Below are positions 1 to 64,000 of a DNA stretch of 64,000 nucleotides, piece by piece. The translations under genes and the position numbers were made by a program. The number at the start of each line of letters is the position of its first letter. The first letter of the stretch is position 1. This DNA comes from Gnetum montanum. Taxonomy: Eukaryota > Plantae > Gnetophyta. The stretch is taken from contig MNCI01000751.1 of assembly GCA_015680685.1 (NCBI GenBank), forward strand, positions 1-64,000, read 5' to 3'. The notes beneath the pieces were generated by a model. The model saw only the letters and a list, made by a program, of their open reading frames with translations, was not told the origin of the DNA and did no database searches.

Positions 1-40
1 ATTTGTATGGTGGAGTGTAGGGGTACCTCGCCACTCATCA
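1..40 (+). mobile_element. 3' terminus of a gypsy LTR, inserted into an integrase remnant
   Basis: Reads gtatgg...agtgtaggggtacctcgccactcatca, the same end as the LTRs ending at 5039, 16907 and 25199. No PBS follows; it abuts integrase codons (SPYELV on the minus strand). Confidence 0.8.
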
Positions 41-2365
41 ACTAGCTCATAGGGAGAATACCCTATAGGGAGCTTCCAAGTAGAACGATATGCCCAAAGA
101 GCATCGTTCAGTTTCATGCTCCAGTCGTGCCTAAATTTGCTAATTGTTCTTGTTAATATTCTTGTAATCTCCCTATTAGTAACCTCGGCTTGACCATTGG
201 CTTGGGGATGGTAAGGTGTGGTCAGTTTGTGCTCAACCCCTAAGCGTTGCATTAGTTTGCAAAAGGTTGCACTCGTAAAGTACGTTCCATTATCATAAAT
301 GAGTGCACGTGGAACACCAAAGCTATTAACGATTTGTTGTTGTACAAATCGTGCAGTTCTAGATGATGTGCAGTTTGTTACAGCTGCTGCTTCAGCCCAT
401 TTGGTTAAGTAATCAATAGCAACAATTATATATGCCTTTTCGTTGGACATCGGTGTAATTGGCCCCATAAAATCTATTCCCTAGATATCGAAGGGTTCTA
501 AAGGTTGAATCCATTGTTGCAGACCCTCCATTCTAGTAGTCATTCTCCCATCACATTGGCAGCGCTCACAGGATTGGGCAAAATGATGGGCATCCCGAAA
601 TAATGTTGGCCAATAATATCCTGCAAGCAAGACCTTAGTGGCCATTTGTCTTTCGGCATAATGACCCCCACAGGGGCCCTCATGAGCATCCTGGAGAACT
701 TTTAATTGATCTTGATCGGGCACACACCATCGAACCAAGCCATCAGGACATACTTTATAAAGTTGTCCCTGGATTTCCATGAAGTACTTGATTTTGTGAA
801 GAAACTGTTATTTCTTCTTAAATTCTAACCTCTGTGGTATTTTTTGTGAAGTGAGATAAGTGAGAATGCTACTATACCAATTGTCTTTTGTGGGTTGATT
901 ATTTATTACACCATCAAGAGGGTTTCATCAGGAAAATGGTCAGATACAACATATTCATCCTCTTTGTTGTCCCAACGCAACCGAGATAGGTGATTGATGA
1001 CTATGTTCTCGGTGCCTTTGCGGTCTACAATAGTTAAATCAAACTCCTGAAGAATCACCAGCAAACGTATGATACGTGGGCTAACCATTGGCTTATTCAA
1101 AAGGAACCTAATTGCACTATGATCTGTATGGATATATACCTTGTAACCCAATACATAGTGCCTAAATTTATCCAATGCAAACACAACAGCCATTAATTCT
1201 TTTTCTGTAGTCATGTAGTTAAGTTGTGCACCGGTGATACTCTTACTGGCACAGTGGATGTAATAAGGTCATTTTTGTTCATCTAGTTGTGTCAGTACAG
1301 CTCCTAAGGAATAATTGGATGCATTGGTCATGATATGGAACAGTTTGGACCAGTCAAGCACTTGTAGAATGGGAGTTTCCACAAGCCTCTATTTGAGAGC
1401 TTGGAGTGCTTGTTCACATTCCTTGGTCCATTCGAATGGTGCATCTTTTTTTGTTAATTCTACCAATGGTTTGAAAACTTTGGAGCAGTTCGCAATAAAC
1501 CTCCTGTAGTAGCCAGTGTGTCCAAGGAATGACCTAATGTCTTTAACAGTTTCTGGTTGTCGGGTAATTCCTTGGATGACTTTAATTTTTTTTTGGATCT
1601 ACATCGATTCCTGATTGGGAAATTATGTGCCCCAGCATGATGCCCTCTTGAACCATCAAATGGCTCTTTTTCTAGTTGAGCTTGAGGTTGGTTTCAGCAC
1701 ATCGTTTCAATACTTGCTCTAACTGGTTGAGGGCTTGATCAAAACTCGTCCCATAAGTGGAGAAGTCATCCATGAAGACTTCTACTCCATTACCTATTTG
1801 TTGTTGAAATATGCTTAGAACTAATCGTTGAAACATGGCAGGTGCATTACACAAGCCAAAAGGCATTTGTTTGTATGCAAACGTTCCCCAAGGACTGGTG
1901 AATGTTGTTTTGGCTTGGTCTTCTGGCACAATTCGTATTTGGTTGTATCCACTATATCCATCCAGAAATTGTAATAGCGATGCCCTGCAATAGTGTCTAA
2001 GACTTGGTCCACAAATGGCAGTGGGAAGTGGTCTTTGAATGTTGCCATATTTAATAGCCTAAAATCTATACATACCCTCCATTTACCTCCCTTTTTCGGT
2101 ACGATGACAAGAGGACTAACCCATTCGCTGTCAGTGATAGGGTAAATGAACCCTGCTTTGAGAAGTTGCTCTAGCTCCTCTTTCACTATTTGTTTTAGTT
2201 TCAAGTTCAATCGCCTATGGGGTTGCTTGTGAGGTTTCATAGAGGGGTCTATATAAATCCTATGCTGGCATATCCAAGGATCTATTCTAGTTAGTTCAAG
2301 GTACGACCAAGAAAAGGCAGTTGACCACTTGTTTATCACCCTTAGCAAACTTTCTTTTTGCATAG
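41..2365 (-). mobile_element. Degenerate Ty3/gypsy pol (RT, RNase H, integrase), Athila/Tat-like
   Basis: Broken ORFs contain WVSPLVIVPKKGGKWRVCIDFR, MPFGLCNAPA, VFMDDF, TTEKELMAVVFALDKFR...TDHSA and the integrase zinc region H-GGH...YYWP...CERCQ. The order RT-RH-INT is that of gypsy elements. Confidence 0.93.
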
Positions 2366-2369
2366 GTAC

Positions 2370-5039
2370 GAGCTTTCTTTAACTTTTTTTTTAGTTTTTG
2401 TTTTACATCATCATTATACTTTTCCACTTTTTTTGTGAGTGTGTGTGTGTATCCACCCTGTAAGTTTTTCCCATAATAAGTGTTCAGAATGATGGTATGA
2501 ACTATTTTCATATTGATTGCTAATGTTTGGTTTTTACCTTTAAGTTACAATGTTGATACTAAAGTATGTTTCTTTTGATATGGCAGGTAATGAGATCACT
2601 TCATNNNNNNNNNNNNNNNNNNNNNNNNNNNNNNNNNNNNNNNNNNNNNNNNNNNNNNNNNNNNNNNNNNNNNNNNNNNNNNNNNNNNNNNNNNNNNNNN
2701 NNNNNNNNNNNNNNNNNNNNNNNNNNNNNNNNNNNNNNNNNNNNNNNNNNNNNNNNNNNNNNNNNNNNNNNNNNNNNNNNNNNNNNNNNNNNNNNNNNNN
2801 NNNNNNNNNNNNNNNNNNNNNNNNNNNNNNNNNNNNNNNNNNNNNNNNNNNNNNNNNNNNNNNNNNNNNNNNNNNNNNNNNNNNNNNNNNNNNNNNNNNN
2901 NNNNNNNNNNNNNNNNNNNNNNNNNNNNNNNNNNNNNNNNNNNNNNNNNNNNNNNNNNNNNNNNNNNNNNNNNNNNNNNNNNNNNNNNNNNNNNNNNNNN
3001 NNNNNNNNNNNNNNNNNNNNNNNNNNNNNNNNNNNNNNNNNNNNNNNNNNNNNNNNNNNNNNNNNNNNNNNNNNNNNNNNNNNNNNNNNNNNNNNNNNNN
3101 NNNNNNNNNNNNNNNNNNNNNNNNNNNNNNNNNNNNNNNNNNNNNNNNNNNNNNNNNNNNNNNNNNNNNNNNNNNNNNNNNNNNNNNNNNNNNNNNNNNN
3201 NNNNNNNNNNNNNNNNNNNNNNNNNNNNNNNNNNNNNNNNNNNNNNNNNNNNNNNNNNNNNNNNNNNNNNNNNNNNNNNNNNNNNNNNNNNNNNNNNNNN
3301 NNNNNNNNNNNNNNNNNNNNNNNNNNNNNNNNNNNNNNNNNNNNNNNNNNNNNNNNNNNNNNNNNNNNNNNNNNNNNNNNNNNNNNNNNNNNNNNNNNNN
3401 NNNNNNNNNNNNNNNNNNNNNNNNNNNNNNNNNNNNNNNNNNNNNNNNNNNNNNNNNNNNNNNNNNNNNNNNNNNNNNNNNNNNNNNNNNNNNNNNNNNN
3501 NNNNNNNNNNNNNNNNNNNNNNNNNNNNNNNNNNNNNNNNNNNNNNNNNNNNNNATTTTCTTCCTAACCCCTACACCTTCGGTAGTCATCATTACTACAT
3601 CTCCCGATCCATATTAGCCATACCACAACCTAGCCAATGGACCTACACTGAAGCAAGGTATTAATTACTTAATGATTCAATTACCCTTACTAATATATGA
3701 TTATGTTGTATGTGCAGATGGCAATCATGCAAAAAATGGATTGGATTTGGAGCTGGAGCAAAACACTTGGAATGGAGCAGCGCTGAAGCAGCTATGCAAG
3801 GAGCAAGATAGATGGCACGCTTATGGATGGACAACGAAAGCACAATCTTGGCGTTGGCAATAGCAACACTTCTTTCTATCTCTCTCTTTCTCTCAAGCTG
3901 CCAACAAAGGCCTGATGTCATTGTAATAAGGTGTTCACCCTTATTGTCATGAACACTAGTTTTGTCAAGTCTTGTAATAATGATTCATTCACATGTCATC
4001 CGATTAGTTCCATTCCCCTCAATAATTCCATACCTTCCTAATATTATTGTAAGGAACTCGAGGATGAGTTTTCATTTAGTCATGGGGGTATGATGAGACG
4101 CGATATGCACAAGCTGCAATATCGCATCGTCCCCTGTGATATCGCGGTCTGCCACCAAATCTATAAATAAGAGGTGGCACTCGCCTCATTTTCATCCTGG
4201 CTAGAAGTAGTGAAGCTCTAGCAGTTTGATCACTCCAGAGTTAGATTAATTTCCCTTATGGATTTTATTTATTCTTATTTATTGCTTTCCTAGAATGTGG
4301 TATGAGTACGACTTGATTACAAGCATCTAAGGATGTGTATGGCTAGTCAAGGAATCAGCTACTCATCGCATGCGGTATGAGTACGACTTGATTATGAGCA
4401 TTGTGACTACTTGGTAACCTAGTACCATATTCCAAGATCTATGCTTGGTAATCCCAGTGGTAGTCCCAGTGTGTATGGCTAGTCAAGGAATCGGCTACTC
4501 ATTGCACTTAGGCTAGTTAGGTTCTCTCACCCTTCACTCTTAGAACGTGGGGTAAGTACGACTTGGCTATGAGCACCTACGGGTGTGTACGACTAGTCAA
4601 GGAATCGGCTTCTTATCACACTTAGGCTAGTTAGGTGCCTCAGTACGCCACTTCGAGCACGTGCGTTACGTGTGGTGATCCCAGTAACGATTAGCGTTTG
4701 GTAGCCATAGTTGCATCGGTTCAGGGTGTGTATGGTAAGTGGGAACAGATGCTGATGCTAGTTAATTTAGACTTAGGTCCTTAGTTAGAGTTAGTTAGCT
4801 TCCTCAACCCTTCACCTCATAGCATAGGAGAAAAATCATAAAAGACCATAAAAGTCATATACCTCAGACTTACTTAACTATACACCGTGAGAACAACAAG
4901 TAAGACTGGGAAGACAATGAATGATTAACCCCAAGTGTTCCATGGGGCATTTAGGCATTTAGTCTACGGATTTCGACCGAATCGTGTGTGCTACGCTCGT
5001 TTCGTATGGTTGAGTGTAGGGGTACCTCGCCACTCATCA
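2370..5039 (+). mobile_element. 3' part of a gypsy element: internal region, PPT (~4084-4090) and 3' LTR (4091-5039); spans the N gap
   Basis: 2380-2604 and 3556-4090 are reverse-complement homologs of ~9296-9560 and ~7709-8245. The PPT gggggta precedes a TG...CA LTR that contains internal direct repeats (gagtacgacttg; gtgtatggctagtcaaggaatc). Confidence 0.85.
2605..3555. other. Assembly gap (N run)
   Basis: Run of n. The ORFs called across it are artefacts. Confidence 0.99.
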
Positions 5040-5793
5040 AATGCTCACTCAAGAAAAACTCTAGCAATTGGGTTTTTCCATGGCCTCTTGGTATATCCTT
5101 TGCTATAAAGAGATTGAAACTGTGACACATATTTTCAAAGAATGTCTACTTACAAAAGCTTTAAGTCAATTCATATGCATGTGGACTAGAATCCTAAGGG
5201 ATCAATAGTGGGCAATGATTATGGAAGGGCCCATTATTCAAAGACACTTGCATAAGATTTTATTTTGGGTGGAGGCTATCTAGAAGATTTGGCTCGAGTA
5301 GAATGCTTACACTCTTCATGTGAAGTGCCTAAACTCTCCCTATAAAGGTATCTCAAATGCATTCACCAACTTTCACTTGTTGAAAAATATTCATGGACAC
5401 ATGATAACAATATTTAACATTCATGACTCCTTGTGAGATGAGCCAATATGATGCCCTTAAATTATGTATTTTTTTATTTTTCTTATATGCATTGCCTCTA
5501 TTTTAAATGAACTTTATAATGTTGCATATGACAATTTTTTTGGTTTTTGGTTTTGATGTCCCATAGGAATGCTTATGGCTTTTTGATTAGTTGGAAAATG
5601 GGTTGGGATTCTCTCCCTATAAAGTTGATGCATGATCCTTCTAATGATTTAGTTTATGGTTGGCTTCATGGTCTGGGTGTTCATTTATTTTCTAGAGGAT
5701 CTTCTTCCATCCATGATGATACTACTATTGCTGATTTGGGGTTCATCCCTCTCATTATATAAATGACTAGAATTTCCCTCAAAAAAAGAAAAA
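5040..5793 (+). mobile_element. 3' fragment of a conventional L1 LINE (zf-RVT, 3'UTR, poly A)
   Basis: Translates as MLTQEKL*QLGFSMASWYILCYKEIETVTHIFKEC (zf-RVT-like). Ends ccctc-aaaaaaagaaaaa at ~5781-5793. Confidence 0.7.
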
Positions 5794-5957
5794 CATTATA
5801 ACACTTTCTTCTAGTGATGTTGATGAAACTAAGATACTTGATTTTTCTCTTCTTCATGATGTATATAAGTTATTAGTTGCTAATCATTCATCCTAATATA
5901 TGTTCATTTAAATTTTGGATTACCCACCTTGTAATCAAAGCTTTATTTCATAGTTAA

Positions 5958-6078
5958 AACAATAAGGTGTTAGCTTAATGTTACACATCTTGGCCTAGTA
6001 ACCCTAGGTCATAGGTTCAATTCTACTAAATAGCATTGAGTTATAACCTTCTATAAATCTTAGGGTGTACCTATGTTT
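5958..6078 (+). mobile_element. tRNA-derived SINE-like repeat
   Basis: A-box-like tagcttaatg and B-box-like ggttcaattc. Homologous to inverted copies at ~14226-14357 and ~29105-29225. Confidence 0.55.
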
Positions 6079-6909
6079 CAATTATTTTGGTTGTACCAAA
6101 ATTTTAGATTACCTATCATGTAATTAAATGATGTGATGGAAAAACATGACATCCAAATTCTTTATGCTAGGTATTATTCTTGTTTTTTTCCTACTTGCTA
6201 GGTTATGCAATGCTTTGATGGTGCAATGTGCCTTAGATATAGGGTCTTATATATATAATTATGTAGTGTTGATTATTCACAAGAGGGCTTTATATTTTAA
6301 TGTTCAATCTAAATAATATGCTAAAGTTCTATATTTTGTTGAGGTATATAATCTTCTATTGATTTTTCAGAAAGTTTAGCATGATATTATTAGTCTTTTT
6401 GGTCTCATTTATGCATATAGAGTTTATTTCTATAACTATTAATTTTTGCACATATTTTTTATTAAAATCAATCTTTTCAATCATAAAAAGGAATTGAAAT
6501 TACAAGTAAAGAGGACAGACTTATATTCAGCTAATTACATATTATAATCTTCTTAATTTCTACAACTTTTGCTATTATGAAGTACATTTGTTTATTGTTT
6601 ATCCTTTTCCACTCAAGAAAAAAGATTCTAAAGAAAAAAACTGTGTTAAAGTTTAAGATGGAAAAAATAATTTGAAAATATGAACAATAAGGAATCTAGA
6701 GAAGAAATAAGCTCCTATTTATATTTTTCTAGTCCTAGAAAAAGTATTAAGTAGCTCATATAAATAGCTCACAAGACAAATTTTTACTTGTCTTCCAAGA
6801 ATACTATTAAATCAAAGATTAAAACTAGTATAGATAAGAAGGTTACAATGATAAATATTCTTGATGTAAGATCAATAACAAGTGAAGAGGTGAAGACCTT
6901 CTACAAGCA

Positions 6910-9900
6910 TGATGGGTGGCGAGGTACCCCTACACTCAACCATACAAATACGAGCGTTACACATGTGATTCGATCAAACTCCACAGACTAAGTGCCTACA
7001 GGCCTTATGGAACACTTAAGGTTAATTGTTTGTTGTCTTCCTAGACTTACTTGTATTTGTCATAGTTGTATGGTTAAGTAAGTCTGAGGTATGCGAATTT
7101 TATATCTTTTCTATTTTATCGCCTATGCTAGGAGGGAAAATGTGAAGAGACTAATTAACTAACCTTAACTAACTAATTAAGCCTTAATTAACCTAGCATC
7201 AATATCCATTCCCACTTGCCGTTCACACCCTGAGCCGATGCAACCTTCTGGGATTACTAAATGCTATTCGTTACTAGGATTACCAAGCGTAACGCATGTG
7301 CTCGAAGCGGTCGTATTGAATGCACTTAACTAGGAGAGAAGGATTGAGAGAGATTTAATTAACTAATAAAGCATTTAAACAATAAAAAATAAATAACAAT
7401 AAGTAAAGTCCTATTTAGCTTAGTCCATGCATTGCAAGGTTTATCTAAGAAGTTCGTCCTTAATTTCGTATACAAACTTGTGCTCAAGTACAATATTTGC
7501 TCGAATAAAGATCTGTTCACTTTGGAGCTCCTACTACGGGCATATGGAAATTATTCTATCTCTGGAGAGGTAAAACTACTAGAGTTTCACTAAGGGTCTA
7601 GATCTAGATGGAGAAACAAGGGAGAGCCACTTCTTATTTATAGAAATGGTGGCGGACTACGATATCACGTACACGATATCGTGGCCCATGTGATATCGCG
7701 TCCCATCATACCCCCATGACTGAATAAAAACTCATCCTCGAGTTACTTACAAAATATTGGGAAGGTATGGGATTATTAACTTGAATGGAACTAATGGTGA
7801 ATGGGATAACATGTGAATGGATCATCATTACAGAACATGACAAAACTGGTGTTCACGACAACAAGAGTGAACACTTTATACATTTGACGTCAGGCCTTAT
7901 TTGGCAGCTGAGAAAGAAAGAGAGAGAGAGAAAGAAGTTTTGCTGCTGCTAACGCCAAAATTGTGCCTTTTGTTGTCCATCCATAAGTGAGCCATCCATC
8001 TCATTCCTTGCATAGCTGCTTTATCACTGATCCATTCCAAGTGTTCTCTCCAAATCCAATCCATTGTTGTATGATTGCCATCTGCACACACAACACAGTC
8101 TTTATATTAGCAAGGGTAAATGAATCACAATGCAGTGGATACCTTGCTTCGGTGAAAGGTCCATTGGCTGAGTTGTGGTATGGCTAATACAGATTTGGAG
8201 ATATAATAGTGGTGACTACTGAAGGTGTAGGGGTTAGGAGAAAATCGAAAAAATTGGGTCCAGACCCCCATGACTAAGAGCGAACCTCCGGTAGCGATAG
8301 AATGGAGAAAGAATAAAGAACAAGAAAGATGGAGAAAAAGAGACAACTATAACATCGATGAAATGGATGTCAAGATGGAAATGAACAAAATAGAGTGGAT
8401 TGCAAAAATGTTAAGGGAAATAATTTAACTAGTGTACCAAATAGAAATGCTAGTGGATCCTCCCCAAAGCAGGCTCATGCCTTTAATACCCTGATAAACC
8501 CACATTCAAAAAGTCTATAGGCTCTAGGAATGTCATTTTGAACAAGAGTTAAGGTATTAACCACAAGAATTTACCAAAAAAAAAAATAATGCGTCAACCA
8601 AAATATACACTAATGATACAACCGGCAATGAGGTGAACAATGGAGAGAAGGATGGAGAGAAGAGAATGGAATGGAATCCCAAGAAAAAGGTGGTGTATAG
8701 CCTCATGTGGATTTCAATGATTAATGTGACTTAGCAGATCCCATTCCAAGTCTGGCCTCAAACAAACCACTTCCAGTGACTTTGCATTAATGCATTTGGC
8801 CAATCCATCCACTTGAACTAACAAGAATGCATCCCTCAAAGAGCCACCACCATTTCAAAAAAATGAAGGAGGAGAGAATGGGAAGCGAGAAGGGCCTTAG
8901 TTAGAGGAAGCATGTTTTTATCTCCATAACCATTGCTTGTAGCTGAAATGATTATTTCATCTAAGGGATGTGCTTTGAATTCTCACTATTTTTTTATGTG
9001 TTTATATGTGAGAACCACACCATGTAAAGACTTTGTTATTTTTATTAGCTCAACTTCCCAATAATGGAGCAATGTCAGAATGGGAAGGAAAACTCAAGAA
9101 GAAAACATCTAAGCACCTAAGAGAATGGACAACACAAATGCATCAAGTCCCCTTGGTGTCACACATTTTTCAATCCTTGAGTCCTTCCTTAGTTTGAGAA
9201 ATGCCCAGTCACCAATTCGTTATAGTTCTTATTATTGAGAAAGGGACTGTACAGTTCCAAGCCAAGAGAGACCATAGAGATTTGTGGATGAATGGATGAA
9301 GTGGACTCATTTCCTATCATATCAAAAGAACCATACCTTAGTATCAACATCGTAACTTAAAGGTAAAAACCAAACATTAGCAATCAATGTGGTACGGTTC
9401 ATACCATCTTTGGAGCACTTACTGGATGAAAAACTTAACAAAATGGATAACACACACACACACACATGAATAAAAGAAAAATTATGAACAATGTTGTAAA
9501 ACAAAAACAAGAAAAGTTAAAGAAATTTGTAAAACAAAAATGTGTAAAACAAAAACTTAAAAGAACTAAGGGCCCCAAATGATCAGCATAGGTGGCCATC
9601 TCCCCCATGATTGAATGGAAAGGGAGAGATTCAAAATAATGAACATCTATTTGAATGTTTTAGAAGTGTCCAACTCCTCCCAATTGATGTTTCTAGGTTA
9701 AGAGTTGGAAGTTGGTGATGCTCATATTCCAATGTATCTATGCTCTCGCTGTGGGTGTAGTTCGTTCCATGCATGTTGGTGGGCTGCTCTCTTGATCAGC
9801 TGTGAACCACTGGGTGTTCTCTTGTTGTGTGGTTGCTACATACAAGCACCTTTGTATGTTATCCTCTGGTGCACACTAGTTACATGCAGAAAATGTTGAG

Positions 9901-12900
9901 CATTCCTCCATGTCATCACCCTCTGAGTCACTGCATGTGATGCATGGAACTTTCTTCTTCTCGATCTTTCCATAAATGTTTTCCTTTAATATTTCCAAGG
10001 AAAGATCACGGATTCTTAGGCATGCATCTATTGTACTCAGCCATGTCCTTCCCATTATAATTGGGAAGTCCCCTTTGCTACTATTAACTTCTATCACTAG
10101 GAAATCAGCTGGGTATCACCAACCACACACAGTGGTAATGATGTCCTCCACCAATCCCAAGGGAATGGTGATGGACTGGTCAGCCAACTCTAGTTGAATA
10201 TTGCTCCTCTTGAGTGGAGGTAGGTTCCAAGCTTTATACATCTCCTGTGATATTAAGTTGACTCTGGAACCTGAGTCAAGAAGAGCCTTACGTGGTTCAT
10301 TCCTAGGGGAAGTATATTAAAGAACTTCCAGGGTCAGAGAGTTTTCTAGGAAGGTGGCCTACATTAATCCAGTCAGTAATGATATGTGTTAACATAACTA
10401 TGTGCATTGAGCTCTATTGTTGTTTTGAAGGGAGCTCTGAAGCCTTATTTGTTGGAGGAGTGGTCATAGACTCAACCGCTTGTGGTTGTGAGAGCTTGTT
10501 TGGACTCTTGGTTCTAAAGAAAGGTCTTCTCTTTGTATGATTTTCAGAACCAGCAGTGGGTTGTAGGTTTATAGCTCTCTTAGCATTACATTGCTGTGGT
10601 TGAGTGGGGAGTTCCCCTTGCATCATTGGAGTGGGTGGTAGTGGAACTACCGGTGTAAGAGTGACAGATGGATTCAGAGGATGGTACACATGTGGTGTGT
10701 CTCCCAGAGGAGAAGGAGTCCTAAAATTCTCCCGAACTTGGTAGTGACATTGTGGGGTTGCATGACCCATAGAGTCACTTGGAGAAACCAGCTTCTGCAC
10801 GTAGTAGCCATACGGGTATGGTTGCTGGTAAGGGTATTGTTGTCTAGGTAATGGCATCCCCCATGACTGTGGGTGTTGCCATTGCTGGTGTTGCCCGATA
10901 GGTTGTGGTGGAGTTCCACTTGGATAATATGTTAACGGTTGGTGGAACTACCTTGAGTTACCTTGGGGATAAGGTAACCTTCGGGGTGCTTGCCTTCTAT
11001 TAAGTCTTGGATTGAGTGCATACACCCCAGACTCTTGTAGATGTGAGATTATTGGGCAACATCCCTTAGGATGGTTATATTGGTAAATCTCACATCCACT
11101 GTCATTGTCCATATCAGAATCCAAAAGCTCATCGACGATAGTCATTTTTCCATTACCCTTGTTACATGCATGGTCTGAATCTCTCCGCTTTTTCTTATCA
11201 TGGTCACTACTTCGTTTCTTAGACTCCTCTACGACTTTCAAAATAGTTTCAAACCTACTATCTATGGAGTCCCACATTTGATCTACCGTAGCTGATACCT
11301 CGGTTGTTAGCTTTTGAAGTGGCAAGGTTTTCCTATTCACCAACTCCTCGAGTGGTGACTCATCCTCTTCATCGCAGAATCTCACTCCCTTGTTTCGAAG
11401 GGAAGGATCACGGTTATACTCTTCCACACTTTCTCTTTTCTGTAGCTCCCCTTCTTCTTTAGCTACTTGCTCCAACAATCGATGAACTTCATGGGATCTA
11501 AGTTCAGATAATCTCCCTTGGGCATATGTCCCAAGGGTTCTNAATTCTAGCATTGTACTCCACCTCCTAATGGTTTCCAGCTCTAAGGACCGGTACCAAC
11601 TCTCTGCTTCTTTTATGAGTGTCCTAGGAAACAACTTTAACTTCTGCCCCTCTTTTTCAATATTTTGCAAGGCACAAGCATCATGGAATTCCTATAAGTG
11701 ATTTTGCAAATCATCATTATATCCTCCCTCAAATCATGGGATATTATTTATGTCTAGTCTCTTAATCCAACTGTCTTTTTGGTGCCTTGTAGGTATTCTC
11801 ACAGCATCCGTAATGTCTAACATACTCTAGGTTGATAGTAGGGGTTCTTATGATCATCTCTCTCATGAAATCTATGATGCCTACATGGTTCCCTACTTTC
11901 CCTTCTTTCATGCCTTGATTCTCTCGAATGCCCTCGTCCTTGATCTCGACTCTCTCGTCAAGGTCTCTCATTTTGCTTACCCTTATCCTCACCGTTGTGC
12001 TCTTTGTGACTGCATCCAGATGTTGAAGGAGAAGGTGAATGATGTGATAAAGGGGAAGAAGAAGGGAAACCATCATCATGATGATGTTTCTTACCTTCTC
12101 TTCGGTGGCTACAGCCCCGATTGTGATGATGATCCAAATGCCTACCTTTATCTTGTGCTTGTGTTCCCTCAATGAACACTTGGTGTTCGTGGGAATCATA
12201 ACCAGGGTTGTGTATCATGGAGCATAGGTTCTAATACCCCACCTCCTCACTATCATTAGGAGGAGGAACATCATTTCATGGGGAACCTATTGAGATAGGT
12301 TCACCACCCCTAATTTCTCTTATGATAGGCAAAGCGTTGCGGGGTCCTTTGTCCTTCAACGATGTGTGATAACTCTCCTGTCATGATTCCCTTAGATGTT
12401 GCACCTCTGTGGGATAATCCCTTATGTCATAATCTTCTGCAACGTATTCAATGCATAATTTCATCATGCCTATCTATGCAAGAGCACGAAGGAGCATGTT
12501 AGGGACTACCCGATCTAGGGGTAACACTATGTTACCTTGCAAGTCTCATCAACGCAGTTGTTCATCCCGATGGAGGATAAAAGTAAAATTGGGTATATAC
12601 TCATCGTGATGAGTATACACCACCTGATACTGTTGAGGAACTAGCAGTTCTCGTTATGCATGTTAGACCACCGACTGTCTCTTGTGTGATCCCTAGGTGG
12701 TGAAGTGCTCTTATGAGAAGAAGACATTGTGTCTTATTCGGTGTGCTAATTAACCGTTATATAATTTTTTGTTTAATTAGCCCTGAGGGTGCGTTTAAGC
12801 TTCCCAACAATGTGGATGATTTCCTATGTTTTACTTAGCGCACAAACAACTTAGTCCCCGACAACGGCGTCAATGATGAGTGGCGAGGTACCCCTACACT

Positions 12901-13705
12901 CAACCATACGAATACAAGAATTACACGCGCGATCTGGTCAAACTCCATAGACTAACTGCCTACACGCCTTATGGAATACTTAAGGTTAATCATTTGTTAT
13001 CTTCCCAGACTTACTTGTATTTTTCATGGTTGTATGGTTCAGTAAGTCTGAGGTATGTGATTTTTATATCTTTTCTGTTTTATCGCCTATTCTAGAAGGG
13101 AAAAGGTGAAGAGACTAATTAACTAACCTTAACTAACTAACTAAGCCTTAATTAACCTAGCATCAGTATCCATTCCCACTTGTCGTTCACACCCTGAGCC
13201 GATGCAACCTTCTGGGATTATCAAATGCTATTCGTTACTAGGATTACCAAGCGTAACGCACATGATCGAAGCAGTCGTACTGAATGCACTTAACTAGGAG
13301 AGAAGGGTTGAGAGAGATTTAATTAACTAATAAAGCATTTAAACAACAAACAATAAATAACAATAAGTAAAGTCCTATTTAGCTTAGTCCATGTAGTGCA
13401 AGGTTTATCCAAGAAGTTCATCTTTATTTCTGTACACAAACTTGTGCTCAGGTACAATATTTGCTTGAATAAAGATCCGTTCAGTTTGGAGCTCCTACTG
13501 CGGGCACATGAAAATTATTCTATCTCTAGAGAGGTAAAACTACCAGAGTTTCACTAAGGGTCTAGATCTAGATGGAGAAACAAGGGAGAGCTGCTTCTTA
13601 TTTATAGAAATGACGATGGACTGCGATATTGCGTATGATACATCGCGTACATGATATCGTAGTGAGGACGTGATATCATGGCCCATGTGATATCACGTCC
13701 CATCA
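6910..13705 (-). mobile_element. Complete non-autonomous Athila-like LTR element (gag and protease remnants, no RT/INT)
   Basis: LTRs at 6910-7708 and 12874-13705 (TG...CA). TSD aagca/aagcg. PBS 12855-12872 reads tgacgccgttgtcgggga on the minus strand (tRNA-Asp type). PPT lies just right of 7708. gag LKLFPRTL..EAESWY at ~10948-11800; protease ALLDSGS and FPIIMGRTWL at ~9876-10300. Confidence 0.92.
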
Positions 13706-14225
13706 AAGCGGTACCACTTTCTTGATTTGAAACTTATATTGGTAATAAGCCACAACTCTTTATCTCAAATCCTTTTACTATTTTAATTTCAAGCATAAAA
13801 GTTGAAAAGTGATATAAGTTTTGTTATGACTAGAACATTTCTTCCTATTAATAATTAATTTTCTTCATTTATTTTTTGCAAAGTATCAATTCTAAGGTTG
13901 GACACTTGAGTAGATAATCATAAAATCAAAAAATTTTTTCTTTTTATATATTTTTTAATGATGTATATTCAATGTCAAGCTTGTGATGTACTCTAAATTT
14001 TCTTTGCTCATTATTAATATTTTTTTTTTGAGTTATGACATCCCACCACCACCCCTTGTCCCCTCCCCTTAAATTACTTCAAGTTTAACATCCCCACAAG
14101 TAAAACTCACAAATATTACATACTATGTAACAAGTCTATTAATTAAGCTAATTAAAATAATTTAAAGAAAGTGTTAATAGGAACTTCAAAAATAGGAGGG
14201 ATGCTAGAATCTTGAAATAATTGTA

Positions 14226-14357
14226 ATGTAGGTACATCCCAAAATACATAGTCTAATTATTATAGCTTTATAACTCAACATTGCCTACCAAATTCAAATC
14301 CATGACTTGGATCTTTTAAATCAAAAGTCTTACCACTAGGCTAACACCTCATTGAAA
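14226..14357 (-). mobile_element. tRNA-derived SINE-like repeat copy
   Basis: Reverse-complement similarity to 5958-6078 (aatgaggtgttagcctagtgg ... gatgtacctac). Confidence 0.5.
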
Positions 14358-15079
14358 CTTAAAAATATTTTTTTTACTTATATCTATGAAGATCTTCTCA
14401 AGATCTATCATACCATATAATTTTTAGAATATCTTTTATAGAATTTTTGTAGTTCATTAATTAATGTTTCCATTGAAATTGAACCTATAGTTTGGGCTTT
14501 ATATTCTTAAAGAAAGAACTCATTAAAGATATGATATAATTGATAATCTTGTTCCATTATTTTTCATAAGTTGTGAGTTTGAATTATTCTTGAGGCACCA
14601 TTATATTCTTCTTAAGTTTTGTCAAAGTATTTTGTGGATTATTATGTTCTACTTAAGTTGCAAGAAAGCATCATGTTGGATAGTAATGCTAAGTTATAAA
14701 GTTATAATTAGACTATATATCTGAAGGTATACCTATATTATAATATTTCAAAGTTCCAACATAGGTTCTACCAATGATAAGTAGCTAAAAGGTAGTTATC
14801 TCATTATCTTGTTAGGTAATAGGTTACTAGTTTAAGTCATACTTGAGATATCATTATATTTATCTATAATTCTTCTAAAGTATCATCACAAGTAGTTTTT
14901 GTTCTAGCATTTTCTAATGTTGATTTCAATAATTTCATCTTTGAAAAGAGGAACATATATTATAGATAAAATTCATTTTACAAAAATAGTTCAATCAACT
15001 TGTTAACTACTTATAAATCATAGGTTAAAATTGTAACTTACATCATACCAACTAAAATTTCAATGTATTATGCTAATAT

Positions 15080-16058
15080 ATAATATTAATCTTTAAGAAT
15101 AGATGAACATGAAGAAAGGATGCATGAAATACCAAGTTAATTTGCAATTACAATGATAAGTAGTTTTCTCAAACTCTTGCTATATGCTAATGATCTTGTA
15201 TTAATTTCAAATACAATTGAAGTATTATAATAATTGTTTAATACTTTTGATGACTTTTGTTAGCATTCATGAATAAAGGTTAATGTCTAGAAAATAAAAA
15301 TAATGATATATAAACATGTAATGAGATATACAATTTTACTATAAAAATAAACATGTAGACATAATTTCTTGTTACAAATATCTTAGCCTAGAATAGTTTC
15401 CAAGTACAAATGGGATTAGTGTATTAGTTCTAAGTGGTATGAGATTCAATTTTAGCTTAGGATATTTGAGAAAACTCTATCGTGTCATTGTTCAACCAAC
15501 TATTCTTTATGAGTTTGTTGTTTGAGGTTTTTCTTTAGCAAATAAATATTTAAAATGAATAGAAGAAATTTAGAAGATGTTTGTGCTAGATGAATTCAGA
15601 GTAAGTTGATAGATAAAATATGCTATTGTGGTTCTTGATTGCTTTAGAAGTTGCAACTATTTATCAATATGTCACCTACACTTTGAATAATTTTGAATTT
15701 TCAGTATATAATTACTCCAAAAAAGTGATAATGGAAATCCAATATAAAGGATGGTCCTATGAAAGAGTTCTATTGCTTAATAAATGAAATAGTTAGAAAT
15801 CCATTCTTTATTTTGATCCTAAGTAAGTTCCAAATTGGTGAAACAAGCAATATTTTAAAAATTTTGAGAAAATGTAGAAAGAAAAAATATTTCTATTAGA
15901 ATACTATTAAGAGAGGTCTTAATTCAATGATAAAATATTTATCTACTCATATTTCTCATCATTTATCATAATTAACAAAGCATAAATGAAATCTCATCAT
16001 TTGAGAGTTGAAATAGGTATATGGATTAAAATTCCTCAGGTAGAATGAATATGCCAAC
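15080..16058 (+). mobile_element. Ancient non-L1 LINE (CR1/L2/RTEX-like) RT and C-terminal remnant, left part
   Basis: LLYANDLVLISNT at ~15175 is the YADD region. SHHLRVEIGIWIKIPQVE*ICQ at ~15990-16058 continues after the LTR element as LCSKNSIEDEH. Confidence 0.65.
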
Positions 16059-19000
16059 TGATGAATTGTAGTTTGCTAGGCCCTGATATCGAGTACACGA
16101 TATCACAACTTGGATACAATATCGTATACACAATATTGTGATTCCTGTGTTAGCCTATAAATATAGCACTCAAGTGCACAACAAAAAGGGAGTGGAGAAG
16201 TCTTGAGTTAGTTTTTAATTTTCAGTTCTGATAGTCAGTTTTAGTGTTCTCTCCAAATGCATGCTTGTAGTGTGATGCTTGTAATTGTATTGAACTTTTG
16301 TTTGAGTGTGACATACTTGGACACACACACAATCGACAATAAAAATTGAGATTACTCCATCATTATAGCATTCACTTAGCTTTTAATTATTTTAATTGTT
16401 AATTATTTATTGTTATTTTCTTAGTTAATATTTTTTTATCATCATTTACTATTTTTGTTGTTAATGTAGAATGAGTACACCTTAATCACAAACATTAAGT
16501 GTAACTACATGACAACCCAGTAGCGTATCGAGTAATGCTTCGAGTGATGTGCGCTTGGTAATCCCAGAAGTAGTATACAAAGTCCAAGATGCATACGAAT
16601 GATTAGGGATGGATGCTATTCACACTTAGACTAGCTTAGATCTTATTTCCTATTGCCCATTAGCTTAATCAAGTTATCTCTTATTGTCCTTAGGAGTAGC
16701 ATAGTAGTAGGGATCACATCATACACCTCACTCTAGACTAAACCATACGTGACAAACCAAATACTAGTCCAAGTGGGAAGATAGTAAACTGCAATCAATG
16801 TATAACTGTCTAGGTGCCACAACTAGTCCATCTGTGGAGTTTAACCGAATCACGCGTACATGCTTGTATTCGTATGGTTGAGTGTAGGGGTACCTCGCTG
16901 CTCATCATTGGCGTCGTTGTCGGGGATGGTGCTAGTTATCTAGATTAGTTATATCATACAAGATCACTGTAACAAGGTATTAATTATATATCTTTCAAAC
17001 AAGGAAATTAAATTCAATTAAGTCACACATAATTCACAACAATGTCTCTTTCACAAGACAATGATAATGTAACTTCAAGCAAGATAATTCATTGGAGAAC
17101 CAATGAAATTTATGATGAAGAAGAAGTTTGGAGTACTCAATCTTATGCAGGAGTTTCATATGTTCATAGACGCCCCAAAAATACTCAAGGACTTTTGTTA
17201 TCCAACTCAAACACCTCTAGTGAAGATGGGACATCCCCTAGAATGAGGGGGCCCATAAGGCCTAGGACCTTCTCAATGGTTAGCAAGAGTACATTAGGGA
17301 TGATTAGGAGACTTACAAAAGTCATGACAAGTCTTCTAGCTCTCTCTCATCCTCTACTCTTTTAACATCAGGTTGTGACATGAATGACTATTCCTTAAGG
17401 GGTCAGCGTAGAAATGAGAATCAAACCCATGGGTAAAATCAGGAACGCCAACATGAACATAGACAACATTATCCCAACTCATGAACTCACAACCTATTTA
17501 GTGATGATGAACCCCTATTGGCCACTAAGAGCCTAATGCATATAATAGAGGCCATTCAGATATTCCACAGGCATCATAAGGAAATTCATCTACCTAGGCT
17601 TGATTTAAACAACTTTCCTAAGTTCTCAGGAGGTTATGATTCAGATCCGTAACATCATTTACAAGCTTTCTATGATGCTTGTGTATGGAACAACATTGAG
17701 AATGGGTGGAAAAGGCTTAAGCTCTTCCCTATGACACTTGTGGACCAAGAAAAAGTGTGGTACAGGTCTTTAAAACCAAATTCAATTCATCATTGGCCTA
17801 CCATGGTAAACCTCTTTAATGAAAGATATCAAACCTATGCAAGAGTGTCAACCTTGAGGAGATAGATCCAAGAGTGGCAACAAGGGCAACATGAACCCTT
17901 GTACATGGCCTTAGAAAGATATTACTCTTTGTTAAACAAATGCCTGGGCCATGGGTTCTCTAAGAAAAGGCTAATATGTCACATCATGGATGGGCTCCGT
18001 AATGAAATGAGGGAGACCCTAGGGATGTATGCACCAAGTCAACTATATGAACTATGTACCCACCAATTCCAAGAGCTAATTAAGCAGGTAACAAAAGAAG
18101 AAGGAGAAATAGCCAAATGGGAGAATGTTAAAAAATCTCAATAGGACCAAACTCTTGAAATAGCAAAGGTCCATAATCATGAAGAGGAGAAATCAACTAC
18201 CCTTGAGGAGGTAAAACCATCCCCATCTTTGCCAATACTAAAATCACTAGATAAAATCAAGGAAAAGATAAACAAGATGATAGAGTGGGTATATGAAAAA
18301 CATGAAGAATATGTAGACATTATTAGAGGGAGACCCATGCAAGATAACTTTGATGACCAAAACAAATAGAGGATGCCACACCTAGAAACAGGATAGAACA
18401 CCATTCGACAATCAAAAAGAAGGATTGAAGAAAATAAGAATAAGGGCTCAATGCAAATCATAGGTATCAATGTGATGTTTTCCTATACGATCACCCAAAA
18501 GGCCAATGCCCAATCTTGTCACACCTACATGAGCATTGGGGAAGAATATTACATCCAGAATTCATATAGAAGTATTGTGTTCAATTGCAGTGGCAAAACC
18601 CCTAGTCATGGGGGAGGCCATCGCCAAACTGGCCACACCCTTCATATCACCTAAAACCAAGTGCTTATTATGTTCAACACCCTATTTCTCTAACTAGATC
18701 AACATCCTATACTTCACCTTGTCATTATCACTCTCTTGAGTATCATCAACCCATGTCCTCTCCTACAAGATCAGCACCTCATGTTCCTTACTCTCAATAT
18801 TCTCATCCTTCACCTCATTCTACATCACCACTAGTTGTATCTAAAGGTTTTGCACCATAGCACTAACCAACGAACATTACTGTGCTACTACTATCAATAG
18901 TAGTGGGAGTCTTCCACAATGCTGAAAGCATCCTTTCTTTAGGTATGGCCGTAGAAACATATAGTACGGTTCTAAAGCCACTACATCCTCCAAATTAGCA

Positions 19001-22000
19001 CAAGCCCAACACCATGATGCACCTTCATCTTTAAACTCAACACCTCTTTTTACTTTATCTAGGCCACCAATTAATACTCCAACAGCCATGTGGCCCAATG
19101 AATATAACAATGTGAAGAGACATATTGTTCCTTGCATACCATCTTATGGTCATGGGTGCCATAGTGGGTCAGCTTCTTATCACATGACCACATCTTATAA
19201 TCTACCCTCACTATGCCTACTTTAATCAAGTGTGTGAACCCCAATTTGGATATGTCCCTACCACTACACCAAAAGATACCCAGTGGTTTGGATATGAGTA
19301 GACATATCCAACATGCATGGATCCTAACTTTTCATTTATTAATTCTTGCCATGATCAAAGGTTTAGTCATGGGAGATACCCCCCATTCTAACTAGTAGAA
19401 TTAGTAATTTTTTTTTTCTTTTCTTTGGTTTTACAATTTTTTGTTTTCTAATTTCTCATTTTTCAATTTTTTTTTTATCTTTCTATGGGTAATCTCATCT
19501 ATGAATAAAATACTCATGTAACCAATCAGTTGAGGTGTTGTTCTATGCTATCAAGTCACAAGTGACTAATTATTTGGACAGTAAGCCCACAACATCCACC
19601 CACCCATTCTATTAATAAGAAGTTCTTACTCTAGGTATGATGATATTCTTGATTATCATCAAAACTTACAGTAACTTTGTACTCATTATGTCGAGAGCAA
19701 AGAGTGACAAACTAAGAGGGAATGGCAAGGGTGTGACATCAAGGGGACTTGTAGATTCTCTTTAGCAACATTTGTATGTGCTATCATGTAGCTTGGTTGT
19801 ACTAAGATCCTTGTAGATCTAATGAACAATGGAAGTAAGAGTGGTAAAAAAGGCACTCAAGAAAGGAACACAATGTTGTTCTATGGGGTCCCACTAGAAA
19901 GACATGCACCCATGCCTAAAGGTTGGTGGCTTCTCTAGACCACTTTTGGAAAATACAAAGTGCAAAAGTGGCTAGTAGAAGAAAAAGAAAAGAAGAAGAA
20001 GGTAAGAAAGAAGACAAGTAGAAAAGAAAAGCTCAAGAAAAATGTGCCATAGACAAATTTGAATCACTTCTCCCTTGCACAAAACACTAAGCGATCGTAC
20101 ACCTTGCTATCATGATGCTCTTGTGGTTGTCTATCATTGAGATGAAATAATGTGATGTCACTAATCAGAGGTATGGACTTGGTTTTGATCTTGGAGCGAA
20201 AGGCTACTGGTACTTTAATCATGCTTAACACTTAGGATTCATTATGCCTAGGGTAAGTTACCTCACCTCCCAATCTCTGCAATCCCTTCTATAATTCGTC
20301 TCATCTCATGGTCCAAGTACTTCTAACTTATGTCTTGTGTGGCATAGAATTCATACCTCATAGTAGTGGTACTTAATATGTGTGTGTTTTTTTGCATAGG
20401 TGCAAGTTGCATTTAACGCTTCTAGTACCTACAGATATTTTAAGGTGTGGTTATGCAAGGGCATGATAGGTTGGAACCTACTTTAGGGAGGACCCACTTG
20501 TGTGACTTTTGTAATTTGTACTTGTTCCACACCACCACATCATTTTATATCCTCCAAGTTTTCCATTGTCAAATCCATTCTTTCCTTTGTCATCATTTTA
20601 ATCAAACATTCCTTAGAACCATTACATGTCCTTTTTCCTCATCCTTTTCAAAGAACTTCATTGTATGACTCCACTTCATTACACTTTTGGTTCCTTAATT
20701 CCCACTTGCCATTACCCCAGACTTTTTGAATCTGCCTCAAATCCTTCAATTTTGGCCATAAAACTCAAAAAATCATCAATTCTACTAAGTACCCTATCTT
20801 GGTTGGGACACGATATCGGGTACTCGATATCGAGGCTGACGCAATATCAGGTATGCGCTATCACGTATGCAATATTGCATCTATAAAAACTATATATATG
20901 GAGCCCCTGCACACTATAGATGTCATTTTCAACAGTTGATGTGGGGGAGTTGTTCAAATTTTCTTCCACAATTTTTAGTGATTTGCAAGTCTAAATTCAA
21001 TCTTCAATATTTTTCTCTTCGATGCTTTGATTTCTTTTCCGATTGAACCTACTTAAACCTAGAGTGTTTAACTTAGTCGTGGGGGAGAGGTATTGTAGAA
21101 CTTGTGCATAATTTTCTCAAAATTTGCTATCACCCGAAGGATACCATAGGGGTAAGTACTATTAAAAATCCTTGCCAAAATAATTTTTTTCCTTCACCCA
21201 AGTCATCTAAATTATTATATGAGTCACTTAAATAGATTAGGTTTGACATTAAACTTTTAGGGCAATTTCCTTGAAAAATTTCTAATTCTAGAATCACACT
21301 AAGCCAAGAATTAAACATTTATTAAAGGCAATGAGTAAGGTATGAGATAACTAAATTTCTTTAAATAACCTTATTAATAATTAATCTTTGTGTGATTACA
21401 GATGGTCCCTAAAAGAGGATAATAGGGAGGACCTTCTCAAGGTGTAACTAAACATCCAAGAGGAGGCAGAGGCCAAGAATCTTGAGTAGAACATGTAGAG
21501 CAGGAGGCTCACTCATTCAGCATTCATCAAGAAATCCCTATGATAGTGCAATCTAGCCATGTAGAAGGTGGCAAAGTTAGAGCCCTAAAATTAGGGCACC
21601 ATCTTACACTATCCCCTAAATGTCTCCAATCCATTCAGGAGAAGCCCACCTTTGCAGCTGTGATAGTGGAGCTCAATTTTTGGCCTTTCACTGAGTTTGC
21701 CCCTAAACCAGTGAAGACTCAACTGAAGGTATCTCCACTATGGCCCATCCTCTTAGAGAGTGATGATTGGTATTTTGGTAAAACATATCAATTCTAGCAT
21801 GGTAAGGAGGAATGTACCATTGCCAATGTAGGTGGTGTCTCCATTGATTTCTCTACAAAGGCCATTACACAGGTCTTAAATCTTCCAAATGAGGGACCAA
21901 AAGTTGCACATTTTTCCAGTCGCTCAAATGTAGATGCAAGGAAATTATGGTTGAAGTGGGCCTACAACAAGGAGAAAAAATTTTACGAAGAATTGACCCT

Positions 22001-25000
22001 AGAAGAGAGGATCTACTTTAAGATCAACACTTATTAGCTATTCCCCACCAAAGGTTTAAATAGATTATCTACTTATGCGACATGGGGCAATGTGATTTTG
22101 ATGGAAAAATTTAATGCAAATCTACCCCATTTATATCTGACAGAGATATTAAGGCGATTTGAAGAAAGAAAGATAAGGAAGCTTGCTTTGCCTTTCCATT
22201 GTCTTATCAAGAAGTTGTGCAAACGTGCTAGGATCTTGGGCTACACAAATGATGTTCCTAGAAAAGCCCAAAATGCTTCATATGCTAAACTGCTCAAACT
22301 ACCAGTGCCTAGAAAAGACGTTGCCGAGCGGTTAGAATAAGAGGAAGAGCAAATGGTTGGACCCACTGTGCCTCAAATGATAGGACCCAACCAACCACAA
22401 GTAGTAGGGCCCAGCATGTAGCCCACAAGCCAACAAGTCCAACAATCATCACCATTACAACAAGACTATTAGCCATCTATCAATCATCTCTGAATAATCA
22501 CTGAAATGGTCAGCTGGGAAAGCTGTGATGTCGAAAACTTATATAGGATCATTGATGATGTTGTAAAACCCACTATTTTGGCCAATCCTACAAGTGGACA
22601 TATTTAATTGATTTCAAAGGAGAGTCCCAGTGGTCTCAGCAGATCTCTAGGAATGCCACATCTTTCCAGGTCAGATTGGAAACTGGTGAAGGAGCCATGG
22701 TGGTGGTTATGTAGCACTAGGATGTGGCAGGCATAGCAGAGATGGTTGTAGATCACATCAAAGAATCATTTAATGTTCTTTTTGTGCCATTGATAGATTT
22801 CACAGAAGCACATGATGCTCAAGCTTTGACCCCTACGGAACATGAGGATGCTTTGGATTACTTACTGTAAACAAGACAAGTTATGACATCCTTGTTTGAC
22901 ATCCTTAAGATGTCACTGTAGCACAATAAAATTTCATTTCTTCCAAAGGAAAATTGGTCATGGCTGAAGTTAGGGCCAAGCATGTGGAAGGAGAGTTGTA
23001 AAGATTGCAAGAAAAGCTCGTCACCCTACAAGTTGAATGACAGGATCCTTCCCAATTTATCATAGCCGACCAATTAGACATTTTCAGAACCTAGCAATTA
23101 AATAACTTATTGGAAGAAAATAAAAGGTGTCAAGGGAAAAGGAATAGGCTGATTGGAATGCTTCAAAGGCACAAGCCCAGACATATGCACATGCTAAAGC
23201 TCTCAAGGCCTTACAAGAGAAAAATAAATTACTTGCTGCTGAAAATATTTAGTTGACAATAGTTGAGAAACAGAAGAACATTCTCAAAGAAAGTTTCCAA
23301 CAAATGCGAGAATAATTAGTTCAGGTCAACCAAGACATGAATTGCTTGGCCAAGGAGAATAGAACCCTCTCCATAAAGGAGGTCGACGCAATCTGACAAA
23401 AAATGGCCATAGAAATAAGTGCATGGAAAAATGAGGCCAAAAAGCATGAGAAGTTAAAAGAACACTTTTATGACTAGGTGGGAATGTACAAGGAAATCAT
23501 CGAAAAGGAGATCTGATTGGCTAAGGCCCACATTAATTCTTTTAGTGATCAACACACTAACTGGTAAGCCATACTAGATACTTATGCCTTTGTCCACCAA
23601 ACAGAATTGAAAAGTCAGGACCTACAGATTTAGTACGTAATAGAGTACATGGAGTTGGCAAATTTGTGGTGTGCCAACTTAGCCATGTTAATAGCAAGGC
23701 ATCCAAGAACTGAGCTCGAGAAGCAAGTAGCTACCACCTATGCTAAATATGAGACAAAGTTTGTAGAACATAAAAAGACATTATAAAAATTAGAAGTAGC
23801 AAACTCTGAATTAGTGATGGTAAAGGCTAGCAACCAGGGTTAAAAAGATGTAGTAGTAGATTTGGTTTGATGGCTTATAGATTACCAAGAACTCAAAGGC
23901 AAAACTAGAGCCTATGAAGAGGAATGACGACTATTTGTTGCATGGTATGTCAAGGCCAATCAAATGTTCCCATAGTTGTCGTTCCCATGGAAAGTGCCAA
24001 CTCCATTAAACATTGGAACATTAGCATGGATAGCTCATGATCCTCAGACAAAGGAGGAAAAAATTTAGGCACTTCTTCAAAGGTATCCATTTCAGAAGCC
24101 TAGAGCACAGGACAAAGGAAAGGTGCCCATGGAGAAGCCACCACCTTCAGGAACCACATGAGTTCCACAAGTTTTGTATTTTGTGTTGGTGTCCAGATTT
24201 TGTTTTGTCTAGTCCCACATTGCAACATGAAACAATCCATGATCATTTAATAATCCCATACCTATCCACTATTTTTAATAACTTGTTCCTCATTTTGTTT
24301 AACTCAAGGACAAGTTTTTCTTTAGTCATGGGGATATGATGAATTGTGGTTTGCCAGGCCTCAATATCGGGTAAGCGATATTGGGTATGCGATATCGCAG
24401 CCTAGATACGATATCGTATACACGATATTGTGATTCCTGTGTTAGCCTATAAATATAGCACTCAGGCGCACAATGAAGAGGGAGTCAAGGAGTCTTGATT
24501 TAGTTTTTAGTTTTCAATTCTTATAGTCAGTTTTAGTGTTCTCTCCAAGTGCATGCCCATAGTGCAATGCTTGTAACTGTACGAAACCTTTGTTTGAGTG
24601 TGTTGTACTTGGACATGTACACGATCGGCAATAAAGATCGAGATTACTTCATCATTGCAACATTCACTTAGCTTTTAATTTTTTTAATTGTTGATTATTT
24701 ATTACTATTTTCTTAATTAATATTTTTTTATCGTCATTTACTATTTCTGTTGTTAATGCAGAATGAGTATGCCTTAATTATGAACATTTAAGTGTAACTA
24801 CATGGTAACCCAGTAGTGTATCGAGTAGTGCTTCGAGTGATGTGCACTTAGTAATCCCAGAAGTAGTACATGAAGTCCAAGATGCATATAGATGATTAGG
24901 GATAGATGCTCATCGCACTTAGACTAGCTTAGATCTTATTTCTTATCGTCCATTAGCTTAATTAAGTTATCTCTTATTGTCCTTATTAGTAGCATAGTAG

Positions 25001-25199
25001 TAGGGATCACATCATACACCTCACTCTAGACTAAACCATACATGACAAAGCAAATACTAGTTCAAGTGGAAAGACACCAAACTACAATCAACGTATAACT
25101 GTCTAGGTGCCACAACTAGTCCATCCATGGAGTTCGACAAGATCGCGCGTACACGCTTGTATTCGTATGGTTGAGCATAGGGGTACTCGTCACTCATCA
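16059..25199 (+). mobile_element. Complete Athila-like LTR element with gag remnant and a decayed extra ORF, no pol
   Basis: LTRs at 16059-16907 and 24337-25199. TSD ccaac/tcaac. PBS tggcgtcgttgtcgggga at 16909-16926; PPT ggggata before 24337. gag remnant (PKFSG, LKLFPMTL..EKVWYRSL) at ~17580-18150. Confidence 0.92.
21402..24170 (+). pseudogene. Decayed extra (env-like / plant-transposon-protein-like) ORF of the Athila-like element, with a coiled-coil C-terminal half
   Basis: ATG at 21402 follows an acceptor-like ttacag. Reads MVPKRG..., VGGVSIDFSTKAITQVLNLP, LPFHCLIKKLCKRA, then long E/K/Q-rich stretches with many stops. Confidence 0.6.
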
Positions 25200-25300
25200 T
25201 CAACTATGTAGTAAAAATAGCATTGAAGATGAACACCAAAATTTCCTATGATATACTATATTTAAGCACATTAAAAATAGGTGGAATATTATAGTTACAA
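25200..25300 (+). mobile_element. Continuation of the ancient LINE C-terminus
   Basis: LCSKNSIEDEH joins ICQ at 16050-16058 across the TSD. Confidence 0.6.
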
Positions 25301-26399
25301 GTTTGGTTAATTAATTTTAATGTTACAAAGAATATCTGGTACTTTTCTTACTTATGATTTTAAAACTTGTAACATCTACATTTCTACTATGTAACAGATC
25401 TAGAGATCTACAAATGTAATAAAAGTTTAATTTTAATTTTAATATTTAAATTCATTAGATATTTATGTATTTTTAAATATAACTATGTATACTCTTAATT
25501 GATTGTAAATGAGAGATAATTTAGTTATTATCTTATTTTTATATTTCTATATAATTTTTCTAATATATTATGTTAGCTCTATGTCTTAAGATATATCTAT
25601 AGTCAAATTGCTTTAGATTTCAACACCTTTTAGTATTATATAGATAATTGGTAACTCTAACTAATCTAGAGTTTGAAATTCCAAGAGACTTTTGATTCCA
25701 TCAAACAAAGTATAACTAATCTTTATGTTCTTCATTCACCTTAATTCAACCAATCTTTAATTTTTGTCTCTGTAAAACTAAGCACTCATAAGAATGCTTT
25801 CTCAAAGACACGAAGATTGGAGTGTATCTTCTTATCTATTACATATTTCATCCTTTATCTAATTGTAAGACTCATTATACCAATACATAAAAGTCATGTC
25901 TTAATCTTGTCTTTGCTCTTTGGAATGTAGACACTACCTTTTAGGATCAAAAGTCTATAACATTTTTTGAGACAATATTCTTAAATCCATAGCTAATAAG
26001 CCTTATGATAATAATTACATGACTCATTAGAAAACTCTTCTAATATAGTTTGATCTCTCTTATCTTTCTTAGTAATCCATGAAAGGTCAACTCATAGCTA
26101 ATTTTCCATCATCAAATTCTTATTCTTACTCTTAATTATTTCTTGTTATTATCTCATTTTTAGATCCGCCATTTATCAATTTTGTCCAAGAATAAAATAT
26201 CTATAGCATCCTCGATCAACATGATGCTTATCTTTACTTTGATGGAGCCCATACAGCTTATGGGTCTAGCATAGCTTATATGCTCATGTGTTTACATGGA
26301 AGAGAAATTTATTGAACTTTTGTAAAGCCTGGCCCGTTTCTACACTTTGGGCGATTTCCTGGCCACCGACGATGACGACGACGTACCACGCTTCTCCAA

Positions 26400-27226
26400 A
26401 CGGGAGACTCCGTGGTCGGCGCAATGGAAAAATAGCTCCATCTGCTTCACCCGGCGGTACTGATCACGCCCGAAAACAAAGCAAAGCTTCCCTTCCGCAA
26501 GGAGTTGCAGGAGCTACGACGTGGGCGGCTTCTGCAAGGACGACTGGCATCTCGCCCAGAAACTGATGCTCCTCGGCTGCCTTGCCCCGGCTCTTCCAAC
26601 AAGCGGCAGCCCTCCCGGATGCTGTTTAGGCTGTCCCGGACAAGCGGAACCTCCGCTGCAAGAACTTCAGCTGCCTCGGCACTCCACTCCCGCCTACAGA
26701 AAGGCCTCTTTCAAGTGCTCCGGCTGCTTCGCTTCAACTCAACTTGACTGTGGGTGAGTCTCTCAAGTGGGTTCGGAATTCCTGGAATCACGCAGACTTT
26801 CTGATCTCCGACGTTCTGCGGAGGAAGCCCCGGGAGATGAGAATGGGGCTGGATTTCATCGTCGGCGTCGGCACTTTCGGTGCCCGGATGCGCGAGCACA
26901 ACGTGACGGTGCTCAATCTGGGCATGCCCTTCCCTTCAACAAAACAAGATGATTGTTTGCTCAATCAATCAATCTGGGTCCTGCACATGGGGCTGACCCA
27001 GCGGTTGCCGTTTTTTGACAACATGGACGCTCATGCAGAGCTGCTCCTGCTGATGGAGCAGCTCGTCCTCAGCGGATCCTTGTTTTGGCCCAGACGAGAC
27101 CAGCTGCAGCTGCAGGCTTTCGGTGCCGTCGTCGTCGTACGTTGCTTGCATCATCATCGCTTTTCTATTTTCGGCAGACGACAATGGAGCTTTTGCGTAG
27201 CTTTTCTTCCATTTGGTGCCATCTGA
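26400..27226 (+). pseudogene. SAM-dependent methyltransferase pseudogene (At1g29790/At3g05390-like family)
   Basis: Family motifs CKDDWHLAQKLMLLGC, ADFLISDVL..KP.EMRMGLDF..GVGTFGARMREHNVT, LNLG.PF and QRLPFFDN are spread over several frames, with internal deletions and no introns. Confidence 0.8.
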
Positions 27227-29104
27227 CACGTCAGTGACGACAAACTTCAAATAAATCAATCTTTACAAAATATGTGTTGCACACCATTTAGTAATGTTCA
27301 TATTTTGCACACCATCTAGTAATGTTTTTAACTCTATCTTTGGATTGTGCTTATGTTCCCAACAATTCCACTTTTAACACTTTAAAAAATAAGAGGAAGA
27401 ATTTTCTAATTTAATTAAAAATTTTTAAAATAATCAAAAGAATGTGGAGCAAAACCAAACTTTTGTTCTCAAGCAATAAAAGTATTATGTTGACATATAT
27501 AAATTTTAAGATCTAATTTCTCAACCATTTCAAAGTTTTCGAGTTCGACAAGAAAAAAAGATCCAGGAAAATAGCAAGTATGAAAAACATTAATTCCATA
27601 AAATTAAAGAATAGCCTAAATCACTGGTGTAAAATCCTTATTAAGATGAATAAATACAATAGTATGTAGAAATATGTGTCATGAAGTAATATCTTTTCAC
27701 GATGGTTCATATAAATCATGAGGTAAAACAAAATTGAAAGCTTCAAAATTTTTCATAGACTTGAAAGGTTCAGGATTCTTCAATCTCTATGGTCTAAGAG
27801 ACATTATTATTTCCCATTTTCAGCTCATTTCTCACCAAAAACTTCTACTGCAAAAACTTCTTTAAAAACCCTCTAGATTAACTCTACATGCTAATATTAA
27901 TGCTTGTGCCTATTATCAAAGGCAACTAGAAAAAAAAAGAAGGAAATCCATAACAATGGGTTATCATTCCTTTTTTAATAATAATTGGTAATATAATCTC
28001 TAGAATATGTATTATTAGAGGAGGGTGCTGGACCCTAAAAATAAATAATAATTAAAAAAATTTAAAGTACCTCTAAACATCATTTTAAAAGAGAGAATTT
28101 ACAAAAACTCAAAGGTTTTGGTAATGCTTTTTGAGCTTTTTGTCCTTGTATTCAATCCTAAAAAGCCTCTCTTCTATGGTAGGAAAAGGATTAGGCCTTG
28201 TGATTTTTTAAAAGAACTCTCACAGGTAGTAAAGAAAAAAAGAATACTCTCCTCAAAGATAAATGAATGCAATAACTAGAAATAAGAAACAAATTGTAAA
28301 AGAATGTGATAACTTTACCAACTTGAGCCCACCAAACAAAAAAGAATCAATACTATGAAAAATGAATTAATTCTTCAATCTTCACTAGATGCTTTCTTGA
28401 ACTTGTATATGAAAAGCATCATCTTTAAGAATGTGGTATATGTATGTATCACTATAAAACACTATTCATTGAAAGTAGAGGTTGTCATTTGGGGTGATGG
28501 CAATGTGCTTGTTTCTTACAGTGAAAGATATGGATTCTAGCCTAAGTGTAGCCACTATATGAGGTTATGCTTTTGCTCATCCATCAATCCTCTTAGGACC
28601 TTGCTTGGTAAGATGAGCATTAAGGCTTTAGGTGATGATCCTTTTTTTAATTCATTGATTGTGCCAATCTTAAAAGGCTCTTATGTGATATACTTGCGCG
28701 CTAGTTTATTTGGATAAACTAAAGCCTTCCTAATAATACCTAAGTTACATACTTTATATACTTAGATTAAGAACTAGGTATATAATCTCTAGAATATGCA
28801 TTATTAGAAAATATTATTCATTGGTGGGACCAATCTTAAAAGGCTCTTATGTGATTCAATGGAAAAAATAAAGTAATAAAAATTAATTTTATTAATAATC
28901 AAAAAACAAATAAAGGATAAATAATGAATACATTGGTTCAAGTGGTTAATAAAGAATTCTGCTTAAGAATAAATATCCATGGAAAGAACAAGTGAATATC
29001 AATACACCAATATGCATAAGCAATAAGAAGAGTAAAGCAAAACTAAGACAAAAGATGAAGAGATGTATTAATAAAGAACCCTTAGGTACACCCCAAAATA
29101 AGTG

Positions 29105-29225
29105 AAATGTAGGTACACCCCAAGATTTTATATTAGTTTATAACTTAGTGCTACCTAGTAGAATCAAACTTGTGACTTGGTTACCAACCCAAAACTCGTA
29201 CCACTAAGCATACACCTCATTGTTT
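29105..29225 (-). mobile_element. tRNA-derived SINE-like repeat copy
   Basis: Minus strand reads aatgaggtgtatgcttagtggtac...gtcacaagtttgattctac...cttggggtgtaccta, matching the 5958-6078 copy. Confidence 0.55.
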
Positions 29226-30449
29226 ATATAATATAATGTGATTAATCGTATGAAAGCATCATGGAAAAAATGATAATGTAATAACTTGATCCTTAGTAAT
29301 TTTATGCATGGTAGTGGAGCTAGAGGTTTTTGGAAAGAGATAAAACTTGTGAATGGGTTAACTATATAGAAAAATGAAAAGTACATAAAAAATGATGCTT
29401 ATTAAAACAAACAAAGAAAGAAACAAAAGGAAAGCCATTGAAATTGGATCATAAATATTACAAATACATGTTTAATTATTTTAAGAAAGAATGTCCAACA
29501 TAAAAGTGACTCAAAAACATGTTTAATTATGAAGGTGAACACAAATATGCAAAGAGATTTGAGATTTATTCTAAAGGAAGGAAAGGAAGGAAAGTAACAA
29601 TGAGAAAACCTTTAGATTTGCTCAAATTTCCATGGATTTTGAGAGGAGTGAGCTTAAAATTTCTAAATTAATCAGTGAGATGTAAAATTAAAATAGACCG
29701 CCAAAGATTTATGAAAATTTCAAAAGAAATTAACTACATTTACCTTGATTCATTAAGAATTTTAACTTAAATTCATTAAGACATTGAGGAACTCATATTA
29801 TTAACTCATCTTAGAGTTGTATCAAATATATTTATGTTATGTACATGATTGGAAAGATTGAAATTCTTGCTTAAAATGAAAGAAATTCATGAAAAACTTA
29901 TGTTGGAAAAAGAGATTGATGATAAAGAAACATGGGAACTTGAGATGAAGAAGAAATGAGACCTACTTCTTCTATTGCTTAAACACATAAAAGTGGACAC
30001 AACTAAAAATTTATTTAACTTTTATTCATTTGAGTTGAATCCAATTTATAAACTTTGAGGATGAAATATTCGTTGTGCACATGGGTAATTAATTTTAGAA
30101 AATGGTACACTTCAACTAAGCTTTTTTGAACAAAAAACTTTTGAAAATAAAAGATCCCAATGCCTCTTGGTCCATGAGTTTAAGCACAACTTTTAAACAT
30201 GAAATAAAGGCATATAACTAGATACTTTAGAAATGGCATTAAATCAAGCCTTGATTCCAACATTTCCATCATCAGGGGATGTTAAAATGCTCATGAGACT
30301 AACATGTTAACCATTTTTCCATTAGTGTTGATAAACTTGGAAGCAATAATACCTTTTCTGACCTAATCCTTAATGGCATGATTTCTTTTGTATATAATGT
30401 GCTCCTTATACAAACGGATGATTGGTTGTTGCCACAACAGTTTGTAAGT

Positions 30450-30531
30450 CAAATTGTATGCTATAGATAGCTACAGATTGCAACATATTTCAAATTGTAT
30501 GCTATAGATAGCTACAGATTGCAACATATTT
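30450..30531. repeat. Perfect 41-bp tandem duplication
   Basis: caaattgtatgctatagatagctacagattgcaacatattt occurs twice. Confidence 0.9.
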
Positions 30532-32416
30532 AAGCTTCATGATAATTAAAACTCACATTACATTGCTTTATGCTCTTTCCATCATAGAATTTGGGCTATG
30601 AAAGATGAATGAACCATATTATATGAATGCAACCTTCCCAACCTAAATTATAGCAAGCTTGAAGAGTTTCATCACTCTTCACAACGTTCAACCCCCAAAA
30701 AATAAAATATAATAATAATAATAACCTTTATAAAACTTGATGTTCATAAATTTCATATTCATAGTTTTGAAACTTATAACCAAGTAGCATGTTTTACTAA
30801 TACATGGTACACAAAATACAATTTGAAATATGAGAATAGAATATGCAATGTTTGAAGTGCAAGAATTCCTTTAGGTTACACACATAATGAAAATAATCAA
30901 CATGACATAAAACTATATATAACAATTGACATTTGAAGGTTGACAAATAACAAGTGCTTTTCTTAGAAAAATTAATAGTAAGACATCCTCCACATTGTCC
31001 ATTGTGTGCAAAGTAGTAGGAAAACCATACTTTTGAAAGGATGATCAAATCCTAGATTGTTTCTTTACTTCAGAGATTTTGCATTATGGATAGCTTAGAA
31101 TCAGAACTTGAATTTATTAAAATCATAAAAACATATAAAAACATCACAAAATTATAATTTTTTTTGAAAAGCACATGTATTTCTATCAATCAAATGTAAC
31201 AAGAAGTTCAAATTTTCTATCATTGTAATATGGAATCGCTTAGAATCCAAATCACAATCACAATTCCAATGCTAATTTATGTTGAATTTAACTATCATGA
31301 CACCCTCAGATGCTCAAGTGCTCATAGGTTCAAAACAAACTCAACTAACGCACATGATGATAATCAAACAGATTGACTAAATAGAATTTTCTGATTCTCA
31401 TAATTTCAAAGGTTACAAACACAGTTGGACCACCAAGAGTTGCAAAGGTATACACCTGTAACCAGTACAAAAAACATACCTTAAAACCAAACTCCATCTT
31501 ATCGATTTGATACTTGTTAACTCACTTAGATTTAACAAAATGTTTTTCATATGGCAATATGATTACTATTCAGGTTACAAATGTATTTGTTATATCTCAA
31601 CATTCAAATAAGACTTTACGGAAAATAGTACCAAACCCACTTATTTGGTTATGATGTCGGTGGGTACGTCCTGGGAATCTCTTGGATCATTAATTTTATT
31701 TAACTGTTGCAATGTTTTACCAAAGGGAATTTTTTTGCTTGAGAAAACTAATATGGTGGAGAAGAGATTATAGACAATGTGACATTTGGAGGCGTAAGCA
31801 GTGTTTGGGACACGAGGTATCAGTCATATGATCATCAAGTAATGAAGCGACAGCCATATGTTCAATAGATTCCAAAGTCAAAAGTAAGTGGAAGTACACT
31901 ATTTATCACATATTCAATTTAATAATTCAACATAGAAGCATAAAGTTTTGAATAAAGTACGGTTACAAATAGCTTGATAATGATAAAGTGTATCAAACCT
32001 AAAACTTCTGAAAACCACTTTTGAGCAAATAGATATAAAATATTTCAAACTACACAATCAATTCTGTCAAATCATTGAGGTTACCATAACCAGAAGGAAA
32101 TGATAAGTAGGCCCACAGTAGGAACACGTTGCCTTTCAAAGTCACGGTGCTCAGACATACAAGTTTTTTGTTCTTGTTTCAGAATATATATAGTATGTGA
32201 AAATTCACTTGAATATCCTGAATAGACAAAAATATTATAATTGAAGAGTTCTTTGTTTCCTACAACAATATGAAACACAGTACATTTAAAACATCTGTCT
32301 CAACGTGCTTCATCAGGCTGATAGTTTTGTTGGAAGTTGACTGTACTCCAGAGCATTAGCTGTCATATAAAGCACATAAAACCATCAATAGGAATTCAGT
32401 AATATTGGCACTACCA

Positions 32417-32626
32417 TCAGAAAAATTGATAACAGTTACCTTTTTGCGGCAAGGTCTCAAAAGCAGATATAGTATTCACATACTTCATTTTTTGAACTGG
32501 GGCACCACTTTGTCTAATCACAAATGCCCTCTTGTCTTCAACCGGAAAACGGGCTTTTAGCATGGAAAAAACATGGCTGTTTAGTCTTCTGACTCTTTTT
32601 GCATTTTCTAAAAAGTTTTCCAAATC
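32417..32626 (-). CDS. PIR: PIR/SRA1 (CYFIP) last major coding exon
   Basis: DLENFLENAKRVRRLNSHVFSMLKARFPVEDK...SAFETLPQKG matches the plant PIR C-terminus. AG acceptor at 32627-32628. Confidence 0.9.
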   Translation of the reverse strand, partial: DLENFLENAKRVRRLNSHVFSMLKARFPVEDKRAFVIRQSGAPVQKMKYVNTISAFETLPQKGNCYQFF

Positions 32627-33479
32627 CTGGAATTGCAGATATTATACACATTAGAAAAAGTAAAATGTTAATATAATATTATGAACAACCAATTTTGTAA
32701 TTAAAAAGGGAATAATCAGCAAAATACATTTTTCTATTGGTAGACAAATTTTGCAAACTGACGTGACTTGACTTAGAAAAGATGTGATTTTCGACTCCAA
32801 GTTAAAGCCCGAGATCAATAGCAGTTACATAGCAGAAGACATAAGAAAAAAAAAACAATAGTCACTGATGTGAAGAGTGGAGCTGATGAGCCCTTCTTTC
32901 ATAAGAGAAAAAACTCCGAAAAAGTGGTTATGGATGTAGGGAGCTGTAGACGCAACTCAACAAACACTTCAGCTAATTCAACATGAGTTTTGCAATAGAA
33001 ACTGAACCCCCAGAAAACTCAGCAGATGAGCTGAAAGTTAACTTCATGGTGATACCAAGAGACTACAAATTAAGGGCCACCTATCTACAATGACTGCTGA
33101 GCTACTTGGGAGCCACGAGCTCGGTGGCTTTGTGTTTACATCAGCTGTAAAATTCAGACAAGACTGAAGTCAAGGCTGAGCTGAGAAGTGCTAAGGTAGG
33201 TTACAACTTTGTTTTTGTCAACTCATTGTAACTCGGGTATAGCTAATATGTTCTACAAAACTTATTGGTGTGGTTAACTTGTCATTCACTCAATTAACAA
33301 AAAACAAATGACACTCCTTTTGATGAGCTCAGTGATCATTCTTGTTTGTTTGTTTGTTTTTTGGGTGCACTTGTACTTTTCCTCTGTTAATAAAATCCCA
33401 ACCGCTACTCAAAAAATAAATAAAACAATGGCACATGGGAACTAATGAGCTTATCGCTTGGGAGGAAACAAATGACACG

Positions 33480-33790
33480 ACAGCCAATGGACTTACCACT
33501 TGACAAGGAAACAAATGGCAAGGCAAGATTTGCTGCAAAAGGTTTCACTCAAAAGCAAGGCATTGACACCAAAGTTTTTGAAGCAATTACTAAGTGGCAA
33601 ATCAATTAGCCAACCCCATTTCGTTGGGACAAGGCAAAGATTATGGTAACTAAGTGGCAAGCCGTTCATATCATGGTTGCATTAGCACTTGAAATAGAAG
33701 CTATCTTAACCTGATGTATAAGCTGCATGCATGGAGATCTAAAGGAGAACATTATTATCGCCTACGCTGAAGGTTGATTAATCTAGGTTC
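33480..33790 (+). mobile_element. Degenerate Ty1/copia RT fragment in a PIR intron
   Basis: KARFAAKGFTQKQGID (~33515-33567) and HGDLKENI..AYAEG. Confidence 0.6.
33601..33648 (+). mobile_element. 48-bp RTE-type 3' tail insertion with a 12-bp TSD
   Basis: actaagtggcaa at 33589-33600 and 33649-33660 flanks tagccaaccccatttcgttgggacaaggc. Confidence 0.7.
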
Positions 33791-34299
33791 TACATACATT
33801 GAGAGCATAGCTCTAGTTATTTGAATCTTAAAATGATGCTTTGTTCACCATTGGTACCAAACTTGGAGCAACAGTAATCAAACATTTCTCTTTTAACTTA
33901 TAAAACATCATGCTCGTCACACAACTACAATTTTTGACAAAACCAAACTTCTATTGATAAGTCCATTTGAAGTATTTGAATATCTGCCTTGCAATAGCAA
34001 AATATTTAAGCTTTTATTATCCTCATGACATGCAGGATTCCAAATGTTGATTCACTGATAGATGATAAAATATTTTGTTTGGATGTTGCCCTGTAAGGCG
34101 CTTGTTTAGAAACATAGAGATCCATGGTGCAACTACTAGACACTTCCATTTCTTAAAATCATGAAAGACCTATTCATAAATTGTGGAATTATAAACAATC
34201 TATGATCAATAATAACTCAAAGATTTGTTAAATGGATACTAAAAAAAATGAAAATAATTCAAAACTCTCTTCCCTAGAATCATTTGTGCATCAGCTCAC

Positions 34300-34515
34300 C
34301 TGACCATGCTGCACTGGTCTTGATCTTTCACCAGATAAAGGGAACAATACATTCTCAGTTTCTGCAATATTGAGAAGGTGATATACAAAATCAAATAATT
34401 CAAAATGTAATTGCTGATCAAGTATATACAATATGGTACACCCTCCCCAGCATACTGAATCACCAAAGCGTTGTTGATTGCTAACCGAATCAGTTAAACC
34501 ATCTCCACAAAACAC
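34300..34515 (-). CDS. PIR: PIR exon (VFCG...FGDSVCWGGCTILYILDQQLHFELFDF...HGQ)
   Basis: Contains the CYFIP WGGC..IY.L.QQ..F motif. AG/GT boundaries, 216 nt, phase 0/0. Confidence 0.95.
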
Positions 34516-35159
34516 CTGCATACAGATATGGTCCATGATAAATAAGACAAATTTTTTGTTTCCTTTTTAAGAAAAACATGTGATTATTTGGTAGGCTTTA
34601 AAGAGGCAAGATATCCTTGTTAGACACATCAAGGCTGAAAATAATCTCAACAGCTATGCTTTTTTTCACATGTAAAAATAGATTTTACTAACAAAATAAG
34701 ATTTGATGTACATCTGGAGTAATCTTGGGATCTTAAAGATCAACCAAGAACCATAAAACAGTTATACCTAACAGCTAAGAAAAAAAGTCAATAATTTTAG
34801 AACACATTTTTCAGTAAAAACAAGTTATAATCTTGAATTAAAAAAACAAAGGATGTTGGTAATACCCACATAAGCGATTAGATATATGCTCCAGCAATCG
34901 TTCTCTGGAAAACTCCCATTCTAGATTTTACATTAAGAATTTATCCCATGTATTTTAATTATTTGAACCCAACACACCAACATGCAACCTCACCAAGTGT
35001 GTTTCACTCAATTTATTAGACTATTAGATAATCAAGCTGCTAGGAAGGATACAAATAAACAGGGTGAATTATATCACAAAAGTGGGAGTTACTGTAATAT
35101 AGAAATAAAAATTAAAAGATAAGTCTCTACTAAAAATTCACTAATTCACTAATACTTAC

Positions 35160-35332
35160 AAATTGTAAGCCACTGTATATTCGATAGAATTCCTTTGACA
35201 TTGTAATATCAAGAAATCCTGTTTTTGGAACTGGATCCCATTTCTCCCGAAGAACATCCAAAGATGCACTTATAAAAGCAAAGGTATAGTCTAAAACACT
35301 TCCTGTCTGCATAGTTTTTGCATACAAGGAAT
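35160..35332 (-). CDS. PIR: PIR exon (DSLY...PKTGFLDITMSKEFYRIYSGLQF)
   Basis: Conserved CYFIP motif. AG/GT boundaries, and the phase matches both neighbours. Confidence 0.95.
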
Positions 35333-35610
35333 CTGCAAAGATTATTGAAATAACTTAGAAAACAAAAGCGGAATGCAAAAAGCAAATACAGAACAACGAT
35401 GCTACAAGAACCATCTAACTCATAGATTGATTATGACCTATCCAACATACACCCATGTCATGACGTGATAACATACACAAATGCATTTGTTATATTTTTA
35501 TTTGTGCTTTATAAAAATGCAAATTCCAATGTCTATGTATTAAAAAAGAAATTAAGACCATACCAAATTATATTTTGCAAAATATTACAAAGCAGTACAA
35601 TGAATTGTAC

Positions 35611-35821
35611 CTGTTGCCTCTGCCTGTTTGGCCAACATAAGAAACGAAGTTGGGCTTAAACAGCCTGGATGAGAGAGAACAGCATTGGTAGCATTCCTGA
35701 ATAGATTTACAAGGGGACTGTTTCCATCTTCAGATATCATATGCTGTATTTGACCATCATTACAAGGCGCTACACCCAACCATGGTGCAAGCTGAACAAA
35801 CTGGGTGGTTTCATATTCTCT
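35611..35821 (-). CDS. PIR: PIR exon (REYETTQFVQLAPWLG...AKQAEAT)
   Basis: Matches PIR QF.Q.APWLG and KQAE.AD. 211 nt, AG/GT boundaries. Confidence 0.95.
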
Positions 35822-37332
35822 CTAAAATAGTTCATTACAAGGCATTATTAGAACAGCAGAAAGAAAAGAATCTTCCTTGAGGACACTATTTAAGAGGATA
35901 AGTCGTTGGCACAAGTGAAAAGATGCATTACATCTAATGTTTTGTCCTTCTAACAGGAAACAAAGATACATGAATGAAAAGCTAATGTATTTTAAGAAAT
36001 ATTCTTTTATAAATTCCAGTTTTGAATACCCTCTATGAACCCACTCGATGCAATCCACCAGTATTAGAAAGATGTATGCATGATCTAGCACTTGAAATAG
36101 TAAGAGAAACATGTTAGGGCTCATCAACAATAATAAATTATGCAATCAGAAACAATATTAGAGCAATAGATTAGTGCAACAGAAACAAAACCAATCATAC
36201 ATCCAAAGTCATAATGAAAAGGTGAGGAACTGAGAATATGTCCCAAGCCCCTACCAAACCAGTGAAAATGCTCAACCAAGCAATTCCATTATCCTTCATC
36301 AAAATTTATACATGTTTTTTACAAGCTAACCCAAGGTTCATTGAACCTGAACATATTCTCCATTCTTCTAGAAACTTCCAAAAAAATCTAGTGGGTAATA
36401 ATGTTAGCATTGCTATCTACTAATACAATATGAAAACATAAACACGTCCAGGTATTTTGTAATATTATTAATAATGTGAATGAATCCAACACATTTCAGA
36501 AGCAGATGGTGGGAAAGAGAACACAACCATAGAATGTCATTCAACTGCCAAGCCATTGAACTAGAAAGATTAAGAACATGCAATGATTTCAACGTCAGGA
36601 AAGGACTGATACCATCATAGATAATCTTTTCAACCTTATCTTTTTTTAATGTTTTAAAAATTAGTTGAATGTACAATGGACCCTTTATCATAGTCCTTGG
36701 CTGGTTTCTGGGATCTAAGGATTCCTTGTAGTGCTACAGAAACCACAGTAATGAAATCTATGTTCAACTTGTTCCAAATAAATATGCTGTGAACCGAGGC
36801 AAGAAATGGGTTGATATAAAAAGGCAACACTTTCAATTTCAATAAATCCTTTATCATGCTCTTTAGTTCCATGAAATACCTGGTTGGACTCCAAAAGTTT
36901 ATAACTACCAAAATATTCTTTTTTGCAGGTTCAAAAAAAAAAAAAGAAACAAAAAGATTGTATCCTTTATTGTCCAAACAATAAGAAAATAACATCGGAT
37001 GGCAAAAGAGACATCAAATACTAAGACTTAGATTTTTAAAACAAAAATGTTTGATAACAAAACCAGTCGTATCCAATCAATGCATCCCATTGAGTGAAAC
37101 ACAATACTTCAATAAGAAATGTCATCAGATGGTAAAAGGCCAAAACCTCTAGAACCTCTGCCTGTGAACTCTCAGTCTAACAATTTGGCAAAATTCACTC
37201 ATTTGGACTTGGTAAACATGAAAATATTGTTAGTATATTTATTTCTAAATATGTAAAGAAAATATGTTGTAAATAATTCTGCATAAATAAGTAAAAAGTA
37301 AACATATTATAATAGTGAAAAGCAATACTTAC

Positions 37333-37460
37333 TAAAACTGTATCAAGAAGACTCATCCAAGCAACTAGAGATCCCAGCTCCTTCAAACACTGAAGGGCTT
37401 CTTCCCTTTTCTCATAAGAAGTGACCCACATTAGTTGTTCCTTTAAGATTTTCAGACAGC
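37333..37460 (-). CDS. PIR: PIR exon (GCLKILKEQLMW...KELGSLVAWMSLLDTVL)
   Basis: 128 nt, AG/GT boundaries. Joins the upstream exon in phase 1 across a 16.5-kb intron. Confidence 0.93.
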
Positions 37461-38148
37461 CTACAAAAAATGTTTTGAAATTAACTGAAAAATATTATAA
37501 CCTCTTTGATTCCAAATAGTTATCATAGGTAGATAAAGAAGGGCCAAATGCAGAGTCTAAATATGGTTATCCATATTTGGATCATGCTATTCATTGAGGA
37601 CATAACCAAATGATAAACATCGTGAAGGTAAGGAATTGAAATAGAACAAAGATATAATGAAATGAGATAATATAGCTTTTATATACATTGCACTAATAAA
37701 TTTGATGCATGTTACTAGCAACTGTGAACTTTCAAATTTGGAAAGAAAGTAATTATCTGAACTCTAATGGGTAATGAAGGCAAGATAGTGTGTTGCCTGT
37801 TTTTTTTTCTTTAAATCATCATTTAACATTAAAGATCTTGGTGTCCATGCCTGCAAATATTGTTTAATAGAGAAACATCTTGAAGCAAATCAGCATTTGA
37901 TAATGCATCTTTACAACATCTAACAGCAGCCAATACATGAATTGATAGAATATTACATATTAAAAAAACTGAAATGCTTAGCTGGCACATGTAATACTTG
38001 AATTTCGGTAGGAATGATATCACCAGCCTTCTGAAAAGAGAGAGTAATCTTGATAGTGCACGGCAGTTAGTAGTATTTTTTCTAAAAAAAATATCAAAAT
38101 AAAAGGAAACAATTATTATTTTGAAGTATTTTAACAATAAAAGATGTG

Positions 38149-38793
38149 GCCCCCCCTGAAACCTCCGCTTGGAACGAGGAACAACGGAAGAGGGTGGCGG
38201 AGGAAGCCAGAGAGGCGGAAAGGAAGGAGTGGGAGGCGAAGTGGACAGAAGCCCTCGCCCAGGCCCGCAGCGAGTTAGAAGCCCAGTTCCAGGCAAGGGA
38301 GCAAGAACGGGCCAGACAGCAGGATATTCTGGCCGACGCTGCCAGGGCTCAGCTCACCGATGAAATCAGAGCCCAGGTGCGGGAGGAGCTCGCGCAGGAG
38401 GAAGAAACCCAGAGACAGAGACAATAGGCGGAGCAAGAGGAGCGGCCCCGGCTTCTGGAGGAGGAAGAGCAGAGGCAGCGACAGCTGGACCGTGCCCACG
38501 AGCATAACGCCAGACAGTGGTTACGTGGGGGACGATGCCTATATCTTACGTTAGGAATCAGCTGCGAGAGTTCATGGGGCGAACTTCGTAGATACATTCG
38601 CCGAACCTCGGCGCACTGCCACCCCGACACCGGCACCTCCCATGAGGACAGAAATAGACGACAGGTGGCCATGCAAGGTATCCAGCAGGCGGCCAGCTTC
38701 ATGGATACGGAGGAACACCGGAATACTCTCGATATTCTACACGAGCTAGTGTGCCCCGACTGTGCTTGCAGGCAGCTTCCTACGAACCCCTAA
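38149..38793 (+). pseudogene. LINE-borne coiled-coil + DnaJ-like J-domain ORF, copy 1 (one internal TAG at 38425)
   Basis: Reads WEAKW...LYLTLGISCESSWGELRRYIRRTSAHCHPDTGTSHEDRNRRQVAMQGIQQAASFMDTEEHRNTLDILHELVCPDCAC. HPD at 38620-38628, stop at 38791-38793. Confidence 0.8.
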
Positions 38794-39055
38794 GGGGTGG
38801 GTGGAATTTTCTTGGGGGGGNTTTCTTGGGGGGGCGCCCCCCCGCCCCCCTTTTTGTTGATTGGTGCTTTTTGATTTCTTCTCGTGGCTCTCTGCCCTCA
38901 GCCGTGCGGCCTGGGTGAGATGTTGTGAGCGATCGGGGGATCCTTCCCCCTCGGTGCGGCCACCGCTGGTGACCCCCCTGTTGTAATCTCTTGTAACATA
39001 TTTTTGCAATTTTCAGTAATAGAATCCCCAACACTTTCTCAAAAAAAAAAAAAAA
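38149..39055 (+). mobile_element. 5'-truncated L1 insertion consisting only of the coiled-coil/J-domain region, 3'UTR and poly(A)
   Basis: 16-bp TSD aacaataaaagatgtg at 38133-38148 and 39054-39069; poly(A) at 39041-39055. Confidence 0.92.
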
Positions 39056-39099
39056 CAATAAAAGATGTGACATCTACATCTGCAAATGAATCCAGCATT

Positions 39100-40720
39100 G
39101 CTTCTGAAAGGTGTGTCACTATTGCAACATAGCCTAGTGGGGAAATTTGTTTTCTTTGGGATGCACCTGAGGGTCGAACAAGTTTGACAATGGGTGGCCG
39201 CTTCATGGAATGTTAGAGAGGTGGAGGTGTGAACCTTTCCTGGAAACATTCCAATTTGTTGTAGACCAGAATAAAACCCTCCAAGGGAAACCATGGTTTT
39301 TTGGGGCAAGGGGCCTAGCATTGACTCACTGGCACCCTGGTACATAAAACAATCCCAACCTATTCACTAGGGTTCCAATTTGGGTTAGGGTTTTCAGGCT
39401 CTTGTGGGAGTTCTAGACACCGGACTTCCTCAAGACACTTGCAAGGTTTTTTAGCAAGTTCATCACTTTTGAAAAGTTCACGGCAGAGTAAATGGGTATG
39501 CACACTTCTATGTCTGGCACTCTTTGAAAATGGATGGAATGTTGCAGGAGATCCAAATGGAGATGTCGTATGGGATGGAAACCTTGAGAGTTGAATATGA
39601 GAATGTTCCTATAGAAGAAAGGGCCATAAGCATTAGGAATGCTATAGAAGATGGGGCCACAGATGCAGAAGTTCTAGCAAGATGCTAGCTCTATAGGAAG
39701 AATAACCACTAGGCAAAGGACTGCAAGTACCACCTCAAGAGTGTAGCCCCACAACAGAAGCAAAGGTCCTTGGAATTTACGGTCCAAGAAGCCTTCACAC
39801 ATAGATCAAGGCAAAAGGTCCCCACACATGGATCAAGGAAAAAGGCTAGAGAAGATGCCACATACTACAAGCTCACATTGCTTCAAGACCTGACTAAATG
39901 TTGCCCTCCCTTTTCGAGTTTGACTCTAGGACTAAAGGTGATGCCTTTGCAAGAGGTCAAGGGCTCTAAGAAGATTCTTGCCATTGCTTAGACAACCCAA
40001 GATGAGAATGAAATGCCTCCTGCCAAATAGGTTCCATTAGAGGATCTTCCTGTACTTGGTATATGGTGACCCCCTTGAGGAGGTCATCCATCCCAACCTT
40101 TTCATCCATGAAGTGGCAGATTTTGAAGGAGCAAAAAACTAAATTCAAAGTTTGTCCTAAGACCAAGAATGTGGGCAAATTGACCCTCTAGGATACTAGG
40201 TTCAAGAAAACAATGTAGGATTTAGACTTGAGAGTTCAACAGACCCCAAGGAAGTCTACAAAAAAAAATATCTAGCAATAGATCATGAAGCTTCTATCAT
40301 GGAATTGCAAGAGACAAGGTGCCTCGTAAAAACAAAATACCCTCAAGGATTTTATTAAGAGAGAGGATTATGACATTCTATGCCTGTAGGAAACAAAACT
40401 TCAACATACATAGAGACAGGTGTTAACTTGGCTAAGATGATTCTCCTACTTTGTGGACTGCAGAGGTCGAGTGAGGGGTTTAGCCACAATTACTAGATTG
40501 CATGCATGACTTGTTTATGCTTATGATTAGAGAAAACCTCACACACACTCCATCCTACTAAGGTGTGTCACCTAGGAGAGCAAGTTTAGGATCAACATGA
40601 TGAGAAATACAAGAACTTCCAACAAGATATGGGTTCCTCTCTTTAGAGGATCAAGAAATTGTGGATATGGTGCGTAGACAAGAAATGCCAACCACACGAC
40701 TAAGGAATGTGGGGTTAGGT
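39100..40720 (+). mobile_element. Decayed L1: ORF1 (DUF4283-like, zinc knuckle) and APE start at 40285, joined to a J-domain remnant
   Basis: VPIWVRV motif; MKLLSWNCKRQG...DILCL*ETK; then LHPTK...EKYKNFQQ at 40548-40625. Confidence 0.65.
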
Positions 40721-42569
40721 CTAAAGTTGCCGCACACAAGCATAAGATGGATGATGGGTGGACAATTGTGGGGAGGCACAAGAGGGCCTTGCTTGGGCCC
40801 TCGAAGGAGCCACCTACGCCTATTGAGGTGCCCAAGATTGTTGTGGTCTTGAGTTCACCCACTACGATGGTAGGGAAAACCCCTAAACCTAAAGACCACA
40901 CTCCTAAGGAGAAAAGGGGGGAGCTTCCCCTACTAGGAGACTGGGTGTGGTAGTGCGAGGATCTGTGATGCCAAAAATAGCAAAGATTTCAAGGGACGCT
41001 ACAGGGTTGGAAGCTGGATACCCAATGGTGACCAAAACAAGATGGGTCATGCAGTTGCCAAGGCTAATGGCTCAAAGCAAAACGACAATTAGAGATTGAC
41101 TTGGGATCATAGACAACCCTGAAAGGGATGTACAAAACATGGTCTATGTGTAGACCATGAAAATTCTGTTATGGAATTGTAGGGGCCAAGGTATGCCCTA
41201 TAAATGAAATACCCTAAAAGATATTGTGCATAGGGAAGACTATAACATGATTTTTTTTTATTTTGCAAAAAACCAAACTATAGCATAGAGAATCTCACTA
41301 GCTGTAGTGGTTTGGATGGTAGTCTCATCTTATCACCTGTCGGGGCTAGGTAGGTGGCCTGGCCACTCTTTCTAGAGTGTTGTTTGATCTAGTGGACTCT
41401 TCCACTTGGACCACAACCATCTTCCTAGCATCTTTCGAGTTGTGGCTTATAAACTTTTATGGGCCATAGGACTAGGAAGCTTGGTTGCAGGAGCTTAGAC
41501 AAATTGTGTTGCTAGTCCCGAATCGTCAAAAGTGGATTCTCGTTGGGGACTTCAATCCATGTCTCCATGTGTGGGAGAAAACTGGTGGCGACATTGACAA
41601 CCCACCTAGAGGTCAACACTTCCTACACTTTCTCCACTCCCATGACCTGGTCGATGTGGAGCTCAAGGGATGATGTTTCACATGGTGAAACAGATGACAA
41701 GGGAAGGACCGAATTATGTACAAAATGGACAAGGTTTGGGTCAGTACAAACATATTGATGAACTTTGAGGTTTAGGCTTTTGGGTAGGAATGTTAGGCCT
41801 TTGATCATAGGTCATTGGTGTTTCAGGTAGGGACTGTCATGTCAAGGGTCTACTCCTTTTTGTTTTAAGCAACTTGGTTATCCAAACCTTTGTTATGACC
41901 TTTGGTGGCAGCCATTTGGGTTGACTATCTATCCTAGATCAACCCTCAAGACTTCCTAAAGCATGGGCTTCATAGGCTTCAGCAGGAGATTCGCTTCAAG
42001 AAGATGGCTGAGAAATATTCCTTCCAGGCCATCAAGATGATGTTGACAGAAAAACTTTCTGAGATCTAAGACAAACAAGAGTTGGGGGACTCCCTGGAGG
42101 AAGCATAACAAGCTATGCTATAGGAGCTCTAGGAGGATTCAACCGAAGAGGAACAATACTAAAGATAGCATTTGAGAATCCAATGCCTAAAGGAGGGGGA
42201 TAGGAATACCTGATTCTTTAATGATTCCAGAAGAATTCACCACCTAGTTCACAAGAGCAACACCATTACAGGGACTAATGATATTGCTCAAGTGATGCAT
42301 GCGTATTGGGTGGACATTTGGCATTGTAGCGAAACCCTGCCCTTATCTGGCCAAATCTGGTTGATGGTGGAAAACAAAAAGTTCCTTGCACCTTTTACCT
42401 AGGTTGACCTAGAGTGGACCATAGCCTTACTGAAAATAGCTAGGCCTCCTGGACCTGATGGATAGCTTATCAAATTCTTTAAGAAGTACATTAACATACT
42501 AGGAAAAAATGTTTTGGATGCATTCAACCAAATGCTCCAATGAAGCAAGTGCATTGTGAGATCAACTAC

Positions 42570-45500
42570 GATTATCTAGAATAAAATCAATGCCAAAATC
42601 CAGAGGACACTTGCATTTGAAACTGCAGCAGTAGGAGGAACGACAGACGGGTGCTAGAGCGCAGCAGCAACAGACACAACGGGCAAGCGCTGGAGCGCAG
42701 CAGTAGTCGACGGGCACAAGAGAGGAGAGCCTGACAAACACACGGGAGGATAGAGGCGATGGGGAGCAATCGGTCTAGGCCACACAAGCCCATGGGGGGG
42801 AAGGGGTGCGAGCACCAGATGGGGGTATTGAGGCACACTATCGGGCCAACCACACCCTGCACCTCCGGGTTAGCAAGCCCCCAACAAAAGGGATCTACAC
42901 CATGCAATGGAGCCTCATTTGCTGCTTCGTTTCCAAGGGTGTTTGCCTGTGGATGGAGTTAATCCACAAGTGGGTGCAAGAGCACTGGAAAGTTGGCCAA
43001 GTGGAGGTCTGGAGTCTGTCCGAGACCCTGCTTTTGTTCATCTTTCCATCCCTGTAGGCTAGGGACTCGGTGATGTTGGGGGGACCATGGTTTTATGGGG
43101 CTCAGGGGCTTGCTCTAACTCCGTGGTGCCCGAGGGCACACCGAGAGACAAACCTGTTCACTCGGGCCCCGGTGTAGATGCGGATTTCTGGGATCCCATG
43201 GGAATTGTGGAACCTGGAATTCCTGGAAAAGGTGGCAGGTTTCTTTGGCGAATTCATTACCTTTGATAGCATGACCCAATCCATGGCAAGGATGGGCTTC
43301 ACTCGTTTTTGCGTATGGCCCTCATTCGGGAAATTGTTCTGGAGCTCCCTGGCAGGGAAGAACACCTCTGGGTCGAGTTTGAGAACCTAGAGGTTGAACT
43401 AGGCCTTGAACTCAAAGTGAAGGCCCGCAAGGGCAAGGGAGCCAAATGCACTTGCTGTGGGCAACTTGGGCACCAGGAGGACTGCCAATTCCAAAGGACA
43501 CGGCCAGTGCGGCCACCAGACCAAGCCAAAACAGATGTTTGAGGATGGGGGCTAGGTCACGATGGGCCGTAAAGGCCATCTGCACCCCTCGCCAGACCAG
43601 CCGCCCCCCAAACCCCCGCCCCCCTTGCCTAGCCCCCCCCNNNNNNNCCCCCTAGGCGAATGGGTGAACATGGTTCGGGGGAGCACTAAGTCACGTCGGC
43701 CATCGGAGTAGGAACCCACACCCGAGGACTCAGGCTGTTGCCTAGAGGTGCGAGAGGGGGAGGGTCACCCTAGCCGCCCGAGTGAGAGTTGGTCCAGGGC
43801 CAGATAGGACCAACGAAGTATAGATTTGGGGCTACAGTAGACCCTCCGGGAGGTCTACCAGCGTTGCTCTTCCAGGCATACATGAAAATTCTTAGTTGGA
43901 ATTGTAAGGGATAGGGTACACCCTATAAAAGAAATACCTTGCGTAGAATCGTCTGAGATGAAGAATGTGACATTGTCTGACTCCAAGAAACCAAGTTACA
44001 GGCGAGAGAATCTCACCTTCTCTCTTGGGATGGCTAGAAAATCCACATGCACCCCTGCATGGGTCGGGCCAGAGGTCTTGCTATACTGGCTTGCTATGAC
44101 ATGATGTTGGTGGACACCTCACACTGGACCATGACCATCCATGTCCCCTCCTAGGGGATTTGGCTGACCAACTTCTATGGGGCGCAGAATTGGGAACAAA
44201 GGCTACAAGAGATGGAACGCGTGGTGATGCTGGTGTCCGATCATCGGGCCTAGCTAATTGTTGGGGACTTCAACCAGCACCTGCATTCGTGGGAAAAATC
44301 CAAGGGGGCTGCCCCCCCACCCCGGGCGCACAAGAGTTTCAAGATTTCCTGACGGTCCACTCACTGGTGGATTTGCCCATTGGGAACTGCCAGTTCACCT
44401 AGAGCAATAGGAGGAAAGGCCTGGACCATGTCCTTTCCCAAATCAACTGGGTCTGCATCAGTTCCGACCTCCTCCTCCGATTAGCCGCAAGGGTTACAGG
44501 GCAAGAAAGGGTCGCTTCGGATCATCGGTCCCCTGATCCATTCGCTCGGGCCGGAAAGGCCCCAAACCCCCCAACCATTCTACTTTGAGGCAACCTGGTT
44601 GTCTAAGCCTTGGTTGAGGCCATTAGTGGAGGACATTTGGGCAAACTACCAACCTGGCCAAGGAGACCCTAGGAACTTCCTTAAGGAGGGTTTACTCTGC
44701 CTGAAATGGGCCATCAGGGCCCTACCAGTGGAGGACAAATTCTCTTTTAGGATGGGTCGCAAGATGCTCCAAGACAAACTTATTCAGGTCCAGATCAAAC
44801 AGGAGGATGGGGAGGACCTACATGAAGAAGAGTAAAACATCTTGCAACAACTCCAAGGCCTTGATCTCAAAGAGGAAACATACTAGAAACAAAGGTCACG
44901 AGTCACCTGGCTCCGAGAAGGGGACAGGCAAACAAAATTTTTCTTTGCCGTCGCTAAAACACGAGGGTGGGGCCAACCAAGTTGTCTACACACCCAAGAT
45001 GGGAGGATTATGGATGAACCACAGAACGTCACTAGGGAGTTGACTCAATATTGGGAGAAGATCTGGGCCAAGCAACCCACCAACCCCATTTCGGTCCCAA
45101 TTGAGCAGGTGCTAAACGAGGAAGACAACACGCGGCTATTGACCCTGTTCTCTTGGTAGGAACTCGTCACCACCATCAACGACATGCCAAGAGGGAAGCC
45201 GCTTGGCCCAGACGATTGGAATCTCGAGTTCTTCTGGACCTTCCTGGATATTGTGGGACCCAATATCCTAGACGCCTTCAACCTTATGTTGGCTAAGAAG
45301 CAAGTTTGAAGGAAGATTAACTGCTCTCAAATCGTGTGCATCCCGAAGCAAATGGAGGCACACCGCCCAAAACACTTCCGTCCTATCGGGATCTGCAACG
45401 TTTTGATTCGGCTCTTCTCCAAATTGATTGTGCATAGGCTAGCGCCTCTCATGCCCAAGCTAGTGGGAGTTAATCAAGCAGGGTTTGTGCAAGGTCGAAC

Positions 45501-48500
45501 CCTGCAGGACCAGGTTATCCTCATGCAAGAGGTCTTCCACTCGCTTTGGACTACGGGTTTCCCTGGGCTCTGTCTCAAGCTCAATATTACCAAGGCGTAT
45601 GACACACTTAACTGGGAAGCCTTGGCTACCATAATGCAACGAAAAGGTTTTGACNNNNNNNNNNNNNNNNNNNNNNNNNNNNNNNNNNNNNNNNNNNNNN
45701 NNNNTTGTTCATCATTGCTATGGACCTAATGCAACTTTATTGTAGAACGTCGAGGGTTGACGGATTAGACATCACAGGGATGGAATGTTGGGCGGAGCAC
45801 TATGCGGATGACACAATGTTGCTTAGTCAAGCAGGGGTCCCACAAGCACGGTGCATCAACATCGCCCTTTCTCGATTAGTGGATGAGTTGGGACTAGAGA
45901 TTAACAAGGCCAAATCCTCAGCTCATTTTATTAACGTGGATCCACAAATTAAAAATCGGGTTGTGCAAGTCCTGAACATCCTACCCAAGATGATCACGAA
46001 CTCTTACTTGGGTATCCTACTCTTCCAGTGGGGGCGGAGCATGTCTTGGGGGACATTGTTGGAGAAAGTTGAGCGGAGGATGGGTCAATGGGCAAACTGT
46101 TTTCTGACCCGGAAGGGGCGATTGGTTGTGGCATCAAGGATTCTCACAGTGATTACCCAGTTCATGGCAGCAGTTGCCACCCCTCCGAACACCATCATTA
46201 ACAAGATCAACATGTTGATTAGGCGTTTACTCTGGATGAGGGGTAGAGGGGGGGCAAACTCCACCTTGTTTGCTAGGAACAGGTCGTGCACCCTCGTAAT
46301 GCGGGGGGGCTAGGCATCTCATCGTTCGAAGATGAGCTGATGGTAGGACAACAACGCTTGCTGCTTCGTTTCATGTGCCCGCATGGGGAATTGGCCTAGT
46401 AGATCCACATTATGAATGCGAAATATCATCGTTGGGAGGCGGGGCTACAAGATTCAAGGCCCTAGCAAACACTCTGTTGCCATGCGCGTGTGATGCAGGC
46501 GCAGAGGTGGTTGGGCTTCAAGCTACGTCGACTAATGACGGCCAAGTACCTGCAAGTGTCAGGCTGGCAGTAGATTTGGAGGGGGTGGCTCCAAGAGAAG
46601 ATCAAAATGTTCTTGTGGTTACTGCGAAATGATGTGTTGCTAGTCCGCACGCTTCTACGCAGATGTAGCCTTCCTCTAGATGACACCTGCCCCCTGTGCT
46701 GCGCTACGCCAAAATCGTGGATTGCACGTACATGTGCACCACGTGGCACACAGCTGAGGTGACCGCCTGATGCGCCTCACCAGGGACTCCTAGGCCACGC
46801 TACTTTTATGGGTAGCGTGGAAGACAAGAAGCCGCGTTGTTTTCTAGTAGATCAGGCTACCCCTGTCCCCGTTGGTGGCTTCCCAAGCTCTCTGCGCATA
46901 GAACGAGATCGAGGCAACAATGGGGGTCACGTCAACCTTTGAGCCTGACTGCGCTACATTCCGTGAAGAGGAAGAACTCTGGGAATTGGTGGAACAGTGC
47001 AGCTGGGACAGCCCCTTGCAATGGCTGATAGGTGACCCAGATCTTGCAGATGACACATTTTTCTTGAACTGGTGCAATGACTGGACTTACTTTCGGGGAC
47101 AAGAGGTAACTGTCATGGAATCCTCAATTGCCAGCTGTTTGGGGGCCCAGGCCACTGGCAAGGTCATTTTATCTTCCACTCGAGGATTGTAGGACGCGGA
47201 ACTATTTTTCGATGGGCTAGTGCCATGCACACAAAGTAGGCAAGTGCCTAGATCCTCCTTGCCCTGAATCTAGGCCTAGGCGACAGATCTGGTGGACTAT
47301 TTTTTTGTCCAGTTTGGCAACGGATCCAAGCTACAGGGCATCCACTTTGCCTAAAGTTGGGGTGCCAGGTTAACCTATCGCGGTTTTTTCTAGCAGCCCT
47401 ACAACTTCAAAGACGGGGCCAATCTTGGCACTATGGCCACTATCCCCCACTCCCCCCCCCCTCCCCCACCTGGCCCCTCGTCCTCAACCAGTCGGGAACC
47501 CCTATGGACCCGCCCCCCCCCACCCCCGGTAATGACCTACACGCAGAAACGACGGAGCCAGCGTGGATGGTGCCTCCCAACCAGTCCCACGACATCGGAA
47601 TCATCTCCGCCTTAGACATCCAAGTGCAATGCAAACTAGGACGAGGAGTTGCAATAGGCTGCACAGTAAGCCGCAACCGAGGCGGGCGAGGCCGAGCGGC
47701 AAAAATGGGAGACAAAATGGCAGGAATCCCTCATGCAGGCACAGGCGGAGTTGGAGGCCCAGTTTAGGGAAAGGAAGCAAGAGTGGGTGAGGTAACAAAC
47801 CCTCCTGGCTGATGTAGCCCGGGCCCGGCTGGAGGATGAGATCCAGGCCCAAGAGCGGGAAGAATTAATGCAGGAGGAAAATGCCCGAAGGGAGCAGGAG
47901 GAGGCGGAACGGGCATAGCTGGAACGTGCTTAGGAGGAGGAGGCCCAACGGCAGAGCCAACTAGACTGGGCTCACGAACACAATGCCCGCCAGTGGCTTA
48001 GAAGTGGACACTGCCCATACCTCATCGTGGGCATCAACTGCAACAGCTCTCGAGGAGAGCTCAAACGACATATCCGCCGAACCTTAGTGCGCATCCATCC
48101 GTATGCGAGGACGTCGACGATGGATCGGAACAGACGGGAGTCGACCATGTAAGGAATCTAGCAAGCCGCTAGTTTTGTCAACATGGAGCTCCATCGGAAC
48201 ACTGGATATTCTGCATGAGTTGGAACGCCCACACTGTGCCTGCCGTCGACTACTGACGAACCCTTAGCAGGGTCGCTGCTTTCAACCCGCAGGGGTCGCN
48301 NNNNNNNNNNNNNNNNNNNNNNNNNNNNNNNNNNNNNNNNNNNNNNNNNNNNNNNNNNNNNNNNNNNNNNNNNNNNNNNNNNNNNNNNNNNNNNNNNNNN
48401 NNNNNNNNNNNNNNNNNNNNNNNGCATGTTGATTTTGGGGTGTTACCCCACCACACATGGGCCATCGTTGATGTCCCGATACTTGTAATCTCTTGTACTA

Positions 48501-48542
48501 TATTTTTCAATAATACATTCCTGACTATTTCCTCAAAAAAAA
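42570..48542 (+). mobile_element. Near full-length L1 nested in the older L1 (ORF1, ORF2, J-domain region, poly A)
   Basis: 15-bp TSD tgtgagatcaactac at 42555-42569 and 48543-48557; poly(A) 48535-48542. ORF1 from ~42590 has GPW, a DUF4283-like region and CTCCGQLGH. ORF2 ATG at 43882 (MKILSWNCKG), FRPIGICN, KAYD, HYADD (YADD at 45801-45812), zf-RVT. Confidence 0.93.
47433..48267 (+). pseudogene. LINE-borne coiled-coil + J-domain region, copy 2
   Basis: WETKW...AHEHNARQWLRSGHCPYLIVGINCNSSRGELKRHIRRTLVRIHPY...GI*QAASFVNMELHRNT/LDILHELERPHCAC. HPY at 48096-48104. The start is uncertain. Confidence 0.75.
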
Positions 48543-50761
48543 TGTGAGATCAACTACTCCAGAATTGTGCTTGTCCCCAAGGTGGTGAATCCTATTGAGC
48601 CTTCCCAGTTTAGACCCATTGGGGTTTGTAACATGCTGCTCCACCTATTTACGAAAATGTTGGTTAGGAGAATGTCTCCGTTGATGCCAACTTTGGTGTG
48701 TGTGCAGCAGACTATATTTATTAAAGGATGATATATCCAGGACTAGGTCCTCCTCTTATAAGAGATTCTACATTCCATGTAGGAGGCTAAATATCTAGGT
48801 ATGTGCCTTAAATTGGACATTATGAAAGCCTATGATATTGTCAGCTAGAATGCTCTCAGGGAAATAATGGTTAGAAAGGGGCTTCATCTGAAATTTGTTA
48901 ATTTGTGCATCCATCTCCAAGAGTTAGGTGCATATTCCATTGATATCGATGAAAAGCTTTGGGGGTTCTCCTCCCCTAGCCATGGATTAAGACAAGGGGA
49001 TCCCTTGTCCACCCATCACTTCATCATAGTTGTAGATTGTTAGGGTGGAATGTCTGTCAAAACACTATGTGGATGATACAATCTTGTTCATTCATGTTGT
49101 GGTTCACCAAGCCCATGCAATGAACAGAGCTCTTTATAAGATGGCTAAAGAGGTTGGCTTTGAAATCAACAAAGGAAAATCCAAACTTCACCTACTTAAT
49201 ACTAATTGGTGTGTGAAGGGAATGGCTTGCCAAGTGCTACGTATCCTCTTGGGAATGATGATAGACTCCTACTTGGGGATCCCCACATATGCCTGGCATA
49301 AGAAGAAATCCTAGTCCAAAGTAATCCAAAATCTCCAACAACGCATTGGGCACTACACAATGCACTATCTAACTAGAAAGGGGAGACTTGTTCTTGCAAC
49401 TTCCATCCTCTTTGCCATATCTAGATTTATTGCCTTTGTTGCCTTCCCTTCGAAGGACATCATACAAAGAGTAGATCAATTAGTAAGGAACTTCATTTGG
49501 TTGGGGGAAAAGGGGGGCAAACACATGCACCTTGTTTGCTAGGACACTGTGGCCAATTGCGAGGTGGCTGGGGGCCTTGGGGTCCTAAAGTTCCAAGACA
49601 CCATCACCATGGGGTACCAACTCCTTACAAACTGGCTAATGCAATCTAATAACAACTTGGCATAGTCGATTCACATCATGATAGGCAAATATCAGCAATG
49701 GACCACGGGAACCCACAACTAGCACATCTAGCAAGCTTTGTCTAGACATTCACTCATGATGTCCCAAGCAGAAATGCTAGGGGCACAACTGTGAGACATT
49801 ATCAAAAATAAATACTTGGCTGTTAAAAGATGGAAAGGGATTTGGGCAAGGAAGCTCCAAAAAAAATAAAAGTGTTCCTTTGGCTCGTGGTCCATGCTAC
49901 TATGCCGCTGCACTCTTTAATTCGAAAGCGGGGCTTGAATATCATTGACATATGTCCCCTTTATGTGTCTGCACCCGAATGACATAACACTTCCTTTATC
50001 AATGCAAGTTTGCAAAGGCCGTTTGATGGGCTACTGCACTGCACACGCCAATCATGCTTGATGGGGACTACAAGGCTATGGTGATTCTTTGGTGCCTATG
50101 GAGGGCACATAATGCCCTTATTTTCTGCTCTGAGCTACTTCCCCCTCTTGTGCAAGTTGTGGCATTTGCTTTGTGATTGTGGCATGAGGCTATGTGCACA
50201 ATGGGTATTACACCTACCTATGAGACTGCATGTGTGGGTTACCATCAGAATCAGGTTCTCTAGGGTTTGATTTCACACATTGGTTGGACTGACCTCCTGC
50301 AGCTGTTGGAAGGGGACCTGATCTTGCTGATGGGTCCTTTTAACATTGGAGGGATGCCTCTACCACTTTTCAAGGTGTATGGATCACCCTCATTGAAGAG
50401 GCTATCTCTCAGTACCTTGATATCCTAATGGAAGGTGAAGTGATTCTCCCCATGGAAACAAGGCTCCAAGATGCAGAGGGTTTCTTCTTGGGGTCTATTC
50501 CCAATCAGGAAGCCGGTAGGTGCCCAAGTCTACCCTACCGCCACTGTGGCAAGATGCTACCAAACTAATTGGCCGCTCTTTCGTCTAGTTGAGCAATGTC
50601 TAGAATTTATAGGGTATGCACTTCGTGTTCCTAAAATGCTTGTGGCTGGGTTGCAGTGTTAACCTCCCAAAATTCTTCCTCGCTTCGTTGTGTCATTAGT
50701 GGAGGGGTCAACACTTGGGCCTGATCTTGGCACTTTGGAACATAGTGCAACCATTGGCGCC

Positions 50762-51601
50762 ATGACCAGCCCAACTAATGTCCTACTCAACAATCTATGG
50801 CCATCAATGGATAACTATGGATGTCCCTCCTATAGCCCCCTAATATAGGAGACTACAAGGATGATGTCTTCTAGGGCTAGGAAGGGGACAAGGGTGGCTA
50901 ATGAACATCCCTCTCTTGACTCTTCTTTGGCCCATGCAGAACATTTTCGATAGATGCTCCAAGAAAAATTTCATACTGACTTGGCCAAGGCCATTGAAGA
51001 AGTTGCTGCGAGGGCGAGGGCAAAGAAGCAGGTCCTATGGGAGGCTAAATGGCAAGAGTGGGAACAATAATACAAATGTCTGACAAAGCAAGCAAAGTTG
51101 CAATGAAGAGAATTGGCCAAGGAGGAACAATGATGCAAGGATTTACAAGATGTAACTATCAAGAATGACGTCAAAGAAGAGCTACATAGGAAAATCAAGC
51201 AAGGGCTGCAATGTGAGGAGCAAGAATGTAGGGAGCATGAGGCTGCAGAATCAAAACAAAAGAAGGAAAAACTAGAGGAAGAGTAGATACAATGGTGGCA
51301 AGACAAAGCTCACAAGGCCAATGAGCATTGCTAGTTTCAGGAAGACAAGGGTCCCTATGTCATCATACAAGTAAATTGCAATAGGTCCTAGTCTTCTATT
51401 CGTAGGCATATCAGGAAGACCTTGGCCAAACCTCATCCAGACAGGTCTGAAAATGACATCAAGCACAACTGAAGGAAGGAAAAATACAAGGAATTCCAAC
51501 AAGCTACAGCGTTTGTGGCTACCAAGAGGCATTGGGCCATCTTAGATGCAATTCACTCTCAAGAATGGGCTATATGCCCATGCACTAGGTTGACACAATA
51601 A
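50762..51601 (+). pseudogene. LINE-borne coiled-coil + J-domain region, copy 3
   Basis: WEAKW...PYVIIQVNCNRS*SSIRRHIRKTLAKPHPDRSENDIKHN*RKEKYKEFQQATAFVATKRHWAILDAIH...CPC in one frame with stops. HPD at 51434-51442. Confidence 0.8.
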
Positions 51602-51989
51602 TTGTACAGCCCACTATTGGGGGCTCCTAGCTCTTCTAGTTTTTGGTGTTGTGTTTGGTCTATGGTTGCGGGTTCTTTGGTTGTGTCTATTTGGGTCACC
51701 TGTCTATCGGTGTTCTGTCTTAGGACATAGGGGGTGCTTCCCCACTATTTGGGTTCCTTTCTTGGGTTTTTGTAGGTTTCTTGGTGTTTGGCTTCATCCT
51801 CTGGGCTCGTACAAAACTATGGGAAGCCCACAGAAAGTGGGTTTGAGAGGGTAGTGGGGGTGTCTCTCCCCCAATTTTGTTGTACATGTGACTTTGCGGA
51901 TGTGTTAATAACACTACCCAAATTCTTCTCAAAAAAGAAAAAAGAAAAGAAAAGAAAAAAGAAATGCCTTATTGCACTAGCAAGAACTT

Positions 51990-52302
51990 GTCATTCCCAA
52001 TATGACCTATCATTTTTATCCTTTTTGTAAGGGTGTTGCTATTAGATTTTGTGGATTTCTGGTTGTGGGTTATGAAGGAAATGTGGGCCATAGGCTCCAA
52101 TCCTTGGTTGTGCTTTTAGCAATGTTGTCTAGGGGTTTTTCTCCCTTGTTTGTGTCTGAACCGATTGTAGCCAGGGGTTTACCTCCCCTTAGTTCTGTTT
52201 CTTTTTGCAACAGGGGATTCCTCACTCCTTATTCTGGTTACCATGTAATCTCTGTTTTCTTGTAATATAATTTGTCCAACCTTTTCTTTAAGGAAAAAAA
52301 AA
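51990..52302 (+). mobile_element. Additional L1-like 3'UTR/poly(A) fragment
   Basis: GT-rich tract with gtaatctctg...gtaatataa before an A run, resembling the other LINE tails. Confidence 0.45.
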
Positions 52303-53374
52303 CAGTAAAAGGATGGAAAGAAAATGTGATTTCATTTTTTGGAACGTTACAAGATGAAAATTTTTATTTTCAACGTTAGAAAGAGATTGGTACATTGAGA
52401 ATTTTTATTTCAAGTATTATCACTTAGATTGCTTTCAAAAGCTTATGCAAGGGAACATTAATCATCCAGAAAATAAAATTTATTTCTACATGCTATATTG
52501 CTATTCAGCTCAATCCTCTGATACATTGACTACTGTCATATTATAAAAAGAATTATTAAATATTTCAAATCACAGTTCATGCTATATTGATCTTATTTTA
52601 TCATAAGATCAATCATAACCTAAAACCAACAGATTGTAGCAAGCAATAGCCAAGACTCTTTAGCTTTCTTTTAAAATTTTGAAGGCACACTATTAAAAAG
52701 GAACATGCTTATGAAGATGGGATCAGATCTTAAATCGTTTTTACATTCCTAAGATTCTAGATCACAGATCATGATTCAGAATTGAGTGGAATCAAGATAT
52801 TAGAAAATATTGAAAAATATCAAATTTTTAACCATTTCAAAAGTATATGTAGTTAAGAAAGAAGAAACTTAAAAATCTATATTCAACTTCAAAATAGAAA
52901 TTTTTTCACATATTACTACAACAACATTGCATCAAACATAAACATCAACCAGTTTCAAATGTAAAACAAACTAGCTGAAGAGTGTCTAAAATCAGCTGCC
53001 AGCTGCGTAAGCGATTCAAAACAAGTTGAAGAATGCATTGCAAAGCTACTGAAGAATGCACCATTGAGTTCCCCAAGAATACACAACTAATCTGTCCAAG
53101 AATGCATTGTGCTACAAATGCCTCACTCCTTATAGAAAAATGTACACTGAAAGTGTCAAAAACCTTGAAATTGCTGATGATGCATATCCAAAATATTCTA
53201 TGCTCATTCTTTCTACTTTTATAGTTGTATTGAGTCTCCATTTTATTATTTAGATAGTATTTTAATGTTTAAAGAAATGTTTAATATTAAAAAGTGTTAA
53301 GTTTTAATTGATGTTTTTAAATATTTTATTTTTCTAAAGCTTTATATTAATTTTTAAATTGGTATTTCTGACAT

Positions 53375-53640
53375 CCAGGATGGGTCTAGGTAAAGAAGTC
53401 CAACAGCAAAAATTTCGAATATCAACCTGGAACATTGGCACTCTCAATATGCTACATCACTGTTCTAGAAATGCCACAAAAAGGAAGATGAAAGAAGACA
53501 TGGGAAAAACAATCAAAGATGATTTGAAGAAACTGCAAAAAGACAAAGATATAGTAGCTCTTCATAGAGGCAAATGGTGAAAAAGAACTCATATAGCTGA
53601 CCCCATTTTGTTGGGACAAGGCTAGGATGATGATGATGAA
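53375..53640 (+). mobile_element. Internally deleted RTE-clade LINE derivative
   Basis: KFRISTWNIGTL (RTE endonuclease N-terminus) is joined to TIKDDL...RGKW*KRTHIADP (RTE C-terminus), then gaccccattttgttgggacaaggct and a (gat)n tail. Confidence 0.7.
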
Positions 53641-53997
53641 GAAACTGATGATTCCAAGATTCGGGGAATCGTCTAGAATTGCACTTTTAATCTGACATTG
53701 TGATTATGAACTGGATCACAATCCTGAACAAATCTAGATCACAATGCCAATCCTAATCCAATCTTTATAAGTATAAAGAAGAATGCATGAGAAAGAAAAC
53801 ATAATCCAGCAATTCAATTATTTTCAATACACAAAATGAAATTTAATAGAAATTTATTGATTTATGTCTAGGGTCCTTGTGACCTTGAACCCTTCCATTA
53901 ATTAATTTAGAAGACTAATAAAGCAATCAAAGTGTCATATTCCAGCTTTCAAAAGAACAACATATCAAGTTCAGAAGTGGAATGCCACTGAAATCAC

Positions 53998-54085
53998 CTG
54001 AAAGTCCTCCATCGAAAGAGGGAAGCCCTATTGATTTTGGTAATGATCCTTGCAAGTCTGTTACAATGGGTTCAAGGGATGAAAT
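53998..54085 (-). CDS. PIR: PIR exon (ISSLEPIVTDLQGSLPKSIGLPSFDGGLSG)
   Basis: LPKSIGL..FDGG motif. 88 nt, AG/GT boundaries. Confidence 0.93.
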
Positions 54086-54169
54086 CTGCAAATACATCAT
54101 CATACTATAAAATAAGCCAACAGATGGTTTCGGATTATCATCTTATGTAACCATGAACTTGATTTTTAC

Positions 54170-54313
54170 CTTGTTACTAATCAAGTCAAGAACAGCACGG
54201 ATGAGCCAAGGTAACGACCTTGAGCCAAGAAGCTTAACAATAGCGCACATGTGTGGTAGACCAAAAAACTTGCTATACAATTGTCCAAAAGCTTGGTAAG
54301 CCATATTTAACTC
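54170..54313 (-). CDS. PIR: PIR exon (ELNMAYQAFGQLYSKFFGLPHMCAIVKLLGSRSLPWLIRAVLDLISNK)
   Basis: Strong PIR motif FFG.PH...V.LLGSRSLPWLIRA.LD; 144 nt. I found no upstream exons, so they probably lie beyond 64000. Confidence 0.95.
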
Positions 54314-55109
54314 CTGTGAACAGGAAAATGTAGGACCTTAAATCAACTTCTAAATCCACCAGATTTCTTTGTAATAGATTCCTAAGTTTGATAATTTATA
54401 AAAGCATTAGCAAAAACACATACATAATGAACTCATGCTCAGCGAGTAAAGTCTTACAAGAAATTAATTTTCATGTAAGCTAATCAAAGCAACTATGGAG
54501 CACATGTATGCCCTATACCACATACAAGGCAATAAAACAAAGAATGAGAAACACATCATCACAAAATGAAGCAATGTACTATATTAAGAAAGTTCTAAAT
54601 GAGGTCTGAACCTGATATATCCTTAAAACACCACAGACAATCAAATGCATCGTATTGGTTAATAAAGCTAAATGTGAAATCAGAGAACATGTCTTCCACA
54701 CTGACGAAATCATTTGAATAAAAAAACAGGTGAATAGGTATCCCCAACTATTATTTTCAGCTATAAGGCATTTTCACATACATATCAAGACATAGAGGAA
54801 ATGCTTGAGCATATATAAAGGAAATCCACAATTACAAAATGATGATGCATTATAGTTAACAGAAAAAGGAATGTTTAGCTACCATTTTTATAAAGAGAAG
54901 GTAAAAACTTCATTGTCTAGCTCGTTAGTTAACAGGCAATATACTCATTAAACAATTAAACCACATGGTAACCTTTAGTTCAAGACAAGGAAGAGCAACA
55001 TTTACCATTTCAGCAGTGTCAATCTAAACTATCTACTTAGAAAATTGACAGAGGGAGATGCAAATTCAATGCCTTGCGTTCCTTACAACAAGAACATGGT
55101 TTGAGACTA

Positions 55110-56790
55110 CAGAACACCTAATTTATAGCCATCCTTTTACCCCACAAGTCTGGGACTGTATTGTTGTGGTGGATAACTGTATGCTTACTGGTGACAACCT
55201 GCAGCCAATTATCACCATTTGAAATGCACACAACCACCATGTCTTTAGGCCTACCCCAATCCCTCCCCCACCTTCTTGTTGTCAAGTCCCTGACTCTGTG
55301 AAGGGAAGTGACTTCTGCCATTGGTATTATGCTGACAATGTAAACTTAACTTGGCCATTTCAAAGATATGATTCAAAGCTGTGGAGGCTGGTTTGTGCTA
55401 TTGGCTGGAACATCTTTGTTCCACTTCTAAAGTGTGAAAGGGAAACATCTTTGTTCCACTTCTAAAGTTTGAAAGGGATGTAGATATCATGTAATTCTGC
55501 AACTACTAGAGGAGTACCAGCATCCAATCAAAGCTCGAAGATATTCATTTCACATTTATGAAGAGTCTAAAGCAAGGGTGACATGTTAACATTCCAATGT
55601 TTTTCCTCACCCACCTTCAGCAAATATACACAGGGAACCATTTGGTCCTCATCCTAGCCCTCTAGGAAGAATCCAAAAAAGAACAAAACTTCAAGTCCAA
55701 AATTGCTCAGAAAAATGCCCTTTCTAGAGAAGATGGTCAGAGATTTGCAATATTCTTCCCTCGGCAAAGCAACAAGCCTTCATCTGCCTTCTTGATCATT
55801 TAGCAAGAAGGTCCTTAGGAGGTGAAGCCTGCTAGTGTATGTCCCCAGGTGCAATTGGAGTTGGAGTTCCATGTGAGAACCTTCAACCATGAATAAGATG
55901 GTGTCATGTTCAATGATGAGAATTCACAGGATGGGGCCCTGCCCTATGAGGGGAATTTAGGGGTGCTGTGGTGTAGGTTAGGCAATCTAAGACAAGCTAG
56001 GATTCCCTTCAGCAAGAGATGATGAAGAAAATCAGGGAGTAAGTTCAAGTTGATGTCAAAGCCCAGGCTGAAGCCTGCACACAAGAGTTTGAGACTTAGG
56101 TAAGGTGTGAGGCTAAAGAGTATGCTAAAGCTCATATCCTTAAAGCCACAGAGGACACTAAGGTGGACCTGAAGTGGAAGGCTCAATAGCACAAGACGGT
56201 GGAAGTATAGACCCTATGGAAGAGGATTAAGCGAGAGCTTATGGATGAGGCTAAAAAGGCATAGGAGAAGCGGTAGCACTAACAAGATATGCAGCAGAAG
56301 TAGAGGGAAGAGATGAAGAGGAAAAGACGCCAAGAAATGAAAGACAATGGATGTAGAAGGGAGGAGACTGCCTCCGGAGATTAGGAGGAACATCACCACA
56401 AACAGCAATAGGAAACTCAACACAAGCAGGCAAAGGATGCAGAGAAGGAAGAGATCAAGAACCACTTTCAAGGGAACTTGGAAAGCATGCATTGACACTA
56501 GCGAAAAAAGGGAAAATACCCTTGTGTCAAGTTATGTATCAACAACTGTTCTAATTATCTCTACCAAAAAGGTCGTGAAACACAAGGCCATCTCTTTCCA
56601 TCCAGACAAAGCCTAATATTTCACCATGAAGGATGAAGGAATAGGATGATCAACTAGCAAAACTTCAATGTTTCAATGAACCCTCCAACCTAGTTAAAAT
56701 AGAAACTGAACAACAGATTTTAGATCCACTACATAGGTTCATGCCTAATGGTATCTGTACTTTCCTCCATGCCTAATGGATCTTCTCTTC
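55110..56790 (+). mobile_element. Highly decayed 5'-truncated L1 (zf-RVT remnant, coiled-coil, J-domain copy 4)
   Basis: MLTGDNLQ...QSLPHLL at ~55180-55280. E/K/Q-rich frame at 56000-56500. KAISFHPDKA (HPD at 56599-56607), then AKLQCFNE...QILDPLH. Confidence 0.65.
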
Positions 56791-56909
56791 TCCCCTTCCT
56801 GTTCAGATCCAACTCAACAATTCCAGATGATTCAAAGCAAATTTTGAGTGATCCAAGTTCATTATTTTTGTCGATAGAATTGGCATTTCTTTGAAAGTTG
56901 TTAAATATC

Positions 56910-59900
56910 TGAACAGGAAGGAGAGAAGAAAAAATTGAAAAAATAATTCTCTCTCTCTCTCATTCATCTTGAATCAACAATTACAACAATTTATAGGAAA
57001 GAATTACAAAAGAAAATCTGCTAAATAAGGAACAAGAAATCTAGAAAATAACTAACAAATATAGATGACAAAAATTAATTCTGAGAATCAACTAATTTTG
57101 GCAAGTTGATCCACAAAATCAAGCCCTAATTGATTTAGAGAATCAACTAATTTTGCTAAGTTGATCCAACTTTATTTTGACTTTCTAACACTCCCCCTCA
57201 AGCTGGTGAATAGATATCTATCATTCCTAGCTTGCTAACAAAAGAATCAAAGCTTGGTCTACATAAGGCCTTCGTGAGAATATTAACTTCTTGCATCTTG
57301 GTAGAAATGCAGGATAGAAAAATTGTTCCATTATCAACTTCATTTTTTATAAAATTCCTATCAATTCTTACACGCTTCATACAATCATGTTGGATTGGAT
57401 TTTGGACGATACTGATGGTAGACTTACTATCGTTGAACAACCTCATTAGACCACTTTGGGGTATCTTGAGATCTTCCATCAACCTCTATAGCCAAATGAG
57501 TTCACAGATTCCTTGTGCTATAGCTCTATATTCAACTTCTGCACTACTACGTGCTACAACAAATTGTTTTTCGCTTCTCCACGTCACTAAGTTTCCCTAG
57601 ACTTTGGTACAATACCTGTAGTAGACTTGCTATCTTCAATGGCTCTAGCTCAATCTGCATCAACAAAACCAACAATGTCCCTTTCACTGCACTTCTTGAA
57701 CAATAGTCCCTTCACTAGGAATCCTTTTAGATACCTTAGAATCTAATTTACAGCATCTTGGTGTCTCTTTGTAGGAGCATACATGAACTAGCTACCAATA
57801 CTTACATTGAAAGCAATATCTAGCCTAGTGAGAGACAAATAGATGAGTTTACCAACCAAGCATTGATAGCTTTCTCGATTTACAAAACGATCTTCTTCAA
57901 AAGTCTTCTATTTCTAGTTTCATTCCACTGGAGTCCCTGTTGGTCTACACCCCATCTTGCTAGTCTCTTTGAGTAAATCCATGATATATTTCCTTTGGGA
58001 GATGAAAATCCCTTTCTTGCTTCTAGCAATTTCCATTCCAAAAAAAATACTTTAGTGGACCAAGATCTTTGACTCTAAACTTTGCTTCGAGCTTTCTTTT
58101 GAGATCTTCAATCTCATGATCATCATCTCCTGTAATAACTATATCATCGACATAAACAATAAGGATTGATCTTTTACCATGCTTCCCTTTTTTTAACAAA
58201 TAAAGTATGATCAGCTTGTCCTTGCTCATATCTAAGTTTCTTCATCACACCACTAAATCGGGTAAACCAAGCTCAAGGAGATTGTTTGAGTCCGTAGAGC
58301 GACTTCTTTAATCTACATACTTTACCCGTACCTTCTTGAGATTCAAAATGAGGTGCTATCCTCATGTAAACTTCTTCTTCCAATGTACCATGTAGAAAGG
58401 CATTTTTTATGTCAAGTTGATGCAACCCCTAATCCAAATTTGCAGCTAAAGACAATAAAACCCTAATAGAATTGAGTTTTGCCACAAGAGCAAATGTTTC
58501 TACATAGTCTATCCCATATGTCTGGATGAACCCTTGTGCCACAAGTCTGGCCTTGTATCTTTCAATGCTACCATCAAGACCATACTTGACAGTAAACACC
58601 CATTTGCTCCCCACAAGTTTCCTCCCTTCAAGTAGGTGGACTATTTCCCATGTTTCATTGTCTTCCAAAGCCTTCATTTCCTCCATCACAACTTCCTTCC
58701 ATTTGGAACCTTCCAAAGCCTCAAAGATATCCCTAAGAACTTGTGTCTCATCAACCTTTGAAAGAAATGCCTTGTAATTACATAATAACTTGGAGTATGT
58801 GAGATAATTAGAAATGGGATATTTTACACATGACCTCACTCCTTTAAGTCATCAATCTTCATTATCATTCACCACCTCAAACTACTTCTATATACCTCCA
58901 TCACTTGGGTCTATCACTGGTTTGGGCTCTTGGTTTTGTTGAGGAGCTTGTGTTCATCTGGAATATCTCAGAATTGGTTTTGGGTGTGATTCTCACCTTG
59001 GATTTGAATCTGACTCTTGGACTGATTTGACATGAGGTGTGACATGATTTTTTGATGAGAACTTGGGCATAGCAATTGGTAGGGATATGATTGAATCCCA
59101 GTGTTGCTCTTCTATAGGTTGATTCTCCCCCTGAAGAGTAACATTGGGATAAAAGAGTTGGTTGGTGTTCGAGAAATGTAACATCACATGATACAAAAAT
59201 ACGTTTTAAAGGAGGGTAGTAGCAGTTATACCCTTGATATGTAGGAGAACACCCTAAGAATACACACTTGAGGGCTTTTGGATCAAGTTTCCCATGATTT
59301 GGTTGAGCATTATGTACATATACAACACATCCAAAGACATGGGGTGGAAGATTGTTGAGAATTCGTATAGAAGGAAAGGCTGATAAGAGAAGATTTAGTG
59401 GAGTTTGGTATTGAAGATTTTTAGATGGTACTCGGATTAATGAGATATGCAAATGTGAGAACAACTTCTCCCTAGAAGAATTGAGGAACATAGATGGTAA
59501 ACATAATTGATTGTGCTACCTCCAAAAGATGTATGTTTCTCATTTTGCAACCCCATTTTGTTGGGGTGTATAGGCATAAGAACTTTGATGAAAGATTCCA
59601 TGCTCACTTAAATATGCTTTAAGCTCATGAGAAAAATATTCTTTACCATTATCTAAATGAAGAATATGAATGGATGATTGGAAAACATTTGTAACGAGCT
59701 TATGGAATTCTTTGAACAGTGAGCTAACTTTGGATTTATCTCTCATTAGTTACACCCAACATACATGAGTGTGATTGTCTATGAAAGTTACAAACCAGCG
59801 TCCCCTAGTTAAAACTAGTACTTGTCAAGGATCCCACACATCACTATGAACAAGATGAAACAGAACAGAAGGTTTATATGGATGAGAAGGATGAGATGTT

Positions 59901-61713
59901 TGAATTTGTTTTGCATGAATACAATTATCACACTTGAAAGATGAAGGATCTTTATTAGTAAACATATAGGGACACAAATGTTTCAAATATGTAAAATTTG
60001 GGTGTCCTAGTCTTTAGTGCCAAAGCATTACCTCAAACTCAGGAATGGACTTGAAAGAGATAAATGAGGTTGTAGGGGATTCAAACTTTGATGGAGAAGT
60101 AGTACCAATGAGATAATAGAGGCCATGTTGCTCCTCAAAATTGCTAAGCATCCTCCCTGATGAAAAATCCTAAAACTCACAATGAGAAGGAAAAAAAGGT
60201 TACAACACAATTCAAGTCTTTGGTAAGCTAGATAATCAAGAGCAAATTGCATTTTAAATTTGGAACATAAATTAGGATTTTAAAATGAACCCAAGTAGTT
60301 TTACATCTCCATGACCTATAGTTGAGCTTAGCGAACCATCAGCCACTGTGATTCTAATTTTATTCACACAATCTTCATACATACAAAATGCTTCTAATGA
60401 ACCAGTCATGTGGTCGGAGGCTCTTGTATCTACGATCCAACCATTTAAGGAGCCCTTGTACGACAATAAAGAAGAGACAAGGCTAGTATTACCTTGTTGG
60501 GCAGCAAGTGCAGTAGGAGCTTTAGGAGTACCCTCAGTTTCCTTGCTATTTTGGGAGACATTCAACAATTTCCAGAGTACCTATAGTTGTTCATCAGTAA
60601 ACAAGTTTGAGGCAGCCTTTGTCTCATTTAATGATTCAGCTGTGTATGCTAACTTGTTGTTCCATCATTGGCTCCATAGTTTCCAATTCACAGGGTTTCC
60701 ATGTACATCCCAACATATATCCTTGGTGTGATAGGGCTCGTTACAATGCTCACACCATGGTTGTTTATCTTTTCCCTTTTGGTTCCTTGAGTTACCTCCT
60801 TCACAGTTTGCAACTAGAGACAAACCATGGGACACAACTTTAGTAGGTGGATTTTTAGAGTGCATCACCACTTTCTTTCTACTTTCTTCCCTCCTCACTT
60901 CTGCAAAAACTTCCTTCAAGGAGGGGAATGGTTTAGTACCAAGTACTTGTCCTCGAACTTCATCAAGATCTTTGTTAAGGCCTTGCAAAAAATCAAAAAT
61001 CTGCTCTCTTTCCACCATTTTGTTATACATGATCACGTCATCAGGAGATTTCCAAGTCACATTGTGGGATACATCAATTTCTTGCCATAATTCTGAGAGA
61101 GTATTGAAATATTCAATGACTAATGAGTTTACCTTGCCAAGTATTGCAGATGGCATATTAGACTTTGAAGCTTTGTGAGATGTTTTCAATGTCTGAATAC
61201 ATCTCTTTTACGGTATCCTAGATCTCCTTGGTTGTTTGATAAAATAGATACAACTTTCTGATTTTGGGCTTCATTGAATTAATCAACCAAGCCCTCACTG
61301 TTGAGTTTTCCACCTCCCATTTGCTGTATGTGGTAGAACTTTCTTCAAGCATGGCAGTTGGTCTTGTCATGTAGCCCATTTTGCCCCTCCCTTTGGTCAC
61401 GAACAGGATTGATTGATACCATTGACAAATTATTTCCGTTCAGTTGATGTATGGTGATTTGAAGAGAATGATTTTCAGGTTGAGAGAAGGAAAAGGATAA
61501 GGGTGGAGTTGAGATAGTCGAAATCAAGGAAGATTCCATTGTAGAGAATTCAAGTGCCATGCTTGCCATTTTGGTTTGCCAACTGAGTTCTCACGCCAAT
61601 GAAGGAACTAGCTCCGATACCATGAACAAGAAGGAGAGAAGAAAAGATTGAAAAAATAATTCTCTCACTCTCTCATTCATCTTGAATCAACAATTACAAC
61701 AATTTATAGGAAA
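56910..61713 (-). mobile_element. Decayed Ty1/copia LTR retrotransposon; 5' LTR interrupted by a LINE
   Basis: 3' LTR 56910-57190, PPT 57191-57200, PBS tggtatcggagc 61611-61622 (tRNA-iMet), partial 5' LTR 61623-61713. gag (WLINSM, CEHCNEPYH), WIVDTRASDHM, integrase TPQQNGVA and GKLDPKA, RT YKARLVAQG and YVDD, RNase H. Confidence 0.95.
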
Positions 61714-61715
61714 TA

Positions 61716-64000
61716 TTTTTTTTGAGAGAGAGAATGTTCAGGTTTTAAATTAAATTACTAGAGAAAAAAGTAAAGTTATAAGAAATGCACAACCAAAGGT
61801 GGCCAACATGAAAAAACCTACGATTAGGGGGAGATACCCCAAGGGGTGGTTCACCAAAACAAGGGGGTGGGGGTGGGGATCAGATGCCAAGGGCTCACAA
61901 CGCAAACCCACAACACCAAAACAAGGCCAGATCAACCATCTAGAGACAGCGGGAACAACAACCTAGCAAGCAGGAGCGGAATTACAGGTGTGCAGGTAGC
62001 CTATGACACACCCAGTGTGGTCGCTCAAGAGCATGGAGTATATCCAATGTATTACGATGCAATTTAGAATCCATGAAACTGGCGGCCTATTGAATTGCCT
62101 GCATGGCCGCCTCCCGATGACTCCACTCCTTAGCCAATGTGCCCCTGTCCAAGTGGAAGCACATAGATGTATGGCGTATGTGCCACCAGAGCACCCCCCA
62201 CAAGCAATCACAATTTATGCCCAACACAACATATGGGCATCTCCCCTCCCTAAGCCATTGTCATGTGCTCTATTTGTGCACTTGGTCCAACTGCCTCTAT
62301 CTTTGCCGCTGCTCTTCCTGCTCTTGATCTTGCTACACCCATGCCACCCTCTTGCCCTCTCTATAGATTGCCTCCCTCTGCAACAACTCCTCTCGAATCT
62401 AGGCATGGAGCTCATTTGCTAGCCTGGCCCAGGCCGCCTCTACCATCAAGGTTTGTTGCCAAAGCAACTCGCACTCCCACTCCCGGAATCGGGCTTCTAG
62501 GCTCACCTACGCCTAAGCTAGGGTTTTCTCCCATATGGCTTCCCAATCTCGTCTTTCATCAGCTCAGGTAGTGGCCGCCGCCTCCTCCACCACACAATGG
62601 AGCTCCTCCTACCAAACACGTAATGTCTAGCCTCTATTTGCAGAAAAGCGTCTACCACCGCCATAGGGTTTGGAACAGCCAGTTCCCGAAGGCCAGCCTA
62701 CTTCCGCAAGTAAACCACCACCAATGTGGCCCTCGACCAATAGGACCTAGAGGGATCAGATGGACCTACCTGCGACTAAGATGACCCTGAGGGCTTGGAC
62801 AGCACTATCCCCAGCCGCAGCCCATATTCCCCCCACCAAAGGGCCAAAATAAGCCCCAAGTGACTGTTCTCTTCTATTGTTGCAAGACAGCTAGAAAGAA
62901 ACAAGGCAAGTTAACCCTAGCTCCCAGTTTCAGACATTTGAGGAACACAAAGTGCATGCCCTAAAGTTTGGACCCATTGCCAGACTAGACAAAAAAGCAG
63001 TCCACCAACTCAGCAACTCAAGCCCAAACAGGTGGCAAAGCGGACTTGGGCACCTACTGACTTTGCGTGCGTGGCACCAGCCCCATGAAGAACATGTCAG
63101 CGTCCTATAACCCTCAGGTAGTGGGGAGAATGATTTTTCCCTCTTCCTAGGCCCCCAGATACCTGGCAATCACTATTTCTGTAAGGGTGATTTCGACGCC
63201 TCGCAAAAATGTCCTGTTATCTTGCCAATTAGTAAAAAAGGTGTCATTCGGGAGGGCCAGGTCACCCACCAACCATAGCAAGACATGGTCCCATCCTCAA
63301 CATTCCACCATCTCCCAAAGCTCAGTTTTTGCTTGAAACGCCACATAGCCAAGCTCATAGGTCGGCATAACCCCCATCACAAACGACACTGTTGGAAGAC
63401 TTGATGATTTCTGGTTTTCCAAGCTTCCCATAAAAGTAAAGTGGCCTTGGAATTCCCCGAGAGCGTCAGAGAGGAAGGCCAACCCATCACCTACCACGTG
63501 GCACACATGTAAATACATTGAAAGGTGAAATGTAGGACAGTCTCAAGCTCATTCCCACAGAGCAGGTAGGTGCCATCAATGTCAAAGCCACACCTTTTTA
63601 AATTCATCCAAACCGGCAGGGCATTGCTTTCAAGAAGCCATAAGAAGACTTCGATTTTTTTGGGCAAATGCCCCTACCATATCTGCATCTAGCCAAGTAC
63701 CAATGGGTACATGGCAGAAAGTAGTCGGCGCGGCTCGCAATTCAACCACCCCTGCAACTGCATTCGCTATGCATGGGCACAAAGTGTCCACCACGGCCTC
63801 AAGTCATGCACCCCTGATTGCTATCAAATGTATTTGCCCTTCATTATCCATATCCAATAGGTTGTCTCCTCATCTTGATGGGTGAATTTGACAAGCAAGC
63901 GATGCTAACCAAGTGTCATTTCATCCTCGAATTTAGTGACCCCCAAACCCCCCACTACTCAAGGGCGCACAATCCGATCCTAGTTGGCCAACCGCAATTT
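61716..64000 (-). mobile_element. 3' portion of an L1 (zf-RVT, ORF2 C-terminal domain, J-domain region, poly A) inserted in the copia LTR
   Basis: T run at 61716-61723. KIEVFLWLLESNALPV..NLKRCG..ETVLH...C at ~63520-63660. The element runs off the window. Confidence 0.88.
61982..62620 (-). pseudogene. LINE-borne coiled-coil + J-domain region, copy 5
   Basis: WEAIW...QWLREGRCPYVVLGINCD...HIRHTSMCFHLDRG...AAMQAIQ*AASFMDSKLHRNTLDILHALERPH.VC. HLD (cac ttg gac) at 62147-62155, stop at 61982-61984. Confidence 0.78.

Follow-up and report, generated by a model that had tools for sequence, protein, structure and literature searches.

A candidate Hsp70-recruiting J-domain cassette in an L1-clade LINE lineage of Gnetum montanum

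Introduction

The window examined here consists of 64,000 nucleotides of Gnetum montanum DNA (assembly GCA_015680685.1, contig MNCI01000751.1, positions 1–64,000 of the forward strand), in which a preliminary description, made by reading translations through stops, had recognised a recurrent peptide cassette linked to LINEs, combining a charged helical region with a DnaJ-type J-domain. J-domains are modules which switch on the Hsp70 chaperone. In plant L1 LINEs, ORF2 carries an endonuclease, a reverse transcriptase (RT) domain, RVT_1, and zf-RVT, often together with RNase H/RVT_3. Published accounts of these elements describe two ORFs, the known addition being an RNase H domain (PMC9033089; PMC5203782), and give DUF4283 as the dominant ORF1 domain (PMC5203782). 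We found no published description, in open-access full text, of a J-domain in any LINE and the arrangement is apparently undescribed.

Cassette copies and the elements that carry them

Six LINE-associated copies of the cassette had been proposed, four of which proved statistically solid. When the copy at 38 kb (c1) was used as a tblastn query it detected the other three with E-values of 9e-30, 2e-23 and 2e-12, and in the six-frame translation of the window an HMM built from all four recovered exactly these copies, each at E 1e-93 or better. On rereading their translations, the motif layout described earlier, leading from WEAKW through the charged region and the HPD segment to a Cys/His tail, was present. 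The remaining two were not confirmed: that at about 40530–40700 amounts to a short HPT...EKYKNFQQ stretch, seen by eye, and that at about 56000–56760 gave E = 6 against the cassette profile and requires a frameshift. All cassette copies in the window are pseudogenes, in which frameshifts are rare (one per approximately 800 codons), and they form two sub-lineages sharing about 31% protein identity. Coordinates of the elements and their parts are collected in Table 1.

Table 1. Positions of LINE elements, cassettes and associated features in the window.
Feature	Position	Strand	Remarks
c1 target-site duplication, left copy	38133–38148	+	AACAATAAAAGATGTG; identical to right copy, read directly
c1, 5'-truncated LINE insertion	38149–39053	+	cassette, 3'UTR 38794–39040, poly(A) 39041–39053
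c1 cassette	38149–38793	+	one internal stop, 38425–38427
c1 J-domain, helices I–IV	38530–38751	+	Pfam, AlphaFold, Foldseek, VIA-align
c1 HPD	38620–38628	+	codons CAC CCC GAC
c1 target-site duplication, right copy	39054–39069	+	16 bp
LINE 'B', 5' part	39070–42569	+	ORF1-like, endonuclease-region and RT-start homology to E2; tblastx collinear with E2 42887–45093
E2, full-length LINE	42570–48542	+	perfect 15-bp duplications TGTGAGATCAACTAC at 42555–42569 and 48543–48557
E2 ORF1 DUF4283 domain	43178–43387	+	Pfam PF14111, 31.2 bits; cut-off 27.2
E2 ORF1 CCHC-like knuckle	43447–43485	+	motif read after DUF4283
E2 ORF2 RT region	45313–46310	+	RVT_1 E 1.3e-3 on 45705–46313 (weak); collinear with E3 RT
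Assembly gap in E2 RT	45655–45704		
E2 ORF2 zf-RVT	46574–46759	+	PF13966, 27.7 bits; cut-off 27.5
E2 ORF2 conserved C-terminal region	46776–47428	+	ends in (H)LGLILALW; tblastx to E6 (up to 53%) and E3 (32–64%)
E2 spacer, ORF2 to cassette	47429–47639	+	unalignable between copies; frame changes across it
E2 cassette	47640–48267	+	charged helix, J-domain, Cys/His tail; 6 stops, one frameshift close to end
E2 HPY, at HPD position	48096–48104	+	
Assembly gap in E2 3'UTR	48300–48423		past cassette stop
E2 poly(A)	48535–48542	+	8 A
E3, 3' part of LINE 'B'	48558–51964	+	RT from 48558; A-rich tail 51931–51964
E3 zf-RVT	49827–49979	+	PF13966, 27.5 bits; cut-off 27.5
E3 ORF2 end	near 50760	+	
E3 cassette	50954–51601	+	followed by 3'UTR
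E3 HPD	51431–51439	+	
E5, old fragment	55543–56620	+	ORF2-end match 55543–55662, charged region, frameshifted J-like remnant with HPD; weakly supported, remnant by eye
E6, LINE running past window end	61716–64000	-	poly(A) 61716–61723
E6 cassette	61985–62620	-	followed by 3'UTR
E6 HLD, at HPD position	62147–62155	-	
E6 ORF2 C-terminal region	62856–63557	-	
E6 zf-RVT	63494–63673	-	PF13966, 47.0 bits; cut-off 27.5

The c1 insertion carries the cassette, 3'UTR and a poly(A) tail of 13 or more A residues, without upstream LINE parts, and it lies at an A/T-rich, endonuclease-type site, TTTT followed by AACAAT, in which the TTTT precedes the left duplication. Element E2, in contrast to the truncated c1, is full length and contains, in order, a 5'UTR, ORF1, ORF2, a spacer, the cassette, a 3'UTR and poly(A). 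It has inserted into a second, diverged LINE, 'B', the 5' part of which ends at its left border while the 3' part, E3, resumes beyond it. A-rich tails also terminate E3 and E6, and in all copies the 3'UTR ends with TTCTC followed by the A tail. The earlier observation of a 3'UTR and poly(A) downstream of four copies holds for c1, E2, E3 and E6.

Two assembly gaps fall within E2, neither of which touches the coding part of the cassette. Collinearity with the sister elements is kept on both flanks of each gap. The missing lengths, about 82 nt in the RT gap and about 110 nt in the 3'UTR gap, are near the N estimates of 50 and 124 nt, respectively, and the 15-bp duplication on either side of E2 places both gaps inside a single insertion.

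On stop-free pieces RVT_1 matches are weak (E 1.3e-3 and 6.9e-4). The endonuclease region is conserved between E2 and LINE 'B' at the tblastx level, and no Pfam match to an apurinic/apyrimidinic-type endonuclease was obtained on any stop-free piece of that region at the start of ORF2. Nor was RVT_3/RNase H matched on the stop-free pieces between zf-RVT and the cassette, and the conserved C-terminal region of E2 ORF2 lacks a Pfam match. Since the cassette is contained in elements bounded by target-site duplications, and since E2, E3 and E6 are collinear by tblastx from the RT through the cassette, the sequence evidence shows the cassette to be part of a plant L1-clade LINE and copied along with it. 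A location directly after ORF2 had been claimed for four copies; it stands for E2, E3 and E6, while the 56-kb copy shows only a 40-codon match to the ORF2 end (E 1.5e-7).

A separate ORF3 or an extension of ORF2

In each of four elements (E2, E3, E6 and E5) the cassette frame is displaced by -1 relative to the last ORF2 motif. The intervening spacer, of about 200–260 nt, is unalignable even between E2 and E6, both flanks of which align. In every copy the ORF2 frame encounters a stop within 0–31 codons after the LILALW motif, and in E3 the string ATGA combines an ATG of the cassette frame with an overlapping stop of the ORF2 frame. Because the cassette is out of frame in every copy and follows an unalignable spacer, a separate ORF3 is likelier than a fusion and, as read from these pseudogene copies, is the most likely arrangement.

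The alternative, that the cassette constitutes an in-frame C-terminal domain of ORF2, yielding an RT, zf-RVT and J-domain fusion with frame offsets produced by decay, is possible but doubtful. It draws on the pseudogene state of all the window copies, which would allow indels to accumulate in the spacer, and on a further frameshift just upstream of LILALW that E2 and E6 have in common. It is difficult to reconcile with an offset that is identical in all four elements when frameshifts are otherwise so infrequent in the cassette, with a spacer that is unalignable between alignable flanks, and with the consistent proximity of the ORF2-frame stop to LILALW.

Charged helix and J-domain

The N-terminal, charged region of the cassette, rich in E, R, Q, A and K, is modelled by AlphaFold as a single uninterrupted helix some 120 residues long (pLDDT 96 over residues 3–91, with 42% charged residues). 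The region was initially labelled a coiled-coil. The long helix is borne out by the prediction, but hydrophobic enrichment at heptad a/d positions, in a crude test, was no higher than in shuffled sequences (0.19 versus 0.28 +/- 0.06), and the modelled region comes closer to a single charged alpha-helix.

The assignment of the C-terminal part to the DnaJ-type J-domains, proposed earlier from motifs, is now supported by several lines of sequence and modelling evidence. Against Pfam DnaJ (PF00226) the c1 copy aligns over profile positions 2–63 of 63 with E 3.8e-5 and a score of 24.1 bits, below the gathering cut-off of 27.8 and obtained with a pseudogene as query. A profile of window pieces searched against PDB sequences produced 37 matches at E <= 1, all of them J-domain proteins (best 3.2e-4), and the non-repeat phmmer matches among 1.84 billion protein representatives were exclusively J-domain proteins. 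An AlphaFold model derived only from window pieces, without outside homologues, is predicted to adopt the four-helix J fold (mean pLDDT 77.5; helices at residues 38–42, 50–63, 72–91 and 95–108), including the antiparallel helix II/III hairpin, with HPD at residues 65–67 in the II/III loop. In Foldseek nearly all of the top 40 or so rows for this model were J-domains, with probabilities reaching 1.00, TM (target) values as high as 0.77 and E-values above 0.05 throughout. The top 36 VIA-align rows were all J-domain-containing chains (Z 6–8, maximum 8.0; rmsd 1.8–2.9 over 64–73 residues), where Z <= 8 is a range that helical models can attain by chance. Of 30 feature matches in the ESM Atlas, 24 belonged to the DnaJ set.

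The HPD motif is intact in c1 and E3 and altered to HPY in E2 and HLD in E6, the latter two copies being more decayed. Basic helix II, the Hsp70-contact face, reads ELRRYIRRT in c1, ELKRHIRRT in E2 and SIRRHIRKT in E3, and aligns with EIKRAYRRQ of human HSP40. Retention of HPD and basic helix II between sub-lineages that are only 31% identical is as expected if Hsp70 contact is the function under selection, and it weighs against a different possibility, namely that the domain has a true J fold but operates independently of Hsp70, or against host silencing by interfering with chaperone-dependent small-RNA or chromatin pathways, instead of aiding the folding of proteins encoded by the element. 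A precedent exists in an Arabidopsis J-domain subfamily, partner of the PKL remodeller that is linked to TE silencing, which functions with its HPD mutated, such that HPD and Hsp70 are dispensable for some plant J-domain proteins (bioRxiv 10.64898/2026.09.14.751395). Moreover, a long charged helix and a Cys/His tail are atypical as client-binding domains. An anti-silencing role finds no feature in the window that bears on silencing, and we consider this Hsp70-independent reading unlikely.

Selection and origin of the cassette

Comparison of c1 with E2 gave mismatch frequencies of 0.35, 0.25 and 0.59 at the three codon positions of the cassette (p = 2e-11). Third positions are mismatched at about double the rate of the other two, and the same is seen in ORF2, where the mismatch profile is similar. 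Uncorrected pN/pS values for the cassette range from 0.29 to 0.55 with all bootstrap intervals below 1. These comparisons show that purifying selection acted on the cassette during the divergence of the sub-lineages. The suggestion that a LINE clade maintains it as a stable functional module is supported by its presence in elements bounded by target-site duplications and in the two sub-lineages, and by the ORF2-like substitution pattern.

Capture and transduction of host sequence are known for LINEs, and no relatives beyond this window were found among the 1.84 billion protein representatives, both of which would be compatible with a piece captured from a host J-protein gene, carried as a neutral passenger after transduction or template switching and useless to the element. 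The cassette is not a 3' transduction, however, because it is internal to the element and precedes the shared TTCTC and A-tail end; its occurrence in two deeply diverged sub-lineages and its resemblance to ORF2 in codon-position pattern and pN/pS render passenger status very improbable. Least credible of all is a chance likeness arising in charged, helical, decayed sequence, for which the subthreshold Pfam score, the weak Foldseek E-values and the modest Z-scores might be cited, given that four different methods find J-domains as the sole family, over the full domain and with HPD in the correct loop.

Comparison with known systems

The elements share with plant L1-clade LINEs a DUF4283 ORF1, RT, zf-RVT, poly(A), target-site duplications of 15–16 bp, 5' truncation and nested insertion, and differ from them in the helix and J-domain coding region after ORF2 and in the lack of an RVT_3/RNase H match. 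Class C (type III) J-domain proteins, including auxilin/GAK and P58IPK, bring Hsp70 to one particular assembly. In them, too, a C-terminal, HPD-bearing J-domain comes after a targeting or scaffold region, and P58IPK (2y4t) was among both the structural and the sequence matches of the cassette. Outside the J-domain there is no sequence relation; one long, charged helix forms the presumptive targeting part of the cassette, and the cassette, unlike the class C proteins, is encoded by a transposon.

Large and small T antigens of polyomaviruses exploit host Hsc70 through a J-domain of their own and thus provide an example of a mobile genetic parasite with a self-encoded J-domain. Theirs is N-terminal and belongs to an animal DNA virus, whereas that of the cassette is C-terminal and resides in a plant non-LTR retrotransposon. 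The cassette showed no specific likeness to the T antigens. The hepadnavirus P protein, a large RT, requires Hsp70 and Hsp40, with Hsp90, to attain its RNA-binding state. By analogy, this offers a possible rationale for an RT needing Hsp70 and a J-protein, although the virus borrows host J-proteins and the LINE would encode its own. Insect R1/TRAS LINEs are reported to have an SF1 helicase domain added at the ORF2 end (PMC4686597; PMC5563155), a precedent for a LINE lineage that gains and stably retains an additional domain beyond the RT. There the addition is a helicase and not a J-domain, forms an in-frame fusion with ORF2 and occurs in insect hosts.

Proposed function

We propose, with a probability of roughly 80%, that the window contains members of an L1-clade LINE lineage with a third coding region, for a charged helix and a J-domain, between ORF2 and the 3'UTR, the product of which would act as an Hsp70-recruiting, class C-like J-protein. 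The complete layout of the lineage is ORF1 (DUF4283 and zinc knuckle), ORF2 (RT and zf-RVT), the cassette, 3'UTR and poly(A), bounded by target-site duplications, with the putative ORF3 encoding, in order, the charged helix of about 120 residues, the C-terminal J-domain (basic helix II, HPD loop, helices III and IV) and a short Cys/His tail. Judged from sequence and model, the ORF3 product may behave in the manner of class C J-domain proteins: its helix would dock or oligomerise on proteins or RNP of the element itself, and its J-domain would then recruit cytosolic Hsp70 and trigger the Hsp70 ATPase at that site. Retrotransposition may benefit through aided folding of the large ORF2 protein, as the candidate client, or through aided assembly or remodelling of the RNP.

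The cassette and its J-domain

The coding region 3' of ORF2, here called the cassette, encodes a peptide that was reproduced on translating the positions given in the preliminary description. It reads WE(A/T)KW, a long stretch rich in E, R, Q and A, (C)PY..LGI.C and a basic IRRT or IRKT run, followed by the tripeptide HPD or a form of it changed at one or two bases. A helix rich in Q and the motif HRNTLD come next, and a short tail with Cys and His closes the peptide. A tblastn search using the best copy (38149–38790), carried by the 38-kb insertion c1, yielded three further matches (see the table), and an HMM built from four copies, when applied to all six translated frames of the entire window, retrieved precisely those four. 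Six copies had been claimed: four are solid, one near 56 kb is probable, and another near 40.5 kb, a short stretch seen by eye alone, is supported by neither tblastn nor the profile. The copy near 56 kb matches the cassette profile at E = 6, requires a frameshift and has no tblastn support; firm support for it comes only from 40 codons directly upstream that match the ORF2 end (55543–55662, E 1.5e-7).

Proteins were searched as natural stop-free pieces, without consensus or stop repair. The longest piece (38428–38790, 121 aa) matched Pfam DnaJ at E 3.8e-5 over profile positions 2–63 of 63, with a score of 24.1 bits that lies under the curated cut-off of 27.8. A profile made from an alignment of the window's own stop-free cassette pieces gave 37 matches at E ≤ 1 among PDB sequences (best 3.2e-4), all 37 being J-domain proteins. 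With phmmer, the best piece matched four of 1.84 billion representatives, comprising two tandem-repeat artefacts and two ordinary J-domain proteins, and none of the four was a LINE-linked relative of the cassette. The AlphaFold model, built from the same alignment without outside homologues (mean pLDDT 77.5), predicts a long helix and then helices at residues 38–42, 50–63, 72–91 and 95–108, and it places the HPD (residues 65–67) in the loop that joins helices 50–63 and 72–91, as in the J-domain topology. Among the approximately 40 best Foldseek rows against the PDB nearly all were J-domains, with probabilities up to 1.00 and rmsd values of about 2.2–2.7 over 64–70 residues; the E-values were weak, as expected because the J-domain is so small. 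VIA-align gave Z up to 8.0, with J-domain-containing chains in 36 of 36 top rows, and in the ESM Atlas the DnaJ set held 24 of 30 feature matches. Moreover, helix II is basic in every copy, like that of canonical J-domains. These independent searches and comparisons agree with the assignment made earlier by eye; we reject a chance resemblance and, on sequence profiles and predicted structure, we consider homology of the C-terminal part of the cassette to J-domains to be established.

The region upstream had been described as a charged coiled coil, of which the long charged helix is retained and the coiled coil is not. AlphaFold predicts one unbroken helix for the 92-aa piece preceding the J-domain piece (pLDDT 96), which extends 33 residues into the piece that follows, for a total of about 120 residues. 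Charged residues make up 42% of the region, and E, Q, R, A or K 73%, and in a simple test the enrichment of hydrophobic residues at heptad positions a and d was not above that of shuffles.

LINE elements carrying the cassette

The cassette is part of a LINE. This is seen most completely in the full-length element E2, where the order is ORF1, RT, zf-RVT, a conserved C-terminal region of ORF2, a spacer, the cassette, 3'UTR and poly(A). Its ORF1 carries DUF4283, over the Pfam cut-off and characteristic of ORF1 in plant L1 elements (PMC5203782), together with a CCHC-like knuckle. The RT gave weak RVT_1 matches and zf-RVT scored at the Pfam cut-off, while no stop-free piece of any element gave Pfam confirmation of an endonuclease. 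Between zf-RVT and the spacer, a stretch of some 650 nt in ORF2 shows 32–53% protein identity between elements and no Pfam match on stop-free pieces from E2, from the minus-strand element E6 and from E3, the 3' part of element B. In many plant L1s RNase H (RVT_3) occupies the position 3' of zf-RVT.

Element B, a full-length-like LINE of a diverged sub-lineage, received E2 as an insertion in its RT; a target-site duplication was sought for element B and none was found. The c1 insertion adjoins the outer 5' edge of these nested LINEs, giving three same-family LINE insertions within 14 kb. About 1.6 kb (39483–41085) separates the ORF1-like from the endonuclease-like part of element B, and this interval contains a second endonuclease-like fragment (40285–40491, tblastx to E2 43882–44088) and a weak HPT...EKYKNFQQ stretch at 40530–40700. 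It may represent an inserted LINE fragment that was rearranged or deleted.

Coordinates of the cassette-carrying LINEs, assembly gaps and other elements in the window
Feature	Position	Strand	Evidence or remark
c1, 5'-truncated insertion with 3'UTR and poly(A)	38149-39053	+	identical 16-bp duplications 38133-38148, 39054-39069
E2, full-length LINE	42570-48542	+	perfect 15-bp duplications 42555-42569, 48543-48557
Element B, two halves	39070-42569 and 48558-51964	+	together ORF1 to A-rich tail; diverged cassette 50954-51601
E6, third element	64000 down to 61716	-	collinear zf-RVT (47 bits), cassette, poly(A)
Cassette match	47697-48264	+	tblastn E 9e-30 from 38-kb copy
Cassette match	62557-61988	-	tblastn E 2e-23 from 38-kb copy
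Cassette match	51002-51592	+	tblastn E 2e-12, 31% identity to 38-kb copy
ORF2 stretch, zf-RVT to spacer, ~650 nt	E2 46776-47428; E3 50057-50738	+	conserved between elements
ORF2 stretch, same	E6 62856-63557	-	conserved between elements
N run	45655-45704		50 N, within RT of E2
N run	48300-48423		124 N, within 3'UTR of E2, after cassette stop codon
Decayed Ty1/copia-type LTR retrotransposon	~56800-61715	-	LTR ends 56910-57005, 61623-61718
Open 180-aa ORF, Ty3/gypsy-type RT	1821-2363	-	RT motifs
Another LTR element	10414-12199	-	gag-like ORFs

The two assembly gaps lie inside one insertion, because the same 15-bp duplication flanks the entire E2. Neither interrupts the cassette, and the sequence on both sides of each is collinear with the sister elements, implying missing lengths of about 82 and 110 nt, near the 50 and 124 N written.

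Four of the four LINE 3' ends carry TTCTC followed by an A tail (39030–39053, 48525–48542, 51920–51964 and 61716–61735, the last on the minus strand). The 3'UTRs are barely alignable apart from this terminal motif, which the RT may recognise. Because all four ends share it, 3' of the cassette, the latter is internal to the element and an origin by 3' transduction is ruled out.

Selection on the cassette

The four cassettes align nearly without gaps, and differences are much more frequent at third codon positions than at the other two. For c1 and E2 the proportions of differences are 0.35, 0.25 and 0.59 at the three positions (p = 2e-11), and the excess is also present in the helical part and the J-domain taken separately. 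Between E2 and E6 the profiles of the cassette (0.44, 0.26, 0.58) and of ORF2 (0.36, 0.29, 0.54) are alike. Since synonymous sites are saturated (pS 0.78–1.0), dN/dS is not estimable and selection was measured by codon-position counts and uncorrected pN/pS, the latter ranging, at these saturated sites, from 0.29 to 0.55 for the cassette with all bootstrap intervals below 1. A ratio near 1 coupled with an unconserved HPD is not what these copies display: c1 and E3 retain HPD, and the HPY of E2 (6 stops) and HLD of E6 (11 stops) are one or two base steps from it. The ORF2-like codon-position pattern and the pN/pS values speak against the reading of the cassette as a neutral passenger, which we reject.

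A third ORF or an extension of ORF2

Relative to (H)LGLILALW, the last conserved motif of ORF2, the cassette is offset by -1 in E2, E3, E6 and the old fragment E5, and frameshifts elsewhere in these copies are rare. The spacer of 200–260 nt between motif and cassette is unalignable, even for E2 versus E6, and in every copy a stop closes the ORF2 frame no more than 31 codons past the motif. From these observations together we tentatively favour a separate third ORF over a fusion, at about two to one. Every copy here is a pseudogene, and that state of decay is what speaks for the alternative, that the cassette is an in-frame C-terminal domain of ORF2 whose frame offsets arose by degeneration, but the offset is invariably -1 and the spacer and stops also count against it, and we regard it as rather unlikely. 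In E3, a single decayed copy, the ORF2-frame stop TGA overlaps a cassette-frame ATG as ATGA (50755–50765), an arrangement known from termination-reinitiation coupling.

Other elements in the window

On one side of the decayed copia-type element lies the old LINE fragment E5 (55543–56620), on the other the poly(A) terminus of E6. The copia-type element has LTRs with 95% identity across 96 nt, and its coding remnants include gag, integrase and RT-like pieces at 57200–61200. The entire window looks to be made up of transposons, no host gene being evident, and the G+C content of the LINE copies is 45–55% versus a background of about 30–38%.

Possible function and significance

A review describes plant L1s as two-ORF elements that encode an endonuclease and an RT and, in many cases, RNase H (PMC9033089), and DnaJ is unmentioned in the main text of a Pfam-based L1 survey of 503 genomes (PMC5203782). 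Full-text searches across about 8.4 million open-access papers and preprints gave no account of J-domains in LINEs or other retrotransposons. Insect R1/TRAS LINEs are reported as an example of domain gain, having acquired a helicase (PMC4686597), where the G. montanum LINE carries a J-domain cassette instead. Because LINE lineages are known to gain domains, the cassette constitutes a variant rather than a new category. A J-domain in a LINE would parallel, outside the viruses, those known from polyomaviruses.

By analogy with class C J-domain proteins, which combine a docking part with an Hsp70-recruiting J-domain, the helical part could oligomerise or attach to the RNP or proteins of the element, and the C-terminal J-domain would then recruit Hsp70 and fire its ATPase at that site, this step being suggested because such a role is established for HPD-bearing J-domains. 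Hsp70 action might in turn help the large ORF2 protein to fold, or the RNP to assemble or be remodelled. A more far-reaching reading, to which we assign a probability of about 0.45, is tentatively that of a plant L1 lineage with a genuine third ORF (charged helix and C-terminal J-domain) whose product, translated 3' of ORF2 on a shared RNA, recruits host Hsp70 to the element RNP and is needed for efficient retrotransposition; such an element would be without known precedent among retrotransposons in supplying its own putative Hsp70 co-chaperone. That the product acts independently of Hsp70, or against silencing, seems to us improbable, even with the precedent of a plant J-protein subfamily, partnering the PKL remodeller, in which the HPD is dispensable (bioRxiv 10.64898/2026.09.14.751395).

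If the co-chaperone reading is correct, the J-domain would be a new domain class acquired by non-LTR retrotransposons, for which RNase H, esterase and helicase are the earlier cases. For annotation, a J-domain match in a plant genome may stem from a transposon ORF. To our knowledge, LINE protein folding and RNP assembly are poorly understood, and chaperone dependence has been deduced solely from host interaction screens; an element with its own J-domain would point to Hsp70 as the host machine that matters and would offer a handle for testing this.
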